Part shown: positions 1-64,000 of the stretch, piece after piece | Position numbering within the stretch: position 1 is the stretch's first letter | How the letters are laid out: the number at the start of each line of letters is the position of its first letter | IMG/VR virus record: IMGVR_UViG_3300033143_004212 | Coordinates: 1 to 64,000 of that record | Strand: one strand, 5' to 3' | DNA from: a virus | DNA length: 64,000 bases | The notes under the pieces: generated by a model | Told to the model about the DNA's origin: nothing | Databases searched by the model: none | Seen by the model: only the letters and a program-made list of their open reading frames with translations | Made by a program: the position numbers and the translations under genes

Positions 1-31
1 AATTTCATTCGAACTGCATTGGAGGTAGAGT

Positions 32-379
32 ATGAAACAGTGCATAACAGATAAACAATTTATTGAATTTGTAAAACCAAATGGTATTTATGATAATAAT
101 AGAATAACAGCTTTACGGAAATTATTAAAATTAAAAGACAATGAAGTATTATCATCTTTATTATTTAATATAGGTAAAATGATAGAAATGTTAGGGCATA
201 AATTATTCTTTATAGGTCATAATCCGGAATTTACATTTAATAATGTAAATAAACCACATTTTGGAGTTTTATTAAAAAGAGATAATGATGAGAATGGGGA
301 TAAAAAATTTGAATTTAAATCAAAAGAGCTTTGTGATGCATTATGGGAAGCGATAGAAGAAATATCAGATTGCATTTAA
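32..379 (+). CDS. Hypothetical phage protein (115 aa; ends ELCDALWEA)
   Basis: GGAGG RBS; stop codon lies inside the inter-gene motif. Confidence 0.8.
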   Translation: MKQCITDKQFIEFVKPNGIYDNNRITALRKLLKLKDNEVLSSLLFNIGKMIEMLGHKLFFIGHNPEFTFNNVNKPHFGVLLKRDNDENGDKKFEFKSKELCDALWEAIEEISDCI

Positions 380-400
380 ACCGCACTGGAGGATATTATA

Positions 401-592
401 ATGAGAAAAGTTATTGTATTAATAGTAAGACTTAGAGAAAGGACAGCAGAAGGAGAACCTATATTACTTCGTTCTTATATATGTGATGAAAATAAAGTTA
501 ACCTTCAGGCTCCCATGATTAAAGACATAATTAGAGTAGAAAAAGAGTATAACGGAACTGTTATTAATTGGTTCTTTGCATATTCAGAATAA
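401..592 (+). CDS. Hypothetical protein (63 aa)
   Basis: GGAGG RBS after the motif; stop inside the next motif. Confidence 0.75.
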   Translation: MRKVIVLIVRLRERTAEGEPILLRSYICDENKVNLQAPMIKDIIRVEKEYNGTVINWFFAYSE

Positions 593-612
593 AACTGCAT
601 TGGAGGTGCGTT

Positions 613-930
613 ATGAAATTCAGAGAAGTGATAACTAAAGATGGAGGACATTGGATAGAGTGTAAGAAACATTGGTGGAATAAATGGGAAGAAACATTAG
701 CAGAAGAATTAGAATTTATTAAAGTTAGGAAATGAAGGATGTTTAGAGTGATATTCTTTTCTCTTGGCTTATTTGCCAATATTAAATCCCGTTATGACCG
801 CATGAGCACAGCAGAATTAATATTAATGATAGTAGGATGGATAATAATAATCTTAGTGATAGGACTAATAGGACTAATAGGAATCTCATGTTTAGGAAAG
901 TTTTATGGCTTTCTTATAACAATATTATAG
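613..930 (+). CDS. Hypothetical membrane protein, read through TGA 733 (may be two small genes)
   Basis: GGAGG RBS + ATG 613, in frame with track ORF 739-930; hydrophobic C-terminus. Confidence 0.5.
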
Positions 931-976
931 TATTATTAATGTTAAATAATTCCATTCAAACTGCAGGAGGTGTATT

Positions 977-1126
977 ATGAAAAGAGATGATATATTAATA
1001 GTAATATTATTAATTTTATGAATAATTACATGGTTCGTAGGAATGAGTTTTATAATGGGAAGTTTTTTAAATGCAGTTATAGTGACGGGTATCATAGTAT
1101 TATTAATGTTAAGTATTTACGATTAA
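977..1126 (+). CDS. Small 2-TM membrane protein (49 aa, TGA=Trp at 1019); missed by ORF track
   Basis: GGAGG RBS; MKRDDILIVILLIL[W]IITWFVGMSFIMGSFLNAVIVTGIIVLLMLSIYD; TAA inside the next motif. Confidence 0.75.
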
Positions 1127-1146
1127 ACCGCATAAGAGGAGATAAT

Positions 1147-1467
1147 ATGAATAAAGAAGATTATAAAAATAAATGGCAATACAGTGAAGATGAAAGACCA
1201 AAAGGTTGTTGTTATGATTGTAGAATGAAATATGATCAATTCCCAGATATGATTATACCAGATGTTCTTTGGGAATTAATAAATCCAACTAAGATTGAAG
1301 GTGCAGGATTATTATGCCCAACATGTATTGCGAATAGATTAGATTTTTTAGGTATATGGTATGATTTACAAAATAAATTATGTAAATTACCTTGTAAGAG
1401 AAAACATAAGAAGAGGGATTGGAGAATTAGACCTATTTTAGAAGTAATAGAAATAAAACAATGGTAG
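1147..1467 (+). CDS. Hypothetical protein with CxxC...CxxC (probable Zn-binding)
   Basis: AGAGGAG RBS before ATG 1147; CYDC and CPTC motifs. Confidence 0.75.
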   Translation: MNKEDYKNKWQYSEDERPKGCCYDCRMKYDQFPDMIIPDVLWELINPTKIEGAGLLCPTCIANRLDFLGIWYDLQNKLCKLPCKRKHKKRDWRIRPILEVIEIKQW

Positions 1468-1610
1468 AAGATTCCATTTAAACCGCATTCTTTTCACTCT
1501 TGGCGCATTTAATCTCATCCAGTTTGTTTCCACGAGATAGATTGGGAGACATAATATATATTAAAATCAGTCTGCAATCACAATTGAACCGCATTGAAAG
1601 GAAGTGTCAC

Positions 1611-1736
1611 ATGAAAAAGAAAGAAATAATGTTATCATTATTATCATACTATTTTATCATTTTATCAGGTCTTACAGGATCTGTATGTATGCTTTTTATT
1701 GCTGTTATTTTATTTATTATAATGATAAATTCTTAA
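1611..1736 (+). CDS. Small hydrophobic membrane peptide (41 aa)
   Basis: GAAAGGA RBS after motif copy 1578. Confidence 0.6.
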   Translation: MKKKEIMLSLLSYYFIILSGLTGSVCMLFIAVILFIIMINS

Positions 1737-2338
1737 TAGCTAATTGCATTTAAACCGCATGCTTTTATATAAAACCTACCCTACGAAGTAGGTAGGAAGT
1801 ACAAAGAACAACGAGGGTCTGCAATAAAAACAGACTGTTTATTGAAAAAAGCTATTGCGGAGGATGGAACCCCAATCATCAATTGCATTCAAACCGCACA
1901 TTTTTATATAACCTATCTCTTAAAAGAGATAGAAAGGATATAGAATAACAGAGGTCTGCAAATAAAAATGCCAAAACTAGTGGTCGCAAGGATGGAACCC
2001 TCGCTCACCTTCCCACCATTTACCAATCTCATTTCTAGCGCACTAATGTTTTGCTCTTGGAGGGAGAAACGCGAAGCGTTTATCACGATATAACTCATTC
2101 CTCTGGATTTATTTACTTCACGAGAAAAAAAATCTCGTATATTATATTATAGTACGTATATTTGGGGATGCGGGGCAGAAGCCCCTTATCCTTTATGTTT
2201 TTTTACTCTACGAGATGATTAATCCCGTATAAGGTTTAAAATTTTTATATAGATAATTTTCTGATTTATTTTTATAATTATTATGAAAAGTAACTGGTGT
2301 AATATTATAATTTTCTGCCCAAAATTTATGGGATTTAC

Positions 2339-2367
2339 TTGACATTTGTTTTTAAATATGTTATAAT
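2339..2367 (+). promoter_or_regulatory. Consensus sigma-A promoter
   Basis: TTGACA-17-TATAAT with extended TG. Confidence 0.85.
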
Positions 2368-2406
2368 ATATATAGATAGAGGAATAGGAATTTTTAGGAG
2401 GAAAAA

Positions 2407-2568
2407 ATGTTTAGGACTATTAAATTAGAATTAGAAAGAGAACTAAGATTAGCTAAGAAAGAATTAAAGAAAGATAATTTATCTGTAGAAGATAAAAATT
2501 ATGCATGGGGTTATAGAGATGCACTAGAAAGACTTCTAGATATGATAAATAAAGGATATATAGGATAG
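2407..2568 (+). CDS. Hypothetical protein (53 aa); below ORF-track cut-off
   Basis: AGGAGG RBS; MFRTIKLELERELRLAKK...YAWGYRDALE. Confidence 0.75.
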   Translation: MFRTIKLELERELRLAKKELKKDNLSVEDKNYAWGYRDALERLLDMINKGYIG

Positions 2569-2581
2569 GGAGGTAAAAGAA

Positions 2582-2803
2582 ATGACAGTTTCATTTTATA
2601 TTGATTTAGAAGATTTAAGTTTATTTAAATTAGGACATCCTTGTAATATTTCGGTTAGTACAGGAGCAATATTAATTACACTTGATATTGGAGATGTGAA
2701 AGAACTTATGACAGATAATGGTCCTAATCGTTATAATTATTCACAGATACAATTAACAAAACAAGGACGAGATAAAGTATTAGGAGTGAAAATACCATGC
2801 TAG
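2582..2803 (+). CDS. Hypothetical protein (73 aa)
   Basis: GGGAGG RBS; operon context. Confidence 0.7.
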   Translation: MTVSFYIDLEDLSLFKLGHPCNISVSTGAILITLDIGDVKELMTDNGPNRYNYSQIQLTKQGRDKVLGVKIPC

Positions 2804-2949
2804 CTAAATATAAAGAAGATAAACGAATTTATGAAATATATGGAGTCAGAATTTTGGATGATGAGGACGTAGAGTTTTACATATGTACTCATGAAAAGAA
2901 AGTCTGAATGTGGATTGATTCACGAGAGTTTGAACCTTATAGAAGATAG
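2797..2949 (+). CDS. Hypothetical protein (50 aa, TGA=Trp at 2905)
   Basis: AGGAG RBS; ...HEKKV[W]MWIDSREFEPYRR; fills the gap to the next gene. Confidence 0.65.
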
Positions 2950-2958
2950 GAGAGTTGT

Positions 2959-3201
2959 ATGAAAATAAGAGAGAGTGCGATTATTAGAAGTGAAATAAAA
3001 GAATGTAAAGTTGGAGATGTTATTAAAGATATGAATGGTTATTATTTAGTTATTCAGACTGGATTAACTTTTTCATTATTAAATTTAAGAACTAATCAAA
3101 CATATTTAAGTAGAGCGATACTAAAAGAATTATACGATGCTTTCCATGGATCTAGAGATGAGCTTGTAAAGGCTGAAGTAATTATAGAAAGGATAATATA
3201 A
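2959..3201 (+). CDS. Tandem paralog 1 (80 aa)
   Basis: Shares VGD.I.D...YYLVI...LL.L pattern with the next two ORFs. Confidence 0.8.
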   Translation: MKIRESAIIRSEIKECKVGDVIKDMNGYYLVIQTGLTFSLLNLRTNQTYLSRAILKELYDAFHGSRDELVKAEVIIERII

Positions 3202-3202
3202 T

Positions 3203-3445
3203 ATGAAGGTAATAAATAAAATAGGCGTAAGAACAGAAAAGAAAGCATATCAAGTTGGAGACGTTATTTGTGATAAGGGAGATTATTATTTAGTCATTGA
3301 GTTATCTGAAAAGTATGCATTATTAGATTTAGATGATTGCAGAATACTTACTCCTAAAGATACTTTAGAAGGATTATATGATCTTTATCATAATGATGAA
3401 GAAATAGTTGCGGATGCAGAAATAACTTTAATAGGAAGGAAATAG
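3203..3445 (+). CDS. Tandem paralog 2 (80 aa)
   Basis: Same pattern. Confidence 0.8.
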   Translation: MKVINKIGVRTEKKAYQVGDVICDKGDYYLVIELSEKYALLDLDDCRILTPKDTLEGLYDLYHNDEEIVADAEITLIGRK

Positions 3446-3446
3446 T

Positions 3447-3695
3447 ATGAAGATAACATATGGAGGAGTTAGACACGACGAAGTAACAGAGTACAAAGTT
3501 GGAGATATTATTTATGATGGAAATGAATATTATTTAGTTATTAAGCATGGTGAAGCTTACGCATTACTATCTTTAGAATCAAATGCGATTGCTAGTCAGT
3601 TTGAAAAAACATTAGAGAGATTATATAGGATGCAAGGTAGTGACTTAGATAGACTTGTAAAAGCTGAATTAGTTGTGGAAGGAGAAGAGAAATAA
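3447..3695 (+). CDS. Tandem paralog 3 (82 aa)
   Basis: Same pattern. Confidence 0.8.
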   Translation: MKITYGGVRHDEVTEYKVGDIIYDGNEYYLVIKHGEAYALLSLESNAIASQFEKTLERLYRMQGSDLDRLVKAELVVEGEEK

Positions 3696-4022
3696 ATGAA
3701 AAAATTATTAATTATTGTATTATGCGTACTGCTAGCGGCAGGAGCATCTCTTGCAATCTTGCAAGGAGCAGATTTATTTATTGCGTTAAATGAACGGGTT
3801 GAAATATTAGAAGGACAGCAAGTAGAACTATTAATACAAGTAGAGAATCAAGAGTACGTACTTACTAAGAAAGATGAAGAACTTATGAATCTTCAAGTTG
3901 AAGTAATAAATTATATGAATTCAAATTTAGTCACTGTTGAATATGCAGAGCAATTATATAATATATTCGATTTAAGAACTCAAGATTTAAGACAGTGGAT
4001 AGAGGAACTGCAACAAGAATAG
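3696..4022 (+). CDS. Signal/TM-anchored coiled-coil protein
   Basis: MKK + hydrophobic N-terminus, heptad-like E/Q/L-rich body. Confidence 0.75.
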   Translation: MKKLLIIVLCVLLAAGASLAILQGADLFIALNERVEILEGQQVELLIQVENQEYVLTKKDEELMNLQVEVINYMNSNLVTVEYAEQLYNIFDLRTQDLRQWIEELQQE

Positions 4023-4204
4023 TTTCCTGCTTTTTTGGGAAAAATCTATAGTAAAATACAAGTACAGATATCTTATCAATATCTGTATTTTGCGTGGCAT
4101 CTTGGGGTCGGTGTATTTTCGCAATAAAAAAAGAGAGGAAGATAAGTCCACCGGAGTATTATCTCCTCTGTACCCACCTTATACTCTCTTTAATAATTAT
4201 ATTA

Positions 4205-4447
4205 CTATGCTTCTTCTATTACCTCTGCTTCTGCTTCGTCTTCGATTACTACTTCTAATCTTTTAGTTTTAACGATTACTTTAACAACGATATCTAATTC
4301 TCCATCTCTTACTAAGAACTCTCCACTAGATAAATCTACTAAGATTTCATCTTCTCTAGCTTCAAAACCTTTTGCAAGTCTAGCTTTAACATCCTCACGT
4401 GCTTTTGTTGCGATTTCTTTTTTAGTTAATTCTTTAATAACAGCCAT
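4205..4447 (-). CDS. Small acidic protein (family shared with 6229-6465 and 8728-9000)
   Basis: GGAG RBS; own promoter TTGACT-17-TATAAT at 4536-4508. Confidence 0.8.
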   Translation of the reverse strand: MAVIKELTKKEIATKAREDVKARLAKGFEAREDEILVDLSSGEFLVRDGELDIVVKVIVKTKRLEVVIEDEAEAEVIEEA

Positions 4448-4556
4448 TTTGCACCTCTCCTTTTGTATTTTTTTTATTTTTTATTTTCTTTCCCTTAACT
4501 TACTTATATTATAACATATCTTCTCCCGAAAGTCAATAATAATTCTTAAAAATTTA

Positions 4557-4823
4557 TTAATTTCCGTAGGAAATTCTAATTGATTCTTCACGATGGATAT
4601 AATGGGAACCTTTATCTTCAAGATCTTTTATTTCAATTACTAAATCACTTCTTTCATACATACAGTAGATACCAATTTGTGCCATCCCTGCAACATATAA
4701 GTAATATAGTTTTAAAGCTTCTGCTTCAGTCCTTGCAACAAAAGTGATGATACCTCTTCCATTATAATCTTCATCCTCAGTTCCATATTCTTTAAATAGA
4801 TAACTAATTTTAAATTTTTTCAT
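4557..4823 (-). CDS. Hypothetical protein
   Basis: AAGGAG RBS; promoter TTGACT-17-TATAAT at 4878-4850. Confidence 0.75.
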   Translation of the reverse strand: MKKFKISYLFKEYGTEDEDYNGRGIITFVARTEAEALKLYYLYVAGMAQIGIYCMYERSDLVIEIKDLEDKGSHYIHREESIRISYGN

Positions 4824-5191
4824 TTTTCCCATCTCCTTTATCTATATATATTATATCATATCTTTACGTAAAAGTCAAGGGTTTTTTATAAGTATTTTCC
4901 TGGACATACGCCTTTTATAGCTAGTAAAGTGGTCGGGTAGAATTTCTGGAAGATTATGTAAATGGGGTCGGTGTAGGAGCGGTGTATAAAAATCCTGGTC
5001 GTGATGAGGGTCGGTGTAGGAGGGTCAAGGGGTCGGTGTATTAAGTTTTTATTTTGTATGTCAAGGGGTCGGTGTATTTTAGGGGTCGGTGTATTCCTAT
5101 ACTACGCCGATATCGGTGTACTACACCGCATTATCCGGTGTACCAATGAACAGAAAAAAATAGGAAGTAACTTCCTATTTTTCCTTAATTC

Positions 5192-5509
5192 TTAATTTTC
5201 ATTTAATTCGTCGAATGCGTCTAAAGTTAATTCTGATGTATTTCCAACTTCTACCAATCCTGTTTTTACTAATACTAAACGTTCTGCATTACTAATGTAG
5301 GTAAAAATAACTTTAACGTATTCATTTATTTGGATATAATCAGTACCGTAAATTACTCCATCAATTTCATCAAATTCCATAAGCTTTTTAACAAGGTCTC
5401 TAAATTCATTGGCTTCTTTTAAACTCATTACTCTTGAACCAATAGTTCCAATATTACCCATTTCTGTTACTCCTTCAAGTCTTACTGCTACTAAATCTGT
5501 AATTTTCAT
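5192..5509 (-). CDS. Hypothetical protein (105 aa)
   Basis: RBS; followed by terminator at ~5155-5182. Confidence 0.75.
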   Translation of the reverse strand: MKITDLVAVRLEGVTEMGNIGTIGSRVMSLKEANEFRDLVKKLMEFDEIDGVIYGTDYIQINEYVKVIFTYISNAERLVLVKTGLVEVGNTSELTLDAFDELNEN

Positions 5510-5522
5510 TTACTCCATCTCC

Positions 5523-5747
5523 TTAATAAGTGTAAATACTTTCCAATATTCTTACATGTACATCTGCATATTTCAAACCTTTTATAAAACCATTAATTTG
5601 TTCATCAATTTTATCATGGTAATTATCTCCAGATAAGATAACTTTATCCTTAACTTCGTCTCGCAATTGTACTGTACAATTCTCGTCTACTCCATCATCA
5701 TCTTGTAAATAATATTTTCTTAATATGATTGTTAATCTCATATTCAT
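5523..5747 (-). CDS. Hypothetical protein (74 aa)
   Basis: RBS and box promoter upstream. Confidence 0.75.
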   Translation of the reverse strand: MNMRLTIILRKYYLQDDDGVDENCTVQLRDEVKDKVILSGDNYHDKIDEQINGFIKGLKYADVHVRILESIYTY

Positions 5748-5953
5748 ATGCTCACTTCCTTTCTATATATATAGTATACCATGATATAGAGGTTTTTACA
5801 ACTATACGGTGTATCATACTTTATTTCCGGTGTATGTCCGGTGTACTATTCCCTTATACACCGTTTCTACACCGAATTCGGTGTACTACACCGGGTTTTA
5901 TCCTCTGATACACCGGGAATACACCGCAACTTAGACGTACAAAAAAAAGGAGA

Positions 5954-6184
5954 CTAAGCCCCTTTTTTTGTAATGATATCCATTAACTTCCTTTTCCCAT
6001 CTTCTACCAAAGCTTCTTGATATTTGATTTCGAGATATCCTTTCCAAGATTGGTAAAAAATGTGTCCTTTGGCAATAGCTTGTTGTTTGGTATAATTTGC
6101 CAAATTATCTTCCACCAAAGTTTTTCTTAATCTACCTTTGGTAGAATTTACCAACTGCTCCACTTTTTTATGAAGTTTCGCCAT
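5954..6184 (-). CDS. Hypothetical basic protein
   Basis: GGAGAGG RBS; terminator downstream. Confidence 0.7.
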   Translation of the reverse strand: MAKLHKKVEQLVNSTKGRLRKTLVEDNLANYTKQQAIAKGHIFYQSWKGYLEIKYQEALVEDGKRKLMDIITKKGA

Positions 6185-6228
6185 TATTACCTCTCCTTCC
6201 ATTTAGATGGAGAATAGGGAATAAATCC

Positions 6229-6465
6229 CTATTCGATAAAATCTACTTCTAAGATTCTGTCTTTTTTTTCAACTACTCTGAAAACGAAATCTTTTTTATC
6301 TCCCTTTTCATTTTCAAATTCTAGCACGATTCCTTCTTTGGTAAATTTTACCTCTTGCTCAAATTCTTCTGCAAGTAAGTTTGCAAGCTTTTCAAGTAAT
6401 TCGTCTCTTTTTGTAACTTTTACATTGATTTGCTTAGTTTTTGTATTCTTAACTAGTTTAGCCAT
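6229..6465 (-). CDS. Small protein (family shared with 4205-4447 and 8728-9000)
   Basis: AGGGAG RBS; stop fused to the shared terminator. Confidence 0.8.
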   Translation of the reverse strand: MAKLVKNTKTKQINVKVTKRDELLEKLANLLAEEFEQEVKFTKEGIVLEFENEKGDKKDFVFRVVEKKDRILEVDFIE

Positions 6466-6672
6466 TTATTTCACTCCCTTTATATAGTTTGTTATCTCTT
6501 ATCTATAACTAATTATACCATATATATACCTATTATTCAACTGTCCGGTGTATTTAGGGTGCGGTGTATACTTGAGTGCGGTGTATACTTGAGTGCGGTG
6601 TATAAGTAGAATAAGTGCGGTGTATCGGCAAAGTGTGGGGCATACGCCGACCCTATGCTATAAAAAAAAGAG

Positions 6673-7401
6673 CTAGTAAAGCTCTTTATGAATTTTTGCC
6701 ACTATTCGCCAAGGTTGGTTAATAATTCCTTTTGTGAATTTTTTGTGTTGTCTGTAACATTTTGCCATTATTGCCACTTCTATCTCTGTATCACTTAAAG
6801 CAGTGTGATTCTCAGAAAATTCCATATCTCCTGTAATATACCTATATCCAACTTCTGCATTTGTTAGTGGATTACATCCTTTAGTGTAAAGACCTAACTG
6901 ATTTACCATAAGATGGAAGCCTTTCTGAATATAGAGAGTTTCACAAGCTAATCCCCATATATCCTGTAATTTTACAGAAAATCTTAAAAACTTTTTACTT
7001 TCCTTAGAGCCGAATTGAGAATGTAAATATCTGGTAGTTGCTTTTAATGCTCGAATATCAAAACTGAGATTATATGCCAAAACTTCCTTTACATTCCATT
7101 TCTCTAATAAATCGTTAAATTCTTTTTTAGCTACTTTAAAAGGTACTTTACGCATTAAACGATTGGTAATTTTTTCCACATACATTGGTCGCTTACTTCC
7201 ATAATATGCCGAATTCATCATTTTTTTATTGTCAAAAATTTCCTTTATTACCCAATCTTTCTGTGCATAAATTTTACCTCGTTTGTCAGTAATTGTCACT
7301 CCTAAATCATATACCAAAGGGCTATCAAAGCAGCCTGCCGTCTCGGTGTCAAAAACTGCCAAATATTTCACTCTTTTATCATATTTTCCTTTTTTTGTCA
7401 T
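6673..7401 (-). CDS. DEDDh 3'-5' exonuclease
   Basis: Motifs FDTETAG, AYNLSFD, HTALSD. Confidence 0.85.
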   Translation of the reverse strand: MTKKGKYDKRVKYLAVFDTETAGCFDSPLVYDLGVTITDKRGKIYAQKDWVIKEIFDNKKMMNSAYYGSKRPMYVEKITNRLMRKVPFKVAKKEFNDLLEKWNVKEVLAYNLSFDIRALKATTRYLHSQFGSKESKKFLRFSVKLQDIWGLACETLYIQKGFHLMVNQLGLYTKGCNPLTNAEVGYRYITGDMEFSENHTALSDTEIEVAIMAKCYRQHKKFTKGIINQPWRIVAKIHKELY

Positions 7402-7638
7402 TATACCACTTCCTTCCAAATTCGTTTCGCTTGGCGTTCTCTATCTATAACTAATTATAGCATAGATAAGTGAATACTTCAAGTGTCCGGTGTATCTTGC
7501 TTGCGGTGTACTTCCGGTGTATTTCCGGTGTATTTTTAAAGAAAAAAATACATACACCGATTATACACCGAATTCGGTGTACTACACCGTAAGTTGCGGT
7601 GTACTGGTAAAATAAAAAAAATAGGGAATTAATCCCTA

Positions 7639-7974
7639 TTAACATGTAGTATTGTAAACAGTTAAAGTTACATCATAATCATTTTCTTCTAATAATTGGA
7701 ATTTCATAATGTGTAAATGCGTTCTTAATTCAAGTACAGATTCTTTAAAATCATTAGCAGATATAAAGTGCATTGGTTCGTCTGTTCCATCGTCAACAGT
7801 TATTATAAATAATAAATCCATTCCTGAAATGCTTTCCCATGTAAAAGTAACGGTAATAATATTTCTAGGGTCATCTATTGAAACACCATAAAAGCGACCA
7901 CCATCAATTTCACTATTTAAAATTTTATCTAAAATATCGTAATAAGTAATTTCTGGTAATTTTAAACTTAACAT
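7639..7974 (-). CDS. Hypothetical protein (111 aa)
   Basis: AAGGGAG RBS; terminator follows. Confidence 0.7.
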   Translation of the reverse strand: MLSLKLPEITYYDILDKILNSEIDGGRFYGVSIDDPRNIITVTFTWESISGMDLLFIITVDDGTDEPMHFISANDFKESVLELRTHLHIMKFQLLEENDYDVTLTVYNTTC

Positions 7975-7978
7975 ACAA

Positions 7979-8470
7979 TTACTCCCTTTCTTTATCTGCT
8001 AATACTTTTGCCATTCTAAAAGCATTTCTAGTTGCTTTTTTTTCTAGTTTAGTCGTATAGTAAAAATAATCCATAAAATCATTAGTAGCATGACAATCTT
8101 CTAAAAAATCCATTTCTTCTTTTTTTAATTCTAAATTGTAATTAAATTCTTCGGGATTATCTAAATAGTCTAACCAATGACCTAATTCATGTAATAGTAC
8201 AAATTCTGCGTAAGATAAATCTTTATTAATTTTTTGTAAAGTATCATATTCTATCCTATTCGTATAAGCGTCTATTGGAAGTTCTTGGAAATCTATTAAT
8301 TCTTCCATACTCATAGATACTCTTTTCCCTTCAATCCAAATACCACAACAGAAACCTTGTGAGAGATAAAGGTCGCCGAAAATTTCGGGATAATCTTTTT
8401 GCATTTTATAAAATAATTCTCGTACTTTAAACATATCTTCTTTTTTTACTATATAATTAGATTCAGTCAT
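7979..8470 (-). CDS. HEXXH zinc metallopeptidase-like protein (ImmA/IrrE-like); paralog of 11378-11860
   Basis: FVLLHELGHWLD ... LEKKA motif. Confidence 0.75.
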   Translation of the reverse strand: MTESNYIVKKEDMFKVRELFYKMQKDYPEIFGDLYLSQGFCCGIWIEGKRVSMSMEELIDFQELPIDAYTNRIEYDTLQKINKDLSYAEFVLLHELGHWLDYLDNPEEFNYNLELKKEEMDFLEDCHATNDFMDYFYYTTKLEKKATRNAFRMAKVLADKERE

Positions 8471-8727
8471 TCCATACACTCCCTTCCTTGTTTTATCCTA
8501 TAACTAATTATACCATATATATTATAATAAAGCAACCCATCGGTGTATTTCCGCCTTCAATCACGTATACACCGCACTTTTATTTTCTCTTGGTACACCG
8601 CAAATACACCGCACTTTTTGTACACCGGACTTTCTGTACACCGCACCATTGTAAAATTACTTGATTAGTGTTATACTATAAGTAGATAAAGAAGTGATAA
8701 TAAACTATAAAAAAGGAAGTGGAGAAA

Positions 8728-9000
8728 ATGACAGTTAAAGAGAAAAGTCAAAAGCAATTAGATAATGAATTAAGAGAAAGCATTAAAATTAGATTGGCAG
8801 AAGGTTTTGAAAATACTGATGAAGAAATGGTAATTGATAATGGTTCTTCATTAATTATTAGAGTTAATGATATTAATGTAGATGTTGAAGTAAAAATTAT
8901 TGTTAAGAAAAATCAATTTGATATTGAAATTGCAGAAGAAGAACCGGAAGAAGAACCGGAAGAAACAACAGAAGAACCGGAAGAAGAACCGGAAGAATAG
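8728..9000 (+). CDS. Small acidic protein with EEPEEE tail; inverted cassette
   Basis: Box promoter on + strand, RBS, shared terminator; similar to 4205-4447. Confidence 0.8.
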   Translation: MTVKEKSQKQLDNELRESIKIRLAEGFENTDEEMVIDNGSSLIIRVNDINVDVEVKIIVKKNQFDIEIAEEEPEEEPEETTEEPEEEPEE

Positions 9001-9020
9001 GGATTTATTCCCTTTCTTCT

Positions 9021-9222
9021 CTTAATTGGGATTTATTGGAAGATAAGTATTTGCTTTCGTAGTGTAATGAAGAATCGGACTAAATAGGTGGAGTTGCGAT
9101 ATCAAAAGGTACACACTAGCTTAACCAAAGTAGCCACCAGTCAAGGGAATCTTTAGGAGGTGCACACTCCTACTGTCTACCGAGCCAAAAGGATACTTAT
9201 CTCCCAGTAAATCCCAATTAAG
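9021..9222 (+). ncRNA. Candidate structured RNA enclosed by a 30-bp inverted repeat
   Basis: 9021-9050 pairs with 9193-9222 (28/30); internal stems GACT/AGTC, GGTGG/CCACC, TAGGAG/CTCCTA; no ORF. Confidence 0.55.
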
Positions 9223-9362
9223 GGATTTTTTTCTTTATGGAATCGTACACCGCATTATCCGGTGTATTTCCTGGTCGCGGTCGGCGTACTACACCGAATT
9301 CGGTGTATTTGCGGTGTAAAGTCGGTGTACTTGTAGGTAAAAAAAAGGAAGGATTTTCCTTT

Positions 9363-10133
9363 TTAGTCAATCCTTTCTATAATCATTTCTACATGCGTAT
9401 CTTCTTTTAAATCAATTCCAAAATCTTCCTCAATAGTATTTTTTATGAATTTAGGAAGATAAAGATTTAAATAAGTAATTTTGTAATTATCTGGTATTTT
9501 TGCAATTAATTCCTGTACTGTAATTGGTAAATAATTTTCTTTTACTTCTCTTTCCCAATTATTAATATATCTGTATTTTAATAAGTAATGAAGAAGATTT
9601 TTATTTGAAGTAATACTTCCCCAATTTTTCTCAAAATCTACAAGATTATCATTTTCTGCCATTTTTACTCTTCTTACAAGTTCTGGATTACTTAGTTTTT
9701 CTTGGGAGCTAACTATCATCATATCACGAATGACGATATATTTTGTATTAATTTTTTCAAATACTTCTTCCCAAAAATTAGAAGGATTGGAATAAGAATA
9801 AATTTCATGTATAATTGATGATAAGACTAAAACACTATTTTCTGTTTTTTCTTTTATGAATGAATCTAAATTATCAGTAAATATAATATCTTGATTATCT
9901 TTTTTTGCTTTTTCTAACATTTCTTGACAAATATCATACCCTATATATTTATAGTTTGGATATGAGAAATACATAGACTGTATAAATTTCAATAAAGTAC
10001 CATCTGCACAGCCATAGTCAAGAAAACTATCTGCATTTATTTTCCCTAAAAAGAACGCTTTTTCATATAATGATTTTTTCATAGCTTCAGTATATTCGTT
10101 TATATCTTTTATTTTATTATCTGTAATTTTCAT
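9363..10133 (-). CDS. Class I SAM-dependent methyltransferase
   Basis: LDYGCADG motif I, IGYDI motif II, LSSIIHE. Confidence 0.8.
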   Translation of the reverse strand: MKITDNKIKDINEYTEAMKKSLYEKAFFLGKINADSFLDYGCADGTLLKFIQSMYFSYPNYKYIGYDICQEMLEKAKKDNQDIIFTDNLDSFIKEKTENSVLVLSSIIHEIYSYSNPSNFWEEVFEKINTKYIVIRDMMIVSSQEKLSNPELVRRVKMAENDNLVDFEKNWGSITSNKNLLHYLLKYRYINNWEREVKENYLPITVQELIAKIPDNYKITYLNLYLPKFIKNTIEEDFGIDLKEDTHVEMIIERID

Positions 10134-10153
10134 AATATATCCTTTCATTGTAA

Positions 10154-10297
10154 TTATTTTACTTCTTCATAATCTTCTCCTGATACCCATTGCATATCTT
10201 TATTAGGAATACGTACTAAATACATTAAATAGAAACCATCAGCGTCAATGTAAATAACTGTAAATTCTTCTTTAGTCTTTTTATTTCTTACTTTCAT
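10154..10297 (-). CDS. Hypothetical protein (47 aa); below ORF-track cut-off
   Basis: AGGAG RBS just downstream of box promoter; MKVRNKKTKEEF...QWVSGEDYEEVK. Confidence 0.7.
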   Translation of the reverse strand: MKVRNKKTKEEFTVIYIDADGFYLMYLVRIPNKDMQWVSGEDYEEVK

Positions 10298-10480
10298 AGT
10301 ATATTCTCCTATCTATAATTAATTATATCATACTATAAAGAAAAATACAATCTTCCGGTGTATAAGACTTCCGGTGTATACTCGGTGTATAAAATATACG
10401 GTGTACTACACCGAATTCGGTGTATGTCCGGTGTAGAATCGGTGTATTGACAGTATAAAAAAATAGGGAATAAATCCCTA

Positions 10481-10945
10481 TTAAGCAACTTCTAGTAATT
10501 CTCTTAGAGTTTCTAAAATATGTTTTTCGTCTTTAGCAACTCCACCATAATTTTCCCATTTTTGTCTAATTTCTTCATTATCATCAAATAATAAACAATC
10601 TTGTAAATTTTTAGTAACATGTTGTTTTGGTGCTCCATACTGAACGCAATGAATTTCTTTTACCATTGGAAAATATTTACTTAACCAAGTTTTTTTATCT
10701 GCTCTGCATTGTGCTTTATATTCATCACTGGCAAACATTGGTAACCATGTAATAACCATAATTTCATATCCTTTAGCTTCCAATTGTTCACATAAACTGT
10801 TTAATTCTACCATATCTACCATTGGTTCAAGTTCATTGAAAATTGATTCAGCACTTCTTAATCTTTCTAGCCACCCATTAAAACCATATAAATTAGCAAC
10901 ATTTCCGTCCATATCAAATGCGATTCTTTTAATTTCTTTAGTCAT
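10481..10945 (-). CDS. HAD-superfamily hydrolase (5'(3')-deoxyribonucleotidase-like)
   Basis: FDMDG motif I, IT motif II, K, LFDDN motif IV. Confidence 0.8.
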   Translation of the reverse strand: MTKEIKRIAFDMDGNVANLYGFNGWLERLRSAESIFNELEPMVDMVELNSLCEQLEAKGYEIMVITWLPMFASDEYKAQCRADKKTWLSKYFPMVKEIHCVQYGAPKQHVTKNLQDCLLFDDNEEIRQKWENYGGVAKDEKHILETLRELLEVA

Positions 10946-10958
10946 TTTTTCCATCTCC

Positions 10959-11186
10959 TTACCATATAATTTGTATTGCATATCTATTATCACTTAATCT
11001 TATAATTGATTCAATCCATCTAATTAATTGTTTATATGTTAAATTTCTATAATGACAATTTTTTTTAGTCCTTCCGTTCCAATAGTAAATAGCATGATTA
11101 TTTTTTGCTCTATTCTCAAAACTAAAACATTTTGCCACTTCTAGCCAATCGTCTTTTCTAGTATAATCTACTCCAAATCTACGCAT
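10959..11186 (-). CDS. Hypothetical protein (75 aa)
   Basis: AAGGGAG RBS, box promoter. Confidence 0.7.
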   Translation of the reverse strand: MRRFGVDYTRKDDWLEVAKCFSFENRAKNNHAIYYWNGRTKKNCHYRNLTYKQLIRWIESIIRLSDNRYAIQIIW

Positions 11187-11377
11187 TGTTTATCGCTCCC
11201 TTTCTATATATATAGTATACCATATTAGATGTAAGTATTCAAGTATCCGGTGTATTATTTATTAAGTCCGGTGTATCTCCGGTGTACAGCTTATCATCGG
11301 CGTACTACACCGAATTCGGTGTATTTGCGGTGTACTTCCGGTGTATTAACAAACAAAAAAAAATAGGAAATTATTTC

Positions 11378-11860
11378 CTATTTTTCATCTGCTAATACTT
11401 TTGCCATTTTATAGGCATTTAAAGTTGCTCTTCTTTCTAATTTGCTAACAGTATAAAGATAGTTAATTAAATCTTCATGAATACAATGGTTTGTTAAAAA
11501 TCTCGAAATTTCTACTTTTTGTTCTGCGTTATATTCAAACTCTTCTGGATTATCTATATAATCTAACCAATGACCTAATTCATGTAATAATACAAATTCT
11601 GCAAAACATAAATCTTTATTAAATTTTTGGTATTCTTTATACCAAGGCATATATATATAATCATATGGAGGATTTAATATCTCATTTAATTCACTTAAGC
11701 TCATATATATTCTTTTAAGTTTAACATCTATGCAACAACGGCAACTTCTCTGAATTGTGAGGTCTCCGAAAATTTTAGGGTAAACATCTTGCATTTTATG
11801 AAATAAATCTATTGCTTTTCTTACGTCTCCTTTTTTTACCAATTCATCAGAATTTCTCAT
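11378..11860 (-). CDS. HEXXH metallopeptidase-like protein; paralog of 7979-8470
   Basis: AEFVLLHELGHWLDY identical to the paralog. Confidence 0.75.
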   Translation of the reverse strand: MRNSDELVKKGDVRKAIDLFHKMQDVYPKIFGDLTIQRSCRCCIDVKLKRIYMSLSELNEILNPPYDYIYMPWYKEYQKFNKDLCFAEFVLLHELGHWLDYIDNPEEFEYNAEQKVEISRFLTNHCIHEDLINYLYTVSKLERRATLNAYKMAKVLADEK

Positions 11861-12003
11861 TTTATTCTCCCTTTCTTGTTTTATCCTATAACTAATTATA
11901 CCATACATATTGGATTATTGCAATATTCCGGTGTATTTATTACAAGTACACCGTAAGTTCCGGTGTATTCTTAGTTTAAAAAAATAGGGAATGATTCCCT
12001 ATT

Positions 12004-12276
12004 TTAATCTTGTATTTCAGTTAAGTATCCTTGTTCTTTATATATTTTAAATAATGTTTCATTACTAAGAAATACCATTAAAAGAAAACCAATTAAATTT
12101 AATACAGGGAAAAGAAAAACTATCATAGATTTTATTTCTGCAAAAAGTTTTTGGGAAATACTTGCATTAGTATAAAATTCATATCCTATTTTCTTAATCT
12201 GTGTATTAAAATCTGCTAATCTAAAGAATGTGTATAATCTGAAACAAACACATATAATTACATATACTCTTAACAT
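12004..12276 (-). CDS. Membrane protein (2 TM)
   Basis: Hydrophobic segments, FPVLNL; GGAGG RBS. Confidence 0.7.
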   Translation of the reverse strand: MLRVYVIICVCFRLYTFFRLADFNTQIKKIGYEFYTNASISQKLFAEIKSMIVFLFPVLNLIGFLLMVFLSNETLFKIYKEQGYLTEIQD

Positions 12277-12482
12277 GATATATTACCTCCAAATATTTTA
12301 TTGTATTTTTCTTTTGTAATAAAAAGAATATTCTCATTTTCATAATCTTGATTGTCAAGAATTTCCAATACTTCTTCTTCTGTAACAACTAACCAACTAT
12401 ACATAACTATCATATCTACATATCTAACAGAAATCATTGTAACCAACATTTGCCTATATTCCATTACTCTTAAAGTTGACAT
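12270..12482 (-). CDS. Hypothetical protein
   Basis: AGGAGG RBS. Confidence 0.65.
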   Translation of the reverse strand: MSTLRVMEYRQMLVTMISVRYVDMIVMYSWLVVTEEEVLEILDNQDYENENILFITKEKYNKIFGGNISC

Positions 12483-12492
12483 AATTTACCTC

Positions 12493-12816
12493 CTACTTAA
12501 ACAAATTAGTATGTTTTACCAATACTATCGAATTGTAATATAATTTTTGGTCACAAGCTGAATATCTAAGAATTAAAGATATTGGAGCATGTTCAAAATT
12601 ATAAGGTAATAAATAAAATTTACAACTGTTTTGAGAAAAACAAACTAAAAATTTATGCCAACTATATTTATCATTCTCTTCAAATTTTACAATATCTCCC
12701 ACAAAAATTGGTTCTCTAGTTTGCTCACATTGTAAGCCAAAAAATACATCTTCCATAATTTTACTATGTTGTATAACTTTCTTAGTCAATTCAAATTCAA
12801 AATTTTCTGTTCTCAT
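12493..12816 (-). CDS. YopX-like protein
   Basis: GL...REPIFVGDIVK resembles the YopX EIYEGDIV motif. Confidence 0.55.
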   Translation of the reverse strand: MRTENFEFELTKKVIQHSKIMEDVFFGLQCEQTREPIFVGDIVKFEENDKYSWHKFLVCFSQNSCKFYLLPYNFEHAPISLILRYSACDQKLYYNSIVLVKHTNLFK

Positions 12817-12950
12817 TTCACACCCTTCCTTTCTATATAATAATTATACCATGATATAGAGGTAAATACAAGTGTCCGGTGTATTCGTCTTTAAATAATA
12901 CTAATACACCGCACGATTGAATAATACTTATATATATGTTATAATTAATT

Positions 12951-13048
12951 ATAGATAAGAGATAGATAACAACAGATAAAATCTGTGAAACACATAAATA
13001 TACCCTTTCTTAGTGGAGGTGGACTGTCGGTGGTCTGCCTTTACTTTC
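12951..13048 (+). ncRNA. Candidate ~100-nt small RNA from a box promoter
   Basis: Complete box promoter at 12905-12945, no ORF downstream, G-U-rich 14-bp hairpin at ~13012-13045. Confidence 0.5.
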
Positions 13049-13154
13049 GTATATATTATACACCGCTTTTTCCGGTGTACTACACCGAATTCGGTGTATT
13101 CCCGGTGTAAGGTCGGTGTACTTATGCTTAAAAAAAACTACCAATAAATGGTAG

Positions 13155-13583
13155 TTAAAATTGTTCTGGTAAATCATCCCAAGCTTTATTAGCTTGTTTT
13201 TCTCTTTCTTTATCTTTTGTTTCCAATAATATCCATTCTGTTCTTCTTCTTGCATGTTTTTCTAAAGCTGTAAATTTTTCTTTTTCTGTTAAATTATTAA
13301 ATCTATTCATATATTCTTCTTGACGACATCCAAATCCTAGGTCTCCTGTAAGTATTGAGTAACATGATGCAGTATAAATTGTTTCTTTATATGCTTCATT
13401 ATATATAAATTTTATATTCATATCAATCAAATATCTACATTTTCCTTTTTTATATGATATTAATCTAATATTTGCTTTTTCAATCCATTTTTTTTCAGAT
13501 ATTTTTATATAAATACAAAAACTAAATGCAGATATAATAATCATTGCAATAAATATATATCCTACTAATTCATTAAAAGCCAT
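13155..13583 (-). CDS. Membrane-anchored hypothetical protein
   Basis: N-terminal TM helix; RBS. Confidence 0.7.
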   Translation of the reverse strand: MAFNELVGYIFIAMIIISAFSFCIYIKISEKKWIEKANIRLISYKKGKCRYLIDMNIKFIYNEAYKETIYTASCYSILTGDLGFGCRQEEYMNRFNNLTEKEKFTALEKHARRRTEWILLETKDKEREKQANKAWDDLPEQF

Positions 13584-13598
13584 TTTGTACCTTCCTTT

Positions 13599-13781
13599 CT
13601 AGTATTTTACGTCCCATCTTAATTTTTCATAATTATAATTAAAAGCGGTGTAACATTTTTTACCATCTATAATCTTTGTAAATGTTTTAGTTTCATCAGT
13701 TGAGATATTTTCTTGATATTCCCATCCTTGACATTTCATTACTTCTAAAAATCTTCTACAAGCATGTTTTACTTTAGCCAT
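13599..13781 (-). CDS. Hypothetical protein (60 aa)
   Basis: AAGGAG RBS, box promoter. Confidence 0.7.
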   Translation of the reverse strand: MAKVKHACRRFLEVMKCQGWEYQENISTDETKTFTKIIDGKKCYTAFNYNYEKLRWDVKY

Positions 13782-13921
13782 AATATCTCCTTTCTATAGT
13801 TATATTATATCATATCACCAATAGAAAAGCAATGCTTCGGTGTATTAATTAGGCTTCGACCGCATTTTCCGGTGTATTCAATCTTTGCTTTTGGCATAAA
13901 AAAATAGGGAATAAATCCCTA

Positions 13922-14565
13922 TTATATAGCTATACATTGTCCTTTATAAAATTTACATCTTCCCGTATCACAAATTTTATATCCATTTTTACTTTTTATT
14001 ATATTATATAAGTTTAAATCTCTTGTTTCATATCCTGCACTATTAAATTCTTTTTTTATTTTCTTTATTTTCGATTCTATTCTATTTTCTTCTTTTATAG
14101 TATTAATTCTTTTTGCAATGCCTTTTTCTTGAATCATAATTATTTGATTTTTATATACAAATATATCTTCAACTTCAAGTAATTTTTTACCAAGCTTAGT
14201 ATCTTTTAACGTTTCATAATTTAGTGTTTCAATTACACTTTGGGGTCATCACAATCTTCTATAAAAAATTTAATTGATGATATAGAAGGTTTTAATTGTA
14301 AAATTTTAATAAAAGATAAATATTTTTTATTATTTATTGAATCGTTTTTAAACTCTTTTTCCAATTCTTGAGAAAGCTCACATATTTCTTCATCCATATA
14401 TCTATATTCACTTACCTCTTGTTCTTTCATAGATTCAATTTTAATAACATAATCTTCATTAAAAAAATAAACTTTTCTTCTTATCCCTTGACCTAAAAAA
14501 TCACATTCTTGTAAGTTGTCTATTTTTTCTTTAGCTTGCTCTCTCAATTTTAAATCTCTTTTCAC
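13922..14565 (-). pseudogene. Protein kinase-like gene split by a 1-nt frameshift near 14240
   Basis: N-part has FLGQGIRRKVY...YVIKIE; other frame continues QSVIETLNY...MIQEK...RDLNLYNI...ICDTG. Confidence 0.7.
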
Positions 14566-14809
14566 GTTTGTCACTCCCCTTCTATATATATAGTATAACA
14601 TATTATAGTAATTATTTCAAGCTTGCGGTGTATCCTGGTCGTAGCCGAGATACTGATAGTGGAGGGTCGGTGTATTAATATGGAAGTTACGGCGTATTTT
14701 CGGTGTACGGGTCGGTGTATTTCCTGCTCGCCCTCGGCGTACCGGTCGGTGTATGTACTTGTCGGTGTACCAGTCGGTGTATTGGGCATAAAAAAAATAG
14801 GGATTATCC

Positions 14810-15118
14810 CTATTGTAATCTACTAGTAACATCATATTGTGAAAAGTCGTTTCCACTAAAACAATATTCTCTGCTGAAATGTTGATAACTTACAAAAAAT
14901 CCATCAATTTGATATTGTCTAAAACCTACATATAATAATTCTCTATTAACCATTGCTTTAAAATGTGATACCAAATTAAAGGTACGTAAAACGTCATTTG
15001 TTGAACTATAAATTGTATACGCTACTTCTACTCTATTTTGTAATAGTAATTTTGAGATTATCACGCTTTTTCTAGTCATAAGCGTTTCTATTAAAGATTG
15101 TTGAACTTGATTTAACAT
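14810..15118 (-). CDS. Hypothetical protein (102 aa) with hairpin 5' leader
   Basis: AAGGGG RBS; stop fused to terminator. Confidence 0.7.
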   Translation of the reverse strand: MLNQVQQSLIETLMTRKSVIISKLLLQNRVEVAYTIYSSTNDVLRTFNLVSHFKAMVNRELLYVGFRQYQIDGFFVSYQHFSREYCFSGNDFSQYDVTSRLQ

Positions 15119-15606
15119 TTGATATCCCCTTTCAGTTGTAAGTATCTTCCATCGGTGTCCATAGATAGAAATAGGTCAAGCCAGAGACTAGTCGTTTAAC
15201 TTAACTCATTTCCTATCTATAACTAATTATAACATATTTCTCGCTTATTTGCTAGTTTGCGGTGTATTAAAGTTTTCCGGTGTATTCCCGGTGTATGTCC
15301 GGTGTATAAAATAGTTCCGGTGTATTTGCGGTGTATTTTCCTGGTCGTCCTCGGCATACGGAATATGGCCAACACTTTCCGGTGTATCTAAAGTCCGGTG
15401 TAAGGTCGGTGTACTACGCCGAAATCGGTGTAATGATTTTTCCAGGTCGTCCTCGGCGTACCGACTTTGGGTGGTACTTTCCGGTGTATAATTGGAAAAT
15501 AATGGAAGGAGTCGGTGTATAGGTCGGCGTATTCAGAAGGATCTTCCATTTATGGTAAATATTGGAAATTTCGATCCAAATAAAAAAAGGGAATAAATCC
15601 CTTTTC

Positions 15607-15891
15607 TTACAATAACTGGTAAGCCATATCTTCTGCCAAAAATTGGAAAACTGTATCAACTGGGAAATTATTCCAATCTTCGATTTTAGAAATGGGAATA
15701 TCATCCATTACTACCGCAACTTGGAATTTTACAATCCTACTAGTAGAATCTTCTATATCATCCATAATTTGGTGGAATACATTCGCACATTCTTTTCCAG
15801 GATTTCCCAAGTAATTTATAATATAAATTTTGGTTTCATTTACTTTTCCTGTAAATTGGATTTTAAATACTTTTTTTGCTCTGCTATACAT
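15607..15891 (-). CDS. Hypothetical protein
   Basis: AAGGAAGG RBS; terminator. Confidence 0.7.
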   Translation of the reverse strand: MYSRAKKVFKIQFTGKVNETKIYIINYLGNPGKECANVFHQIMDDIEDSTSRIVKFQVAVVMDDIPISKIEDWNNFPVDTVFQFLAEDMAYQLL

Positions 15892-15957
15892 AAAATACCT
15901 TCCTTTCAAATTTTTGGTAATTGTCGATGATTAGAGTAAAAGGGAATAAATCCCTTT

Positions 15958-16278
15958 TTACCATTTTAATACCTCTTCTGACTTAATTCGGAATTTATCT
16001 TCTAATTCAAAGGTAAATTTTAGGTCATATTCCAAATCTTGTAATAATCTATTAAATTTTAACTTAATCCATTGTTTTTCGGGTATTTCCCAAGTTTCTC
16101 TATAATTGGAAGTATATGTCATTTTACATTCGATCTCTATTTTTTCCTTTTCTGTTAAATTCTGTAATTCCTTTAATATGATATTTGTGGCTTCTTCTGT
16201 CTTAAATTCCTCATATAAGGGAATATAGTAAAATTTAGTCGGTTTTCCTTTTACTGTAACTGAATAACACTTTTTCAT
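15958..16278 (-). CDS. Hypothetical protein (106 aa)
   Basis: RBS; terminator. Confidence 0.7.
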   Translation of the reverse strand: MKKCYSVTVKGKPTKFYYIPLYEEFKTEEATNIILKELQNLTEKEKIEIECKMTYTSNYRETWEIPEKQWIKLKFNRLLQDLEYDLKFTFELEDKFRIKSEEVLKW

Positions 16279-16344
16279 GATTTTCCACCCTTTCCATATA
16301 TTGGTAACATATTAACTTCTTATGTAAGATTAGGGAATAATTCC

Positions 16345-16533
16345 CTAATCATTATCTAATTCTAAATTTTGGTAAGTTTCTCTAGCTTTCCTTAATAAGT
16401 CTTTTTCTGACAATTTTGGTAATTTTAACTCTTCATACGCTTCTACCAAACTTAGTAATTCATGGTTCTTTTGACTATTATTATCGATTCTGTTAAATAA
16501 TTCCTTTTCCCAACTTCTTACTGTATTTGTCAT
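16345..16533 (-). CDS. Hypothetical protein
   Basis: AGAGGGA RBS before MTNTVRSW. Confidence 0.65.
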   Translation of the reverse strand: MTNTVRSWEKELFNRIDNNSQKNHELLSLVEAYEELKLPKLSEKDLLRKARETYQNLELDND

Positions 16534-16626
16534 GATATTCCCTCTCTTCCTTATACTGGACATATGCCAGTTATTGTTAGTATATCCGGTTATTAGATGT
16601 ACTCCCACTAGGTGGGAGACTTGGAA

Positions 16627-17199
16627 TTAAATTCCAAGTACTCGTCTTACAATTGTTTTCCTTAATCGCATTTTATTTCCTACCTTTACAGTTTTTGCCT
16701 GTTCCATTAATATTGCTTTAAATTGCTTACGATCCATTTTATAACTATTAACCCAATTAATGTCAGTAATGAGATTTTCTAGCGAGATTACAAATATATC
16801 ACAATTCTGGTAATGCTTTAGGATTCTATTTACAAATTTGACATTACTTTCCTCTTCTATTCTTTTTATCTCAGAAATGGAAGGACTTGAGTTTTGTCCC
16901 AGATATTTGAATTGACATCTTTTACCATCATATACAAAGTCATACTGGCTAATTTTGTCAAAATTGGGATGTAATCCCAGTTGCATTTGTAGGTATAATT
17001 CTGCAAGTTTTCCACGATTTACCTGTTTTTTAAATCCATTACTCTCTTCAATTCCTAGATATGGAATTAATTGGTTAAAAACCCTCTGATTATTCTTTTG
17101 AAACATTTCTCTCCAGTTATTACTTTCTTTGGTACTAATGGCAATTTTTGGATTCTTTACTGTTTCTCTCTTTTCTGGTATATTATGTCTATTTGTCAT
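16627..17199 (-). CDS. Basic protein with possible PD-(D/E)XK nuclease-like core
   Basis: GKLAE...YDF...QFK pattern; promoter TTGTAT-17-TATAAT at 17308-17280. Confidence 0.6.
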   Translation of the reverse strand: MTNRHNIPEKRETVKNPKIAISTKESNNWREMFQKNNQRVFNQLIPYLGIEESNGFKKQVNRGKLAELYLQMQLGLHPNFDKISQYDFVYDGKRCQFKYLGQNSSPSISEIKRIEEESNVKFVNRILKHYQNCDIFVISLENLITDINWVNSYKMDRKQFKAILMEQAKTVKVGNKMRLRKTIVRRVLGI

Positions 17200-17384
17200 G
17201 ATTTTCCAACTCCCTTTCTGTTAATTATTTCCAATTCGTCCGGTGTAGAAACTGGGCATATCTCCCACTTCCTACCTTAATTATACCATACATTTTCCGG
17301 TAATACAAGACCAAATATGTAAAAAAATAGGCGATTCAAAAAGTATTTTCATATTTACCAGATCTTCCAGTACCTACCAGTTAA

Positions 17385-17516
17385 TTGTGTGTATTGTTTG
17401 GCGCAATAAGATAGTTGAATGGGGATAGGGGATGGCTTGCAATTGTGTATGTTGTTTGACACAACTTATACAAATGACGGGGGTAGAATACGACTTGCAG
17501 TTGTGTGTATTGTTTG
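17385..17516 (+). repeat. Degenerate 58-bp tandem repeat with core TTGTGTRTRTTGTTTG x3
   Basis: Cores at 17385, 17443, 17501. Confidence 0.8.
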
Positions 17517-18033
17517 AAAAATTCATACAATTCATATAATGTAAGCTTTTGACAGCTCTTACAATATCTACCAAAGCTTCCTGATCCTGCTTTTTATGGG
17601 GGTATCTGGAAGAACTGGGAGAGGGGGGTAGTTCTGGGAAAAATTCCCTGTAAAAAAATGGAAATCGGCGGGTGTGGCTCCATCCCCCCCCAATCAAATA
17701 TTATTTTCCACAGCGTACTAGCAAACCCTTTTTTTCCAGGACATAGCACTATTTGCTTTGCATTTCCCTATGTTCAATCCCCTTGTTACCAAATCCCCTT
17801 TTCAAATCCTAGGTGCAATTTCTTTAAGACCGCAGTGCGCTAGTTATTATTCATTGTTATTATCCATTCCCCAAAATTCATTCTCCCATAATTTTCTCTG
17901 GTCCTATGTTTGTGTTTCTTTTTAAAATATGATATAATATAAGTGAGATAAAGAAAAAGGGGCATAGTATTATAATATATATTATATTATATATTATATT
18001 ATATATCTCTTTATAAACAAAAGGAGCAAAAGG

Positions 18034-18396
18034 ATGTATAAAATAAAAAAATTACCAATAGAATTTTTTATAGAAAGATTTAAAGAAGGATTTAATAAGG
18101 AAGAAGTAATTAAGTTATTCACGCAAGGTAATTGTTATCATTTTGCAGTAATCTTATCAAATTTATATGATGGAGAAATCTATCATGATAATATTGTTAA
18201 TCATTTTATTTTTAAACATAAAAATAAATTTTATGATATTACAGGTGAGGTGGATGTAAAAAATAAAGACATAAGTAAATTAATAGATATAGAAATTAAT
18301 GATCCTTCTCATTTTATTATACTATTAAGAGATTGTATATATAAAATAAATTATTTTGAGGGGATACCTAATGAATATTGTATTTTAAAAAAATAA
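18034..18396 (+). CDS. Hypothetical phage protein with possible Cys-His-Asp triad
   Basis: GNCYHFA...NHF...FYDITG. Confidence 0.7.
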   Translation: MYKIKKLPIEFFIERFKEGFNKEEVIKLFTQGNCYHFAVILSNLYDGEIYHDNIVNHFIFKHKNKFYDITGEVDVKNKDISKLIDIEINDPSHFIILLRDCIYKINYFEGIPNEYCILKK

Positions 18397-18425
18397 TATA
18401 TTAGAATTAAAGGTGGTGGAAAAAA

Positions 18426-19487
18426 ATTCTAAAATTACAACTAGACCAAACGTTACGTACCCAAGAGGAAAGAATGCAGTTAATAAAAAATATTATAAAT
18501 AATCCTGAATTCAAATCAAATGCTTGAGTACTAGAAATATTAACTAATTATGTTTTATTTCTTAAACCAAAGAAAGACCGCAGTATAATAAGTAATAACA
18601 GAGCAAAAACAATTTACAAAAGAGAGACTTCTACAGAAGGTCTCCAAAAGAAGTTTGAAACAGGAGAAGATGCGATTTATAATTTAATTAGAAATGATAA
18701 AAATATGATACTTTCTCCAAAAGTAACAATAACTCCAAATGATTTGCGCAAATATCCTGAATTACAACAATTACGAGATGCGATTGATACGTGAGATGAA
18801 CAAATGAAAATAAAACAATTTTCGGGGAAGAACTTATATAAAGCAAAGAAAGCAATTATAGAAATGCGCCAAATGCAGTATATAATAAAAGAAGCTTTAA
18901 CAAAACCATCAAGAGCAAAATCATTTATGAAAACACCAATTAATACACAATTTACTAAGGACACATGGTATGTGAAAGAAAACGGAGAATTGAAGATTGT
19001 CAGCGAAGATGCTATAAATTTTAAGAACCCTAAGCATATAGAAATGCTTATTTATTACTATCCTAAACTTATAGATTCGGCTTGAGACTTTAACAGTAGT
19101 GAGATGAAACACCTACTATGGGACTTAGAAAATTTGATTAATGCGGCACTAAAGGAAAATAAAGCTTGAAAAGATATCTTACTTTGGAAAATAGACAAGA
19201 GAACAAATAAAGAGATTAAAGTGATGTTGAGTGAGGAACATAACTTAATTTATTCAGAAGAATATATATCTACGATATATAGAAAGAAAATACCGGCATA
19301 TATTGCATCTTACTATGCAAAAGATATGGAAGAATGAACTTATACTTTTAAAATAAAAGGTAGTTACAAAAAATGTAATAGGTGTGAAGAAATCAAATTA
19401 GCAAATAATGATAACTTTTCACTAAATAAAGGTAGCAGAGATGGCTTCTATTCAATCTGCAAGTGCTGTCGTAAGAAGAAGAAATAA
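18426..19487 (+). CDS. Conserved phage protein with C-terminal Zn-finger; five TGA=Trp
   Basis: One frame apart from TGA at 18525, 18792, 19083, 19167, 19335; ends KKCNRC...ICKCCRKKKK; start codon uncertain (ATT after GGTGG). Confidence 0.7.
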
Positions 19488-19502
19488 GGAAGAGTAAATA
19501 TT

Positions 19503-20030
19503 ATGGAAGAAGTATGGAAAGATATAGAAGGTTATGATGGTGATTATCAAATTAGCAATAAAGGAAATATAAAAAGTTTTAAAAGAATTAAAGATGGTAA
19601 GTTATTAAAAGCAACTGTAGGTAATACAGGATACTGCACAGTGAAACTATCTAATAAAGATAAAGAAAGAAAGACTTTTAGAGTTCATCGCTTAGTCGCT
19701 TTACATTTTTTAGAATTAGTAGAAGGGAAAGATAATGTAAACCATAAGAATGGAGATAAAACAGATAATGATGTAAATAATCTTGAATGGTGTACTTATA
19801 AAGAAAATAATATTCATGCTCGAAAAACTGGACTTAATAAAGCAAATGGAGAAAAACATTATTGCGCTAAGTTAACAGAAGAAAACGTAAAATATATTAG
19901 AGAAAATTATATTAAAGGAAGTAGAACATTTGGACAAGGTGCTCTTTCAAGAAAATTTGGAGTGTCTCAATCGCAAATCTTTAATGTAGTTCATAATATA
20001 ACCTGAAAAAAGAAAAATAAAAAACAATAA
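19503..20030 (+). CDS. NUMOD4/HNH homing endonuclease (TGA=Trp at 20004)
   Basis: EEVWKDIEGY, VHRLVA, VNHKNGDKTDN..NLEW; C-terminal IT[W]KK. Confidence 0.9.
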
Positions 20031-20089
20031 GAGTTCCAAGTGATGTTATTTTCTCTTGGGACTATGAGTCGTTAAGGAGAGAACCAGAA

Positions 20090-21190
20090 ATGGCAGAAAA
20101 GAAAAAATGTTCCAATTGTCAAAGAGAACGTCCTTTAAAAGAGTTCTGAAAATCAAATAATCTTGAAATGTATCCCGGAGATGGTAAAGTTGACCTTTGC
20201 CGCTTATGTCTTACTAAAGGTGTCAAAGATTTGAATGACTGAGCAGGAGTACGTGAAATATGTAAAGTGCTAGATTATCCTTTTATTCAAAGTAAATGGG
20301 ATGACGTAGTTAAGAAAATGCGTGAGAATGCGGAAAGATACGATATTTCAACAGAGAAGAAAAAAAGAGAAACTATTCGTAAGACTATTGGTGACTATGC
20401 GCGAATAATGAAATTAGGAAAATATATGAAAATGACTTACGAAGATTCCGATGAGATAGTGACTCTTGTCGCGGATGCGACTGACATAGCCGTTGAGCAG
20501 AAACGAAAAGAAAAAGAACAAGAATTAGAAGAAGTAAGAGAAGCTAGTATGGGAAGTTTTTCTATAGAGGAAAGAGCCTTTCTTATGGCGAAATGGAGAA
20601 CTACAGATTTAGAAGATATGTTATGGTTAGAGAATTATTATTTAAGTATGATGGAAGATTTTGAAATAACTACTACTTCACATAAAGATTATTTAAGAAA
20701 AATTTGTAAAATATCTTTAAACTTAGATAAAGCAATTGAAGCGAATGATGGAGACAATATTAAAATATTACGTGCTACTTATAGTGCTTTTATGAAAGAA
20801 GGAAATTTTACAGAGCAACAAGCTAATAAAGATAAATCTAATTTTGTTTCTTCTTTTGGAGAACTTGCGGCATTCCTTGAAGTAGAAGGTTTTGTAGAAA
20901 TGATAGATTTAACTTTCCCAAGAGATATGGTAGATAGAACGATAGGTAACTTAAATTCTTATATAAGAGACCTTGTTTTAAATGAGAGTGGACTTGCGGA
21001 TTTACTTGAATCTACAATCCAACTAATGAATGCTCCTGATGAAGATGAAGATGCTGATTATGAATACGGTTCTGATTATATGTGAGAAGATGATTTAGAA
21101 ATAGATTGGTCAAAAATAGATGAAGAGGAAGAAGATGAAGTTGACGAAGAAGTAAAAGAAAAAGTTGAAGGTGAAAAGAAAGATGAATAA
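20090..21190 (+). CDS. Zn-finger protein upstream of terminase (putative small terminase); TGA=Trp at 20147, 20240, 21083
   Basis: AAGGAG RBS; CSNC...CRLC; acidic tail; overlaps TerL start. Confidence 0.65.
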
Positions 21191-22976
21191 TCTTACAGAT
21201 AAAAGAAGACAACAAATTTTTCTTAGTGTAAAACAGCAAATAGATGAAGCAAAATTAAGAAATAGTAAAAGCAATAAAAAAGAAGATATTACTGAAGCAA
21301 GAGTAGTTGGTATAAAAGACGAATTGCGCAAACAATTTAGTTTTTGGAAAGCTTATCCCGATTTATTTTTGGATACTATCTTACCTAAAAGTTCTAGTTT
21401 TAATTTTTATTTTTATCAAAGATTATTTCTTAGAATAGCAATTCGATATAAACTTGTTTATGCGACTTTTACTCGTGCGTTTTCAAAATCTTTTTTATCT
21501 ATTATTATAGAATATTTAAAATGTATCTTTTACCCCGGAGCGAAGCAATTTATTACAACAGGTGGTAAAGGACAAGCCGCGCAAATTGCGGAAGAAAAAA
21601 TAAAAGAGATATGAGGAATTTGACCAGTATTAAAAGACGAACTTGTAAAATGGAGTTTCCAAAAAGATGGCGTTAAATTAGAATTCAAAAATGGTTCTAT
21701 TCTTGATGTTGTTGGTATGAGAGATTCTACTCGTGGAGGACGTAGACATGGAGGTCTTATTGAAGAAGCTATACTTATTGATGGTAATCGTTTAAATGAA
21801 GTAATTATTCCACTTATGAATATTAGTAGAACAGGTATGGATGGAGTTAAAGACCCAAGAGATGTAAATAATAAAAGTCAAATTTATGTTACGACTGCAG
21901 GTTATAAGGGCAGTTTTGCATATGAGAAATTAATACAAGTTTTATTATGGCAAATAATTAAACCTAAAGAAGCTTTTGTACTTGGTGGCGATTATCGTAT
22001 ACCAGTTATGCATGGACTCTTGGATAAAAACTTTATTAAAGAATTAAAAGCAGATGGAACGTATAATGAAATGTCATTTTCTAGAGAATATGGATCCAGA
22101 TGGTCAGGAACAAAAGATGGCGCTTTCTTTGATGCTGAAATCATATCAAAATATAGAGTTTTAGGTAATTCAGAGATTCAACCTGATGGAAGAAGTAGTA
22201 AAGATACTTTTTATGTTTTTGGTATTGATGTTGGTAGACATAGAGCTCAAACAATAGTAGTTATTATTAAAGTTACTTTAAATCGTACAACTGGTGCTTG
22301 GGATAAAAAAATAGTAAATTTACATGTATTTGAAGACATGCATTTTGAAGACCAAGCCGGAGAAATTAAATATCTATTTAATATATTCCGTCCTAGAGCA
22401 ATTGCGATAGATGGTACTGGTTTAGGTACTGGATTAATAGACTTCTTAGTAAAAGAAACAGATTATAATGGAGTCTTATATGAACCTTTTGGTGTGCTCG
22501 GAGAAGATTATAAAGAGGATTATGAAGCTTATATTGTTCATAATACTATTCCAATTCTTTATATAGTTAAAGCAACTCCTGCTATTAATAGTGCAATGCA
22601 TTCAAATATATATTCACAATTAACAGGAGGTCGAATTAAATTCTTAGCAAATGAACGTATTGCTAAAACTAAGTTTGCTTCTAAAAAAGGTTGGTCTAAA
22701 TTGGCATCTGATAGTAGGGCAGAAAAGTTAAAACCATTTACTTTAACTTCTATATTAAAAGAAGAAATGCTGAACCTTAAAAGAGATGGGGAAGGAGCCG
22801 ATATTAGGTTAAAACGAGTTCATTCTAAAATTGGAAAGGATAAATTTTCTGCTCTTGAAATTGGATTATATTATATTTATCTTAAAGAAAGAGAAAAGAA
22901 AACTAGACGTGTTGGAATTGAAAGCATAATAAAAACGAAAAAGAAAAAGAAAAAAACTTGGAAGAGATGGGGATAA
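21183..22976 (+). CDS. terL: Terminase large subunit (TGA=Trp at 21612, 21621)
   Basis: TRAFSKS Walker A-like, RGGRRHGGLIEEA Walker B, YVTTAG, GIDVG and IDGTG nuclease motifs; both track fragments in the same frame. Confidence 0.92.
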
Positions 22977-23049
22977 TAACTAAATCCCTTCTCTTTTTTA
23001 TGAAAATGTGGTATAATTATATAAACGGTAGGAGGTGTAAAAAGATAAA

Positions 23050-24525
23050 ATGCTTAATAAAAGAAATGGAAATAAAAGCAGATATGCACAAGGAAATGGA
23101 GAAAATGATTTAGAACCTTTAAAAAATATGAAGGCTATATATGATGCTCCAGAAATTCCTAAATATAATTTTACAGAAGATGCGATTAGAACAGCAATAA
23201 ATAATTTAGATGTGCCAAAAATGAGGGACATTTCTTTGTATTTCTATTATGCAAGTAAGAGTTATGGTAGATTAGTAGATTATTTCGCTAATATGTTAAC
23301 TTTTGATTATTTAATTGTCCCAAAAAAACAATATAATCAAAAGAAAACAACTCCTGAAAAAATAGAAGAAGAATTAGCTGTAGTTTTAGATGTGTTTAAA
23401 AAAAGTAGAGTAAAACAAGAATTTAGAGAAATAGCTAGAAAAGTTATGATAGAAGGAGTATTTTTTGGATATTTAGTTTTTGCTTCTGATACTTGGGAAG
23501 TTCAAGAATTACCTTATAAATATTGTGAAACGAATTTCCAATATATGGGAATTCCAATTATAGAATTCAATCTAGAGTACTTTGATAGAGAGTTTAGAGA
23601 TGAAAAATTAAGACTTGTAGTTTTAGAAACATATCCAGATGAAATAGCATCTGCTTATGATGTTTATAAAAATAATGGTGGCGATAAAATTTTTTATGTA
23701 GAACCTAAACATTCTATGGTATTTTCTCAAAATGATAATCTCATTCCTTATTTGATCAGTATTATTTTAGATGTTATTAGATTTAATAATTATAAAGCTA
23801 TTGATGAAATTAGAAATGAACAAGAAATATTAAAACTTATAATTCAAAAGCTTCCAGTTGCAAAAGATGGAACTTTATTATTCTCTCCAGATGAAATGGA
23901 ATATTTACACAATATAGTTGCAGATATGATAGATGAAATGCCATCAATTGACTTGATTACTTCATATGCTGATGTAACAACTGAGAATCTTCAAGACCAA
24001 AAGAATACAGCGCAGAACTCAATGAATAATGCGAAAGATAATATTTATGCTGAAGCAGGTGTTAGTTCTCAATTAATGGATGCTCAAGGGAATATTGCAT
24101 TGGACAAATCTATTAAAATAGATGAAGGTGAAATGTTTAATTTATTAGAGGCGCTAAAAAATTATTTCCAATTTGTTTTAGATGTAGAATATACATCTGC
24201 TAAATTGTCTTATAATTTAATAATGCCTGAATTAACTATTTTTAACAGACAAGAATGGTTTGACAGATATCTAAAAGGTGGTCAATTTGGCTATCCTAAA
24301 CTTTTAGCTTCTTTAGCTATGGGAATTGATCAATTAAGTTTTTATGATTTGTTAGAATACGAAGATGGTATTCTAAAATTAACAGAAAAAATGATTCCAT
24401 TAAAATCTAGTCATACTGAATCTTCAAATGGTTCAGATGCCGGAAATGACGATAAAGGTGGTAGCCCTGGTACTAAAGATGACAAAAAAGATGACAAAAC
24501 AATAGACAATCTGAATAATGATTAA
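23050..24525 (+). CDS. Portal protein
   Basis: 491 aa immediately after TerL; synteny. Confidence 0.75.
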   Translation: MLNKRNGNKSRYAQGNGENDLEPLKNMKAIYDAPEIPKYNFTEDAIRTAINNLDVPKMRDISLYFYYASKSYGRLVDYFANMLTFDYLIVPKKQYNQKKTTPEKIEEELAVVLDVFKKSRVKQEFREIARKVMIEGVFFGYLVFASDTWEVQELPYKYCETNFQYMGIPIIEFNLEYFDREFRDEKLRLVVLETYPDEIASAYDVYKNNGGDKIFYVEPKHSMVFSQNDNLIPYLISIILDVIRFNNYKAIDEIRNEQEILKLIIQKLPVAKDGTLLFSPDEMEYLHNIVADMIDEMPSIDLITSYADVTTENLQDQKNTAQNSMNNAKDNIYAEAGVSSQLMDAQGNIALDKSIKIDEGEMFNLLEALKNYFQFVLDVEYTSAKLSYNLIMPELTIFNRQEWFDRYLKGGQFGYPKLLASLAMGIDQLSFYDLLEYEDGILKLTEKMIPLKSSHTESSNGSDAGNDDKGGSPGTKDDKKDDKTIDNLNND

Positions 24526-24535
24526 GGAGGTAAAT

Positions 24536-25978
24536 ATGGGAAAAAGAGATACAACAAAATTCTCTAATTGCTCTGTTAAAGTAACTTTTGTAGAAACAAA
24601 ATATGATTCAGATACGAATCCTCTTTTTTCAAAAGTTAAAATTAATTTCCTTTATAAGGGAATGAATAGGAATGGAAGTTATATTTCTAAACGAGTTGCG
24701 GAAAAAATGGGAGCGGCTATTAGTTACACTCCAATCATTGGAGAATTTTTAAAAGAAAAAGAAGATTTTGGAACACATGGTGGAAAATTAACTATTACAA
24801 GCGAAGATGTAATTTATGAAGAAACAACTGTTCCATACGGAGTTGTTGGCGCGGCTGACAATCTTTGGTGGGAAGACGTAGAAGATGATGATGGGAATGT
24901 ACAATCATATCTAACTACTTGAGGTTATTTATGGACTAAAAGATATCCTGATGCTGAAGTAGTTTTATCTGATAATAACTGGCAATCAATGGAGCTAGAT
25001 AATGACAGTGTGAAAGGGAGATGGATTCAAAAAAAAGATAGTGAAGATTTCTATTTTAAAATTGATGAAGCTCTTATTAGTGCTTTCTGCATCTTAGGAC
25101 CTGATGTTCGTCCTGCTTTTGAAAGATCGCAAGTTAAAAGTTTTTCACTAGCAGAAAATATGGGTAGCAGTTTTAAAGAAGAGTTTGAAGAAATGAAAGA
25201 AGATTTTAAAACTTTCTTATTTACTTTGGGCGAAAAAGAACAAACTGATACTGATAATCTTAATAATGATTTAGAGGGAGGAACAGATTCTATGTTATTT
25301 AAATTAAATATCGAAAATCCAAGTTCATTATTCTCTAGTTTAAATCCAGAAGATATTGCAACTAAGATCATCGTTAATGAAACAGATAACACTGTTACTT
25401 ACTTTGATTTAGAAGACGGTAAATTCTATGCTAGACAATTTACTATGAATGAGGAAGAAGAGATAGTTTGGGCAGAAGAAGAACCTGTAGTTTATGAATA
25501 TGGTCAACTTCCAAATGCTGAATTAGAGCAATCTAATGCAGAATTAACAGAAGATGTCGCTATTTTAAAAAATGCAGAAATCGATTTTGAAGCTCAAATA
25601 GAAACAAAAGATGGCTCTATAGTAGAACTTAATAAAACTGTTGAAACATTAAATGGAACAATAGAAACATTAAATACTTCTATTGGAGAATATGAAGAAT
25701 ATAAAAAAGAAAAAGTAGCAGAAGAGAAAGAAAGTTTAATTGCAGGATTTGCAGAAAAACTATCTGAAGAAGTTATCGAATCAATCGAAAAAGAAATTAA
25801 TAATTTCACATTAGAAGAAATCGAAGCTAAACTTATTCGTGCTTTTTATGAAGAAAACAAGGGTGATGATATAGACAACTCTAAATTCACTCATAATAAT
25901 AAACCACATAAATCAAGTAATACACCTGATTGGTTTAAAGCTGTTAAAACAGTGGTTAATAAGAACGAAGAAAAATAA
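24536..25978 (+). CDS. Prohead protease/scaffold fusion (TGA=Trp at 24920)
   Basis: NRNGS, QSMEL, FCILG motifs followed by acidic coiled coil; fragments in frame. Confidence 0.75.
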
Positions 25979-25999
25979 TTTAAGGGAGGAAATCACATT

Positions 26000-26587
26000 A
26001 TGGCTAGATTAGCAATGAGTACGACTTATGGCGTATTAGAAATGAACAGAGTTGCGGCTGTAGATACTAAGCAAGTATTTTCTCAACTTCCATTAGATGC
26101 AACAGACTTTGCAAGCATCGCTTGTGAAAATGGTATGGTATGCGTTTACGATGAAGTTGCAGGAGCAGTTAGATTACCTGATGAGGACACAGGTGTAGTT
26201 ATTGAAGAAGTACAACTTGTTGGAACTCATGAATTCTATTACGAAAATGCCGAATTAGGAGAATTTGCAGTATCAATCGAAACAACTGCAGTTAAATACT
26301 CTACTATCGGACATGCGGGAACTGCCGCAGATCAATACACTTACCCAGATCTATACAACTTAACTGTTGGAGATACTTTTACTACAAATACTGTAGATTT
26401 AGATTCTACTGCTTTCGCTGATACTTCAGTTGGAGAATATTTTACAGCTAGAGCTACAGGATTACTATTTTATGATGGAGCTACTGCTAATGCAGGTTCA
26501 GGACTAATTTGTGTAATTATCAAAAAGTATACAGTACCAAATGGAGACGAAGCTTTCAAACTAAAAGTAGTACAAGTAAGAGTGTAA
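26000..26587 (+). CDS. Putative head decoration/capsid-associated protein
   Basis: Between scaffold and MCP; CENGM motif. Confidence 0.55.
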   Translation: MARLAMSTTYGVLEMNRVAAVDTKQVFSQLPLDATDFASIACENGMVCVYDEVAGAVRLPDEDTGVVIEEVQLVGTHEFYYENAELGEFAVSIETTAVKYSTIGHAGTAADQYTYPDLYNLTVGDTFTTNTVDLDSTAFADTSVGEYFTARATGLLFYDGATANAGSGLICVIIKKYTVPNGDEAFKLKVVQVRV

Positions 26588-26624
26588 TCAAAAAATAATT
26601 AATTAATTGGGAGGTTAAGAACTT

Positions 26625-27623
26625 ATGAAATTTGAAGAAGTTAGAGCGTTAGCGAAAAAAGTAGTTGTTGCTAAGCCTAATATGACGTTTACTTTCGATG
26701 GTGAGACTGTTAATACAGATCAAATGATGGAAGCATTGAAAGATGGACTGAATGAATTAGCAGGCGACTATAAAGCGTATAGACGTAATAAAGTAGATGT
26801 CTTCGAGTTAATCGAAGAAACTGCAGATCTTTATCTACCTGCGAAAGTAGAAGCTTCTATTGGTAGATTTGCAGAAATTAAAAATACAGAACATGGACAA
26901 AAACCAAAGTTCTCTTTAAAAGTTGGTAAAGGAAGAGGTAAACAATTTGTAACAAAAGTTGGTACTTCAGGAATTTACGAAGTATTCAGACTTGACAAAG
27001 TTGAATTTACTGTTGAAACTGACAGAGTTGGTGGCGCAGGAGTCATCTCTTTAGAGAGATTATTAACTGGTGCTGAAAACTTAATTGACATCTTAGATGT
27101 TATTTTAGAAGGTATCGAAGATACTATCTATGGTCAAGTACAAACAGCTTTACAAGCATCTTTAACAGCAGGTCCTGCTAGTAACTACGGTTCTAATGCT
27201 GGATTCTCAGCAACAATCATGCAAGGATTATTAAATACAGTTTCTGCTTACGGAAAACCTGTTATTTATTGTACTCCTGAATTTGCGGCAACTATCGTTC
27301 CAGATGATGGATGGATAGGAGCAGTAGATATGACAGAAAAAAGAGAATATGGATATATCGGAAAATGGAATGGTGCTCCAGTTAACGTTATGCCACAATC
27401 TTTTGTTGATGAAACTAACCTAGTTAAAGTTTTCAATCCTAAATTTGCTTACATTATCCCTGCAGGAAAAGAAAAAATCGTTAAGGTTTTATTCGAAGGT
27501 CCAACAGTGGTAGCAGAATTAGAAAACAGAAACAGAACTAGAGAAATTTCAGCTACTAAAAAAATCGGTGTTGCAGTACTTTATAACAACCAATTCGCTC
27601 TTTTCCAAAATACTAGTCTATAA
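26625..27623 (+). CDS. Major capsid protein
   Basis: 332 aa, synteny, strongly biased high-expression codons. Confidence 0.8.
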   Translation: MKFEEVRALAKKVVVAKPNMTFTFDGETVNTDQMMEALKDGLNELAGDYKAYRRNKVDVFELIEETADLYLPAKVEASIGRFAEIKNTEHGQKPKFSLKVGKGRGKQFVTKVGTSGIYEVFRLDKVEFTVETDRVGGAGVISLERLLTGAENLIDILDVILEGIEDTIYGQVQTALQASLTAGPASNYGSNAGFSATIMQGLLNTVSAYGKPVIYCTPEFAATIVPDDGWIGAVDMTEKREYGYIGKWNGAPVNVMPQSFVDETNLVKVFNPKFAYIIPAGKEKIVKVLFEGPTVVAELENRNRTREISATKKIGVAVLYNNQFALFQNTSL

Positions 27624-27735
27624 GATTTGTGTTTTTAGAGAAAGTGTAGTATAATATAAGTACAAGGAATAAAAAAATATGGGGATAATTAATTTTATCC
27701 CCGTAATTTTACTATAGAGAAATAAGGAGGAAACA

Positions 27736-28344
27736 ATGGCTAAAAAAGATATTTTACCAACTACTTTATGTAAGGTTATTAGTATAACACCTGGATTGAA
27801 TGGATTAACTGCTCCATCTTTTCATTATCATATCGTTTTTAAACGTCCTGGACAAGTAATGCGAGTTAGATTTGAGATTTTACAAGATGCACTCCATGCT
27901 GATGATTCTTATATGTTAAATCACTGTTTAAGAGTTATGGATGGAGATGTGCGAAGAGAACTTGGATTAAATGATGATATCGAGTATAGTTTAAGTTTAG
28001 CAGATGTAGAAAAAATTATTTTATCAGGAACGCTTGAAGAATTAAGAGATTTATTCACTTATGGACCAGAAGGATATGCAAGATTAGCGGCAGATTTAGC
28101 TGTTAGAAAAGGTATGGATAGTACTGCTAAACTTGAATTAATTCAAGAATATAGTGGAATAAATGTTATTTTCCAAATTAAAGAAGGAATAGGACTTGAT
28201 GAAATAGAGGCAGAAGTAGAAAGAAAAACTGAAAGAAGTTATGATACAGTTAAAAAAGATGAACCAGAGGAAGTAGATGAGATTGAAGAAGAAGATAATA
28301 AAGAAGCTGCTTTACCTAAGTACACTAGAGTAGATAAGAAATAA
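27736..28344 (+). CDS. Hypothetical head-region protein
   Basis: AAGGAGG RBS; synteny. Confidence 0.7.
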   Translation: MAKKDILPTTLCKVISITPGLNGLTAPSFHYHIVFKRPGQVMRVRFEILQDALHADDSYMLNHCLRVMDGDVRRELGLNDDIEYSLSLADVEKIILSGTLEELRDLFTYGPEGYARLAADLAVRKGMDSTAKLELIQEYSGINVIFQIKEGIGLDEIEAEVERKTERSYDTVKKDEPEEVDEIEEEDNKEAALPKYTRVDKK

Positions 28345-28387
28345 TTTTAACTGGCGTACGCCAGTTTTTTATTGAGGAGGTTAAGAG

Positions 28388-28837
28388 ATGGTAACAAAAT
28401 TTCAAGATGTTTATGATTTATTCTTTGGTACTATTACAGATGATCTTTATATAAGCATGACGATAGAAGATACAAAAGCTGATGCACAAACCTTCTTATT
28501 ACTATCAATGGGAGAATTTAAATATTGTAAATTAGATCTTTTAGATTATAATTTATCTTTAAAATCTTGGAATATAGAATTAACGCTTGATGAAATGACT
28601 CATTTAGTATTTTTAATGAAAAAGTTTTGGTTAAAAAGACAAATTGATGATACTAATATAACTGATCAAAAAATTTATTCAGATAAAGATATAAAGGTAT
28701 ATTCTCAAGCAAATCATTTAGATGTTTTATTAAAAGCTTATAAAGAATCTAAATTAGATGTGAGAAAAGATAAAGATAGTTATAATAGAATTGATGGAAG
28801 TAGGAATGCTCGTTTAGGAGCAACAGCAGGCAAGTAA
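28388..28837 (+). CDS. Putative head-tail adaptor
   Basis: T.F..VYD.F N-terminus, SQANHL; synteny. Confidence 0.6.
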   Translation: MVTKFQDVYDLFFGTITDDLYISMTIEDTKADAQTFLLLSMGEFKYCKLDLLDYNLSLKSWNIELTLDEMTHLVFLMKKFWLKRQIDDTNITDQKIYSDKDIKVYSQANHLDVLLKAYKESKLDVRKDKDSYNRIDGSRNARLGATAGK

Positions 28838-28854
28838 GGAAGTAGGTAAGAGAT

Positions 28855-29151
28855 ATGAATAATGTTACTTTTATAAAATCAGATTGAGAAGTCTACCTAC
28901 GTTGGTTAAAAAATCAGATATATAAATTACTTCCTTTAAGAGAGGAAAAAGGAGAATGGAAAAAATTTGCTGAATCTCTTATATGAGAATTAAAAGGAGC
29001 AGACAATATTCAAAACAAAGTACCATTAATGAGTTTGATATTTAAATTATCTGCATTAACCAAAATGGAAGATTTTAGAATTTATAGAAAGACTATATTT
29101 GAATGTATAAATTTAATTAATAAATTCGAATTAAAGCTAGGTGAAGAATAG
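28855..29151 (+). CDS. Neck-region protein (98 aa; TGA=Trp at 28885, 28984); absent from ORF track
   Basis: NQIYKLLPLREE...YRKTIFECINL; exactly fills the gap to the next ATG. Confidence 0.75.
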
Positions 29152-30366
29152 ATGGCAAACTTTTTTGATTTATACAAACGAAGAATGGCGATTAAAGGTA
29201 ATTCTTTTTCAGAGAAAATGGAAAAAAATGCTAAAAAGGTATATGATACGTATATGAAAGATGCAAAAATAGAAACTGCTTATATTAATTTAAATACGTA
29301 TGAAGTTGCAATGATTATAGATAAATCTGATGAAACTTTAAAACAATATATAGTTCTTGCAGATAAAGATTCTGTATTTGCAACTGGAGTAGTTTTTGAA
29401 ATAGATTATGTATTTTATATTATTTTACATGAAGAAGAAACTGCTCATGACCAGTATTTTAAAGGTTATGCAAAGAAATGTACTGACAATATAAATATAA
29501 AAACTGAAACAGGATTATATAATTATTGGGTATATGTTGAAGGTGCAAATAAAATTAATATGAAAAGAACTGAAGAAGGCAATATAATTATAGATGACAA
29601 CCAAGAGACTGGTAAAGTTATTATGAATAAAGGAGAAGGTTTTGAAAGTATTAAACCTTTACAAACTAGATTCTTTATAGGACAAGACGTATATAAAGTA
29701 ACTGGAAAAAGTACATTAAGAGATTTAGGATATTTAACAGTACAAAGTGATGATATTAATACATTTAGAGATAATTTTGCGATTGGAATTGCAAATTATT
29801 ATGATGAAGTTACTCCTGAATACAATTACTATATCTCCGCAGAACTTGTTCCAGATGTTGTAATAACAAAAGATACAGAATATGCTATATCAGATATATT
29901 AGAAATTGTAATAAAAGATAATTTAGGTAATCTAGTAAGTAAACCTTATACAATAGATGTAATTGCTACGGAAATTAATATAGATGGAAGTAATATTACT
30001 CCTTTAGAATTGGGAAATCATACTATTTATTTTACTTTAGATGATGATAAAAATTCAAGAGCTACAGTTGTAATTGATGTAGTAAAAGAAGGTACTACTG
30101 TTTATGATTTCACTGGAGAAGATACTTTAATTTGGTCAGAAGAATCTGATTATATTATAACTAAAACAGTCGGTGGAACTCCTACTCCTGCAGTTTGGGT
30201 ATTTACTATTGAACAGGGAGATAGTTTAGTTGACTTAGTAATTATAGATGACTCTTCTTGCACTATTACCGCGAAAGAAGATATAGAAGTTGGAGATGTT
30301 GTTCTATTGGCAAAAAGCGGTGCTGAAGAAGTTAGAAAGAAAATAAGAATTAAAGCATGGTGGTAA
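29152..30366 (+). CDS. Putative head-closure/neck protein with Ig-like C-terminal part
   Basis: Synteny; beta-rich C-terminus. Confidence 0.55.
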   Translation: MANFFDLYKRRMAIKGNSFSEKMEKNAKKVYDTYMKDAKIETAYINLNTYEVAMIIDKSDETLKQYIVLADKDSVFATGVVFEIDYVFYIILHEEETAHDQYFKGYAKKCTDNINIKTETGLYNYWVYVEGANKINMKRTEEGNIIIDDNQETGKVIMNKGEGFESIKPLQTRFFIGQDVYKVTGKSTLRDLGYLTVQSDDINTFRDNFAIGIANYYDEVTPEYNYYISAELVPDVVITKDTEYAISDILEIVIKDNLGNLVSKPYTIDVIATEINIDGSNITPLELGNHTIYFTLDDDKNSRATVVIDVVKEGTTVYDFTGEDTLIWSEESDYIITKTVGGTPTPAVWVFTIEQGDSLVDLVIIDDSSCTITAKEDIEVGDVVLLAKSGAEEVRKKIRIKAWW

Positions 30367-30380
30367 AAGGAGGTTAAAAG

Positions 30381-30875
30381 ATGGAACGCTCAAGAACAAA
30401 TAGAGCAGTTTATAAAATGAATGCAAGTTTAAATAAAATAGCAAGAATACTTGCAGATGATGAAGAATTAAGAAAATTATTATTTTATCCATCAGATACT
30501 TTAGATGATAATTTAGTAGATGTTACTAAAACAGAAGTAATAAATAAATGTACAGATATAGTAGCAAATTATCCTGATAGTATGGAATCTATTGGTGGTT
30601 TTTTAGTTATTGGGATTCCAGAAGGACATAGGAATAAAAATAATCCAAAATATTTTGATATCGTTCTTACTATTGATATAATGGTACATGAGGGCAGTGA
30701 AAAATTTGGAGTAGGATTAAAAGCTCTTGAAATTTTTAATTTAATTGATTATTTGCTTACTGAAACAGATATACAGGGTATTGGTTTATTAAAATTAAAA
30801 GATTTCTTTTATCAAGTTTATACGCCAACTGTAAAAGGTTATACAATTGTTTTTACTAATAGAGATATGAACTAA
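30381..30875 (+). CDS. Putative tail terminator/completion protein
   Basis: LRKLLFY...GIGLL pattern; synteny. Confidence 0.55.
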   Translation: MERSRTNRAVYKMNASLNKIARILADDEELRKLLFYPSDTLDDNLVDVTKTEVINKCTDIVANYPDSMESIGGFLVIGIPEGHRNKNNPKYFDIVLTIDIMVHEGSEKFGVGLKALEIFNLIDYLLTETDIQGIGLLKLKDFFYQVYTPTVKGYTIVFTNRDMN

Positions 30876-32521
30876 TGGGAAGTTTATTTCATAGAGATAA
30901 ATATAATAGAGTTTATAGTTTAATGAGTAAGTATGAAGAAGTAAAAGCTTGATACAGTTATGTAGGTGCTTATGCAAATCATGGATATGATGGAACTAAT
31001 CCATTATATGTTTCTATTTTTTCTTATATAGATGATGGGAATAAAGAAAGATCAACTAATATTAGAGGAACTAGTGCTAGACAATATTATATTTATAATC
31101 AAGGATTATCTTTAGCAGATATAAATATTCCCAAAAGCAGTAAAGAAAAAGTAACATCAGCTTCTCAATTTAAAACTATGCTTGATTCAGAAGTTGATAA
31201 ATATTTATCTAAAGTAGCAGGTAAATATAAAGGTATGCCTGATGCGGTAGCTCATAAAATTTTAGAAAGAAGAGTAAAAGAACATCAAAAAGATTTAGGT
31301 ATACATCCAGTAGGTTCAAATGAAGAATTTAATAGAAGATTCATTAAAGCAGTTTTTAGAAATGCTGAAATCGGTCCTCAAAGAGAGATGCATGATGAAA
31401 TTAAAAAAGCTTTTAAAGGATTACAAACTTTTATTAATAAGAATATAGAGCAAGGTGCCGCAGAAATAAAAGCAAAAAATGATATTGGTTCTGGAAAAAA
31501 AAATTATTATGTTTTAGAAATAAAAAATGGTGTAACAAGATTAGAAAGAGAATATTATAAATTATTAAAAAAATTAGCGATTACTATTTCAAAAGCTTCT
31601 GAAGAGGGTGCGTTAGATGCTGGAGCAGAAGCTAAAATAATTACATTATTAAATTCATTGAAAAGTAAAGTACTTGCTTATGAGAAGAAAGCAAATCGCA
31701 AACCTGTTAAAGGAACTACAATTCGTTATATTAATTCTAATGGAGTAAAAATGGATTTAAAAGATTTAACGGTAGGGAAAGATAAAGATCGTAAATTACA
31801 TTTAATAAATTTGGTTTCAAGTATTTTAGGTAATGCGGCAGGTCTTGGTTATGAAATTTCTATTTTGGCGGCGGCATCAGCCTTGATGGATAGAGGTCAA
31901 AAAGATATAGAAAAATTTAGAGACGTTTCGCATGCTGAAATGAAAGGTAGGATACTTGATTTATTAACAAAAGACTCTCGAACTTTTAAATCAAAAAAAG
32001 GAGCAAAAAAATTCTCAGGAGCGGTTACTGGAGATTTAGTTATAGATGGAGTAACTTCAAAAGCAGACGTAATGTTTAAAATAGAAGACATAGTAAAAGG
32101 AACTCATCAAGAATTTAAAATTTCTGCTAAAAATTATAAGAGTTCTAATTTTAAGCTTCATACTGGAAAAGTACAAAATTTTGCATCAGCTATCGCCGCG
32201 AAAGGGAGAGAAAAAGAAGCTTATATTACACGTTCAATGTTTGATACTATCTCTTGGTATCCTGCTTATTTTAATACTGATGGTAGCGGTAATTATAAAG
32301 GGGATACTCAAAACAATTCTGTATTTAATGTTTTTAGAACAATGCTATTATTGAATTTAGATTATTTTTATGGGTTTGATATAACTCATTTATTTTCTTC
32401 AAGGGATCAAAATCCTACAGCAATAGCAGATGCAATAATGAAAAGTACTATTAAAAGGATTCAAATTAATGGAGATTCAATTAGTTTAACAGTGAAAGCG
32501 GTGAAGAAGGATGTACAATAG
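30875..32521 (+). CDS. Basic 548-aa protein with PD-(D/E)XK-like motif (TGA=Trp at 30950)
   Basis: Translationally coupled ATG 30875 in frame with track ORF; SKADV...FKISAKNY. Confidence 0.6.
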
Positions 32522-33371
32522 ATTAAAATTATTTGGAGCAAGACCTGTTTTTGATAAAGATTTAAAAGTTTATTTATACCCTTTAACACTTAGTTATATA
32601 ATTGATACTTTTGATGAAGAAACTTTATTTTTATTCCCTATGAATATTATTGCAATGGATGAATATGATTTAAAAACACAAGCTAATGAAATAATGGATA
32701 GATCAAGAAGAACTGCTAAACCAATTCGTAATCTTACTTTAACAAGATATGAAATCATTATGATTTATATTATGAATGGGATATCAAGTAATAAACCTGA
32801 ATTATTTGTAGATATGATTAATGGGTTTTTAAGAATATTTGAAGGAATTTTTAAATCAGAATTTGATTTTAATATGAAACTTTTTCAATTTTATTCTAAA
32901 GAACAGATTACGATTGAAAAAATAACATATGAAGAAGATAAAATGGGCAAAATAGTTAAAAAGTATGTAAAAGATTTTTTAATTATAAATGAGAATAACT
33001 TTGAACAAATTTGCGATTCAATAAAAGAAGTAAGTGGTTGGAATATGGGTGCTAATGAAAATAAGCCTGTCTACAATCCGGCAAGTGAGAAGGCAAAGCG
33101 AATAGCTGAAAAATTAGAGATGTCTAGAAAAAAGATACAAGCAATTAAAGCTAAATCATCAGACGAAGTAACACTAACAGACTTAATTTCTGCTTATTGT
33201 ACACAGACAAAAATCAATCCGAATGAAGTAGTCGGCACTTATACTTTATTCCAGTTTTTCTTACAAAGTGCGAGAGAATCCCTATTCTTAGAATACAATA
33301 CGAGTATTCAAGCTATGCTTCATGGGGCTTCCGAAGTTAAATTAAAAAATTGGAGCAAAAAAATAAATTAA
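32511..33371 (+). CDS. Tail-region protein
   Basis: YNPASEKAKRIAEKL...YTLFQ...HGA..KLKNW. Confidence 0.65.
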   Translation: MYNRLKLFGARPVFDKDLKVYLYPLTLSYIIDTFDEETLFLFPMNIIAMDEYDLKTQANEIMDRSRRTAKPIRNLTLTRYEIIMIYIMNGISSNKPELFVDMINGFLRIFEGIFKSEFDFNMKLFQFYSKEQITIEKITYEEDKMGKIVKKYVKDFLIINENNFEQICDSIKEVSGWNMGANENKPVYNPASEKAKRIAEKLEMSRKKIQAIKAKSSDEVTLTDLISAYCTQTKINPNEVVGTYTLFQFFLQSARESLFLEYNTSIQAMLHGASEVKLKNWSKKIN

Positions 33372-33384
33372 GGAGGAACAATCC

Positions 33385-34209
33385 ATGAAATTTGGTATTA
33401 GAGAAGTTGCAAACGTAACTTTTAGAACTTTATCATCTATAGTTATTGGTGGTCAAACTTTCGGTATCGGCGAGCCTGTTCTTTATTTTGACTCTTTAAA
33501 AGCTTCTACTTTAGCAGGAAATGCTAATACGGTATTTGCTATGGGTGGAAGAGGAAATAATAAACTTTTAGGTTGGGACGGAGACAAGGAAATAACATTC
33601 ACTATCGAAGACGCTCTTATTTCTCAAGAATCTTTCGCTATCCTTTCAGGTGCGGACTTAGTATCATATGACGGTTCAGCTACAAAAGCTAAACTTCATA
33701 AAAGAGAAATTTTACAATTAGACTCTTCAGAAGAAGTTACAGTTTCACAAATTATTCTTGAAGATAATGCGGATTTCCCAGTTTTTATGTATCTAAGTAA
33801 TGCAGATGAAGAAATTCTTGATCTAATTATCGATCCTGTTATAAATGTAGACGGAGTTACAGTTGAATTTACTACAGTAACAGTACCTTCATTAGCAGAA
33901 GATGACTGGGTTATAGTTGATTACTACTACGAAAGTCTTAAAGTTGTTAAATCTCTTGTTGTTAAAAATGATTCATTCGGTGGATATTACAAAGTCGAAG
34001 GAGATTCTTTATGGAGAAGAGAAAAAGATGGTGTTGATTTAGCAGCATACTTAACAATTCCTAGAGCAAAAATTAGAACTAACTTTGAATTCTCAATGAC
34101 ACCAGATGGAGATCCATCTACATTCACATTCGAATTAGATGCTTTCCCTACTAGTATTAGTGGTGTTGGAACTAACGTTCTATTCACAATGGATATTGAA
34201 GAAGACTAG
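33385..34209 (+). CDS. Major tail (tube) protein
   Basis: MKFGIREV, GGRGN..L.GW, GDPSTFTF; high-expression codons; terminator follows. Confidence 0.8.
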   Translation: MKFGIREVANVTFRTLSSIVIGGQTFGIGEPVLYFDSLKASTLAGNANTVFAMGGRGNNKLLGWDGDKEITFTIEDALISQESFAILSGADLVSYDGSATKAKLHKREILQLDSSEEVTVSQIILEDNADFPVFMYLSNADEEILDLIIDPVINVDGVTVEFTTVTVPSLAEDDWVIVDYYYESLKVVKSLVVKNDSFGGYYKVEGDSLWRREKDGVDLAAYLTIPRAKIRTNFEFSMTPDGDPSTFTFELDAFPTSISGVGTNVLFTMDIEED

Positions 34210-34281
34210 TATTAAAAATTAAATATTTGGAGAGATTAATTTCTCTCCAATAATTTACTTTAGAGAAGAAAGGATGAATAA

Positions 34282-34560
34282 ATGAAGATAACGTTTAAGG
34301 ATATTATTTGTCAAAGTTTAAGAAATAACCATATACAAAGAATTTTAAATGATTTTGGTATTATTACGCATGATAGAGATCCTCATGATATAATAGAAGA
34401 TGTTGCGGTTGTTTGAAAAATTTTAAAGAAAGAAGAACAAGGAATTGCTATAAAGTATTATTTAGCACAAGCATTAGTAGGAATTAGACATAAATATAAA
34501 TTTGTATTATTAATGGATATGTATACAAGAGAAAACAAGGAGGAACAAAATGAATATTAA
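34282..34560 (+). CDS. 92-aa protein homologous to an internal tape-measure segment (TGA=Trp at 34414); absent from ORF track
   Basis: RDPHDIIEDVAVV[W]KIL...KYYLAQALVGIRHKYKFVLLMDMYTR vs TMP RDLQDVIAELGAKWQGL...KSYIATVIAGTRQQNRFIALMDNYDR. Confidence 0.75.
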
Positions 34561-35107
34561 AAGAATAAAAGAACTTTCTAAAATTGAAAATAACATCAAA
34601 ATGATTAAAGTAGGAAATGAATTTATTAATGTAATTAAATATTTACCATCTGAAAAGAAAATGCTTTTCGTATATGATGTATTAGGCAGAAGTATTATAT
34701 CAGGTAGAGTTAATCCTGTAGCAGTTGATATTTCAGTTTATGTAAATATTGTAATGAATTATTCTGATGTAGAAATAAATTTGGGAGAAGATAACATTTT
34801 TGAAGCATATGATATATTAGTACAAACTGGTATGCTAGATAAAATATTAGAAGCAATTCCTAAAGCAGAAATTGATTTAATGTTTGAGTATGTTAAAGAT
34901 GCGATTGAAACTGAATTAGCATATTTACATTCTGCAAGTGCAGCAATCTCTGATATTGCAAAAACTATAGCAGATAGTGCTATTGGAATGTTAAAGGAAA
35001 ATCCTGAAATGTTAAATGTAAATGAAGTATTGTCAGAATCAAGAGAAGGTGTGGGAATACCAGCACCAGTAGAAAAAGAAAAAGAAATAGTATCGTTAGT
35101 TGAATAA
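34550..35107 (+). CDS. Putative tail assembly chaperone
   Basis: Between tube and TMP; KYLP..KK motif. Confidence 0.5.
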   Translation: MNIKRIKELSKIENNIKMIKVGNEFINVIKYLPSEKKMLFVYDVLGRSIISGRVNPVAVDISVYVNIVMNYSDVEINLGEDNIFEAYDILVQTGMLDKILEAIPKAEIDLMFEYVKDAIETELAYLHSASAAISDIAKTIADSAIGMLKENPEMLNVNEVLSESREGVGIPAPVEKEKEIVSLVE

Positions 35108-35225
35108 TCCGTTAATTCGGATTATTTTTTTTTGCTCTAAATGGATGGGCAATATTATTTAAATATCCTAATAGATTTTTGATTTTTATATAGGAATACA
35201 ATAGATTTTAAAAGGAGGAATTATA

Positions 35226-38200
35226 ATGGCTGATTTTAGATATACCTATGAATTAGCAATGGCAAAGGTCTCTAAAAAACAATCATTGAAGGAATTAGAA
35301 CAATTTTCGGATGCAGTAAGAAAAATTTCACCAGAAATCTCTCCTTTTAGTCAAAAGGATTTAAAAAGACTAGATAGAGATTTAAGAAAGGCTAAAGCTA
35401 CAATTAGCGATACTTTCTCTGGACAACAATATGTTCAATTTGATGAAATGAATAAATCTTTAAAGAAAGCCGGAGTTAATCTACAAGATGTCAATGCGAA
35501 GATAGTCGCAATTAAAAAAGCAGGCAATGCAGTTACTGGAATTACTGGCAAATATCAACAACTAAGCCAACAAATGTCTAAGACTGCAGTGATTCAAGCA
35601 AGAATGAATAAATTTGCGGCAACTTTTGTGAAATTAGTAAATTTCAAAGTTTCAATTGCGGCATATCAATTTGTCACACAACAATTAAGAGAAGCATTAG
35701 AATACACAAAAGAACTAGATAAGACATTAACTGAAATTGCAACAGTTTCAGGTTTTTCTAGAGATCAATTAGAAAAATTTGCGATATCATTCAATAAAAT
35801 GGCTTATGAAATGGGTCGTACTACGAATGAAATGGCTCAAGCTTCAGTAATCTTCTTTAGACAAGGTAAAGAGACTGCAGAAGTTATGCATTTAGTTGAA
35901 GCTACAACTATTGCGGCATCTATTGCGCAAACAGAAATGGCTCAAACGTCAGAATACTTAACAGCTACATTAAATGGTTTTAAATTAGAAGCTACGGATG
36001 CAATGTCTGTAGTAGATAAATTCTCTGCTATTGCTGCTAATGCCGGTACATCATTTGAAGAACTAGCTATTGGTTTAACAAAAGTTGCATCAGGAGCATC
36101 TAATGCGGGAATAGACCTTGACCATATGTCATCTTATATTGCTACAGTTTCTGAAGCAACTAGAGAGACTGCAACAAATGTTGGTACATCTTTCAAAACT
36201 ATTATCGCTCGTATGAGAGGTATTACATCAGAAGGACATGAATCAGCAGATAGCTTAAATAGAGTAGACAAAGCTTTACAAGGATTAAGTATTTCTCTTA
36301 GAGATGATGAAGGTCAATTAAGAGACTTACAAGATGTAATTGCTGAATTAGGAGCAAAATGGCAAGGATTAGACGTAAATACTAAGTCTTATATCGCGAC
36401 AGTAATTGCCGGTACTAGACAACAAAATAGATTCATTGCATTAATGGATAACTATGACAGAAGTTTAGAAATTTTAGAAACTTCTCTTAATAGTGCAGGC
36501 GCGGCTCAAGCACAATTTGGACAATATACAGAAGGTATCGAATATTCAATTAATCAATTAAGAGCTTCTGTAGAAGAGTTATGGCCTACATTACTATCTG
36601 GAGATGCAGTAAAATTCTTAGTTAAAGGGTTAACTGGATTAGTTAAAATGTTAACTTATGTTTCTAAGAATATAGATCATATAGCATTAGTTATGATAGT
36701 CTTTAATAAAGCAATTTCTAAAATGGTTATGAGTGCGCATTTAGGTGCGACTGAAATGTCAACACTTAGTCAATCATTAGTTGTTCATGGAGGACATGTT
36801 AAAAGATTAACTACAACTTATAGAGTACTTGCAAAACAAAGACAAAAAATGAAAACAGATAAATTTGCTGAAACATTCTTATCTAGTAGCGACTGGGAAA
36901 GATATTCAACAGGAGTATCTAAAGCAGCAGAAGCTTATAAAGCAATTTCTGCTCCTATAAAAGATATGACTAGCCAAATGGAAATTTACAAAATTAGTGT
37001 AAATGAAGCAACATTAGCAGTAGAAGAGTTTGGTAGAAAATGGAGTAAAAGTTCAAGAAGAGGAACTAAAGCCGATTTATTCGCAGTAGAAAGAAAAGGC
37101 GAATTTGAAGGACAAAGAGGACTAGATCCAAAAACTTTAAAAATTGAAAATCAAGAACTTTATAATATAAGACTTAAAGCTATGCATTTGAATGAAAAAG
37201 ATACAATTTTATATGAACAACAATTAGCATCAGCGAGAACTCAAGTAGGATTAAAGCAAGAAGCTTTAACAGCACAACAAGCGATGAACCCATTACTTAC
37301 AAGTGCTAGAACAGAACAAGAATTAATGAAAAAAGCAGTCCAAGAGGAAGTTGCTTATAGAAAACAACAAGAAATATTAATAAATAAAGCTAGAAAACAA
37401 CAATTATTAATGAAATCAGCATTAATGCTTTCATTAGTAGTAGTATCTTCTCTTTCTGATGCTATTAAAAATGCAGATGGAAGTATAGAAGATACGAGAG
37501 ATAGAATATTAAAACTTACTAACTCTATTGGTAGCATGTTACTTTTATTAGGTCCACCTATTGGCAAAGCTATTGGTGCGGCTATAATGGTTGGAAGTGC
37601 TTTAATCCAAAAATTATGGAAAACTAATAAAGAAAAATTAGAAGAATTTAGAAATAGTATTAAAGCAGTAAGTGACGAAATAAAAGTATTAGGAGAAATG
37701 GGAGATGCTTATGAAGAGTTAAGAAAGAAAGCCGCCGCAGGTGGTATTAGTTTCTTATCTGGAGAAGAGCAAGAACGACTATATGATTATATGCTAAGAT
37801 TATCAGAATTAGAAGATATTGAAATAGTAGATTACTCTCCTGATGGAAAACCTATTATAGATATGACTAAATCAGTTGAAGAATTAATTGCGGCTAGAAG
37901 AGAATTACTTCAAATAGATAAAGAAGGAATAAATAGTGCTTCTGAATTTAAGAAAAAATGGGAAGAAGCAAGCGATGTAGAAATGATTCAAATGGAGCAT
38001 CTATGGGAATCTCCTGCAGGTGATAACATTGTAGAAGAATTATCTAAGCAAGCAGTTCAAGCAATAAAACTTGAAAAACAATATGAACTTTTAATGGAAA
38101 AATTTACTTTCTTACTCAATGAAACTGCGGAATTTAAAGGCTCTTTCTTAGAGAATTTCGTAAAATATTTTGATACTGGAGAAATTGGACCAGAATTATT

Positions 38201-40953
38201 AACTAATGTTGAAGAAATATATAATACAATTCAAACTGCTTTTGCAAAAAAAGCAAGAGAAGGATTAATTTCTAAGGATGAAGCAAATGAAATTATTAAT
38301 GCTACAATGGGAATAAAAATATATTGAATTAGCAAAAGAAACTAATACTGTAAATGCTTCAACAACAGCATTAATGCAAACTTATAAAGATTTACAAGAT
38401 GCTACTTCAGATTTACGTAGCGCAAGACAAACTTTAGCAGAAGATGAAGAATTAGAAATTGGACAAGTTTTAGAATTAATAGATTCTCATAGTTCATTAA
38501 TTAAATATCTAGATTTAGAAGCTAAAAATTATGGTATTACTGCAAGAGCATTAGCAGAAGCATCTCAAGTTTTAGTACAAACTAGAATTAATGATAATTT
38601 AGCAATTATTGCAGGTATTGATGCAGAGATAGCGGATCAAAAAGTTAAACTTTCTCAAATAACTATTGTTTATAATTTAGCAATAGCAATAAAATGGCTT
38701 AGTAGAGCCAGACTTGATTCAATAAAAGCTAATCTTTACGAAACTCAAGCAAGTATAAGAGGTCTTAAAGAACAAAGAAGTAATGTTTTGAAATTAAATA
38801 CATTACTTGAGAATTATACTATAAAAACAGAGAAAGCATCTAGTGCAACTCAAGCATTTACTTATAGTTTAAAAAAATCTGCATTAGAATTTAAAAATAT
38901 GAATGAATTAGTTGAAGAGTCTAATACAGTTGTTTCACAATTACGTGATACAATTAAAGCTTTAGAAAAAGATATGACAGATGCTGATTTAAGTACTATT
39001 GCTACTTTAGCAGAACATATTAAAGCTTATGATGAAATAAAAGGTGCATTGCTTGGTCAAGCTAGTTTACAAGAAAGTTTAAAACAAGAAGCATTAACAG
39101 GATTAACTCAAATCCTTGCAGGTCTTGATAAAAACATTATTGGAATTAATATTAACGATATTATTATAGACGGAAGAGTCGATAATACTAAATTTAATAA
39201 TTTAGCTAATTTTTTAAAAGAAGAAGTTAATAGACTAAATGCGATAATGAATAGAGGAAAAGGAACTAAAGAATTACAAGAACAACTTAAACTTTATCAT
39301 ACTCTTTATAGTGAAGTTGAAAGCTATAAAGATGCTATAGAAAAAGCTGATTTAGCAATATACAAAACAAATCAAACTCTTACAAAAACTATAGAAGATC
39401 AACAAGCATTCTATGAAAAATTAGTAATTTCTCAACTTGAATACATCCAAGATATATTAGTTGAAAAATATGAAGCCGCTCTTGAATTGATCAAAGAAGG
39501 AAATGAAGCATCTGTTGAAGCGATAGAAAAAGAAAAAGATGCATGGGAAAAATTATTAGAACAACAAAGAGAAAGATTAAAAATAGATAAAGATTTAAGA
39601 GACTCTGAGAGAGAAAGAAGAGATATCTTAATAGAAATTGGAGACAAACAAGCGCTACTTAATAAATTAGCTCTAGATGAATCACAATTTGCTAAAAAAA
39701 GAAAGAAACAATTAACTGAAGGTATAACTAAAAATAGAGAAAAATTAACAGATATTGAATATGATAGAAGTTATGAAAGTAAATTAGGTTCTTTAGAAAG
39801 TTTAAATAAAATTAGACAAGAAGAATTTATAACAAGATTAACAGAATTAGAACAAAGTTTAGCTTTTGAAGAAGCTCGTTATGAAGTTCTTTTAACTCAA
39901 CGTAATATTGAAAAATCTGCTGAAGCTTTACTATTGGCCAAAGGAACTATTATTAGTTTTACTGGAGAAGTAATGACTTTAGATAGTTTAGTTCAAGAAT
40001 TTGGAGAAACACTTTCTAAAACTGGAACTAGAGAACAATTAGAAGGTTTTAATAAGTTTAATGAAGAAATAGTAGCTATAAATGATTTATTAAATGAAAT
40101 GGGAGTAGTTTATGAGGATGTAGTAATTGATTGGAGCCAAATTAAAACAGCTAATTTAGCAGATTTTGAAGCCGATCTTATAGGTGCGGCTGAAAAAGTT
40201 GGATTATCATTTTCAGATTCACTTCTTGAACAATTTAAATTAGGGACTATTAAACTAACAACGCAATTTGGAACTGCAGCGACAGAAATGGAAACAGCAG
40301 TTGGTGAATATGCTAATAGTATATTAAAGATTTATAAATCAATGTTAAATGATATGGTATTTGGAGCAAAAGAAACAGGGAAAAATATTGGAGCTGCTTT
40401 GGAAGATGGAACTGCAGAAGAAATGGATATTGCAGAAGCTGTCTTTGGTAGAGAAGGAGAAGGTAAGGGACTATTAGATGAAGCTTATTGGGAAGGACGA
40501 AATATTGATTTTGCTGTTATTCAAGGTATTAAAGATTCTCGTAAGAAAGGCGGTACTTCTACATGGGTTATTACTCCTGGAAGCGATGAAAACGATTCTG
40601 CTCCTACTGGTGATGGTGTATGAAGACCTCCAAGAGATTTAGGTATAGTTGGTTATCATAATGGTGGAATGGTTAATTTTGATGGAATAGCGGCTGTACA
40701 TGGTGAATCTAGCCCTGAATGGATATTTAATTCTAACCAATTAGAATCTGTTATTAAAATGACTAATGCAAGTATGTTAGGAACTTTATCTAAATTAAAC
40801 ATACCATTAGGTGGGACTGGAGTAACGATTGAAAATCTAATTAAGATTGAAGGAAATGCAACAGAAAACACAATAATAGAATTAAAAAAATTAGCTAAAC
40901 AAATCGCACCAATAGTGGGAAAACAATTAGTTAAACAAATTAAAAAGGTATAG
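35226..40953 (+). CDS. Tape measure protein (TP901-type core); frameshift at ~38315-38327 and TGA=Trp at 40621
   Basis: Long A/L/E/K-rich helical protein; YHNGG...AAVHGE..PEW C-terminus in frame across TGA 40621. Confidence 0.85.
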
Positions 40954-41003
40954 GAGAAGGTTTACCTTCTCTTTATCTTTATTTGAGAAGAAAGGATAAT
41001 ATA

Positions 41004-41813
41004 ATGTTTACAGCAACAGATTTTACTTATAATGGTAGATTAGCAAGTGAATTTGGATTAACAGTTGTTAACGTTGGAACAATTAGTTCTACTCAATCAT
41101 TTGGATTAAATAGACAAATATTAGAAACCCAAAGATTAAGTGGAATAAATTCTTTTCATGGCTTTAGCTATGAACCAATAGAATTTCAAGTGACGTTAGC
41201 GAGAGAGTGTGAATGAGATTACTATACTAGAATAGAAGTTGCTAGATGGTTATTTCAAAATAATTATAAAGAATTAATTAATCCTGATCATCCAGAAATA
41301 ATATATAATGTATTATTTTTTGGAGATAATCCAATAGGATTAGTTGGAAATATTCCACGCTATATTACATTAAATGTAAGAGCGGATGCCCCTTGGGGTT
41401 GGTCAGAAGAATATACTTATGAATACGATTGTGACACTGTTTTAGTAGTAGAATTAGAAAATTTATCTAATTTAAATATGCCAATTTACCCAGAAATAGA
41501 AATTGTTTTAACAACAGGAGAAACGTTATCAATCGATTTTGATACAGATAAAGAATGAAAATTTGTTGATGCAACTTACAGTGGAGATGACTATAATTTA
41601 GTATCAGGAGAAACTATTTATGTAGATAATAATAAAAAAATAATAATTTCAGATCAAACAGGTTCTGAGGATGCGCGAATAAAAAATTTTATTAAAAGCG
41701 ACGCAACAAAAGAAAGAAGTGATTGGTTCTATTTAACAGAAGGAACAAATACATTCACTTTAAATGGGAATGGAGATTTTTCTATAAGAATTAAATTCCC
41801 AATGGTAGCATAG
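41004..41813 (+). CDS. Distal tail protein (Dit)-like (TGA=Trp at 41214, 41556)
   Basis: DFTYNG..ASEFGL, ARWLF, DAPWGWS, IYPEIEI, LTEGTN; directly after TMP. Confidence 0.8.
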
Positions 41814-41831
41814 AGAGAAAGGAGTGAAAAG

Positions 41832-44666
41832 ATGTTAGGAGATATAAATTACCTACTTGGACCTATTGAGTACGTTTTAGAAGTAACGAAACCAAATAAA
41901 GAACCAATAGTTGCGATCTCCAATGATTATGGAAAGGTATACTCACCTTCTATGAAAGCTATTAATGAATTTAGTTTTATGATTAATAAATTTTATGAAG
42001 ATGGCAGTATAAATGCATCTTATGAAGCAGTACAAGAAAAATATTTAATAAGTTTAAATCAACAAGAGTATTTCGTAATTACTGAAATTGAAGAAGATGA
42101 AATAGAAGGTATTAAAGCAGTTATATGTTATTCTCTTGAATACGAACTTGGACAAAAATTTGTACAAGCATATGAAGTTGTTTCCGCAAAATTATATAGT
42201 AATAATTCAGATTTTGATGGTGTTATGAATATGGTAAACAGTTTGGCTCCCTCTTGGACAGTAGGTACGATAGATGGAGAAATTCTTGAATCTTATAGAT
42301 CATTTGATGTGAGTAACGTAGATATTTATACTTTTATTACAAAAGATATTAGTGAAGCTTTTGGTTGTATCGCTCTTTTTAATACAGATGAAAAAACAAT
42401 AAGCTTTAAATTTTTAGAACATATAGGAGTAAACAACTCATTATTCTTATCAAGCGATAATTTAATTAAAACTTTAACGAGAACTAGAAAATTAGAAAAT
42501 ATAGCAACAAGAGTTTATGGTTTTGGTTCAGAAGATTTAACAATGAATACTGTTAATCCTAATGGATTAAGTTATATAGATAATTTTTCATATTTCAAGA
42601 ATAGAAATTGGATGTCTCAACGATTAATAGATGCATTAGACGCACATGATGCGATTGTAACTGCAAATATTCCAGAATTCCAAACAGTTCTTTCTGATTA
42701 TCAAGATGAATATGAAGATAAATTTGGTTCATCTATTTATAAAACTTTATTAGTAACAGATATTTCAGGAGCAAACATTACTTTTGATGATAACGCATCT
42801 GATGTAGATAATTATTACAATGGTTGGAAATTATTAATTGAATTACCAACTTCTGAGAATCAAAATTGTGCAGGTCAAACTGCAACGATTTTATCATATA
42901 ACGGAACAACAAAAATTGCAACACTAAGTTCTGCTTTTTCAGAGGTAAATCATACTTATGAAACTGTAGAAGTTACAGTAAAAACAATCCCTGCTAATCC
43001 AGAGGGAGAAGAAATATATGCAGAAGGTAGCTATTACATTTCTGAGAATATTGGTAATTATCAATATTTACAATTATCTTTAGTTAAACAAGGTAATTGG
43101 GAAGAAATTGAAAAAGCTTTAGTTGCTAGACATGCATCAATAACGCCAACACAAGATGATTTAGATGAACTAGCTGAAGCTAGAACTCATTTAGATTATT
43201 GGAATGGTCAAGTAGGAGTATGGCAAACTTTAGTAGATGCAAATGATGTAGTACTTGATGCAAAAACAACTAGATTAGAAGAACTTAATGTAATTATGGA
43301 TATAGAAACTAATTTAACTTTTGATGAATTGCAAGAATTAGATCCATATATTATTGAAACTACTTATACAAATTCTAATATTATAGATGAAGTAGATTTA
43401 TATGATGAAGTTGTAGAAATTTCTGATAGAGTTGGGTATCCTAGATATGAATTTTCATTAGATGCAGACGATCTTTTAAAAATGGTTGAATATCAACATA
43501 TTAGACATAGATTAAAAATTGCAGATATAATAAATATTAAAATATCTGAAACAGAAGAAATTGAAGTTAGAATAACTGGATATTCTCATGAATACGATGA
43601 GAATATAATAAATATAAGTTTTTCATCTGTAAATTCTATTTTTGATTCAAGTTATGAATTAGCAGAGTTATTGAAGAACAATACTAGTGCAGCATCATCA
43701 TTAAACGTAGAACGTTTTAAATTTAAAACTTATGTAAAAGAAGACCAAAATACAATTTTAACTTTCTTAGATAGTGCTTTAGATGCGGCTAAAAATGCGG
43801 TTATAGCAGGAAATAATCAAGAAGTATTGATAGATAGAACAGGTATTACATTACGAGAATATGATGCAATAACTGGTGGTTTTACAGATTCACAAATGAG
43901 ATTAATTAATAATACAATTGCAATAACAGATAATAATTGGAATACAGTTAAAACCGCAATAAGTCCTGACGGAGTATTTGCCGATGTATTAATTGGTAGA
44001 GCAATCCTTGGTGCCGAACTTCAAATTGAAGCGGCAGATGGAACTTTTGAGGTTGATGAAACTGGTACAACTCTTAAAAATATGTCGTTAACAGCGGTTA
44101 AAGATGAAGGATTAGGAACAGAAAGAAAAATAGTATTAAATGATACAGATGTGTTTAGAGTTTCTATTGGTGGAGTAGATAAATTATGGATAGATGTCTC
44201 TGGAGACATGAATATAGCAGGTAATATATTTATGAGTGCAAGTTCTAGAATTACTTGGACGAATGTCACAGATGCAGATTCTGAAGCAGTATCAGCATGG
44301 GACGATAATTATATGACTACTATTGGTCCTGATTATGTTTTTACTGGAAAAATTCAAGCCAATAAAATCACAGGTAATACTTTGACAGCATTAGATGAAA
44401 TAAATATAGGAGATGTATCTATGAGTACTAATGGTATATTAAGAATGCATTCTGCGGGTACTTGGTGGATAGGAATGCAAACTTATGAATCACCGGGACC
44501 ATCTTGAGAAATCGGATATCTTAGTTCTATAACAGATACGACAATATCTGAACTTAATAGAATTATGTTAGCAGCTAACATGGTGTATACAAGTAGTAAT
44601 TTATCAGTACTTGGGAATCTTTCAGTAAGCGGAACTGTAACAGGTGTTACTGCAGTATTTGGATAA
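41832..44666 (+). CDS. Tal/baseplate hub-tail spike protein (TGA=Trp at 44505)
   Basis: ATRVYGFG, VNPNG..YIDNFSYF, TDNNW.TVKTAI; ends TAVFG. Confidence 0.8.
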
Positions 44667-44699
44667 AATATAGATAAAATGAGAAGGAAGGAGTAAAAT

Positions 44700-45050
44700 A
44701 TGGCTAGACCTAGTGATTGGGCTTGGACAACAACAATCGCTTCTGGACAACCTTGTTATAGCACTTATAACTCTGGTGGGAAAGCATATATAGCAGTGAT
44801 AACAGCTGTAGAATGGAATGATTTTACTACTAGAATAAATGATTTTAGAGTTTATAAAGAACTTAGTACTTATTCTTTTACTACAGCATCATCAGGAGGA
44901 GCTTTTTATGCTTCGATAATTAATGAAGCTAGAACTGCTATTAATGACATGTCACCACCAACTTCAGTGCCAGGACCAGCATCTTCAGGAGGAATAGTTA
45001 CAGCTTATATATTAAATAGATTAAAGGATGCTTTAAATTCGATAACATAA
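44700..45050 (+). CDS. Minor tail protein
   Basis: RBS; TAVEWN motif; tail module. Confidence 0.6.
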   Translation: MARPSDWAWTTTIASGQPCYSTYNSGGKAYIAVITAVEWNDFTTRINDFRVYKELSTYSFTTASSGGAFYASIINEARTAINDMSPPTSVPGPASSGGIVTAYILNRLKDALNSIT

Positions 45051-45158
45051 TAAATATAGTCCTAGAATTTAATACTTCTAGGATTGACTTATTTTTAAAA
45101 ATATGTTATACTAAGATAAGAAGTAAAAAAGGATGTATTATGAATAAGGAGGAGCAAA

Positions 45159-45335
45159 ATGGTAGTTAAAATGACAAGAGAACAAATAGGAAATTTAATG
45201 AATTTATTAGATAGAGTTGGAATTAAAGGTTTTAAAGAAATACAAGCTATGACAGATATAGTTAAATCACTTCAAGAAGCTCAAGAAGAAGTTGTAAAGC
45301 CAGTTCAACCAATTAAAAAACCTGATAAGGAGTAA
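45159..45335 (+). CDS. Small protein (58 aa) downstream of TTGACT-17-TATACT promoter (45084-45112)
   Basis: AAGGAGG RBS; LDRVGIKGFKEI. Confidence 0.65.
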   Translation: MVVKMTREQIGNLMNLLDRVGIKGFKEIQAMTDIVKSLQEAQEEVVKPVQPIKKPDKE

Positions 45336-45679
45336 TGTTTATGATATGTAAAGATATAATTACATTTACTGCAGGAGATACTGTTTGGCTTGAAGTGGAA
45401 GTTAGAGATAGAGATGGGACATTAATGGATTTGTCAACGGCAACTCCAATTAATTTTGCTATACAAGTATTTGGAAGAATAGATGAAGATCCTGTAGTTA
45501 CAAAAGAGAAAGCAGATATGACAATATTATCTTTAGGTAATATTAGAATAGTTTTAGACCCCGTAGATACAGCTGATTTACATGGCAAATTTAAAGTAGA
45601 ATTAGAAGTGACAGATTCTGTAGGAGCAGTATCTACTGTATTGAGTCAAGAACTTATAATTGAAAGAACAATAATTTAA
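45335..45679 (+). CDS. BppU N-terminal-like baseplate protein
   Basis: AGDT...DLS...LDPVDTADLHG.F..ELEV. Confidence 0.6.
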   Translation: MFMICKDIITFTAGDTVWLEVEVRDRDGTLMDLSTATPINFAIQVFGRIDEDPVVTKEKADMTILSLGNIRIVLDPVDTADLHGKFKVELEVTDSVGAVSTVLSQELIIERTII

Positions 45680-45692
45680 GGAGGAAATATTT

Positions 45693-46094
45693 ATGAGTAT
45701 GACTAATTATTTAGAAGATAAAATATTAGACCATATTTTTGGTGATACTGCTTATGTTGCTCCAACAACTTTATATATAGGAGTTTCTACAACTCATGTG
45801 ACTGAGCTTGGATTAGGGATTACAGAACCAACAGACGCAGTTTATGCAAGAATAGCAATAACAAATAATACTACTAATTTTTTAGATGCGGTATTAGGAG
45901 AAAAAAAGAATGCAACATTCCAAGAGTATGAAGTAGCAACAGAATCTTGAGGAGAGATTTTAGACTATTTTATTTCAGATGCTGCTTCAGGTGGAAATAT
46001 ACTTGTGTATGGACCTTTAAGTGTATCTAAAACGATAAGTATTAATGATCAATTAGTGCTACCAATAAATGGGTGGGTCTTAACATTAGATTAA
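45693..46094 (+). CDS. Tail structural protein (TGA=Trp at 45948)
   Basis: TNYLE..ILDH, YARIAI, ATES[W]G...DAASGGN match a common phage tail family where SWG is conserved. Confidence 0.75.
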
Positions 46095-46116
46095 AAGATT
46101 AGAGGTGTAAAAATAA

Positions 46117-46446
46117 ATGCCTACAATTATAAAAATTAAAACATCTGTTGAAACAATTCGTTTCGAGGACGTTTTTTTTTACGGTAATAGGACTGTAATT
46201 AAAACGTATGGACAATTTATATTAGAGATTATTACAAAATATCTCCAAATTGAAGGATTGATTCAATCAACAGAAACTATAAGTTTAGGAGCAATAAGCT
46301 CTATAAATAATATTACAGTTCTAACCTCAGAAGGCACTGTTGCTTTTGAATCATGAGTTCTTCTTACAATAGGAGATCATAATGAAGAAACACTTGGTGA
46401 TTTGGGAGATTTAGAATTGATAGATATGATACGTACAGTAAATTAA
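46117..46446 (+). CDS. Hypothetical tail-region protein (TGA=Trp at 46354)
   Basis: GAGG RBS; readthrough fills the gap to the next RBS. Confidence 0.6.
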
Positions 46447-46463
46447 TGAAAGGAGGAAATTAA

Positions 46464-49400
46464 ATGGTTATTTCAACGAATTATGGATTTGTTATTTATG
46501 ATTCAACAGTTGATACACTTGAATTATTTAAAGATTATATAGATGATATTGCTAGTAACTTTGAAACTATAGATGCAGTAATACCAGAAAAAATAGAAAT
46601 AGCAGATATTATGAGCGATTGGGTTGTTTCAGGATTATTACCTGCAGAGCATGGATCGTCTTTAACATCAAGTATATCTGCCGGTTATATCTATATTGAT
46701 GGAGTTCGTATATACAAAAATGGAACACCACATACTTATACTGCAAGTAAAGATACCTATGTAGATATAGATCCTACTGGAACATATGTATTTTCAGAGG
46801 TGCCATTAGATGACCCTGAACCTACATTAACAGAAGGTAATATGAGACTTGCCAAGGTAGTAACTGATGCAACAACAATCCCAACAGTTGTAGATATGAG
46901 AACTTTAGAATATAGTTTATCTAAAAATGATAAATTAAATCAAATAACATGGGACGATCCTAATCTTTGGATTGGAGCCGGTTCAGGAGGAGAATTATTC
47001 CTACAAGCAGGTGGCTCAACAAAACTTACAATGGGTGCTCATACAACAGTTTCTAATGGTTATTTTTATGTTAATGACAATATATATTTAAATACTGGAT
47101 CAGCTATCCTTAAAGGTAGAGATTCTGGTGCGGCAAGTGTAAATTTATTACAAATGGATGCTAGTGTTGATAAAGTTAAAGTAGGAACTACTTCTTATCC
47201 ATTAATGTTTAATTCAAGTGTTGAACCAATTTGGTATAATGGAACAACAGAAAAATCAATAATATTTGAAGCACCAAATGACGGAGAAGAATACGTTCGT
47301 AAAAATGAAGCTTGGGCAATCGTATCTGAGCATGCTATAAATGATATAACTGATATAGTTATTACAAGTGTAGCAGATAATGAAATACTTCAATATGATA
47401 ATGGTAGTGGAGATTGGATAAATCAAACTTTAGCCGAAGCAGGAATATCAGCAACAGGTCACAGTCATGTAGCGACAGATGTTACAGACTTCGATACTGA
47501 GGTATCAAATAATACGTCAGTTTCTGCAAATACTGACAAGATTTCATTTGATGCAACTGCATCAGCTAAAGTAGCTTGGTTAACAGTAACTCAAGCAGTA
47601 GACTTAGATACGATAGAAACTGATACAAGCTCAAATAATTCTCACAGAACTACGACTACTGGAAATCCTCATAGCCTTGAATTGGCAGATTTAGATGATG
47701 TCGACTCAACAGTTGGCTCACCTACTGATGGCAAAATTATGGTATATAGAACTGCCGGTGGAGACTGGATTCTAGAAGATAAACCTGCATCAGGTTCAAC
47801 ACCTTCATTAGATGAATTAACTGATGTTACAATTACTGGGACACCTGCAGATGATGAAGTTTTAGCATATAATACTGGTACGAACCAATGGATTAATCAG
47901 ACTGCGGCAGAAGCAGGACTAGCTATATCAGGACACAGTCATACAGCAACAGATGTTACAGATTTTGACACAGAGGTATCAAATAATACGTCAGTTTCTG
48001 CGAATACTAGCAAAATATCTTTCCCCGAAGCACCAAACGATGGAGAAGAATACGTTCGTAAGAATTTAGCTTGGGCAATTGCAACTGGTGGTGGAGCATC
48101 AGCTATAAATGATTTAACTGATGTTGTAATATCTGGAACACCTGCTGATAATGAAGTTTTAGCATACGATACTAGCAGTGGAGACTGGATAAATCAAACT
48201 CCTGGCGAAGCAGGATTGTCTGCATCAGGACATGGACATACAGCAAGTAATATTTCAGACTTCGATACTGAAGTTGGGAATCATACAGACGTTACAGATA
48301 ATACAACTCATAGTGGAACTACAACAGGAAATCCACATTCATTAGAATTAGCTGATTTAAGTAATGTAGTAATTACATCAGTAGGAGATAATGATATAAT
48401 CGGTTACGATTCAGGTGGGAACTTTATTAATCAAACAGCTTCTGAATTAGGATTATCTGTAACAGGTCATAGCCATGTAGCAATAGACGTTACAGATTTC
48501 GATACTGAAGTTGCGAATAATACTGCTGTTGCAGCTAACACTGATAAAATAAGTTTTGATGCAACTGCATCAGCTAAAGTAGCTTGGTTAACAGTAACAC
48601 AAGCGGTTGACCTTGATACTATGGAAAGTAATATAAGTACAAATAATGGGAAAGTTACGAATGCGGATCACACTGGAGAAGTAACTGGCTCAGGAGCTTT
48701 AACAATCGCAGATAATGTTGTTGATGAAGCTAATTTAAAATTAGAAACTGGACCAACAAACGACTATGTACTAACAGCTGATAGTACTAAGTCTGGTGGT
48801 ATGAAATGGGCAGCAGCTCCTGGTGGAGGCGGAGCTATAGGCGATTTATCAGATGTAACGATAAGTTCTATAGGAAACGATGAAATTTTAGTTTGGGAAA
48901 CAGATGAATTTGTTAATCAAACTTTTGCCGAAGCTGGAATAGGAACAGCAACAGATGTAGCTACTAACAGAGATGACGTTGATGCATTATTTAAAATAAA
49001 AGATGGAGTTACAACTGGTAGTGCTATTGCAATAACTACGGATGGAACATTTGATTACGTAGATGGTAGATGGATTATGTTTAAGGCAGATGCAAATATT
49101 ACTGCTCCCGCAACTATTGCCATAGACGGTGGGTCTGCATTGACTGCAAAGGATAAAGATGGGAATAATATTGATATCGTAATAAATATTACTTATCTAT
49201 GTCGATTTGTTGACGATACTACGGATTTTTTCGAGTTAGCCCCTAAAGAAACAATCTTAGCCGGGGGCTATCAAAAGACTTATGAGGCGAGTGGAACTGT
49301 TAATTCTGGAGATATGGTCGATATCGATTATATCAATGAAACAGCAACAGCAGTTTCTGAAAGAGAGCGTTTAGCTCTTATTTCTCAAAATCTATTGTCA

Positions 49401-50522
49401 GCAACTGACTATGATTATCCTGCTATTGCAAAATTAACAAGCACAACATTTTTATTTATAGGACAAGATGATGTAACTGGAGATTTAGATGCTTTTGTAT
49501 GTACTCATGATGGAGAAAGAGTTACTTCAACTGGTACTGTTCTTGAAGTATCTGGAGATAGTACAGCTTTCCCTAGAATTAAAGAAGTTACTTCTACAAC
49601 TTTCCTTGTAACTTTTATAAATTTAACTGGAACTGATTTTTTAAGTGCTATAATGCTTAGTGTAAGTGGAACTACAGTTACAAAAGGTACTGCTGTTTCA
49701 ATTGATACTTTTACTCTACATCCTAGTAATTATCATGAAAGTACAATACTAGAATCAACTAAAGCTTTAGTAACATACGCAGATAAAGATGATACAAATG
49801 CATTAAATTCTGTTGTTCTTACAATCTCTGGTTTAGCATTAACAGTTAATACAATATACACTCATTCTACTAATAGTTGTTTAGAAATGTCATTAGTAAC
49901 TCTAAGTTCTACTAGAGCTTTCTTAGCATCACCATATGATGCTAGTGGAGACGATATGTGGGGTTATATTATTGATGTATCTGGAACTGTTGTAACTTAT
50001 ACCGATGATGCACAAATTGATACTGATGATACTGGCGATTGTAGTGCAATTGCTCTTTCATCTACTTCTATAGCTTTACTTTATAGAAGTAATACTACAG
50101 ATGTTGTTTATTTTGTATTAGTTGGAATTACTACAGATACAATAGATACTGTTTCAACTTGGAATGATGTTTTTGAAGGAGATTTATCTCATGTTCATTT
50201 ATTATCTATGAGTTCAACAGAATTTATTGCACTAGCGGCAGATGATGTTTCCAATGTTTGTAAAGGTGTAAGATTTACGATTTCTGGTGATACTATTAAC
50301 TCTTATGGAGAAGTTGAAGAACTTAGTGAATATAGTGCTTTTAATACAGACTGGATTACTGGCTATATAAATGATACCGGTGCAACTCAACCGTTATTAG
50401 TAATTGGAGTAGAATCAGATAACTCTTCTTATAGTTCATTAGCTAGGTTAATTAAAAGAGGAGATGGAGTAGCTATTACTAGTGCTTCTGATGGAAATAA
50501 TACTGAAATAGTAGTATTCTAA
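46464..50522 (+). CDS. Long tail fibre/receptor-binding protein with internal repeats
   Basis: 1352 aa T/D/S-rich; repeated EAPNDGEEYVRKN, GHSHxAxDVTDFDTEV, LxDVxI modules; repetitive beta-rich C-terminus. Confidence 0.8.
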   Translation: MVISTNYGFVIYDSTVDTLELFKDYIDDIASNFETIDAVIPEKIEIADIMSDWVVSGLLPAEHGSSLTSSISAGYIYIDGVRIYKNGTPHTYTASKDTYVDIDPTGTYVFSEVPLDDPEPTLTEGNMRLAKVVTDATTIPTVVDMRTLEYSLSKNDKLNQITWDDPNLWIGAGSGGELFLQAGGSTKLTMGAHTTVSNGYFYVNDNIYLNTGSAILKGRDSGAASVNLLQMDASVDKVKVGTTSYPLMFNSSVEPIWYNGTTEKSIIFEAPNDGEEYVRKNEAWAIVSEHAINDITDIVITSVADNEILQYDNGSGDWINQTLAEAGISATGHSHVATDVTDFDTEVSNNTSVSANTDKISFDATASAKVAWLTVTQAVDLDTIETDTSSNNSHRTTTTGNPHSLELADLDDVDSTVGSPTDGKIMVYRTAGGDWILEDKPASGSTPSLDELTDVTITGTPADDEVLAYNTGTNQWINQTAAEAGLAISGHSHTATDVTDFDTEVSNNTSVSANTSKISFPEAPNDGEEYVRKNLAWAIATGGGASAINDLTDVVISGTPADNEVLAYDTSSGDWINQTPGEAGLSASGHGHTASNISDFDTEVGNHTDVTDNTTHSGTTTGNPHSLELADLSNVVITSVGDNDIIGYDSGGNFINQTASELGLSVTGHSHVAIDVTDFDTEVANNTAVAANTDKISFDATASAKVAWLTVTQAVDLDTMESNISTNNGKVTNADHTGEVTGSGALTIADNVVDEANLKLETGPTNDYVLTADSTKSGGMKWAAAPGGGGAIGDLSDVTISSIGNDEILVWETDEFVNQTFAEAGIGTATDVATNRDDVDALFKIKDGVTTGSAIAITTDGTFDYVDGRWIMFKADANITAPATIAIDGGSALTAKDKDGNNIDIVINITYLCRFVDDTTDFFELAPKETILAGGYQKTYEASGTVNSGDMVDIDYINETATAVSERERLALISQNLLSATDYDYPAIAKLTSTTFLFIGQDDVTGDLDAFVCTHDGERVTSTGTVLEVSGDSTAFPRIKEVTSTTFLVTFINLTGTDFLSAIMLSVSGTTVTKGTAVSIDTFTLHPSNYHESTILESTKALVTYADKDDTNALNSVVLTISGLALTVNTIYTHSTNSCLEMSLVTLSSTRAFLASPYDASGDDMWGYIIDVSGTVVTYTDDAQIDTDDTGDCSAIALSSTSIALLYRSNTTDVVYFVLVGITTDTIDTVSTWNDVFEGDLSHVHLLSMSSTEFIALAADDVSNVCKGVRFTISGDTINSYGEVEELSEYSAFNTDWITGYINDTGATQPLLVIGVESDNSSYSSLARLIKRGDGVAITSASDGNNTEIVVF

Positions 50523-50561
50523 TATATAAAAAAACACCCTTTAATTAGGGTGTTATTTTTT

Positions 50562-51392
50562 TTATTCTTTTTTTAGAATGCCGTATAGATCAGATAGTAA
50601 AATACTTATTTCATTTGCTATTGCTAAGGAATCATTTATTTTTTTATCTTGTTTTTTAATTGTTTCTTCGTATTTTTTGATTTTTTTATCTTTTATATCT
50701 TCTTCATCATTTTCAAATAATGGCATATAATCAATTCCGAAGTATTTACAAATTCCAACTGCGTGCGCTAAAGCAATTTTTTCTCGGTAACCATCATCTA
50801 ATAATTTTTTTGCATCTTCTTTATTAGTCATAAATCCGCTTTCAGTAAGTATTGCAGGTGCATCTGTATTTTTTATTACATAAAATCTTGCATTCTTAAC
50901 TTTTCTATCAACCATTCCAGTCGCATCTATTAATTCTTTGTGAACTGTTTTTGCTAATCTAGGTCCTATTCTACTACCAGTAGAGTAATAAGTTTCAATT
51001 CCTGTAACAGTATTCCATCCACCCATTCCATAAGCATTCGCATGTATTGAAATAAAGATGTCTACTTTTGCATCGTTAGCAATTTTGACTCTAGATTTAA
51101 GAGGTAGATCTATACCTTCTTTATAAGTTCTTACTACTTTAAAACCTCGTTTTATTAATTTACGTTCTAATTTCTTTGCGACCGCGAGATTAAATTCATA
51201 TTCGTGCATGAATTTACCATTTTCCCATCTAGGCGTGCGTTTTCCCCGAGTTAATGGACCGTGACCTACATCTATTCCTACTGTAATATCTTTTGATGTT
51301 TCTAATATGATTCTTTGTGTTCGTACTGCGATATACTTTCTCATATTTATTGCAGTAGTATTTTTTATTCCTATTATAATATTTCTTTTCAT
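50562..51392 (-). CDS. N-acetylmuramoyl-L-alanine amidase (Amidase_3), endolysin-like
   Basis: IDVGHG, E, SIHAN, LTESGFMTN; own TTGACA-17-TATAAT promoter at 51449-51421. Confidence 0.9.
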   Translation of the reverse strand: MKRNIIIGIKNTTAINMRKYIAVRTQRIILETSKDITVGIDVGHGPLTRGKRTPRWENGKFMHEYEFNLAVAKKLERKLIKRGFKVVRTYKEGIDLPLKSRVKIANDAKVDIFISIHANAYGMGGWNTVTGIETYYSTGSRIGPRLAKTVHKELIDATGMVDRKVKNARFYVIKNTDAPAILTESGFMTNKEDAKKLLDDGYREKIALAHAVGICKYFGIDYMPLFENDEEDIKDKKIKKYEETIKKQDKKINDSLAIANEISILLSDLYGILKKE

Positions 51393-51583
51393 TTCTATCC
51401 TCCTTATCCTATATATAATAATTATAACATATTTTCTCCTATTTGTCAAACCTCTTGGATAAAAGTTTTATAAGACTAAAAATAGATTACGATTTGGGCA
51501 GAATTATTTAATTACTTTTAATTACTTTAAATATTATTAGACATAAAGAGGTTATTTATGAATAGAGTAGAAAGGATGGTAAT

Positions 51584-51868
51584 ATGCTTAAAAAATTTTT
51601 AAAACTACAAACCTCTAAAAAACTTATTACAATAGTTGTATTGGTATGGGTATTGTCAATCATAATTGGATATATAGGAACATTCTTTGGAATTTCTTTT
51701 ATTGACATTATTCAAATTGTAAATTTAGATTTTTTAGTTATTTTAGGATTCTATTTTACAAAAGCAGGTTCAGAAAATATTGTTAAAATTACCAAAGATT
51801 TTACTATGAAGAAAAAAGAACCTGAATATGATGAACTCAATGAATATGACGAAGTGCCTTACAAATAA
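51584..51868 (+). CDS. Putative holin (2 TM)
   Basis: SKKL + TM, GFYFTKAGSEN. Confidence 0.6.
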   Translation: MLKKFLKLQTSKKLITIVVLVWVLSIIIGYIGTFFGISFIDIIQIVNLDFLVILGFYFTKAGSENIVKITKDFTMKKKEPEYDELNEYDEVPYK

Positions 51869-51880
51869 GGAGGAGAAAGG

Positions 51881-52552
51881 ATGGGAGCTTGAGTAGAAAT
51901 AACTCTTGCAATTATTGCTTTAATTTCAAGCGTGAGTACGGCATTAATTAATAGGAGATATAGAAAAGTTAAGAAACAAGAAAAAAGAAATAAACTTATA
52001 AATCATCCTGTCCACAGTAGAATGAAAAGCTATAAAAGAAGATTTTTAATAGATTTTCAACTTAATAACAAAGGGAAGGAAGCAGTTCTTAGAGATTTAT
52101 TTGTAAAAAAATTTGAATTATGAACTGATGCATTATACGATTTAGCAAAAGAGATTGATGAATATATTAAAATTTATTCTGAAAATGATGATAAGAATTA
52201 TGAAACTATTAAAGAAAAAAATTTATTATGTTTTAATGAAACTTTAGAAAAATTTAATGCATATCACTATGGTCCTGAATACACGCCAGAAGAAAAAATA
52301 TTAATTGAGATTGTTATTGGAAAATTTAATATATGGCAAAGTCATCGTTCCAGATTTATCGAAGAACAAATTATGGATATTTGTAATAATTCGATGATGT
52401 ATCCAACATGTGAAAGAAAACAAATTGCAATTTTTGACATATACATGGCAGTTTTTGCAATGACTCTAAATGATGCAATGAAAACAGTAGAGTCAATTAA
52501 TGGTCAATTGGAAGGTAAATATTTCAGAGGTATAAAAATAAGTAAGGAGTAG
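51881..52552 (+). CDS. Membrane-anchored lysis-region protein (TGA=Trp at 51890, 52121)
   Basis: GGAGG RBS; MGA[W]VEITLAIIALISS TM; continuous frame to TAG 52552. Confidence 0.7.
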
Positions 52553-52555
52553 AGA

Positions 52556-53242
52556 ATGTCAGATATTAAATTAATAATATTAGATATTGGTTACAAAGAA
52601 GATGCCTTTGGATTAAAAAAAGGAACTAAAGTATGAACTAAAGAATTCAAATTCAATAGTAAAGTTGCAAAACTTATAAAGAAAATTTTAGAATTAAATG
52701 GAGTAAAAGTAATTTTAACGCAACCATTAAACACATCTAAGATTTCTTTAAATGAAAGAATTATTTTAGAAAAAGAATTAAATCCAAAAGCAGACGGATT
52801 AGTTTCCATGCAAGCTGATTGGAATTCAGAAGAAGCTACTGAAGGTAGTTGGATTTTTTATTGGCACACTTCTCAAGAAAGTGGGAAATTAGCCGCTCTT
52901 ATAGATAGAGCATTAGTTGATTGTTCGAACAATGAGCACCGAGATATAACGGCATCTATGCCAGACTCTTGGAACGATTTCCAAATTTTAAGAGAAACAA
53001 ATTGTCCTTCTGTATTAATTGAGTATGGTTATATCGATAATAAAGATAGAATGAGAATATTTAGAAATAGATATTTTGCTTTAGATTGTGCGAAATCAAC
53101 TTCTGAGGGGATTTTACAATTTTTAGGAATAAAGAATTATACTTTAAAAACAAAAGGAAAAAGAATTATAAAAGTAATCAAAGGTTTAATAAAACTTTTG
53201 AATAAAATATTAAACAAAATAGAAAAAGGAGGAAACAAATGA
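52556..53242 (+). CDS. Amidase_3 homolog lacking two Zn-binding His (TGA=Trp at 52634)
   Basis: ILDIGY for DxGH, SMQAD for SIHAN; LRET..PSVLIEYGY retained. Confidence 0.75.
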
Positions 53243-53598
53243 ATCTAGCTATTGTTTTTGCTTTTTTAATGGTTATAGCTATTGTAGCTTATTTACGATA
53301 TTTATCACCTTATTTAAGAGTTAAAGGATTAGACTACTACAGTGAAGTTAGATTAGCTTTAATGCTTACTGGCTATGTTTTTAGAGAGAAAAAGGTAAAA
53401 GATATTGCAAGAGTAGCTTTATTAGTAGTAACAGAATTAGAGGAACTATCAATATCCCCTGAAGAGAAACATGTAGAGGGCGTTGAAAGACTAAGTATTA
53501 AATTATTAGAAGAATTCAACTTAGAATTAGAAGAAGGTGCATTAGATCTATTGATACAAGTAGCAGTAGCAATGCTACCAAAAACTAACATAGAATAA
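53239..53598 (+). CDS. Putative holin (LL-H-like)
   Basis: N-terminal TM; K...A...V..LE...EEK pattern; lysis context. Confidence 0.55.
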   Translation: MNLAIVFAFLMVIAIVAYLRYLSPYLRVKGLDYYSEVRLALMLTGYVFREKKVKDIARVALLVVTELEELSISPEEKHVEGVERLSIKLLEEFNLELEEGALDLLIQVAVAMLPKTNIE

Positions 53599-53616
53599 TA
53601 AAAGGAGGAACCCTAT

Positions 53617-54057
53617 ATGGCAGTAACTGCTAAAATGATGGGACAATGTTTAATAAAAGCTTTAAATAAAGAACTTGACTGGGATACAGATACTATTAAA
53701 GTTATGCTTTATGAAGACGATCTTGTTATAGATCAAGACACTATGATATATCTAGACGATATAGTAACTGGAACAGAAGCTTCTGGAACAGGCTACACAG
53801 CAGGTGGAGACACTTTAGCTTCAAAGACTATAGATTATACTGCAGGAACTAATACAATCAAATTAGATGCGGCAGATACAACTTGGACAGCTTCAACAAT
53901 AACTGCTATGTATGCAGTTATCTATCAAGATACAACAGTAGCATCAACAAGTGTATTAATAGCTTATGTTGACTTTGGTCAAAATGAGTCATCAAGCAAT
54001 GGTGACTTTAAAATAACATGGCATACAGATGGAATTGCAACTATAGTAGCATCATAA
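53617..54057 (+). CDS. Virion structural protein
   Basis: DTIKVML, GTGYTAGG.TL, LIAYVDFG, NGDFKITW. Confidence 0.7.
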   Translation: MAVTAKMMGQCLIKALNKELDWDTDTIKVMLYEDDLVIDQDTMIYLDDIVTGTEASGTGYTAGGDTLASKTIDYTAGTNTIKLDAADTTWTASTITAMYAVIYQDTTVASTSVLIAYVDFGQNESSSNGDFKITWHTDGIATIVAS

Positions 54058-54114
54058 TATAAAAGGACTATAATAGTCCTTTTTTTATTTTATAACCCAA
54101 AGGAGGGAAAGTAG

Positions 54115-56472
54115 ATGGCAGAAGTAATTAAAACCTTTACATTTACTAGTACCTTAGAAGGTTGGACAGGAACTGATGAAGGTAAGGCATATGCTGTCAA
54201 TACGTCAACAGATATTGGATTTGATGCGATTGGTCGTAACCAAGCAGGAACTCCAGATTGGACTTGGACAGGAGATTGGGAAGATTTAGGAGTAACGCCT
54301 GGTCATACAGTAACAGAAGTATTATTATCATTTGATGTTAATTGTGATTTATATAATATTGTAGATGTTGCTAGTTTTACTTACACACTGACTGCAGGAG
54401 GAGAAACATCTCAAATTATTTGAGATCCAACAGCGACAGAGTCTTATAACACGAAAACAGGTATTTTAAAAGTATTTTCAACTGCGAAAGATAGTACTGG
54501 TACCCTTAGTTTAGTTATTTTAGGTGATATGGATACAGGTAATAATAGTGCCGCAGAGCTATCTGTAAATTTTGATAATGTTAAAATAACTATTACAACA
54601 GAAGCAGCATCAACGCCAGTAACAGTTAATGCAGTGACAAGTACAAATACTTCGAGTGCTCTGATTCCAACAATTCTTGCAATTAAGAATGTGGATATCA
54701 CAGGAGTAACATCAACTAATACTTCAGATGCAGAAGTACCAATTATTGTTGCAGAAACTTCTACTAATATTTTAGCAGAGACATCAACTAATAATACAGT
54801 TGCTAAAGAACCTAGTATAAATACTATTAGAGCTCCTACCATTGATGCAGAAGTATCAACTTCTACTTCAGATGCGCAAGAACCTTCTATAAGTGCAAGT
54901 TTAAATATAAATGGAGAAGTATCAACTTCAACAAGTGATACAAATATTCCTACATTAAGTACCGGAGCAGGTATAAGTGGAGAAGCATCTATTTCAAATA
55001 CCGATGCTAAAATTCCTACATTAAGTGTAGGAATAAACATTCCAGGAGAAACATCAACTTCAACAAGTGATGCTAAAATTCCTACATTAAGTTTTGATAC
55101 AAGTGTTATTATTACAGGTGAAGTATCTATTTCAAATACTGATGCTAAAATTCCTACATTGAGCATAGAAATAAATGTAAATGGAGAAACATCTACTTCA
55201 ACAAGTAATGCTAATGAACCTACTATAATTGTAGATACAAGTACAGATATTGCAGGCGAGGTAGCAATTTCAAATACGAATGCTCAAATTCCTTTATTAA
55301 GTTTAGGATTGAACATAAATGGAGAAACATCTACTTCAACAAGTAATACTAATATTCCTACACTAAGTGTAGAAATAAATATTTTAGGAGAAACATCTAT
55401 TTCAACAAGTGATGCTAACGAACCTGTATTGAGTTTAGGATTAAATATAGATGGAGAAACATCTACTTCAACAAGTAATGTTAACGTTCCTACATTAAGT
55501 TTAGGATTAAATATAGATAGTGAAGTAGCAACTTTAACGAATGATGCGAATATTCCTATATTAAGTACTGGAATAGGTATAAATGGTGAAATAGCAACTT
55601 CAACAAGCAGTATTAATGAACCTGTTATTACAACAGTTAGAAATATTAATATTTCTAATGAGGTATCTACTTCAACGAGTAGTGCTAATATTCCTACATT
55701 AAGCTTTGGAGGAAGTGTTAATATTGCAGGAGAAACATCAATTTCGAATACGAATATTGAAACTCCTTCATTAAATATAGAAATAAATATAAGCAGTGAG
55801 GTAGCAACTTCAACAAATAATGCTAATGAGCCTACATTAAGTTTAGGATTAAATATAATTGGAGAAATATCAACTTCAACAAGTGATGCTTATGAAGCAA
55901 TTATAGATACAAAATCAAATGTCGATATTAGCGCGGAAACATCTATTACTAATACAACTGCAGAAGAACCTTTACTTAGTTTATCTACAGTAATAAATAA
56001 TGAAACATCAATTTCAAATACAAATATTGAAATCCCTGTAATATTTACAGAAACTAATATAAATATTAATAGTACAGTATCAAATTCAAATACAAATATT
56101 AATATACCTATAATAGATGCTATAATAAATTCTTATATAAATTCTGTTTTAGTGACATCAAATACTGATGCTTTAGAACCAACTATTGAAACTATTATGA
56201 ATGCATTAATAAGTGCGGAAATAGCAGAATCCAATATAGAAATTCCTCTTCCTTTCTTTGGAGAGCCAATAAATATAGAAGTGAATGCAGAAATAGCAAC
56301 TTCTAATAGTTTTGCTTTTGGAGATGCAGTCTATACAAGTATAGATGGAAGATTAAAGTATATTTCAGAAGTTATCGTATACGAATCTGTTAGAGATATA
56401 TTATTAGAAAGTAAAATTAGAAATATTCTTATTAAAGGATTAATAAGAAATATTAAAATACAATCAAAATAG
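54115..56472 (+). CDS. S/T/I-rich repeat virion protein (TGA=Trp at 54421)
   Basis: Track fragments in frame; ~28-31-aa repeats GETSTSTSDAKIPTLS. Confidence 0.75.
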
Positions 56473-56480
56473 TTAGGAGG

Positions 56481-56810
56481 ATGAGAATGACTAGAGTCAC
56501 AGTAGGAGATACAGTAAGACTTATTGTAGAATTCTATGATTTTAATGGAGACCCAATAGATCCAACATCTATAACTATAACAGTAGAAAATAAGCAACGA
56601 GAAATTTTATTACAAGAATCAATTACTGGAGCAGATCATGTATTAAATGATAAAGGTCTTGCAATCCCTGGACAGTATTATTATGATTTTGAAACAACAG
56701 AAGTAGGAATCCAATACTACTATTTTAAGGGTACAATAAATGGAACTCCAGGATTAAGGAATGGAAGTTTTTCAGTTATGGATATAGACGGAACAGGAGG
56801 AAGAATATAA
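56481..56810 (+). CDS. BppU/Ig-like structural protein
   Basis: VGDTVRL..EFYD..G...DP..I...GQYYYD. Confidence 0.6.
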   Translation: MRMTRVTVGDTVRLIVEFYDFNGDPIDPTSITITVENKQREILLQESITGADHVLNDKGLAIPGQYYYDFETTEVGIQYYYFKGTINGTPGLRNGSFSVMDIDGTGGRI

Positions 56811-57035
56811 ATGGATATTCAAATAAATTATACGGATTACCCAGATGTAATTGAAACTATAGTTATCAATACAGGAACTAATCAAAAAATTACGATAAGC
56901 TTCCCGGCCGCGGATACAATTGAATTGCTATCTGAAGATACTTCAACTTTAGAAACAGTTACGCATACAATAACTAAAGAAGAATTAGCAGACATGATAG
57001 CGGTGCTTATTGAAGCATCAGGTCAAATAGAATAA
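56811..57035 (+). CDS. Hypothetical protein (74 aa)
   Basis: AGGAGG RBS; bidirectional terminator at ~57040-57070. Confidence 0.65.
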   Translation: MDIQINYTDYPDVIETIVINTGTNQKITISFPAADTIELLSEDTSTLETVTHTITKEELADMIAVLIEASGQIE

Positions 57036-57075
57036 AAAAAATAAAGAGTGATTAATTTCACTCTTTTTTTTACGT

Positions 57076-57801
57076 CTAATCTCAGTCTAAATATGTTTTT
57101 TCATTTATTTTACTTGATCCGTATTTCCCAATACAGATTGCTTCGGCTTCATCATCTGTAACTTTTATTCCAAATTCTTTAAGTACGTATTGTTGGGCAC
57201 TTCTTTTTAATTGCTGTCTATTTTGTCCTTTAATACCGCAGAATTTACGTCATTCAGAACTATAAACAGATTCATAAGAAATATCTAATGAATGTGCTAC
57301 CAATTTACATACTCCTAAAACCATTGAAAGAGTTTTAAACAATCCCACATTATGCTCTAGTTGTATATCTTCAAAATATATTATATCCGCATTTCTTTCT
57401 TCAATAAAATTTTTTAATCATTTACTTATCATGTGTAATCTGTGTATTACATTTTTACTGCCTGCAAAATCCACTACTCCATAATCTGTTAAACTACCTG
57501 CCTCTCAAACAGAATATCCAATAAGTCTAGAAGATTGGTCAAAAGCCAATACTGTTTTAGCATTTTTTGGTTTTTCTATAATACCTCCAGTTGTTTTAAT
57601 CTTCTCTCTTCGAGTATCTTGAACAGAAGAAATTTCTTTAACGGTAATTCTACCATTCCTATTAAATTGTTCTCGATACCTTTTAATAGTTTGTAATGAA
57701 GCTCCCATTTTTTCTGCTATCTCTTGATCGAATAAAAAGTCTTTAAATAATGATTCCATCTTTTCTAAATTCTCCATAGTTGGATTAAATCGTTCTTTCA
57801 T
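57076..57801 (-). CDS. ruvC: HTH + RuvC-like Holliday junction resolvase; four TGA=Trp (57505, 57418, 57250, 57082)
   Basis: LAFDQSS..IGYSV, FEDIQ, SE[W]RK, DDEAEAICIG. Confidence 0.85.
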
Positions 57802-57808
57802 TATTTAC

Positions 57809-58258
57809 CTACTCTCCGGTAGAGCCGAATCCTCCTGCTCCTCTTTCTGTCTCTCCTAAATCTTCTAATTCTTCTACTACTTCCCATTCTTCTACAACCG
57901 CATAAGAGTTAAGAACCATTTGTGCAATCCTGTCTCCAATATTAATTGTATAAGGTTCATTACTTAAATTTACTAAAGGTACTCCAAGTTCACCTCTATA
58001 ATCACAATCAAGTGTACCAACACAATTAATTAAAGTGATACCATATTTAATTGCCAATCCACTTCTAGGTCTAATTTGCATTTCGATACCAAAAGGTAAT
58101 TCAACATAGAGCCCAGTTGAAATAATTGCTCTTTCCATTGGTTGTAAAGTAATATTCATAGTTGAATATAAATCTGCTCCAGAACTTCCTACAGTTTTAT
58201 AGCGAGGTAATTTAGAATTTTTATCTTTCATATATACTTTTACTTTAACTCTATCCAT
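57809..58258 (-). CDS. dut: Trimeric dUTPase
   Basis: GADL, RPRSGLA, GTLDCDYRGE, RIAQ, RGAGGFGSTG. Confidence 0.95.
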   Translation of the reverse strand: MDRVKVKVYMKDKNSKLPRYKTVGSSGADLYSTMNITLQPMERAIISTGLYVELPFGIEMQIRPRSGLAIKYGITLINCVGTLDCDYRGELGVPLVNLSNEPYTINIGDRIAQMVLNSYAVVEEWEVVEELEDLGETERGAGGFGSTGE

Positions 58259-58261
58259 AGA

Positions 58262-58483
58262 TTACTCCTCTCCATTGAATATTTTCTTTAATTTAACGAT
58301 ATAAAAATCATCATAGACTTCGCCTTTCTTAGTTTTAGTTTTATGTTGACTAGTATAATCTTTTAATTCATATTGATCTTCATATTGGTTATCTTTTGCT
58401 GATTGGATTAAAGCTTCTGCTTCAGGTTCACTTTCGCATCTGTAAGTTTCTAATACTTCTTTTAAAATTCCCATTCTTTCCAT
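58262..58483 (-). CDS. Conserved hypothetical phage protein
   Basis: AAGGAG RBS. Confidence 0.7.
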   Translation of the reverse strand: MERMGILKEVLETYRCESEPEAEALIQSAKDNQYEDQYELKDYTSQHKTKTKKGEVYDDFYIVKLKKIFNGEE

Positions 58484-58501
58484 TTGTATCTCCTTTTTTC
58501 T

Positions 58502-58756
58502 CTAGTAAGTTTTTATTTCAATTCTTGATTCTGAATAAACAGAATTCATAAATTCTTTATTAAGTCGTTCTATTGATCTTACAAAAATTTGAATCTTTTT
58601 ATTTTTATCTTTTTTTAATTCTTTTTCAATAAATTCTTTAACTGCTGAATCATTATTATGAACTGTTTCAGTATAAGGTTCTGGTTTATTATCTTCTTTT
58701 ATAAATAGAACTACATCACGTGCAAAATTTGTTGAATTATTATAATAAATAATCAT
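58502..58756 (-). CDS. Hypothetical protein
   Basis: Coupled to upstream stop. Confidence 0.65.
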   Translation of the reverse strand: MIIYYNNSTNFARDVVLFIKEDNKPEPYTETVHNNDSAVKEFIEKELKKDKNKKIQIFVRSIERLNKEFMNSVYSESRIEIKTY

Positions 58757-59124
58757 TATATACCTTCTTTCACATCTACGGTAAAGAAATCTGCAGATAC
58801 AAGGCTATAGCAAATCCCTCCTATCCAAAAATCTACTTTATTCTCGTCATCAAAAGAAGTATCTATTAATTGAATTTTTCCTACATACTTTTCTAAAAAT
58901 TTGAATACATCACTTGATTTTTCTAAATTAAGAAATAAAGTAATATAAAATGAATCTGATTCTCTATCATAAGGTTTTAAAATAAGGAATCTGTCAGATT
59001 CATATTTAGATAAAAATTCTTTATCAATTATTTTGATTCTTTTTAATTTATCTTCAACAGAGATTTCATCAGGTAAGTTAGCTTCAATTAAATTATTAAC
59101 TGTAAATCTTTCGTCATTATTCAT
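58756..59124 (-). CDS. Hypothetical protein
   Basis: Operon context. Confidence 0.65.
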   Translation of the reverse strand: MNNDERFTVNNLIEANLPDEISVEDKLKRIKIIDKEFLSKYESDRFLILKPYDRESDSFYITLFLNLEKSSDVFKFLEKYVGKIQLIDTSFDDENKVDFWIGGICYSLVSADFFTVDVKEGI

Positions 59125-59704
59125 TGTCTTTACCTTTCTCTTCTTCAAGTTTTTTAGCTCTTTCTGCCTTTTCTGCTTTTTCTTTTTCTCTTTCTTCTTG
59201 TCTGCGCTTAATTCTTAATTCCTTACTTATTTTCTTTAGAGCAGACTCTGCAAGTAAGAAAGTTCTATAAACTGCACCATTCTTTTGTATCGCTCCAATT
59301 AAAAATTGATCAAATGAAACTGGAGTATAAATTAGTTCATAAAGATCATTATCATAAATTCTTTCATCTTCTGCATAAGCAATAATTTGAATCTTACTTT
59401 CTTTATCTCTAGTGATATTAATTCGATCAATTGCCGCAATAATCATAGCTGTTGTAGTATCTGCATTATGAATATCTAAAAGTATATAATCTGCTAATGC
59501 TATTGAAAGCATTAATCTATCTAATATTTCTTCACAATGTTTTAATTCTACTGTGTAATAAAAATCGCTTATCTCATGAAGACTTTGGAAATTTATGTGT
59601 CTCATTCTGTTATTTTCTTTCAAATCTTTTAACTCTTTTCTTCTCATTTCTTTATTCGTTCTGCCATAAAAAGGACTAGCAATTAAACAAAGTTTGTCTT
59701 CCAT
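59117..59704 (-). CDS. Nucleoside 2-deoxyribosyltransferase-like fold (possibly degenerate)
   Basis: LIASPF, ADYILL, D.TTAMII, LIGAIQKNG; promoter TTGACT-17-TATAAT at 59773-59745. Confidence 0.5.
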   Translation of the reverse strand: MEDKLCLIASPFYGRTNKEMRRKELKDLKENNRMRHINFQSLHEISDFYYTVELKHCEEILDRLMLSIALADYILLDIHNADTTTAMIIAAIDRINITRDKESKIQIIAYAEDERIYDNDLYELIYTPVSFDQFLIGAIQKNGAVYRTFLLAESALKKISKELRIKRRQEEREKEKAEKAERAKKLEEEKGKDNE

Positions 59705-59808
59705 ACAATTCTCTCCTTTATTCTCATATTTTCCTTATATATATATTATAACATTTTTTTTTCAAAAAGTCAAGTAATTCAGTTAAAAAAGAGAGAATTT
59801 ATCTCTCT

Positions 59809-62139
59809 TTATTTTATTGGACATGCACCAGTATCACACGAACTACCAATGATTTCAAAATCTTCTCCTGTTTCGTATTTTGCGATTAGATGAGGTTTAA
59901 AATCTGACATTTCTTTTTTCATCTTTAAGTATGTTTCTTCATCTATTTCCTCGTAAGGTAATAATTCGAATGCATTATCATCTAATGATAAGAACGAAAT
60001 TGCTACAATGTCATCCCAATTGTTTCATACCCATTGTTCTACTTCTTCCCATTCATGATTTCTAACATGAACAGTAATTGAAGCATTATGATCTACATAA
60101 TGTGTCATGAACATTTTGTATACTTCTAATTGTTCAATCGCGCTAACATCCATTTTTGTTTTTCCTTTTGGTGCTTTAACCGGAAATTCAACTACGTATG
60201 TTTTAACATTTGGTTCTGATTGTCCTACTTCTGGAACCATATTCCAACCTAAATCTCTTACAACTTTAGCCATTGGATCATTAGCACTAATTCTAACTCT
60301 TCTAATATAGTAAGGAGAATGTGCAAAATGTAACCCACTTGATACTGTAGGTAATTGTGATAATGTACCTTCTGGTTTTACAGTTGTTGCTAATATAGGT
60401 TCATTTCCTCCCATTACTTGTGCTATATCTTTTGCAGTCTTTTTAACTATTTTTTTCATATGAGCGAGTAATATCGCTTGTTTATCTTTATTTAATCCTG
60501 ATAAATTAACCATGTCTTGATATCCTGTCATAGATACACCAATTAATCTATCTCGTTTATTAACGCTATTCCATCTTGGAAGTTCCATTTCTATATTCGT
60601 CATTCTATATGCTGCTCTAGTTAATAATTCTAATGCACGGTCCATTCCTTTTCGATCTATGCTACCATCTTCATTAACAAACATTCTGATAACAAGAGTA
60701 ACTAAATTACACATTCCTTTATTATCTAATAGTATTTCAGCGCACGGATTGAGTCCTACAAAATTATCTCTTCGTTTTTTAGCAGCTTCTTCATTTGAGA
60801 GTCCTGGTTCTCCTGTATATCTCATTTGTTGTATGTGCCAATGTAGCTGTTCTCTTTTAGGCTTATTTTTATAAATGATTGTATTGTTACTCATTTGTCT
60901 ATGGATGATTTCTTTATCAACTATCCATTGACCATCAATTTGTTTATATATATTGTTTTTAGCAGTCAATATATCTTGGTCATCATAATCAAATAGAATC
61001 ATTTCGCTAGTTCTTCTAACTCCACCACTTACTACATTTTCTCCTATAATATTTGCTATATCCATGAGTTCATAAGTTTCTAAATATCTAATTGGATCAA
61101 TTCCATTTTTTAGAACTTTATCTATTTTTTCATACATATTCGTCAATGCAGTATGACCGCTTGCGTATCCACCGAAAGTTTTTAATCTTTCTCCTTTTGG
61201 TCGGACACTATCATAATCGAATATAATTGTTTCAACAACTTTAAAATCATTTGCTGTTAAAATTTCAAAAAAGTATCTAATACTTCTTGCTCAACCTTTT
61301 TTACTATCTCCAACTATAATTTTAACTACTGTATTATCATTATTAAATTTTAAAGTAGTATGTTCATCACGCTCGCTTCTAATTTTTTTTGGATTATAAT
61401 TTTTATTAATAATCTCAACATCTGTTCTGATTAAAGGTAGCATATCTTTTTGTTCTTTTGTAATCTTTAATCCCATTCCTGAACCAAGCATTAACAAATA
61501 AAATAATTCATAAAAACATTCATAATCATTAACACTATCAAAAGCACAATTAAAATTACTTTGTGGACTAATTTCCGCAACTGGAGTTCCACCTATCCAG
61601 AATGTACGTCCTGATAAGAAACCTTTTAAATTATATATTAAATCGAATAATTCTTCTGCTTCACGCTTGCTACAATTACCAAGTGAACAATTATAATCTA
61701 CCGCTCTCGCTACAGTTTCCCACCAACGTTCTCTTCTTTTCTCTCCTGGTAAATATCTAGAATATGTTCTGTAATAAACAAAGCTACCTATTTGATGCTC
61801 AAATGGGTCTGGTAAATGTTTATATTTACTTATAAAATCTTCACTTAAAAATTGATATATTCTTTTAATTCTATTTTTCTTTTCATTCTTATAATTAATG
61901 TAATCACTAGCAACTTCAAAAAAACCTTGCTCCATTAAAGAAATTTGTACAAATTTTTGAATTTCTTCGACGTGTACTTCATCTTTTGTAATCTTATCTA
62001 TAATTCCTGCTGAAATTAATTTAATTTCACTTAATTTTAGCAACGTATCAGATTCTTTAGCCGCACTTTTAATATTTCTTTCTATGACAGAAATATCGAA
62101 AGGGACTTTTTTACCATTTCTTTTTATAACTATTGCCAT
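59809..62139 (-). CDS. nrdJ: Class II (AdoCbl-dependent) ribonucleotide reductase with ATP cone; TGA=Trp at 61291 and 60025
   Basis: VIKRNG ATP cone, RTYSR, NFNC, GDSKKG[W], NPCAE, TVKPEGT, C-terminal C..GACP. Confidence 0.92.
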
Positions 62140-62149
62140 ATGTTCTCTC

Positions 62150-62611
62150 CTAATCGATTGCTTTAAAGAATTCTATTTCTTCTCCATCTGCTAGCCCTTC
62201 CTTTAATGCTACTAAAGTTTCTTCTAAATTCTCTATCTCATAGATTTCATCTGGTTCACTTTCTATAGAGAATGCAAATTTAACATCTTCATTTCTAACA
62301 ATAAAAAGCATCATTTCATATACATCTATTTCTTTCCAACCGCATATTTTTAAATCGAATCTATCATACAAGATATCTTGTAATCCTATGCCTTCAAGAT
62401 AATTATTATAATTATATGGTTCTTCTGCGAATCCTAAATTTCCTGTTGGTTCCATAACTACTAAGTCTATAACTTTACCATTCATATTATAAGATGTTTG
62501 AATTTCATTTCCATTTAAAGTTATTTCTAAAACTTTACTTTTATTTTCCAAATTATTTAAATATTCAATTAATTCTAAGAGATTAAATCTTTTATCTTCA
62601 TACAATACCAT
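62150..62611 (-). CDS. Hypothetical acidic protein
   Basis: AAGGAGG RBS. Confidence 0.7.
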   Translation of the reverse strand: MVLYEDKRFNLLELIEYLNNLENKSKVLEITLNGNEIQTSYNMNGKVIDLVVMEPTGNLGFAEEPYNYNNYLEGIGLQDILYDRFDLKICGWKEIDVYEMMLFIVRNEDVKFAFSIESEPDEIYEIENLEETLVALKEGLADGEEIEFFKAID

Positions 62612-62696
62612 TTGTATACCTCCTTTTATTATATACTATATTTTGTGCCCTTAAATAATTATAGCATATTTTTGAATAAAGCGGAATATGAGGAGT

Positions 62697-64000
62697 CTAT
62701 GACTCCCCATTATTTCTTTCCCAAATGAGAGAAATGCTTCCATCTTCATGTATATCTGTAATTTTATAAATAGTATGACGACCACTATTTTTATAAGTTT
62801 TAGCAACGAATTGGGTCTCTCTTCTAAAACCAGTAATTAATAATTTGTTTCCACGCTTAAACCAAGAACGTTCAACAATTTTCTTTTTGTTTGAACCAGG
62901 TATTCTTTCTGATATTTGTTTATCGAAAGCAGCGAATTGGTCTCTATACATTTTTACTACTGCAATTCCGTTAGTAGTTAATATAGTTACAGTATGTCTT
63001 TGTTTATCTTTATCTAATACTGTACCTGCTATAGTATCTAATTTATATATAGGTCTATCAATTCCTTTTATTCTATAATATCTGACAATTGTTGGTTCTG
63101 TAGGTAAGTTATTGAACTCTATAACACCATATGATTCATTATCCATACCAATTAATTCATGTTCATGATGGTAGTAGCAAATAGATTCCATTTCCCAATG
63201 AGAGATTGTTCCACTTGCATATTTTTCTCATAGCTCATTGAATAAAGAATTATTATAATCTATTAACATTTGATTATGATTTTTTTTAATGAATGCTTTG
63301 ATTGGAGCCATTATAGGTTGATATACTTTATCCCATAGTTTCTTTGAGACGTATAGCGCTCCTTCTATCTCTTCTACGAATGCTTCGGGGAATTCAAAAA
63401 TATTATAGTATCCTTCTTTAATAGTATCATCAAATAAGTAATACTCAACTTTATTTTCTCCTATTAAATATTTATTTCCTCTTCTTCTTAAATATTTATT
63501 AAATTTAAAAACTCTTTTTTCCTTAGCAAATTCATCTGGAATAAATCCACCATCTATTAATGCATTCGCATTTTGCATAGTTAACTTTAATTTTGGTGCG
63601 CTTGCATATCGTAAATAATCTTCTAGAATCTCTTCTCTAGGTTTTTGTTCTAGTTCATCAAATGATCCACCTTTAATTAGTGAAATGATTTGTGTTTTAT
63701 TAACTTTTACTTTGTCATAAAAATCTCACATAGATTCATAAGGTCTATTTTCAATAATTTCAGCAACTAAATCTTGACCAATTCCATTCATACTTTTTAA
63801 TCCAAATAAAATAGAATCAGTTTCTGCATCAGGACTAAAATCGAAATTGGCTCTATTAATGTCAGGATAAACAAGCACAATACCATTCTCTTTCATTTTA
63901 CTGATCGCGGAAGCAATAGCACCATAATCTGTAGGTTTAGGTTTTAAAGCTTCAGAATCTTCTAAAGAACCGGCATTAACAGATAAGCAAGCAGTATTCC
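62697..64000 (-). CDS. dnaE: DNA polymerase III alpha subunit, C-terminal part (5' end outside window); TGA=Trp at 63726, 63228
   Basis: NTACL, PDIN, ILFGLK...GIG, NRPY, LIKGGSFD, C-terminal OB fold IAGTVLDK...KRGNKL.ITG. Confidence 0.9.

Follow-up and report, generated by a model that had tools for sequence, protein, structure and literature searches.

A short oriented word at the unit boundaries of a variable gene block in two related phages

The small genes and non-coding units at the start of an 83-kb viral contig are separated by a real, oriented and phage-specific joint, which stands at each boundary and recurs in a related phage where the cargo between the joints has been replaced. The window analysed here is the whole stretch of 64,000 nt (positions 1 to 64,000 of IMG/VR record IMGVR_UViG_3300033143_004212), which starts at contig base 1 of the 83-kb record (estimated to be 56% complete); the relative is a 128-kb contig (84% complete) binned with the metagenome-assembled genome (MAG) of Ca. 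Izimaplasma HR2. Bases 1-2100 are best read as the hypervariable far end of a long operon of accessory genes, and the phage as tailed and large (about 150 kb), with TGA read as tryptophan and transcription by the host RNA polymerase. As to what the word does, our analysis leans, at somewhat less than an even chance, toward a portable joint made up of the word and the ribosome binding site, in the manner of the PeSLs of T4 and the SAS of mycobacteriophages.

An oriented word at every unit boundary

The word, TTNCATTYAAACYGCA with the core RAACYGCA, has nine clear plus-strand copies (J1 to J9) within 1.9 kb. The block that they punctuate is laid out as follows, all on the plus strand:

3..18, plus: J1 (core GAACTGCA), PWM 20.4, then 2 nt, GGAGG and an ATG at 32; the contig begins 2 nt before this copy
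32..379, plus: ORF1, 115 aa, no family; TAA stop within J2
370..385, plus: J2 (AAACCGCA), PWM 25.9; GGAGG 2 nt downstream, ATG at 401
401..592, plus: ORF2, 63 aa, no family; TAA stop within J3
584..599, plus: J3 (left arm weak, core AAACTGCA), PWM 13.1; GGAGG 2 nt downstream, ATG at 613
613..930, plus: ORF3/4, 105 codons if the TGA at 733 is tryptophan; stop-free under code 4
927..945, plus: exact copy of 19 nt from the 3' coding end of ORF5 (1094-1112); remnant of an ORF5-like gene end, 5 nt ahead of J4
950..965, plus: J4 (AAACTGCA), PWM 22.2; GGAGG directly after, ATG at 977
977..1126, plus: ORF5, 49-aa hydrophobic peptide, requires TGA as tryptophan; TAA stop within J5
1117..1132, plus: J5 (AAACCGCA), PWM 22.6; GAGGAG 3 nt downstream, ATG at 1147
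1147..1467, plus: ORF6, 106 aa, a CxxC...CxxC protein of a real family
1472..1487, plus: J6 (AAACCGCA), PWM 25.7, then the non-coding unit 1488-1577 with CTCTTGG and CCACGAGAT words
1578..1593, plus: J7 (GAACCGCA), PWM 21.5; AGGAAG 5 nt downstream, ATG at 1611
1611..1736, plus: ORF7, 41-aa hydrophobic peptide
1744..1759, plus: J8, PWM 25.9, then 6 nt, TATATA and a hairpin; opens the non-coding unit 1760-1882 (z -3.0)
1883..1898, plus: J9, same plan as J8, PWM 25.6; opens the non-coding unit 1899-2026 (z -2.2), a tandem relative of 1760-1882, both bounded by the word
2027..2042, plus: possible decayed copy (12/16), weak; a T-rich stretch and CTCTTGG downstream, as after J6
2120..2195, plus: pair of terminator-like hairpins at which the transcription unit ends
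2339..2367, plus: sigma-70 promoter match, perfect (12/12), of the next operon; right end of the variable block

On the plus strand the pattern [AG]AAC[CT]GCA starts at 11, 378, 592, 958, 1125, 1480, 1586, 1752 and 1891; against these nine, the remaining 81.5 kb of the contig holds eight plus-strand matches, and all those checked lie inside coding sequence. The minus strand has three. When the consensus of the earlier note was allowed up to two mismatches, seven copies were found in 3-1898 and two weak ones elsewhere in the window; shuffled sequences averaged 1.16 and never exceeded 4. The repeat array described in that note is therefore present with nine clear copies, and only its count of ten did not hold: a tenth would have to be the decayed copy at 2027-2042 or a weak match at 787, which is inside an ORF.

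The 8-nt core is almost invariant and the left arm is loose. At all ten coding junctions of the two phages, 0-5 nt (usually 2) separate the core from the Shine-Dalgarno sequence, (A)GGAGG, and 11-17 nt separate it from the ATG, and the word and the ribosome site therefore make up one standard joint of about 24 nt. Between a stop codon and the next start there are 19-46 nt, occupied by the 16-mer and the ribosome site. At 377, 590 and 1124 the preceding gene does stop at the TAA of the word, as had been noticed before, the last case requiring TGA as tryptophan in ORF 977-1126. The accompanying observation that the ribosome site of the next gene follows the word is correct at coding junctions and fails at J6, J8 and J9, which open non-coding units. 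In the two phages together, 5 of the ~16 copies precede non-coding DNA (these three, and those at 9836 and 10204 of the relative), a proportion that counts against a role tied to RNA or to the ribosome site. No hairpins were found in the coding junctions, and in predicted folding the word was unpaired at 0.57 versus 0.47 for controls, a difference within one standard deviation; the earlier description of a short, non-palindromic joint without attC hairpins agrees with an oriented joint that is not preferentially paired.

Several simpler identities for the word were discarded. Against an antisense small RNA, the 83-kb record has no reverse-strand copy outside coding sequence, and the reading frames do not fit a -1 frameshift site (UUUAAAC). 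Pairing to 16S rRNA around helix 30 or helix 45 was discarded too, since the helix 30 region is buried, pairing at helix 45 needs the word 3' of the Shine-Dalgarno, and a match of such length is not unexpected by chance. A phage ribosomal protein S21, a candidate reader 5' of the Shine-Dalgarno, was searched for and none was found. The phage has another short word, TACACCG, with ~100 copies near promoters, some of which read TACACCGCA and differ from TAAACCGCA by one base; AAACTGCA copies and the invariant GCA argue against the two words being the same site.

Cargo, genetic code and promoters

With TGA read as tryptophan, the array consists of six genes and three non-coding units and has one copy of the word per boundary (9/9). 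The junction that seemed to lack a copy disappears under this reading, since ORFs 613-732 and 739-930 form a single frame of 105 codons under code 4 with a TGA between them; the N-terminal part of the product is soluble and its C-terminal part hydrophobic, which gave the appearance of an internal junction without the word. Two of the six genes require TGA as tryptophan, and readthrough is supported by a continuous 1170-residue match to a PHROG DNA polymerase that spans in-frame TGAs. The word thus fits the gene calls made under code 4, which would be broken up by a standard-code caller, and was of help in annotation.

The cargo had been described as small, unrelated proteins, several of them membrane peptides, interspersed with non-coding units, and this picture stands: Pfam gave no match for the array cargo, three of the genes encode hydrophobic peptides, and three units are non-coding. 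The sole PHROG match for the cargo was weak and fell on ORF 1147-1467, whose relatives (56-60% identical) are found in unrelated phages of 40-43% GC. Rfam, at the gathering score and at E<=5, returned nothing meaningful, and a tRNA search across the window found none.

The ORFs also appear to be promoterless as proposed, with 32 sigma-70-like matches inside the array and 26.7 +/- 5.2 in shuffles, i.e., no excess. A host-type promoter would fit at the three non-coding units alone and could not drive the ORFs. Were the word instead a promoter for phage-specific transcription machinery, transcription would start separately for each unit, where the word ends; a start near GCA would give a short leader with a ribosome site, and at three non-coding units in the two phages a TATATA begins exactly 6 nt after the core. 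At coding junctions, however, the -10 falls on the spacer between Shine-Dalgarno and ATG, so that a host-type start would be inside the ORF, and the large proteins checked are replication, repair and structural enzymes. Neither record yielded a sigma-70 region 2 or a T7-type RNA polymerase, the latter search carrying little weight as it was positive in no control genome. We regard such a promoter as very improbable.

The same joint in a related phage

The 128-kb relative is about 74% identical to the 83-kb record at the nucleotide level (67-82% across most of the aligned length). Its homologous operon has five strong junctions, one variant and two decayed ones, with cores at 9111, 9284, 9723, 9836, 9875 and 10204 and decayed copies at ~8893 and 10084, all on the coding strand. 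The two phages have no array gene in common, and no array ORF has a counterpart in the other phage. A comparison of cassette content between relatives, as the earlier note had suggested, revealed a conserved joint with completely different cargo. The operon in the relative is headed by a promoter (TTGACA-17-TATAAT) near 5933, and its first 3 kb have ordinary tight junctions without the word. A second variable slot of the relative contains four copies, two of them on the plus strand and two reversed; a FeoA gene absent from the 83-kb record lies between the reversed ones, which are both antisense to it. One copy lies just beyond a terminator, at 12310-12320.

At its right end the variable block is limited by the promoter at 2339..2367; both this promoter and the word TTCTGCCCA upstream of it are conserved in the relative. 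The next operon (2407-3695, versus 11201-11961 in the relative) is fully replaced and has no copy of the word, so the word is not needed for turnover.

Exact matches number 12 in the 2.1-Mb MAG, eight of them in the 128-kb phage contig, where the word is ~30-fold enriched over the rest of the MAG; with only four matches in the ~1.97 Mb outside that contig, a host-wide signal (Chi-like or an enhancer) was rejected. Scans of IMG/VR with three exact patterns gave only single, chance-level matches apart from the relative. The flanking gene encodes a 248-aa exonuclease-like protein, and among ~90 of its loci in IMG/VR, JGI/ENA metagenome contigs and GTDB genomes the word was present in the Izimaplasma-HR2 contig only, the same sequence being included under three names. 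Homologues of this protein that are 66-74% identical occur on further assemblies, a 7-kb contig at 67% identity stops short of where the array would lie, and blastn of 1-2400 against a phage GenBank collection gave no match.

These comparisons bear on the integron-like reading offered in the earlier note. In the form considered here, cassettes would be inserted and excised at the word by a site-specific recombinase dedicated to it, whose gene would lie in a part of the genome that the record does not cover. In its favor are the promoterless, unrelated cassettes behind one upstream promoter (near 5933 in the relative), the single copy per boundary, and the left part of the word in the relative, GTTAAAC, which matches the core pattern of integrons, GTTRRRY; moreover, a recombinase gene could have been missed in records that are 56% and 84% complete. 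However, a tyrosine or serine recombinase was looked for in the 83-kb record and its 128-kb relative, and none was detected: Phage_integrase (PF00589) had no match in the former (56% complete, left flank missing) or the latter (84%), although 14/14 control genomes were positive, and Resolvase (PF00239), whose search likewise had positive controls, had no match in either (56% and 84% complete, respectively). There are no attC-like inverted repeats and spacers go down to 19 nt, the visible breakpoint is not at the word, and the neighboring operon turned over without it. The homologues of ORF 1147-1467 in the unrelated phages do not carry the word. With neither recombinase, attC-like hairpins, phage RNA polymerase nor sigma factor found in either record, the integron reading is unsupported and seems to us extremely unlikely.

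Models for the joint

A portable joint would work without a recombinase of its own. The block of word and ribosome site would be copied along with the ends of units and spread by duplication, which would leave 13-22 nt of identity between junctions, after which units could be duplicated, lost or swapped among related phages by general recombination; a Sak4-type annealing protein encoded by the phage might take part. Footprints of duplication are seen in the repeat of the ORF5 3' end before J4, in the 22 and 21 nt shared by junctions of the relative, and in the tandem units opened by J8 and J9. That the contig breaks off 2 nt before J1 is a hint of structural variants joined at the word. Since only two genomes carry the word and their cargo is wholly different, no breakpoint of replacement can be placed at the word. 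The sole visible breakpoint, the ORF5-like remnant, is ~23 nt upstream of J4 and hence outside the word, and the identity between copies is short (13-22 nt); both count against the joint model.

The invariant core would probably be kept by a sequence-specific factor that reads it on RNA or DNA. Such a factor would most likely act on the polycistronic mRNA just 5' of the ribosome sites, where the word could be a translational operator or a cleavage point. That the word takes part in recombination, that a factor acts on it in trans and that this happens on RNA are what we infer; no candidate for the factor was found. In a bolder and rather doubtful version of this idea, RAACYGCA would be the address of a dedicated phage trans-factor (an RNA-binding protein, nuclease or small RNA) that gates accessory cistrons singly 5' of their ribosome sites, possibly timed with a switch to UGA as tryptophan, a link suggested by the two of six array genes that need this reading. 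Such a core would amount to a cistron-by-cistron punctuation code on polycistronic mRNA.

An RNA processing or antitermination signal, the second proposal of the earlier note, is possible. In its strict form, a phage or host endoribonuclease or RNA-binding protein would recognize UUYAAACYGCA, cut or gate cistrons and free the non-coding units as small RNAs, and the word would have no part in recombination. Every unit of the array, non-coding ones included, has one copy, and all copies point in the direction of transcription; the core has sharp limits, is the same in two diverged phages and is slightly more unpaired than controls; the non-coding units opened by J8 and J9 are moderately structured; and the phage lineage has genes of the RNA-repair type, e.g., an RNA ligase in the relative. 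These points have to be set against the lack of a nuclease candidate in our search, an accessibility difference that is within one standard deviation, the reversed, antisense copies around FeoA, the copy just past a terminator, and the upstream half of the same operon, whose first 3 kb in the relative work without the word. We consider it unlikely that punctuation of RNA is the whole explanation.

Copies outside the array need no ribosome site, a feature accommodated by a DNA operator or roadblock of the stoperator type, in which a monomeric phage protein would bind the asymmetric site, halt the elongating RNA polymerase and silence or time the block. The site is asymmetric and about 13-16 bp, and, like L5 stoperators (PMC9283540), it is located in short intergenic spaces, sometimes over stop codons, and is oriented with transcription. 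The phage also uses the other short DNA word TACACCG, including its TACACCGCA forms. Yet nine roadblocks within 1.9 kb of one operon would be redundant, no copy overlaps a predicted promoter, the sites are clustered rather than genome-wide, no integrase was found in either record, and the tight phasing with the Shine-Dalgarno is left unexplained, all of which makes this a decidedly unlikely reading.

If a factor does read the word, it offers a way into the control of small host-takeover genes in a recoded phage, and if the portable joint serves recombination only, the array is a recombinase-free example of the shuffling of ORFan genes by phages.

Comparison with known systems

The stoperators of cluster A mycobacteriophages, sites of the L5 repressor, are asymmetric 13-mers in short intergenic spaces whose orientation follows transcription (PMC9283540), and the word described here resembles them in all three respects. 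Stoperators are spread genome-wide in temperate phages with a copy in the early promoter (PMC9283540), whereas the copies in the present phages are restricted to one block of 1-2 kb and one further slot, with none over a predicted promoter and no integrase found.

Integron arrays likewise combine unrelated, promoterless small genes, one upstream promoter and a repeated site at each gene, in line with the absence of a promoter excess in the array and the promoter near 5933 in the relative. They differ in their IntI-type recombinase, which the phage array lacks, and in their attC hairpins of 57-141 bp, in contrast to a linear 16-mer fused to a ribosome site; the setting here is a phage accessory operon.

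Promoter-early stem-loops (PeSLs) of T4-type phages combine a strong sigma-70 promoter with a terminator stem-loop, and their recombination has been shown physically by mini-circles and breakpoints (Arbiol et al. 2010; PMC2839356). As with the word, an intergenic element is conserved and repeated among small genes, mostly ORFans, in a hyperplastic region where close relatives differ by insertion, deletion and replacement, and there is no dedicated recombinase; the shared concept is that of a regulatory element that would double as a recombination joint. PeSLs are longer, and for the phage word a part in recombination is putative. Between the two genomes the cargo is wholly replaced, FeoA is bracketed by reversed copies in the relative, and the visible breakpoint falls ~23 nt short of J4. 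At coding junctions the -10/-35 geometry is not usable, a -10 would overlap the start codon, and a hairpin after the word is carried only by the non-coding units behind J8 and J9.

The SAS of cluster K mycobacteriophages is an asymmetric repeat of 13 bp in 11-19 copies that contains the Shine-Dalgarno core (AGGAG) and stands 3-7 bp before the start codon (Pope et al. 2011; PMC3203893), and its function was still unverified in 2025 (PMC12699233). The sequences are unrelated. Both repeats are short, asymmetric and nearly all in one orientation (nine copies in the 83-kb record, six plus two decayed in the relative), are confined to the non-structural part of the genome, stand directly before gene starts with the upstream stop codon sometimes inside the repeat, and are conserved across related phages before genes of different families while absent from the host. 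The word differs in lying upstream of a separate GGAGG and ending 11-17 nt before the ATG, and a third of its copies precede non-coding units, whereas virtually every SAS precedes a gene start; SAS copies are scattered, whereas the word is packed at consecutive junctions of one block.

Oriented short junction words are thus found in the accessory regions of several large phages (SAS, stoperators and PeSLs), with their function explained for some only. The present case is clean and compact, with one word per boundary, fused to a ribosome site, and cargo that is entirely exchanged between two phages.

Distribution of the junction motif

Copies of the 16-nt junction motif (core RAACYGCA) are concentrated at the left end of the window. 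With up to two mismatches to the consensus, seven copies lie within 3-1898 and two weak ones elsewhere in the 64 kb; shuffled sequences average 1.16 and reach 4 at the most. The first 1.9 kb hold nine + strand copies of the core [AG]AAC[CT]GCA, the remaining 81.5 kb hold eight, and the - strand has three. Scoring with a position weight matrix derived from the copies gave the nine array copies 13-26 bits and never exceeded 15 bits in the rest of the genome. The array that the earlier note counted as ten copies in 1.9 kb is therefore real and above the shuffles, but its clear count is nine, a possible tenth being a decayed remnant. The main features at this end of the genome are:

3..18 to 1883..1898, + strand: motif copies J1 to J9, every one at a unit boundary
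613-930: one 105-codon frame, ORF3 and ORF4 joined via a TGA at 733
977-1126: ORF5, with a TGA at codon 15
1147-1467: the only array ORF with a PHROG match, a weak one
2027-2042: motif remnant, 12 of 16 positions matching
2120-2195: two terminator-like hairpins, closing the array transcription unit
2339: perfect sigma-70 promoter, opening the next operon
2959-3695: three tandem paralogous genes of the next operon (80-82 aa, weak PHROG 7591), with unrelated genes at the matching position of the relative G001

The array comprises six genes and three non-coding units, and its promoter-like sites are no more frequent than in shuffles. The apparently motif-less junction at 732/739 vanishes under genetic code 4, where ORFs 613-732 and 739-930 form a single TGA-joined frame, so that nine of nine boundaries carry the motif, in keeping with the proposed rule of one per gene junction. 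Likewise, the TAA of the motif does end the preceding gene at 377, 590 and 1124, although the last case (ORF 977-1126) requires TGA to encode Trp.

The window covers the first 64,000 bases of a virus contig from IMG/VR (83.4 kb, estimated completeness 56%), and because it begins at the contig start there is nothing to the left of base 1. The contig starts 2 nt before J1; a break there would be expected assembler behaviour if the population differs left of the joint, a weak hint from a single observation. The virus is a large tailed phage that encodes replication functions of its own:

PolC/DnaE-type polymerase
ribonucleotide reductase
DnaB-like helicase
primase
RecJ-like nuclease
Sak4-like annealing protein

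TGA is a sense codon in this phage: the polymerase gives a single unbroken 1170-residue PHROG match spanning in-frame TGAs, and the reductase match also runs through a TGA-containing frame. Two of the six array genes (613-930 and 977-1126) need TGA=Trp and would be broken by a standard-code gene caller; their code-4 calls are consistent with the motif positions.

A related phage keeps the motif and replaces the cargo

The 248-aa exonuclease-like protein encoded at window 6673-7419 (- strand) led to G001, a 127.8-kb phage contig (84% complete) binned with the MAG of Candidatus Izimaplasma bacterium HR2. The two phages are syntenic, with 67-82% nucleotide identity across most of their length. 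The homologous operon of G001 has a canonical promoter near 5933 and about 20 tiny genes, with the motif in its last 1.3 kb at 9111, 9284, 9723, 9836 and 10204; a variant, GAACCGCG, stands at 9875, and there are decayed copies near 8893 and 10084. Each of these lies on the coding strand, and those with a gene behind them are separated from its ribosome site by 2-3 nt. No array ORF has a counterpart in the other phage in either direction (tblastn E<=1, code 4), and alignment here is confined to the promoter block on the right and the final gene of the next operon. Since the array ORFs are unmatched while the motif is common to both, the word was kept and the cargo replaced; the comparison of cassette content between related phages suggested in the earlier note revealed entirely different cargo. 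Within the 2.1-Mb MAG, eight of the 12 exact motif matches lie in the phage contig, and the other IMG/VR, metagenome and GTDB loci examined hold at most a single chance copy. The motif is a feature of the phage, not of the host, and its bearers here are these two genomes only.

A second variable slot lies at 28.53-29.35 kb of G001 (8530-9350 of its stretch L074), equivalent to window 17.75-18.43 kb (17750-18430). In G001 it contains two + strand motif copies (TTTAAACCGCG, TTTGAACCGCG) and two reversed copies whose left arms match the two array subtypes, one of them having 14 consecutive bases in common with the 9111 junction (chance expectation ~0.003). Between the reversed copies lies a 73-aa FeoA gene (Pfam E 6e-19), enclosed from its ribosome site to its stop codon; this gene has its own promoter. 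The window phage has a YunG-like gene at the FeoA position (18034-18396, Pfam PF24591) and only a degenerate motif copy, at 17819.

Array proteins matched no Pfam family. ORF 1147-1467 nevertheless belongs to a real family with members in unrelated phages, and the proposed check of whether homologues elsewhere are flanked by the same motif came out negative for it: its relatives in phages of 40-43% GC lack the word. In L060, a locus of an unrelated phage, the family (CxxC...CxxC) appears within a 215-aa protein as a domain and again in the following 96-aa ORF (5869-6790), a double occurrence that marks it as a widespread small zinc-ribbon-like phage module.

Other repeated words

The heptamer TACACCG/CGGTGTA occurs ~100 times between genes of the leftward module (window 4100-15600, mainly - strand) and is also present in G001; a promoter-proximal copy lies 5 nt before a weak -35 of TATAAT promoters, and some copies read TACACCGCA, one base off the junction core. 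A T-rich stretch plus CTCTTGG is found repeatedly at a distance of 9-11 nt downstream of an ACCGCA word (junction core or TACACCGCA box), at these positions:

window: 1497, 2054, 8587
L073, a stretch of G001: ~10150
G001: ~28700, ~121450

A further recurrent word is TTACTCYACGAGA(T), frequently accompanied by a small hairpin; the window has it at 1530, 2110 and 2205, and L073 10570-11010 contains three copies. The word TTCTGCCCA(A/G)AA lies 17-20 nt upstream of the perfect TTGACA/TATAAT promoter (window 2316-2367), is conserved in G001, where it occurs twice (L073 10890 and 11112-11175), and may be an upstream regulator site for the operon after the array. The large non-coding region separating the leftward and rightward modules contains three to four repeats that resemble iterons, roughly AATTGTGTGTATTGTTTGA (window 17370-17520; L074 8020-8280), and a G-rich block (GGAAGAGGGGGGTAGTT) conserved in G001; the region may act as a replication origin or in packaging.

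How the units may turn over

Integron-like acquisition at the joint, as the earlier note proposed, found no support. Phage_integrase and Resolvase domains, hence the sought tyrosine or serine recombinase, were absent from the 83.4-kb record and from G001 (56% and 84% complete) in searches whose positive controls were detected. In the portion of G001 that has no counterpart in the 83.4-kb contig, the large proteins checked were topoisomerase II, RNA ligase, a GIY-YIG homing endonuclease, a methyltransferase and a DUF2828/VWA protein; the endonuclease gene sits between the two topoisomerase II subunit genes (L075, another G001 stretch, 10885-11730; G001 ~118.9-119.7 kb). The junctions leave no room for attC-like hairpins. 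Furthermore, the neighbouring operon (window 2407-3695 versus G001 11201-11961) is replaced just as completely with no motif at its junctions, so the motif is unnecessary for turnover. For these reasons, and given the motif-less homologues, we do not file the region as integron-like.

Short-homology recombination fits in part, with duplication footprints and the precedent of PeSL in T4-type phages (PMC2839356) in its favour. Immediately before J4, positions 927-945 (19 nt) exactly repeat 1094-1112, the coding 3' end of ORF5 upstream of J5, and the two stretches with their motifs are ~82% identical across 38 nt. At J4 the repeat is read in a different frame and provides the stop of ORF3/4; it is the leftover end of an ORF5-like gene with its motif still attached. 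Junctions 9836 and 10204 of G001 share 22 identical bases, upstream stop codon included, and 9111 and 9723 share 21. Non-coding units 8 and 9 of the window are motif-bounded tandem relatives. Together with the second variable slot of G001 and, weakly, the contig start 2 nt before J1, the footprints look like signs of a block spreading by copying and recombination. A pure homology joint, however, leaves unexplained why only 8 bases are constant and why the neighbouring operon was shuffled motif-free.

Possible readers of the motif

Upstream of genes, the motif was correctly said to precede the next ribosome site: across the 10 coding junctions of both phages, the distance from the end of the core is always 0-5 nt (mode 2) to (A)GGAGG and 11-17 nt (mode 13) to ATG. 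This fixed spacing makes motif and ribosome site a standard block of ~24 nt. Ordinary junctions of the same G001 operon are much tighter (stop-to-start mostly 1-14 nt), so the motif costs ~16 nt per gene. The 8-nt core is invariant and sharply defined, with loose arms, which favours a factor-recognition site; it is identical in both phages although about a quarter of bases differ.

An RNA-level, per-cistron role is favoured by strict co-orientation, by the presence of one motif for each unit and by its constant phase relative to the ribosome site, the logic also applied to the start-associated sequences of cluster K (PMC3203893), whose function is still open (PMC12699233). A role purely in the ribosome site agrees less well: non-coding DNA follows one third of the copies, the reversed pair at FeoA runs antisense to the gene, another copy is located just beyond a terminator (G001 12310-12320), and the first 3 kb of the same G001 operon lack the motif. 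Type A non-coding units (J8 and J9 in the window, 10204 in G001) have the core, exactly 6 nt and then TATATA, and look like descendants of one terminal unit, apparently tandem-duplicated in the window phage. The J8 and J9 units are moderately structured (z -3.0 and -2.2). Predicted RNA structure does not include the motif itself (core unpaired probability 0.57 versus 0.47 +/- 0.22 in controls). As for dedicated transcription or translation factors, neither record contains sigma-70 region 2 (controls detected) or ribosomal protein S21; nor was a T7-type RNA polymerase found, a search that recovered none in any control genome and carries little weight.

A DNA roadblock like the stoperators of cluster A mycobacteriophages (PMC9283540) also fits in part, agreeing with the asymmetry and orientation of the motif but not with nine sites in one short operon.

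Because each single mechanism leaves facts unexplained, we tentatively prefer a combined account, to which we give somewhat less than an even chance. The element would be a portable joint of motif plus ribosome site, copied along with unit ends and offering general recombination 13-22 nt of identity, while its core would be maintained by a sequence-specific reader, most likely acting on mRNA.

Comparison with known systems

Oriented words at gene junctions in phage accessory regions are a kind of element already known. New are the sequence of the motif, its setting in a TGA-recoded phage, its placement upstream of the ribosome site rather than within it, and its use before non-coding units.

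Follow-up and report, generated by a model that had tools for sequence, protein, structure and literature searches.

The window analysed here is the first 64 kb of an 83,404 bp viral contig with a completeness of 56% according to CheckV, in which no end repeats were found. It represents about half of a large phage infecting Gram-positive-type bacteria, and its main features are collected in Table 1. The portal protein served as query for relatives; one relative is 67% identical and syntenic with the contig over 3.7-83.1 kb, with proteins 50-80% identical to those of the contig. The genome of this relative comprises 128 kb at 84% completeness, and the full size of the present phage is estimated at ~150 kb. 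Only one genome is associated with the relative: it was binned in a Ca. Izimaplasma MAG from a marine methane-seep enrichment.

Table 1. Features of the window, with their in-frame TGA codons and the state of these in the relative.
Feature	Coordinates	Strand	Basis	TGA content
Early-looking block of small genes	4200..17700	-	29 ORFs	Effectively TGA-free, neither sense nor stop; 37 TGG
Phage sigma factor, head of structural operon	18474..19487	+	phrog_5767, E 1.4e-50, one match, residues 19-336	5 TGA, 3 TGG; three TGAs common to relative
NUMOD4/HNH_3 homing endonuclease	19503..20030	+	Pfam	TGA 20004 = codon 168 of 175
Conserved phage protein phrog_3314	20090..21190	+	E 5.6e-50	3 TGA; relative TGA, TGG, TGA
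Large terminase candidate	21165..22976	+	phrog_15503, residues 24-240; weak terminase match to phrog_5909	TGAs 21612 and 21621, spanned by phrog_15503 match
Portal protein	23050..24525	+	phrog_2739, E 3.5e-87	No TGA; 2 Trp only
Head-module protein phrog_3313	24518..25978	+	One match, residues 17-464	TGA 24920, spanned by match and kept in relative
Small protein, head/tail-joining region	28855..29151	+	Protein 70% identical to relative	2 TGA, both TGA in relative
Tape measure protein	35226..40953	+	PHROG matches; read as two ORFs	TGA 40621 in frame
Distal tail protein, Dit-like	40983..41813	+	DUF6558, SPP1_Dit matches	2 TGA; relative 4 TGA, 1 TGG
Tail-associated protein, prophage-tail endopeptidase-like domain	41832..44666	+	PF06605, PF24049 below gathering score; 72% identity to relative	1 TGA (44505)
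1352-aa fibre	46464..50522	+		18 TGG, 0 TGA
Amidase_3 endolysin	50562..51449	-	PF01520, E 3.5e-44	No TGA
Second Amidase_3 protein	52556..53248	+	PF01520, E 6.5e-24, residues 7-187	TGA 52634 within domain; TGA 53240 overlaps next gene's ATG
HTH + RuvC-like resolvase	57076..57801	-	Weak RuvC matches	TGA in 4 of 4 Trp codons, all kept in relative
Class II (B12-dependent) ribonucleotide reductase	59809..62139	-	Pfam	2 TGA (61291, 60025), both TGG in relative
DNA polymerase III alpha, C-terminal part	62697..64000	-	PDB matches; gene extends to 66635, outside window	TGA 63228 (TGG in relative) and 63726 (GAA in relative)

A greedy code-4 ORF set on the whole contig gave 120 genes (94% coding) with 63 in-frame TGA versus 233 TGG codons. 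Within the window this crude set contains 48 in-frame TGAs, about a dozen of which are artefacts, lying upstream of ortholog-supported starts, in dubious short ORFs, or, for TGA 38325, after a frame break in the tape measure gene. The ~36 credible TGAs that are left agree with the initial annotation, which had counted about 37 joining same-frame fragments between positions 733 and 63728, the first and last TGA, and the six motifs that it quoted were all found in place. The tape measure gene contains a 1-nt frame change at an A5 run (38314-38318), which puts TGA 38325 out of frame; the corresponding gene of the relative is a single 1947-aa ORF aligning to both halves.

The in-frame TGAs are confirmed to be real and above chance. 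Code-11 ORFs of 80 aa or more that end in TGA are followed in frame by a median of 40.5 further open codons, and by 50 or more in 10 of 22 cases, versus a median of 9-12 codons past TAA or TAG (Mann-Whitney p = 0.002). Single PHROG or Pfam matches span TGAs in the sigma factor, phrog_3314, the N-terminal part of the terminase candidate, phrog_3313, the ribonucleotide reductase (RNR), Amidase_3, RNase H and a NUMOD-like domain. The earlier claim that no credible gene ends in TGA holds as far as testable, with one ambiguous case, the amidase at 52556-53248, where a TAG lies two codons past TGA 53240. The TGAs close to the C terminus in RuvC and in two homing endonucleases are kept, downstream tails included, in the relative and in homologues. 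The relative's homologue of the endonuclease at 19503..20030 carries a TGA 8 codons before its end in the same N-x-T-TGA context, a likeness by motif only, as BLAST pairs TGA 20004 with TCT.

The residue inserted at these sites was assessed in homologue alignments with TGA masked as X throughout. The 40 aligned contig TGAs lie opposite TGA (17), TGG (13) or other codons (10) of the relative; conversely, TGAs of the relative lie opposite 33 TGG and 17 TGA codons of the contig. RNase HI carries six TGAs, three of which align to W85, W90 and W104 of the E. coli enzyme and a fourth to a W in 3h08. Among 119 homologues of the sigma factor, three TGA columns hold W in 47%, 60% and 83% of the sequences, against a W background of 1.2%; of the remaining two, one holds Y and the other is variable. 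In RNR, TGA 61291 aligns to a W of 1l1l and TGA 60025 to an R, and the RuvC TGA columns 184 and 240 hold W in 5 of 5 homologues. The expected enrichment for Trp is thus found in RNase HI, RNR, the sigma factor, RuvC and the relative, and these comparisons show that TGA behaves as a sense codon for Trp in this phage.

Some of the individual sites first put forward as family-conserved Trp positions fare less well. The RuvC position is conserved within the phage subfamily but aligns to V/S/V in solved structures, and the DnaE sites agree with TGG of the relative at codons 840 and 1136 but face F/G in solved structures. Nor could we reproduce the proposed internal control within the tape measure: when TGA is masked, BLAST aligns TGA 34414 to ATT at 36339, 7 codons short of the TGG said to match it.

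TGA use differs among genes (permutation p < 0.0002). The block at 4200..17700 is readable in the standard code, its six apparent TGAs being located in a dubious 66-aa ORF or ahead of starts supported by orthologs, and TGA is scarce there relative to the rest of the contig (Fisher p = 0.0002-0.009). The layout of these genes suggests that they are early. Replication genes carry TGA too, and the early/late split is not clean. The initial annotation was right that the major capsid protein (taken here as the protein at 26625-27623), the portal and the 1352-aa fibre contain no TGA. The presumed capsid protein belongs to phrog_4088, a PHROG family without known function. With TGA at 0 of 18 Trp codons, the fibre departs from the rest (binomial p = 0.014), and this may stem from a recently swapped module, since its local GC is higher (0.32-0.33) and its homology to the relative is only partial (36% identity over 379 aa).

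TGA is, as first noted, the minority Trp codon: its share is 0.20 in this phage (relative: 0.33), against A-ending fractions of 0.86-0.92 in the other NNR pairs and a TGA share of 0.87 in the code-4 Mycoplasma phage phiMFV1, which has a similar GC content. T directly follows 8% of sense TGAs versus 21% of TGGs (p = 0.0003), a +4 bias whose reading as avoidance of RF2 rests on E. coli data; the enrichment of G after sense TGA is not predicted by the E. coli RF2 data. Two Amidase_3 genes are kept in both phages, and the endolysin is 36-43% identical to endolysins of Lysinibacillus, Bacillus, Geobacillus and Flavonifractor phages. The Ca. Izimaplasma MAG encodes RF2 and tRNA-Trp(CCA), and within its order 138 of 158 genomes have an RF2 that scores above cut-off. 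The amidases, the low TGA share, the TGA-free early region and the avoidance of T after TGA lend indirect support to a standard-code host, the most likely case, which the RF2 of the associated MAG also favours, in keeping with the view taken at the outset. The MAG itself is of the wall-less type: it encodes no PBP and, apart from the phage contig, no amidase. This is at odds with the amidase argument, unless mis-binning placed the contig there.

ARAGORN and Rfam detected no tRNA in the window or the 83-kb contig, which bears out and extends the earlier remark that the window lacks a suppressor tRNA. A search for release factor or TrpRS genes likewise found none in the contig or the relative. 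Homology between the two phages ends just short of a 24-tRNA array in the relative, which starts ~35 nt past the last base homologous to the contig. The array includes a 74-nt tRNA(UCA) with A1-U72 and G73, and no tRNA-Trp(CCA). This tRNA(UCA) is the weakest of the array (36.6 bits): its acceptor stem contains two U-U mismatches, its anticodon stem is 3 bp long, and a Trp identity could be assigned to it neither by sequence similarity nor by folding. Since the contig is 56% complete and the array adjoins the end of homology, the missing suppressor is probably explained by the incomplete contig. By extrapolation from the relative, this phage would carry a tRNA array on the missing part of its genome, with a suppressor that would be charged with Trp.

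Sequencing or assembly errors, or decaying pseudogenes, are virtually dismissed as the source of the TGAs. The tape measure gene does contain one real frame break, but 17 TGA positions are common to an independently assembled relative, which excludes sequencing error; moreover Trp columns are strongly overrepresented at these sites, essential genes are affected, and only TGA behaves in this way, not TAA or TAG. A different residue at TGA, whether glycine (code 25), selenocysteine or cysteine, is equally hard to entertain. ARAGORN labels the tRNA(UCA) of the relative "SeC", and two TGAs lie opposite TGT in the relative; yet this tRNA lacks a long variable arm and fits the general tRNA model rather than tRNA-Sec, homologue columns hold W or Y, and TGA is found opposite TGG 13 and 33 times in the two directions and never opposite GGN in the relative. 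A code-25 phage of Absconditabacteria/Gracilibacteria was rejected on the same absence of TGA-GGN pairs and on a single Gly, in Thermus Pol III, among 13 positions aligned to solved structures. Selenocysteine recoding was likewise rejected on the tRNA model and the Trp columns.

Two further explanations retain TGA as Trp and differ in how it would be read. The host itself could use code 4, as Mycoplasmatales-like bacteria without RF2 do, the phage simply following it. This would suit a contig without suppressor tRNA. It would also suit the relative, which is binned with a Tenericutes-type MAG and whose own array resembles a minimal U34-type set, with tRNA(UCA) as a possible ordinary Trp tRNA. 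It is nonetheless improbable given the RF2 and tRNA-Trp(CCA) of the MAG, a TGA fraction (0.20-0.33) far from that of a true code-4 phage, the TGA-free early region, the avoidance of T after TGA and two conserved peptidoglycan amidases, which speak against a wall-less host; a phage of a Mycoplasmatales-type host was rejected on the TGA share and these amidases. Alternatively, TGA could be read as Trp without any phage suppressor, through a host tRNA-Trp(CCA) that reads UGA once modified by the phage or through inactivation or sequestration of RF2. No suppressor was found in the contig, suppressors were detected in only 35% of code-4 phage genomes surveyed (bioRxiv 10.1101/2021.08.26.457843), and the last residues of a small basic protein at 81401-81613, Y-N-R-K-G-K-H, are reminiscent of the RF2-recruiting tail of ArfA. 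This route is unlikely: the syntenic relative has a tRNA(UCA), leaky read-through could not make genes with 4-6 TGAs, the ArfA/BrfA assignment lacks HMM support, and the contig covers only 56% of the genome.

TGA-as-Trp phages of standard-code Firmicutes hosts with suppressor tRNAs have been described, and code-4 recoded phages of standard-code gut Firmicutes and Bacteroidetes include the "Agate" clade (bioRxiv 10.1101/2021.08.26.457843). The likeness to Agate, compared by description, is one of size, code and gene-class pattern only: a large virulent-type genome (~127-154 kb for Agate), TGA within the reading frames of structural, tail, lysis and homing endonuclease genes, a tRNA(UCA) suppressor (here in the relative), TGA not serving as a gene end, and relatives within one lineage that use codes 11, 15 and 4. 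In contrast to the cited Agate representatives, whose replication genes are standard-code, DnaE, RNR, RNase H and RuvC are recoded here, and whereas Agate is from the gut, the only relative whose source is named was binned in a MAG from a methane-seep enrichment of marine origin. Phassvirus (phAss-1, PMC10607447) and about 30 of the 130-144-kb IMG/VR relatives examined resemble the present phage in size and GC, have portals 29-35% identical to its portal, carry tRNA arrays and likewise recode a stop codon in genes for virion proteins and DNA processing. However, the stop codon that they recode is TAG (to Gln in phAss-1), not TGA. With phiMFV1 the phage shares the reading of TGA as Trp; there the TGA share matches the AT bias, unlike here, and the amidases and the TGA-free early region set the present phage apart.

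The reading that we favour, at a probability of about 0.7, is that of a large siphovirus-type phage, grouped with Enterococcus Schiekvirus-like phages and the TAG-recoded Phassvirus, that infects a standard-code host and reads TGA as Trp in middle and late genes through its own tRNA(UCA). TGA would be a stop in the host, recognized by RF2. Small early genes without any TGA would be translated correctly under either code. The phage tRNA set, with an opal suppressor tRNA(UCA) that the host TrpRS would charge with Trp, would then be expressed, and only from that point would the TGA-containing genes, with functions in transcription (sigma factor), packaging, tail, lysis, recombination, replication and nucleotide metabolism, be fully translatable. 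The timing of suppressor and TGA-gene expression is a presumed part of this scheme. Because the suppressor would compete with RF2, TGA would be costly and remain a minority Trp codon, absent from the most abundant virion proteins, whose Trp positions are few, and seldom followed by T.

The initial annotation had taken the low TGA share as a sign of recent recoding. This does not fit the 17 of 40 TGAs shared with a relative whose proteins are only 50-80% identical, and the recoding predates the split of the two phages. Synonymous sites are near saturation between them in every NNR codon pair and yet TGA is still at 0.18-0.30, which points to a long-standing cost rather than youth. TGA-as-Trp phages of standard-code hosts have been described since 2014-2022, so the window is a new, well-documented example and not a new phenomenon. 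Next to the TAG-recoded phages, the contig and the relative make up a side branch recoded at TGA.

The whole viral record that begins with the window (hereafter the contig) is a linear sequence of 83,404 bp with 30% GC and no end repeats, and is 56% complete according to the collection's classification. With table 11 its larger genes are fragmented, about one third of them being split, among them those for the terminase, sigma factor, tail proteins, RNR, DnaE, RuvC and RNase H. A non-overlapping set of table 4 ORFs covers 94% of the contig, and table 4 is the right code for its annotation. These ORFs contain 63 in-frame TGA versus 233 TGG codons. Forty-eight of the TGAs lie inside the window, about 12 of which are ORF-calling artefacts located upstream of orthologue-supported starts or in dubious short ORFs; the ~36 credible sites that are left agree with the count of about 37 made in the initial annotation. 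The median open frame past the 'stop' is 40.5 codons for TGA versus 9-12 for TAA/TAG (p = 0.002), and this continuation of the frame is specific to TGA. Single PHROG and Pfam matches span the TGAs without a break. Coding density taken by itself discriminated poorly: union density was 0.76 with code 11, 0.87 with TGA as sense and 0.84 with TAG as sense. Homology was used instead.

A syntenic TGA-recoded phage (hereafter the relative) is found on a 127,832-bp IMG/VR contig that is 84% complete. Its portal is 67% identical to that of the contig, and synteny extends over 3.7-83.1 kb of the contig with 73 orthologous pairs of 33-81% identity. The contig TGAs correspond in the relative to TGA (17), TGG (13) or another codon (10), and the TGAs of the relative correspond in the contig to TGG (33), TGA (17) or another codon (7), which is the substitution pattern of a tryptophan codon. 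Code 25, in which TGA is glycine, was ruled out, as no TGA pairs with a glycine codon in the relative. The sharing of TGA sites between separate contigs excludes sequencing error. TGAs close to C-termini, which could be true stops, are kept in the relative together with their downstream tails, as in RuvC (...YL[DN]-TGA-D) and in the GIY-YIG/NUMOD endonuclease (...GY[RK]-TGA-[EK]YID, inside the Pfam domain). The sole ambiguous TGA is that of the second amidase, which overlaps the ATG of the next gene and is followed by a TAG two codons on. The TGA at 38325 was rejected as a sense codon because the reading frame shifts by 1 nt just before it, at the A5 run where the two tape measure ORFs meet. 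A 1-nt change there would fuse the ORFs into a protein of ~1,900 aa, in line with the single 1947-aa ORF of the relative; the frame break may come from a homopolymer error in assembly or from programmed frameshifting. Two other overlapping ORFs correspond to a single 210-aa protein in the relative, and the gene may be split or frameshifted. The large terminase of the relative looks interrupted by an HNH endonuclease gene, with its N- and C-terminal parts on separate ORFs; that of the contig is a single 603-aa ORF, with the HNH gene located upstream.

Coordinates of features in the contig and in the relative (L013, working locus for the contig end region beyond the window; L001, working locus of the relative)
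Feature	Sequence	Coordinates	Remarks
Split or frameshifted gene	Contig, minus strand	13922-14856	ORFs 13922-14254 and 14233-14856
HNH gene	Contig	19503-20030	
phrog_4088 protein	Contig	26625-27623	
Tape measure gene	Contig	35226-40953	Two ORFs in different frames; junction 38314-38318
Fibre	Contig	46464-50522	1352 aa
RNase HI	Contig	66678-67172	Just beyond the window; 6 TGA, 1 TGG
70-aa basic protein	Contig, minus strand	81,401-81,613	Outside the window; L013 15401-15613
388-bp conserved stretch	Contig	82,721-83,108	Outside the window; L013 16721-17108
Interrupted large terminase	Relative	32,714-35,347	L001 7300-9933
tRNA array	Relative	102,153-115,175	24 tRNAs

In all comparisons with homologues, TGA was masked as X so that alignments were not biased to tryptophan. 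Three of the RNase HI TGAs fall on W85, W90 and W104 of the E. coli enzyme and a fourth on a tryptophan of the Chlorobium enzyme. Of the two RNR TGAs, one aligns with a tryptophan and one with an arginine in the enzyme of Lactobacillus leichmannii, and the relative has TGG at both. Among 119 sigma factor homologues, tryptophan is the commonest residue in three of the five TGA columns (47%, 60% and 83%, for a background frequency of 1.2%), and the fourth is tyrosine. All four TGA columns of RuvC are tryptophan in close relatives, and two are tryptophan in every homologue down to 32% identity. The initial annotation had placed several TGAs at family-conserved tryptophans. For RuvC this holds within the homologues of the phage subfamily but not against solved structures (V, S, V), and for DnaE it holds against the relative but not against solved structures (F, G). 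The proposed internal control, in which TGA 34414 was aligned with a TGG of the paralogous tape measure segment, fails in an unbiased alignment.

ARAGORN and Rfam returned no tRNA in the window or the contig, and Rfam at gathering score gave no match of any kind in the window. The tRNA array of the relative includes a 74-nt tRNA(UCA) and lacks a tRNA-Trp(CCA). Homology between the two phages ends at position 102,117 of the relative, ~35 nt short of the first tRNA, and the contig stops 300 nt past the end of this homology. Most simply, the contig phage would carry its tRNA set on the missing ~44% of its genome; as the contig is about half a genome, no biological meaning should be read into the absent suppressor. 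The tRNA(UCA) has A1-U72 and G73, which form the bacterial tRNA-Trp identity set and are also found in the tRNA-Trp(CCA) of the associated MAG. It is a weak tRNA (36.6 bits) whose acceptor stem contains two U-U pairs and whose anticodon stem has 3 bp, and similarity and folding were uninformative on its isotype (best similarity to Asp and Gln, ~0.7; MFE fold not a cloverleaf). An exact search of viral contigs with its anticodon arm returned only the relative itself. The check for a release factor or TrpRS gave none, both the RF-1 and TrpRS families being absent from the contig and the relative. Near the contig end, a 388-bp stretch with 81% nucleotide identity to the relative, where it lies directly upstream of the tRNA array, may be non-coding, as it is equally conserved in both reading directions; it had no credible Rfam match. 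A 70-aa basic protein, whose gene adjoins those for YkuK-type RNase H-like and metallophosphoesterase proteins, ends in ...KSKRDYNRKGKHKK (Y-N-R-K-G-K-H), which resembles the RF2-recruiting tail of ArfA; neither Pfam nor NCBIfam backed an ArfA/BrfA-like or Pth2 annotation.

Five lines of evidence favour a host that has a cell wall and uses the standard code. Two N-acetylmuramoyl-L-alanine amidases are kept in both phages, and the phage proteins most similar to them are endolysins from phages of Lysinibacillus, Bacillus, Geobacillus and Flavonifractor. TGA represents 20% of the tryptophan codons in the contig and 33% in the relative, and the A-ending share in the purine pairs of Lys, Glu, Gln, Leu and Arg is 86-92%; in contrast to the contig, Mycoplasma phage phiMFV1, whose host truly uses code 4, has 87% TGA. 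The minus-strand cassette region at 4.2-17.7 kb contains 37 TGG, while TGA is effectively missing from it both within genes as a sense codon and at gene ends. T follows 8% of sense TGAs versus 21% of TGGs (p = 0.0003), which would be expected if the phage avoids the context in which RF2 terminates most strongly, as ranked in E. coli work. The relative is itself contig JRFF01000053.1 of the 'Candidatus Izimaplasma bacterium HR2' MAG, which encodes RF1, RF2 and tRNA-Trp(CCA); RF2 is above cut-off in 138 of 158 genomes of its order. No PBP transpeptidase is encoded in this MAG, and it has no amidase genes other than the two of the phage contig, so that it is wall-less. Either the relative was mis-binned, its GC content being similar, or the host is wall-less and its phage has little evident use for the amidases. 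This order shows no enrichment in portal homologues (1 of 157 other genomes versus 4 of 400 in a class-level sample), and Cas1 is absent from both Izemoplasmatales MAGs, hence no spacer link is obtainable from them. A second MAG of the order holds, on a 2.2-kb contig (L065, G157:C283), a distantly related portal (23% identity) whose reading frame contains two TGAs. Whichever alternative holds, we infer that the candidate hosts read TGA as stop. The public HR2 MAG thus holds a phage contig of 128 kb whose 24 tRNAs, tRNA(UCA) among them, inflate its tRNA set and can mislead code calls.

The initial annotation had suggested a recent or regulated recoding. A recent origin is not borne out, as recoding is older than the divergence of the two phages. 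Their synonymous sites are nearly saturated, with co-occurrence of minor codons at conserved residues at 1.6-4.2 times expectation for all purine-ending pairs including Trp, and the TGA level is nevertheless held at 0.18-0.30 in the comparison of both phages. A persistent selective cost of TGA, plausibly through RF2 competition, is thereby favoured over a young reassignment. Uneven use was confirmed, the TGA counts of individual genes being over-dispersed in both phages (permutation p < 0.0002). In both, RuvC has TGA for each of its four tryptophans; the sigma factor has it for 5/8 in the contig versus 3/8 in the relative, and RNase HI for 6/7 versus 2/7. The portal and the phrog_4088 protein, the presumed capsid, have no TGA but only 1-2 tryptophans each. 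The fibre uses TGA for 0/18 (p = 0.014), which recent module exchange may explain equally well given that its GC is higher and that it is only partly homologous to the relative. Several small early-like genes of the relative (12-27.5 kb) have a TGA in their last few codons, in one case directly followed by TAA, and TGA might act as a stop there; in the contig early region, by contrast, TGA is effectively absent.

A more speculative reading, to which we give about one chance in four, is that recoding acts as a timing lock, and that beyond lysis genes it controls the regulators of the phage itself. The sigma factor heading the late operon has 5 TGAs, 3 of which are kept in the relative, and in both phages the RuvC-type resolvase has TGA at each of its tryptophans. 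The phage would then have to build up its suppressor tRNA before late transcription and DNA maturation could proceed. Alternatively, the hosts of this branch may be Izemoplasmatales of marine sediments, which lack a wall and have RF2. This option comes from the two recoded fragments in MAGs of that order; were they the hosts, the conserved amidases would be a puzzle.

The gene set of the contig (portal, tape measure, Dit, Tal-like, sigma factor, two Amidase_3, RuvC-like resolvase, class II RNR, DnaE, RNase HI, ligase and ClpP-like) is that of a large tailed phage. Megablast of 12 kb of sequence against INPHARED phages gave no match. Portal identity is 25-32% to Schiekvirus-like phages of Enterococcus, 949-like phages of Lactococcus, phages of Bacillus, Brevibacillus and Clostridioides, and phAss-1, a TAG-recoded gut phage (PMC10607447). 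Related portals were found on 43 viral contigs. For about 30 of 32 judgeable loci, coding density rises only with TAG as sense; these loci (among L020-L057 from IMG/VR, portal 33-35% identical) include 130-144-kb members. Three portal relatives (L002, L030 and L058) look standard, and among those judged only the contig and its 67%-identical relative are TGA-recoded. One phage lineage thus comprises TAG-recoded, TGA-recoded and standard-code members, mirroring published clades that mix codes 11, 15 and 4 (bioRxiv 10.1101/2021.08.26.457843) and paralleling the TAG recoding of the Phassvirus group (PMC10607447). The Agate phages (~127-154 kb, Firmicutes), with suppressor tRNAs and TGA-rich homing endonucleases and tail proteins, resemble the contig phage by published description in size, code and gene-class pattern, but in the latter, unlike in the Agate representatives cited, replication and nucleotide-metabolism genes are recoded too (bioRxiv 10.1101/2021.08.26.457843). 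Alternative codes are also on record in the literature for cold-seep viruses. Recoding of TGA to tryptophan in phages is already known, and the contig is a solid further example. It adds quantitative evidence for a long-term cost of sense TGA, with 20-33% use versus ~90% expected and T avoided at +4. A lineage whose large members mostly recode TAG gains a TGA-recoded side branch, which implies that stop-codon reassignment arose more than once in one group.

Follow-up and report, generated by a model that had tools for sequence, protein, structure and literature searches.

Promoter-early stem-loops (PeSLs) of the T4-type phages RB49 and phi1 are repeated intergenic modules, each consisting of a terminator hairpin and a sigma-70-type early promoter (Arbiol et al. 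2010, PMC2839356). These modules provide homology for shuffling, and mini-circles, which arise when neighbouring modules recombine, have been demonstrated (PMC2839356). The locus described here lies in a window of 64,000 nucleotides from the 83-kb record of an uncultured phage (G000, 56% complete). It resembles the PeSL regions in that a module of terminator hairpin and sigma-70-like early promoter is repeated between small genes, most of them uncharacterised, within a plastic region, and in that the indels and replacements in related phages are whole cassettes bounded by modules (the HEXXH, methyltransferase and 210-aa cassettes). However, in PeSLs the -35 element is preceded by an AT-rich tract and there is no repeated GC-rich operator, whereas the modules here carry 2-15 copies of an invariant heptamer at fixed phase, and these phages, which are not T4-type, are large siphoviruses that probably infect Firmicutes.

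The heptamer CGGTGTA/TACACCG is found 94 times as an exact match in the record and every copy lies within 4109-17247. About 1.4 copies are expected in the window (shuffles: mean 1.36, maximum 4), and the other 19 kb of the record, outside the window, have none; the motif is not equally frequent over the record, a count that the sequence-only reading had proposed as a check. The array of about 14 units seen in that reading corresponds to 14 clusters with 2-15 copies each, which also contain all 11 one-mismatch CGGCGTA variants; lone heptamers stand outside the clusters at 4109, 13646 (within an ORF) and 17241. In all, about 100 phased copies are found ahead of early-gene promoters, 75% of the heptamers in one orientation. 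The spacing of same-orientation copies is quantised at 11 (44 of 124), 21-22 (25 of 124) and 16-18 (24 of 124), and inverted pairs have spacings of 8, 11 or 14 only. A nested palindrome core, TACACCG-AATT-CGGTGTA overlapping CGGTGTA-C-TACACCG, had been listed for eight sites; it is present at 5868, 7564, 9282, 10399, 11298 and 13073, and the sites at 5103 and 15407 are variants. The clusters had also been taken to close each cassette, but this order has to be reversed: the array genes are on the minus strand and, therefore, each cluster is upstream of the promoter it accompanies, after one cassette's terminator and before the next cassette's promoter. The near-identical terminators are as described; they are of the AATAGGGA...TCCCTATT type and overlap the stop codon, and 21 terminator-like sites were observed versus 4.9 expected. 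The two HEXXH genes, regarded as a duplicated cassette, are paralogues with 51% amino acid identity. Only two members of a presumed three-member paralogue family were located (4205-4447 and 8719-9000, 36% identity). The features are as follows (boxed, with heptamer).

4109-17247, minus strand: whole early cassette array, about 27 small genes with no TGA codon, all 94 heptamers
17.3-18.0 kb: non-coding region with other repeats, adjoining the array
17280-17320, minus strand: box-less head promoter (TTGTAT, 17 nt, TATAAT) of operon 17199-15607, whose 5' leader contains the single heptamer 17241-17247
16627-17199, minus strand: first array gene, 190 aa, 52-54% identical in G001
15260-15531: largest cluster, 15 copies including CGGCGTA variants, plus a second motif, CGACCAGGAA
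14626-14781: cluster, 9 heptamers
13838-13876: cluster, 2 heptamers
13059-13120: cluster, 6 heptamers, nested palindrome core, no adjoining minus-strand promoter
12877-12911: two opposed heptamers, one per divergent boxed promoter
11929-11967: cluster, 3 heptamers, including TACACCG-N7-CGGTGTA
11248-11345: cluster, 8 heptamers, nested palindrome core
10356-10446: cluster, 8 heptamers, nested palindrome core
9246-9329: cluster, 7 heptamers, CGACCAGGAAA motif
8541-8643: divergent cluster, 6 copies, the outermost heading the promoters of 7979-8479 (minus) and 8719-9000 (plus)
7488-7603: cluster, 9 heptamers, promoter-side part orthologous to G001 16552-16592 (heptamers invariant, spacers diverged)
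6546-6649: cluster, 6 heptamers; the orthologous joint of G001 has 1 copy
5807-5926: cluster, 9 heptamers, nested palindrome core
4969-5142: tail cluster, 10 heptamers, several followed by ACCCC-TTGAC, without a -10 element
7454-7494, minus strand: boxed promoter, example (TACACCG, 5 nt, TTGAAG, 17 nt with TG, TATAAT)
Heptamer ends 5813, 6552, 8547, 10362, 11254, 11935, 12883, 13844, 14632 and 15266: minus-strand boxed promoters of the same geometry
Heptamer starts 8637 and 12905: plus-strand boxed promoters of the same geometry
4508-4878, minus strand: two box-less tail promoters (4878-4850 and 4536-4508), near-consensus TTGACT as -35
8637-9018, plus strand: inverted cassette with boxed promoter, 93-aa gene (8719-9000) and terminator, inverted in all three related phages
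10462-10482, minus strand: standard terminator, example (AATAGGGATTTATTCCCTATT plus T run), overlapping the stop codon
7620-7640, 13903-13923, 14796-14814, 11981-12005, 15936-15961, 5154-5184, 6667-6687 and 13136-13156: similar terminators

The nearest heptamer is exactly 5 nt upstream of the -35 element and always oriented toward the promoter. This TACACCG-N5-(-35) layout is found at 13 promoters of G000, at least 11 of its relative G001 and 8 of a second relative, L027; the sequence of the 5-nt spacer is variable. The promoter-nearest heptamer spans roughly -48 to -42, and no heptamer overlaps -35, -10 or the start site. A TTGAC[AT] -35 element was present in none of 33 boxed versus 31 of 42 unboxed TG-extended promoters of the same genomes (Fisher p=6e-12). 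Such weak -35 elements are typical of activator-dependent promoters, and two marks of a class II-like regulon, a site at fixed distance and orientation and a sub-optimal -35 element, were found. The repeats are tied to promoters at base-pair precision. The earlier suggestion of a multi-site protein-binding tract is supported, as a prediction.

Heptamer and geometry are the same in the two relatives, with diverged spacers. When orthologous promoters were aligned the heptamers stood out as invariant islands, at a divergence of 67% identity in the portal protein and 70-78% in DNA. In a wider clade of uncultured operator-bearing phages (83-183 kb, several records incomplete), a single GGTGT-N3-ACACC palindrome precedes each of about 25 early promoters, which in that clade have consensus TTGACA; at least 12 IMG/VR contigs carry this layout. 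The palindrome is mostly exactly 10 nt upstream of -35 in the distant relatives, and its core is present in G000 as CGGTGTA-C-TACACCG. The site is absent from the cultured Enterococcus relative, phage H1, which has the cassette row.

What do these sites do? The best explanation, to which we give an even chance, is that the heptamers are operators through which one sequence-specific DNA-binding protein governs the early-cassette promoters as one regulon, most likely by activation. The promoter-nearest copy sits ahead of a weak -35 element and of a TG-extended -10 element of the host sigma-A type, and a protein bound there would most likely work like a class II activator, in contact with RNA polymerase. 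The remaining copies, phased by one or two helical turns or in three palindromic arrangements, would most likely serve as a platform for cooperative loading. Immediate-early expression would fall to the head operon and the box-less genes, after which the 13 boxed cassettes would be switched on together. The binder is probably phage-encoded, and an 83-aa protein, a minimal winged helix of the MarR type, is the leading candidate. Its gene (record positions 77332-77583, outside the window) is in the replication module, has no TGA codon and is preceded by its own strong, box-less TTGACT promoter. The protein is confidently predicted (pLDDT 91) to fold as a MarR-type DNA-binding core, and the model also resembles AspA, the spreading centromere protein of pNOB8. 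All 4 records that bear the operators and cover the replication module encode it, whereas it was found neither in the operator-free phage H1 nor in 50,697 phage records; the phyletic support is four records versus one. A second candidate is a 131-aa MarR-like protein. One may speculate, although we consider it unlikely, that a minimal winged-helix protein without a fixed dimer interface loads phased heptamers in any orientation and so builds enhancer-like, fast-changing hubs that co-activate weak early cassettes and link in new genes, as a regulatory and gene-capture architecture of the whole clade.

The array is also a zone of turnover. Whole cassettes, the three named above, have been gained, lost or moved between G000, G001 and L027, the backbone gene order is collinear, and promoter modules have been copied within a genome. 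The terminator-cluster-promoter module is repeated about 14 times and could therefore double as a homology patch for the exchange, loss or copying of cassettes. One deletion junction could be mapped: one end of a single cluster of G001 aligns to the promoter-proximal part of the exonuclease cluster of G000, and the other end bears the promoter of the inverted cassette. Since the two ends match different sites of G000, the join is within the cluster, between about 16592 and 16690 of G001. For the methyltransferase gene, however, the breakpoints of its move lie at the ends of the gene itself and not in a cluster. The cassette at 8719-9000 is indeed on the opposite strand, but the same inversion is found in all three related phages and is therefore old. 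Two points count against the best explanation: orthologous joints differ freely in cluster size (6 versus 1 copies), so that most copies may be dispensable, and the exact heptamer spacing could in part be a product of whole-module copying.

The same operators may instead be read by an early-made repressor or silencer that loads cooperatively and shuts off all early cassette promoters at the replication/late switch, which we regard as unlikely. Clusters with up to 15 copies are far above the need of an activator and fit a cooperative repressor or silencer at least equally well; the many phased copies per cluster and the three palindromic arrangements suit cooperative oligomerisation. Most MarR-type proteins are repressors, and the best candidate, by its predicted fold, belongs to this family and resembles AspA. 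A phage without its own RNA polymerase or sigma factor needs promoter-specific shut-off, which would count for a repressor if this phage is of that kind. In the wider clade, moreover, the palindrome precedes consensus promoters, which should need no activator. On the other hand, no copy covers -35, -10 or the start site, the sole leader copy being that at 17241; the systematically weak -35 of the boxed promoters is expected of activated, not repressed, promoters; and fixed offset and orientation point to contact with RNA polymerase. A borrowed host transcription factor, by which early cassettes would follow host physiology while the arrays may titrate the factor, is quite improbable. Expression of the early genes has to start before any phage protein is made, the array is readable in the host's standard code, and in two unrelated phages, G002 and G003, a divergent promoter region contains one tandem TACACCGCAAA cluster. 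But TACACCG and GGTGT-N3-ACACC are not known to match any Firmicute factor motif, the flanks of the half-sites change from clade to clade along with phage relatedness (TACACCG versus AACACCTAA), and the site is missing altogether in the Enterococcus relative.

That the clusters are mainly recombination joints, as the sequence-only reading had it, is very unlikely, whether by integron-like site-specific recombination or after a cut by a phage nuclease such as the 190-aa head protein. The cassette-wise indels and moves, the junction inside a cluster and the copied promoter modules bear out part of it, and similarity of the first array gene to type II restriction endonucleases suggests, as a weak lead, a PD-(D/E)XK restriction-endonuclease-like protein; this protein was not found in the wider operator-bearing clade. 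A site-specific mechanism is not supported. Neither tyrosine recombinases (PF00589; controls matched in 14 of 14 genomes) nor serine recombinases were found in the four records G000, G001, G004 and G005, two of them complete and G000 56% complete, and no recombinase of either kind co-occurs with the motif there. An integron has an adjacent intI tyrosine recombinase and promoterless cassettes that each end in attC and share one promoter; here, each cassette has its own promoter and terminator, 13 of them a boxed promoter, and the repeats are upstream of promoters and base-pair-fixed to them. In the wider clade, one palindrome for each promoter suffices. The methyltransferase breakpoints and the collinear backbone also argue against joints, and ordinary homologous recombination between repeated modules suffices, as shown for PeSLs (PMC2839356). 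PeSL-like homologous exchange between control modules fits the shuffling better than site-specific recombination, and the best reading is that shuffling is a by-product of the operator modules. A role in DNA maintenance, as origin iterons, partition centromere, Chi-like exonuclease protection or a protective or decoy tract at the leading end, is extremely unlikely. The 11-bp phased repeats are like iterons and parC-type centromeres, 75% of the copies share one orientation, and next to the array is a non-coding region that contains other repeats. However, iterons form one or two arrays next to an initiator gene and an AT-rich unwinding element, not fourteen separate promoter-attached clusters over 13 kb; of the partner proteins of a partition site, ParA and ParB (PF13614, PF02195) were absent from the four records, which speaks against the suggested partition-like function; orientation follows the local promoter, inverted cassette included, and not the genome end; and Chi sites need neither phasing nor palindromes.

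Under the preferred reading, operator control of early promoters, the array is a complete and sharply delimited early regulon with 13 promoters that share a single invariant operator word, and with one candidate regulator open to testing; the uncultured phage that carries it translates TGA as tryptophan. The core GGTGT-N3-ACACC appears to organise early transcription in large phages of a wider clade as well. Should the protein be an activator, the early programme would be staged by a promoter-specific factor and not by a new sigma factor or RNA polymerase, and the arrays would be a compact orthogonal promoter/operator set of possible use in Firmicute genetics.

Among known systems, Omega of pSM19035, a ribbon-helix-helix protein, reads contiguous heptads with a 7-bp period, and ParR binds 11-bp iterons of parC, which is one centromere and works with ParM or ParA. 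The array resembles them in its 7-bp units, which occur both directly repeated and inverted, or in 11-bp phased repeats next to a promoter, and in the small dimers that would bind cooperatively; unlike those of Omega, its heptamers are not contiguous, and no ParA/ParB partner was found in the four records. Multi-operator repressor regulons are known from mycobacteriophages L5/L1 (asymmetric operators, 'stoperators') and phiC31 (conserved inverted repeats at early promoters). Here as there, a short operator word occurs in tens of copies over the early region of one phage and is read, as proposed here, by one phage protein. But those phages are temperate and maintain lysogeny, whereas no integrase was found in four clade records, two complete; stoperators are inside transcription units in one orientation, whereas the heptamers are clustered, phased and upstream of promoters. 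Weak -35 promoters that depend on an activator at a fixed upstream site are known from Mu Pm/Mor and the lambda cII sites, and further from PhoB pho boxes (11-bp phasing) and Spo0A 0A boxes. Like these, the boxed promoters combine a stereospecific upstream site at fixed distance with a poor -35 and a good -10 element, and their direct repeats are spaced by one helical turn; the boxed promoters differ in having a candidate activator only, far more sites per promoter, direct and three inverted arrangements, and a regulon that is a contiguous cassette row. With repeated control modules and cassette turnover in a second, unrelated phage group, the PeSL idea is extended beyond T4-type phages.

The phage record whose first 64 kb form the window has a size of 83.4 kb and an estimated completeness of about 56%. 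Based on its portal, terminase, tape-measure and tail genes it belongs to a large tailed phage; the closest cultured relatives are siphoviruses of Enterococcus of about 140 kb, and remoter ones are those of Lactococcus, Bacillus and Brevibacillus. The heptamer CGGTGTA (reverse complement TACACCG) is present 94 times in the window, with 1.4 copies expected from shuffling, and every copy lies within 4109-17247; the rest of the 83.4-kb record has none. The copies form 14 clusters of 2-15 heptamers, and these clusters also harbor all 11 CGGCGTA variants. The repeat-cluster array described in a sequence-only reading is real, and so are its nested palindrome, standard terminators, inverted cassette and pair of HEXXH paralogues. 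Base skews and ORFs place coding at 4.1-17.3 kb on the minus strand, and the order at each joint, following transcription, is terminator, heptamer cluster, promoter. TGA is absent from the 27 array genes, both as a sense codon and as a stop, which is consistent with their translation ahead of the synthesis of any recoding machinery; genes outside the array were translated with code 4. The array has no Megablast match among 50,697 phage records, a search of IMG/VR for the exact 18-bp palindrome gave a single chance match (L009), and Rfam gave no match at gathering score and a chance-level match in 8950-9280 only. Nearly all of the roughly 30 array proteins are without a family in Pfam and PHROGs, those with a match being exonuclease-like, NT5C/HAD-like and a SAM methyltransferase.

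A single layout is common to thirteen promoters: TACACCG, 5 nt, T(T/A)Gnnn, a 17-nt spacer with TG-n at its end, and TATA(A/C)T. The heptamer closest to each of them always points toward the promoter. Since the plus-strand promoters at 8637 and 12905 carry their own copies in the opposite orientation, the orientation is set by the local promoter and not by the genome. Spacing of neighboring copies in the same orientation is 11 bp in 44 of 124 cases, 21-22 bp in 25 and 16-18 bp in 24; inverted pairs of the type TACACCG...CGGTGTA are spaced by 11 or 14 bp only, and those of the type CGGTGTA...TACACCG most commonly by 8 bp (16 of 41). Three array promoters lack the box:

~17280-17320: head promoter, -35 TTGTAT
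4878-4850: tail promoter, -35 near-consensus TTGACT
4536-4508: tail promoter, -35 near-consensus TTGACT

The geometry of the boxed promoters is identical in two close relatives, G001 (127.8 kb; portal 67% identical; 88 heptamers, about 84 of them within a syntenic array) and the 7-kb metagenome contig L027 (55 heptamers). Between orthologous genes, identity is 35-77% at the protein level and 70-78% at the DNA level. When the promoter of the exonuclease-like gene is aligned across the three phages, the spacers have diverged while heptamers and -10 show no change, and therefore each copy is apparently under sequence selection. The copy number varies, with six copies at the joint 6546-6649 of the record versus one at the orthologous joint of G001. 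In each of the three phages a motif, CGACCAGGAA(A), lies directly ahead of a heptamer at 4-5 places per array and is nearly lacking elsewhere; CGACCAGGAA may be the site for a second factor. Several other elements were seen in and near the array:

9246-9329, 14626-14781 and 15260-15531: CGACCAGGAA(A) motif, often with TACGCCG ahead of it
4969-5142 (G001 13651-13798; L027 6346-6494): tail-cluster units TACACCG-ACCC(C/T)-TTGAC, with a consensus -35 start and no -10, present in the three phages
12905-13058 (+): boxed promoter with no ORF of at least 40 aa on the plus strand before the next cluster; about 60 nt of the transcript region are conserved in G001 (21369 onward, +)
17330-18000 (G001 27900-28450): non-coding region between the array and the structural genes, with three words of about 20 nt, CAAACAATACACACAA(T/C)TGCAAG-like, and a conserved stretch, ACTACCCCCCTCT, both common to the record and G001

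The tail-cluster units may be half-promoters or decoy sites. The transcript from 12905-13058 may be a small RNA or lie antisense to a minus-strand micro-ORF of 16 codons, and the non-coding region is a candidate for an origin, a packaging site or a genome end.

A simpler form of the operator extends the observation from one phage to a clade. The 31.5-kb contig L029, whose exonuclease-like and NT5C-like proteins are about 31% identical to those of the record, has some 25 early cassettes. A single palindrome, TAGGTGT-N3-ACACCTA, stands in front of each and mostly ends exactly 10 nt 5' of a consensus TTGACA -35. It shares the core GGTGT-N3-ACACC with CGGTGTA-C-TACACCG of the array. Such palindrome arrays are present in at least 12 IMG/VR contigs, including two complete genomes (181 and 183 kb; G004 and G005) in which the palindrome is restricted to regions of 15-20 kb. 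In G005, the TAACT of a second promoter box (described below) comes immediately after the ACACC half of the palindrome. The cultured Enterococcus phage H1 has a syntenic row of about 20 early mini-cassettes (L138 9500-20800, corresponding to OP534061 91.5-102.7 kb) and no copy of GGTGT-N3-ACACC; the cassette row is thus old and the operator is that of the uncultured clade. Multiplication of the operator into clusters is special to the record and its two close relatives. Two phages found by the triple-repeat pattern (G002 and G003) share no protein with the record and were set aside as a separate system. These unrelated phages have 38-40% GC, and each has one cluster of five TACACCGCAAA units with an 11-bp period in a divergent promoter region (L016 1880-1985, which is G002 54352-54450; L017 1280-1374).

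What do the heptamers do? The base-pair-fixed promoter geometry argues for the earlier idea of a multi-site protein-binding tract, and the main point, common to the activator and repressor readings, is that the heptamers are operators of one regulon. Among TG-extended promoters of the three phages, none of the 33 boxed ones has a TTGAC[AT] -35, against 31 of the 42 that are unboxed (p=6e-12). Dependence on an activator typically shows as a poor -35 together with an upstream site at a fixed position, and because both are found here we favor a transcription activator as the putative heptamer binder. It would touch RNA polymerase from about -45, the heptamer next to the polymerase being read at base-pair precision, and the phased upstream heptamers would serve as a cooperative loading platform. 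A serious rival is a cooperative repressor, for which the many heptamer copies, their palindromic arrangements and the consensus promoters of the wider clade speak; the weak -35 of the boxed promoters speaks for the activator.

Other functions fit less well. Chi sites need neither phasing nor palindromes, iterons are at odds with fourteen separate clusters that each have a promoter attached, and for a centromere or partition role, as had been proposed, no ParA/ParB was found in four records of the clade. The proposed decoy or protective tract on the first-injected DNA is disfavored by heptamers whose orientation tracks the local promoter and not the genome or its end. The motifs of Spo0A, WalR, PhoP, NrdR, CopY/BlaI and other Firmicute factors do not fit; none is known to match the heptamer or the palindrome.

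Candidate binders were sought among proteins of the record that are common to G001, G004 and G005 yet missing from H1. This gave five proteins, one of which has a DNA-binding fold. It and a protein of the array are:

77332-77583 of the record: 83 aa, weak matches to winged-helix families
16627-17199 (-): first array gene, 190 aa, 52-54% identical in G001

The model of the 83-aa protein (pLDDT 91) is a minimal winged helix of the MarR type that lacks the helices through which MarR proteins dimerize, and its gene is TGA-free and has its own TTGACT promoter. It is a candidate heptamer binder. Its absence from the fragments G006-G008 is uninformative because the neighboring replication gene is missing there, too. 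H1_27, the positional counterpart in H1, is not homologous. The adjoining gene codes for a 131-aa MarR-like protein that is present in the record and G001 only, with no homologue in the wider clade. The 190-aa protein is weakly nearest to RsaI-, PvuII-, Bsp6I- and SmaI-like restriction endonucleases (ESM Atlas: feature score 0.94, TM 0.45-0.49), with Q-x-K in place of the usual E-x-K; its AlphaFold model is unusable (pLDDT 41). The protein may cut host DNA, or it may bind DNA; it is not common to the wider clade, and an IMG/VR search found no relative. A second box, (T/C)AACTnn, likewise 5 nt upstream of the -35, was seen at replication-module promoters including those of both winged-helix genes (window 59785 (-); record 75877, 77740 and 81400 (-); G001 78130, 96096, 100065 and 107562).

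Cassette shuffling is borne out by the relatives: gene order is collinear among the record, G001 and L027, and the differences are whole cassettes. The interval from the inverted cassette to the exonuclease gene holds a HEXXH cassette in the record and L027, missing there from G001, and a methyltransferase cassette in the record alone; the 210-aa gene has a different position in L027. That breakpoints fall inside the clusters holds for the HEXXH indel: the single G001 cluster at 16552-16719 matches the promoter side of the exonuclease cluster of the record up to 16592 and bears the inverted-cassette promoter from about 16690, which places the join inside the cluster. It does not hold for the methyltransferase, whose gene in G001 is 15 kb off, outside the array, with homology ending at the gene ends. 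Promoter modules of orthologous genes are no more alike (identity 0.42-0.64) than non-orthologous ones within one genome (0.55-0.69), and two promoters of different genes in L027 are identical across 35 nt; modules are thus copied or converted within a genome. The integron-like mechanism proposed before is not supported: neither a tyrosine nor a serine recombinase turned up in the record, G001 or the two complete clade genomes. A 210-nt element (9018-9228) separates the inverted cassette from the cluster that follows; its imperfect terminal inverted repeats form a closing stem of about 36 bp, and its fold has -74 kcal/mol (z = -5.7). It has no Rfam match, is missing from the corresponding joint in G001 and L027, and is possibly a miniature inverted-repeat element or else a structured RNA.

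The literature yielded nothing or primer matches for the heptamer and palindrome and only temperate-phage repressor papers for operators at early promoters, and phased clusters with up to 15 operator half-sites per cassette in a lytic-type phage were not found described. The cluster architecture is clean, conserved and directly testable, and stays within current concepts. The array is neither an integron nor a partition site, and it is no origin either. Its shuffling works like that of the promoter-early stem-loops (PeSLs) of T4-type phages, repeated modules with a cassette-shuffling architecture (PMC2839356), with which it shares a repeated promoter and terminator module and cassette indels bounded by modules. 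In H1 the terminator hairpin ahead of each mini-cassette holds the TTGACA -35 in its loop or stem, a PeSL-like design in a Firmicute siphovirus. The regulatory layout of the array recalls activator-dependent promoter classes as well as multi-operator phage regulons.

Follow-up and report, generated by a model that had tools for sequence, protein, structure and literature searches.

Why does an uncultured phage repeat one heptamer, TACACCG, at a fixed spot upstream of the promoters of its accessory genes, and what might read it? We analyzed the window, a stretch of 64,000 nt belonging to a phage genome of 83,404 bp (G000, estimated to be 56% complete), and compared it with the relative JRFF01000053 (G001; 127.8 kb, estimated to be 84% complete), which has 70–78% nucleotide identity to G000 in shared genes. 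Judged from sequence, TACACCG, or in its longer form AATACACCG[C/G]A, may well be bound by a single dedicated, sequence-specific factor under whose joint control a 13-kb accessory block stands, a reading in which we place about even confidence. The box stands at one fixed spot upstream of every block promoter and ~80 more copies are stacked between the accessory genes, so that the whole block is probably switched together by this factor.

Promoters with a box at a constant distance

The initial annotation had described thirteen promoters of the form TACACCG-N5-(–35)-N17, with 11 on the minus strand and two on the plus strand (8637 and 12905) whose box flips with the promoter, and had listed their degenerate –35 hexamers; all of these descriptions agree with the sequence. 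In the cassette region, 13/13 promoters consist of TACACCG-N5-hexamer-N17 (including TGn), then TATAAT or TATACT. The distance from the end of the box to the TG was 25 nt in each of them, never 24 or 26, and no box lay nearer. Counted to TGnTATA(A/C)T, this 25-nt gap places the box at positions –47 to –41. The comparison with related phages that had been proposed recovered the same architecture in 17 promoters of G001 and three on the metagenome contig L119, bringing the 25-nt distance to 33/33 promoters. Between 5 and 16 kb, we found 15 sites matching TGnTA[TC]A[AC]T, of which 13 were boxed; of the two unboxed sites, one (6091) is antisense within a coding region and the other (7405) belongs to the sequence around the ribosome site and start codon of the exonuclease gene.

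Boxed promoters carry TRTGnTATAAT, and those of G000 also TTGnnn, but a near-consensus –35 element (at least five of six positions of TTGACA) was present in only 1/30 of them (G000 and G001), compared with 27/55 box-less intergenic TGnTATAAT sites; the scores of these box-less sites were bimodal. Box-less promoters of the same genomes have TTGAC(A/T) at –35. This holds, as annotated earlier, for the six at 2339, 4536, 4878, 45084, 51449 and 59773 (TTGACA or TTGACT), and two more lie beyond the window (75842 and 77705). For four G001 promoters, no further box was present within the ~78 bp upstream that were examined, which suggests that one site is a sufficient unit. These results support the view that the boxed promoters are a distinct phage-specific class, whose hallmark is a box held at an unvarying distance from the –10 element.

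Cassettes and arrays of the accessory region

Each cassette follows the order terminator, box array, promoter. The –35 hexamer and the TGn with the –10 hexamer are given below in this order. On the minus strand, the promoter at 5773–5813 (box 5807–5813; TTGTAA, TGG TATACT) drives 5747–5192 (74 and 105 aa), that at 6512–6552 (box 6546–6552; TTGAAT, TGG TATAAT) drives 6465–5954 (78 and 82 aa), and that at 7454–7494 (box 7488–7494; TTGAAG, TGC TATAAT) drives 7419–6673, encoding a 248-aa protein with DnaQ-like exonuclease motifs. Farther along the same strand, 8507–8547 (box 8541–8547; TTGCTT, TGG TATAAT) drives 8479–7639; 10322–10362 (box 10356–10362; TTGTAT, TGA TATAAT) drives 10297–9363, which includes a methyltransferase; 11214–11254 (box 11248–11254; TTGAAT, TGG TATACT) drives 11186–10481, including an NT5C-like nucleotidase; and 11895–11935 (box 11929–11935; TTGCAA, TGG TATAAT) drives 11908–11378, a HELGH-motif protein. 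The last four minus-strand promoters are those at 12843–12883 (box 12877–12883; TTGTAT, TGG TATAAT), 13804–13844 (box 13838–13844; TTGCTT, TGA TATAAT), 14592–14632 (box 14626–14632; TTGAAA, TGT TATACT) and 15226–15266 (box 15260–15266; TAGCAA, TGT TATAAT), driving 12816–12004, 13781–13155, 14601–13922 and 15118–14810, respectively. On the plus strand, 8637–8677 (TTGTAA, TGT TATACT) drives 8719–9000 (93 aa), and 12905–12945 (TTGAAT, TGT TATAAT), back to back with 12843–12883, is followed only by short reading frames (41–44 aa) or RNA.

The largest array (15278–15519, minus strand) stands at the head of the region and contains 11 further boxes, including TACGCCG variants and the motif GACCAGGAA. 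Upstream of this head, a box-less leader promoter (17308–17280, minus strand; TTGTAT-N17-TGG TATAAT) serves the first early operon (17199–15607), with one box in the leader (17241–17247). Two orphan arrays of six boxes each, both on the minus strand, follow terminators: one (9246–9329) lies after the terminator of 9363–10148, with an inverted plus-strand unit between the array and its promoter, and the other (13059–13120) lies after the terminator at 13156–13136 and includes the nested palindrome TACACCGAATTCGGTGTAGTACACCG. The minus-strand tail array (4969–5142; nine boxes of the TACACCGACCCC flavour) lies 90–260 bp upstream of the box-less consensus promoter 4878–4850, and the G001 array at 13651–13798, upstream of a TTGACA promoter, has the same arrangement. 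Activation of weak promoters does not explain why, in both genomes, large arrays precede a consensus promoter at this distance of 90–260 bp. The extra heptamers had been taken for cooperative loading sites; serving a weak promoter in this way cannot be their only role, as large arrays precede consensus promoters in both genomes.

Number and form of the box

The window contains 94 copies of TACACCG on both strands, compared with 1.16 expected and a maximum of four in shuffled sequences. Within the 83,404-bp genome, all 94 are confined to 4109–17247, where they form 14 intergenic arrays of 2–12 copies and three single copies. Exact copies and all one-mismatch variants stand at 94 to 14 within the box region. 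The heptamer proposed as the motif was confirmed, but the conserved word extends beyond its seven bases, to about AATACACCG[C/G]A. The strand of the boxes is that of the genes in 72/94 (G000) and 67/84 (G001) cases. The most frequent arrangement of two boxes is a direct repeat at 11 bp (22 in G000 and eight in G001), and palindromic pairs are also present. Boxes farther upstream are spaced regularly, starting at +16 or +21 relative to the proximal box and continuing in steps of 11; because +16 and +21 are half a turn apart, upstream pairs share no single face with the proximal box, a point against the favoured reading.

We also considered a reading without any regulator, in which the repeats are inherited parts of a duplicated promoter–terminator cassette that provide mainly homology for gene shuffling, and the palindromic pairs form RNA hairpins. 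The region is indeed a chain of standard cassettes, with 21 terminator-like sites compared with 4.9 expected and a common hairpin, AATAGGGATTTATTCCCTATT; the modules persist from G000 to G001 despite a different set of genes, and the PeSLs of T4-type phages, as far as outlined in PMC2839356 and PMC4122927, provide a precedent. However, the seven bases are exact in ~180 copies (G000 and G001) although shared genes are only 70–78% identical, the intervening bases are free to vary, and the copies differ in number and order, whereas homology for recombination needs less. RNA hairpins are impossible for direct repeats and single boxes, and the arrays are probably largely untranscribed, because they are placed after terminators and before promoters. 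We consider this reading very unlikely.

Conservation in related phages

Among the relatives, the box and its spacing are invariant, whereas the –35 elements, spacers and array layout drift. From G000 to G001, neither the box nor the –10 element differs, but the –35 hexamer has changed; for example, in the G001 counterpart of the promoter at 7454–7494, TTGAAG is replaced by TAGTAA, which is also the –35 consensus of the boxed G001 promoters. In the three back-to-back promoter pairs, the box-to-box distance is 28 bp in G000, 37 bp in G001 and 18 bp in L119, and the distance of each box to its own –10 element is constant. By contrast, a complete distant relative (G003) transcribes a homologous cassette region from 40 promoters, of which 37 have TTGACA with a 17- or 18-nt spacer, and its whole genome contains only three boxes.

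The 11-bp direct repeats raise the possibility that a host transcription factor reads the box, such as a response regulator of the OmpR/PhoB type on direct repeats of 7+4 bp, which would tie the phage accessory genes to a host signal. Consistent with this, OmpR-type, sigma region 4 and XRE-type domains had no match in either phage genome (56% and 84% complete). On the other hand, in the 2.1-Mb bin that holds G001, the eight tandem pairs are all on the phage contig, as are the 17 sites that combine a box with a –10 element, and neither a tandem pair nor a composite was found elsewhere in the bin. The bin may not be the host: Izimaplasma are not known to have a cell wall, whereas the phage encodes amidase endolysins. 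In a literature search, the TACACCG string led only to papers with unrelated titles and abstracts, and we know of no regulator with this word. We consider a host factor unlikely.

Activation or repression

What we observed is an architecture that does not change among the relatives, is confined to the phage and goes with weak –35 elements, and a dedicated trans-acting factor fits all of these features, as well as the distinctness of the class. To this extent, the proposal of a dedicated factor made in the initial annotation is partly supported; that a protein binds the box, activates the promoters and is phage-encoded is what we infer. A weak –35 element alone is no proof of activator dependence, because the unboxed leader promoter also has a weak –35 element. 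For the same reason, such extended –10 promoters may need no help to be active, and the effect of the box could be negative.

The box might accordingly be the operator of a negative regulator, with the promoters active alone through the extended –10 element. A phage protein would bind the arrays cooperatively and block the UP-element/–35 side or build a silenced domain, and the accessory block would be shut off, for example at the early-to-middle gene switch. TRTGnTATAAT together with TTGnnn in G000 may suffice for sigma-A, arrays reach 12 sites and are largest at both ends of the block, and two winged-helix (MarR-like) proteins are predicted to be expressed from consensus promoters in the replication module. 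In addition, repressors act in the phage systems with numerous asymmetric sites that come nearest to this one, namely SPBRE/MrpR (PMC10516654) and the stoperators (PMC9283540). However, in 33/33 promoters, the –35 element, spacer, –10 element and start site are free of boxes, and the four G001 promoters with a single site at –44 have it in a poor position for repression. Loss of the –35 element would not be favoured under repression alone, yet the boxed promoters are just the ones in which it has decayed, and the promoters of G003 retain the consensus. Tyrosine recombinase (PF00589) and XRE-type helix-turn-helix domains had no match in G000 or G001 (56% and 84% complete), nor did serine recombinase (PF00239) in these genomes or G003, and this lack of an integrase or XRE-type repressor would argue against a lysogeny repressor. 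We regard negative regulation as possible, if rather doubtful, and favour activation over other modes of regulation.

The favoured factor would dock beside sigma region 4 and thereby control the host sigma-A polymerase. Its site at each promoter would be the one box in fixed orientation at –47 to –41, predicted to share a face of the DNA with sigma region 4 because roughly one helical turn separates the centre of the box from that of the –35 element downstream. The bound factor may touch the host RNA polymerase at region 4 of sigma-A or at the alpha C-terminal domain, which could compensate for the degenerate –35 element at promoters with an otherwise perfect extended –10 element. This mode would resemble class II activation, and its functional counterpart in T4 would be the MotA box. 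The additional boxes upstream and the palindromic pairs might raise the local concentration of the factor or nucleate cooperative binding.

Candidates for the proposed factor

Among the ~60 G000 and 81 G001 proteins scanned (genomes 56% and 84% complete), we found no early DNA-binding domain, and the MotA DNA-binding domain (PF09158) had no match in either genome. The two winged-helix proteins are weak candidates. The 190-aa protein that heads the region (16627–17199, minus strand) co-occurs with boxes in 4/4 sequences and is the leading candidate, but it has a restriction-endonuclease-like fold and is probably a nuclease.

Beside the region, 18474–19487 encodes a 337-aa protein whose match, PHROG 5767, carries a sigma-factor annotation and whose G001 counterpart has 73% identity, so the box could conceivably be an upstream element of a phage sigma factor. 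Against this, the –10 and –16 elements are textbook sigma-A, and 28 bp lie between the end of the box and the –10 hexamer, a gap exceeding the spacing known for the sigma-70 family. Moreover, G003 has a homologue (40% identity) yet lacks this box architecture, and the 337-aa gene contains five in-frame TGA codons. We consider this explanation extremely improbable.

Comparison with known systems

Pho boxes and other OmpR/PhoB sites, lambda CI at OR2 and CII at PRE are pairs that overlap or flank the –35 element. The boxes described here resemble OmpR/PhoB-family sites in having seven conserved and four variable bases every 11 bp by a weak –35 element (30 direct pairs), and they would share with Pho boxes and lambda CI and CII an activator position adjoining sigma region 4. 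They differ in that a single box suffices and both orientations occur. No Trans_reg_C winged-helix regulator was found in G000 or G001 (56% and 84% complete).

Stoperators are single 13–14-bp sites, located within or between genes and independent of a –10 element, that block elongation. By contrast, the present arrays lie after terminators and upstream of promoters, in fixed register with the –10 element. In cluster A mycobacteriophages, dozens of asymmetric stoperators are distributed genome-wide and read by a monomer (PMC9283540, PMC6550527), and their orientation is biased to transcription, as it is for the boxes of G000 and G001.

The lysogeny repressor of the Bacillus phage SPbeta, MrpR, is described as having a tyrosine-recombinase fold and as binding SPBRE, a 15-bp site, with ten peaks in the reported genome-wide binding profile, one per promoter region (PMC10516654). 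There too, an element is repeated phage-wide in promoter regions, about ten of them in this large Bacillota siphovirus, and the DNA polymerase of the phage studied here is 47% identical to the YorL-type polymerase of SPbeta. The present phage differs in having 94 copies of a 7–11-bp word, in arrays and in strict register; the lack of PF00589 and PF00239 matches is to be read with the incompleteness of the genomes and the possibility that MrpR escapes the Pfam model.

In T4-type phages, PeSLs are described as a terminator hairpin and an early promoter framing small genes without known function, in a region of variable gene content (PMC2839356, PMC4122927). The 13 cassettes with their own promoters, the terminator-like sites and a gene content unlike that of G001 recall this layout. 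However, PeSL promoters are strong consensus sigma-70 promoters, with no factor box named in the abstract (PMC2839356), whereas –35 elements of that quality are nearly absent from the boxed promoters; the PeSL layout is that of G003 rather than of this phage.

The middle promoters of T4 depend on a MotA box and on sigma appropriation by MotA/AsiA (PMC2988021, PMC6755090). There, the centre of the box is at –30, the distance to the –10 element is 12 ± 1 bp, and sigma region 4 is displaced (PMC2988021), whereas the box described here is centred at –44, a TTG/TAG remnant is kept at –35, and extra boxes occur in arrays. Both systems nevertheless comprise many phage promoters with an excellent host-type –10 element, often with TGn, and a phage-specific box at a fixed distance from it (33/33 here). 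In T4, an asymmetric box of ~9 bp replaces recognition of the –35 element and is read by a monomeric activator, and the box and putative reader of the present phage would be alike in this respect.

A single heptamer in strict register with the promoters of the cassette region

The heptamer TACACCG (the box) occurs 94 times in the window, compared with 1.16 copies expected and a maximum of 4 in shuffled sequences, and positions 4109–17247 hold every copy found in the whole 83,404-bp phage genome (G000). These copies form 14 intergenic arrays of 2–12 boxes each, together with three single copies. The word is nearly exact: the region contains 94 perfect copies against 14 of all one-mismatch variants, nine of which read TACGCCG. 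The conserved word is longer than the heptamer, approximately AATACACCG[C/G]A.

The initial annotation had listed 13 promoters carrying this box, and a regular-expression scan returned exactly the same set. Each consists of TACACCG, 5 nt, a TTGnnn or TAGnnn hexamer, and 17 nt ending in TGn before TATAAT or TATACT. The box was also said to flip with the promoter, which is the case: 11 promoters lie on the minus strand, and the two on the plus strand have the box inverted. In all 13, the box ends 25 nt before the TG, and none lies nearer. Among the 15 TGnTA[TC]A[AC]T sites at 5–16 kb, 13 carry the box, and the other two are non-promoters, one being antisense within a coding region and the other part of the ribosome-site and start-codon context of a gene. 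The TTGACA or TTGACT hexamers reported for six box-less promoters were likewise confirmed, and two further box-less promoters with these hexamers were found at genome positions 75842 and 77705.

Relatives carrying the box

To find relatives, we scanned viral contigs for box pairs 11 bp apart, and obtained one real relative, IMGVR_UViG_2597490295_000013 (G001). This record is identical to JRFF01000053.1 (127,832 bp), which is binned with Candidatus Izimaplasma HR2. The contig is itself a phage genome with gyrase, RNA ligase and structural genes, and its place in that bin is either a mis-binning or a clue to the host. It is colinear with G000, with 70–78% DNA identity in the best-matching shared genes, and contains 88 boxes, 84 of them at 12.3–25.7 kb, whereas the reversed control word occurs five times. 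The identical promoter architecture was found at 17 of its promoters. Two metagenome contigs encoding relatives of a 190-aa protein of G000 (L119 and L120) both contain box arrays, and three promoters of L119 are in the G000 register.

Orthologous intergenic regions, once aligned, reveal a footprint: boxes and –10 elements are identical, while the –35 elements and the array composition have changed (for example, TTGAAG to TAGTAA, and TTGTAT to TATTAT to TTGTAA). In the back-to-back promoter pair, the distance from box to box is 28, 37 or 18 bp, and each box is 25 nt from its own TG.

Wider searches added little. No GenBank phage matched the region by megablast; a triple-box scan covering 185,579 species genomes picked up the G001 contig and, beyond it, mostly unrelated loci from other phyla; and a literature search for the heptamer strings yielded titles and abstracts unrelated to regulators. 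For the co-variation of box and protein, G001 was the only closer relative, other portal relatives being 24–25% identical. The phage lineage bearing this code is known from metagenomes only.

Arrangement of the boxes within arrays

Relative to the TG, box ends lie at 25 nt, at 41 or 46 nt, at 52 or 57 nt and at 63 or 68 nt; that is, a proximal box is followed by an 11-bp pair set 16 or 21 bp further upstream. The common pair types are direct pairs at 11 bp (30), convergent pairs at 14 bp (17; TACACCG-N7-CGGTGTA), and divergent pairs at 8 bp; convergent pairs at 11 bp (TACACCGAATTCGGTGTA) occur six times, in G000 only. Since boxes are packed down to 8 bp apart, are seen in every orientation and are used singly at four G001 promoters, we infer that the reading unit is probably a small monomeric domain. 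The resulting cis-regulatory code is very clean: an exact word stands in strict register with 13–17 promoters and is accompanied by about 70–80 auxiliary copies.

Some boxes are immediately preceded by another oriented motif, GACCAGGA(A), in many cases as TACGCCGAnnnCGACCAGGAAA-TACACCG. It was observed on the minus strand of the window at 4993, 9269, 14633 and 15339, in G001 at 24673–25608, and as repeats in a non-coding gap of L120.

Decay of the –35 element in the box-bearing lineage

The –35 hexamer matches TTGACA at five or more of six positions in only 1 of 30 boxed promoters, and the consensus of the boxed –35 elements in G001 has decayed to TAGTAA. Box-less intergenic TGnTATAAT sites are bimodal, with 27 of 55 matching TTGACA at 5–6 positions. 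We compared these promoters with those of a distant complete relative, IMGVR_UViG_3300021431_000004 (G003; 130,060 bp with terminal repeats, 30–45% protein identity), whose homologous block lies on one strand and includes homologues of the cassette exonuclease and NT5C-like nucleotidase. Promoters are very dense in this block (40 in the 14.5 kb at 40–54.5 kb), and 37 of the 40 combine TTGACA with TGnTATAAT across a spacer of 17 or 18 nt, in many cases preceded by an A-tract; the box occurs three times in the whole G003 genome. The lineage that bears the box is therefore the one that has lost the –35, as expected if the box compensates for it, and it seems to have swapped constitutive early promoters for factor-controlled ones.

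Direction of regulation and origin of the probable factor

We consider it highly probable that a dedicated trans-acting factor reads the box. The box offers a probe for isolating this regulator, and box and promoter together form a compact, portable promoter-plus-operator module. Whether it activates is an evenly balanced question. Activation is favored by the weak –35 elements of the box lineage, by the absence of any overlap between a box and the core promoter elements (0 of 33 promoters), and by domain searches, in which no tyrosine recombinase or XRE-type repressor was found in G000 and G001, and no serine recombinase in these two genomes and G003. However, three observations count against it. 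The unboxed leader promoter at 17308–17280 also has TTGTAT and an extended –10; large arrays lie 90–260 bp upstream of consensus promoters in both genomes; and the two array registers are half a helical turn apart.

In the 2.1-Mb bin that contains G001, all tandem pairs (8/8) and all box plus –10 composites (17/17) are on the phage contig, which argues against a host regulon. This bin may not be the true host, however: the phage encodes Amidase_3 endolysins, and Izimaplasma is wall-less.

A more far-reaching proposal, which we regard as improbable, is that the reader is a phage protein with a fold unrecognised as DNA-binding. It would take over –35 recognition from –44, constituting a new kind of promoter-specificity switch for host sigma-A polymerase, and the large arrays at the two ends would make the 13-kb accessory region an insulated, jointly switched domain. 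The unrecognised fold is proposed because the early proteins show no detectable helix-turn-helix, winged-helix or ribbon-helix-helix domain.

Candidate factors

Pfam and PHROG scans of about 60 G000 proteins and 81 proteins from the extra regions of G001 revealed no early DNA-binding domain, and searches for OmpR-type, sigma region 4, XRE, MotA, and tyrosine- and serine-recombinase domains gave nothing above the curated cut-offs.

The first gene on the early strand encodes the 190-aa protein (16627–17199, minus strand), which stands at the head of the region in each of the four sequences with boxes and is missing from the box-less G003. Its family has 18 metagenome members, no Pfam match and an invariant D87...Q96-F-K98 (D...QxK). 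The structural model (pLDDT 86) weakly resembles PvuII, NhoI and I-Ssp6803I (Z 6.5; Foldseek E 0.07), and the Atlas places it among neighbours that comprise restriction enzymes and T4 endonuclease IV. From the model, the protein is probably a nuclease of the PvuII-type restriction-endonuclease fold, which may act on host DNA; given this model and these neighbours, we rejected it as the prime candidate.

The sole clear DNA binders among the scanned proteins of G000 and G001 are two paralogous winged-helix (MarR-like) proteins of the replication module (genome 75430–75825 and 77332–77583), both about 75% identical in G001 and with homologues in G003. Each gene lies behind a promoter with TAACTnn, not TACACCG, at –47 to –41, so the proteins may read TAACTnn rather than the box, and the position of these two promoters directly before the genes suggests autoregulation. 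They belong to a second promoter class, most members of which lie in the replication module and many of which have TTGACT as the –35. By the first base of the –10 hexamer, its members are at window 23012 (plus) and 59750 (minus), genome 75842, 77705 and 81365 (minus; CAACTAT at 81365), and G001 78095, 96061, 100030 and 107527 (minus). As background, TAACT occurs about twice per kb on each strand.

A 337-aa protein at the head of the structural-gene strand (18474–19487, plus strand; code 4, five TGA codons in frame) has a match in PHROG 5767, whose annotation is sigma factor (E 1.4e-50), and none in Pfam; G001 has it at 73% identity and G003 at 40%. A role as a late sigma factor is possible. 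It is unlikely to read the box, because the –10 is typical of sigma-A, the spacing is too great, the protein occurs in G003 without the box, and its gene contains five TGA codons.

The phage genome and its cassettes

G000 (G+C 30%; completeness estimated at 56% in IMG/VR) is a siphovirus-like phage with a portal, a terminase and a tape-measure protein. The portal shares about 31% identity with its counterparts in large Bacillota phages, and the DnaE-type polymerase is 47% identical to SPbeta YorL. When reading frames were called under code 4, RNase H, ThyA, DHFR and further proteins regained their full length.

Thirteen cassettes follow one another in the boxed region, each running from a terminator through an array and a promoter to 1–3 small genes. 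Terminator-like sites number 21, compared with 4.9 expected, and have one hairpin in common. Among the cargo are a 248-aa protein that carries DnaQ-like exonuclease motifs (recognised by eye, without a Pfam match), a methyltransferase and the NT5C-like nucleotidase; many cassette proteins have no detectable relatives, and a 76-aa basic protein gave no usable Atlas match. Two paralogues with a HELGH motif (FVLLHELGHWLDY; HExxH, metalloprotease-like) each occupy their own boxed cassette on the minus strand (7979–8479 and 11378–11908). Three paralogous small proteins (4205–4447 and 6229–6465, minus strand; 8719–9000, plus strand), all kept in G001, each comprise one helix followed by three strands, with an acidic tail in two. 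The model of the family is poor (pLDDT 61) and uninformative. One of their promoters is consensus and two are boxed.

Between the terminator of the 8719–9000 gene and a second intrinsic terminator lies a stretch of about 200 nt (9030–9240, plus strand) whose predicted fold is closed by a long stem (z –2.67; not equalled in 200 shuffles). It has no Rfam match; neither Rfam families nor tRNAs were detected anywhere in the window. Judged by coordinates it is apparently absent from G001. The stretch may encode a small RNA.

Where the early and late strands diverge, the non-coding gap contains three 16-nt direct repeats (TTGTGTGTATTGTTTG) 58 bp apart and an adjoining AT-rich inverted-repeat block (17385–17516 and 17915–18021). 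A similar repeated word, caattgtgtgtattg, is present in the corresponding gap of L120, not of L119. This gap may be a replication origin or control region.

Comparison with known systems

In function, the closest system is that of the MotA-box middle promoters of T4 (PMC2988021). However, the box lies at –44 here and at –30 in T4, which places the boxed promoters outside the definition of that class, and no MotA domain was found in G000 or G001, whose completeness is estimated at 56% and 84%. Three systems are alike in layout: the PeSL cassettes (PMC2839356), SPBRE/MrpR of SPbeta as a phage-wide repeated element (PMC10516654), and stoperators, with their many oriented asymmetric sites (PMC9283540). 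The boxed promoters are a member of none of these systems, and we classify them as a putative class of factor-dependent phage promoters.
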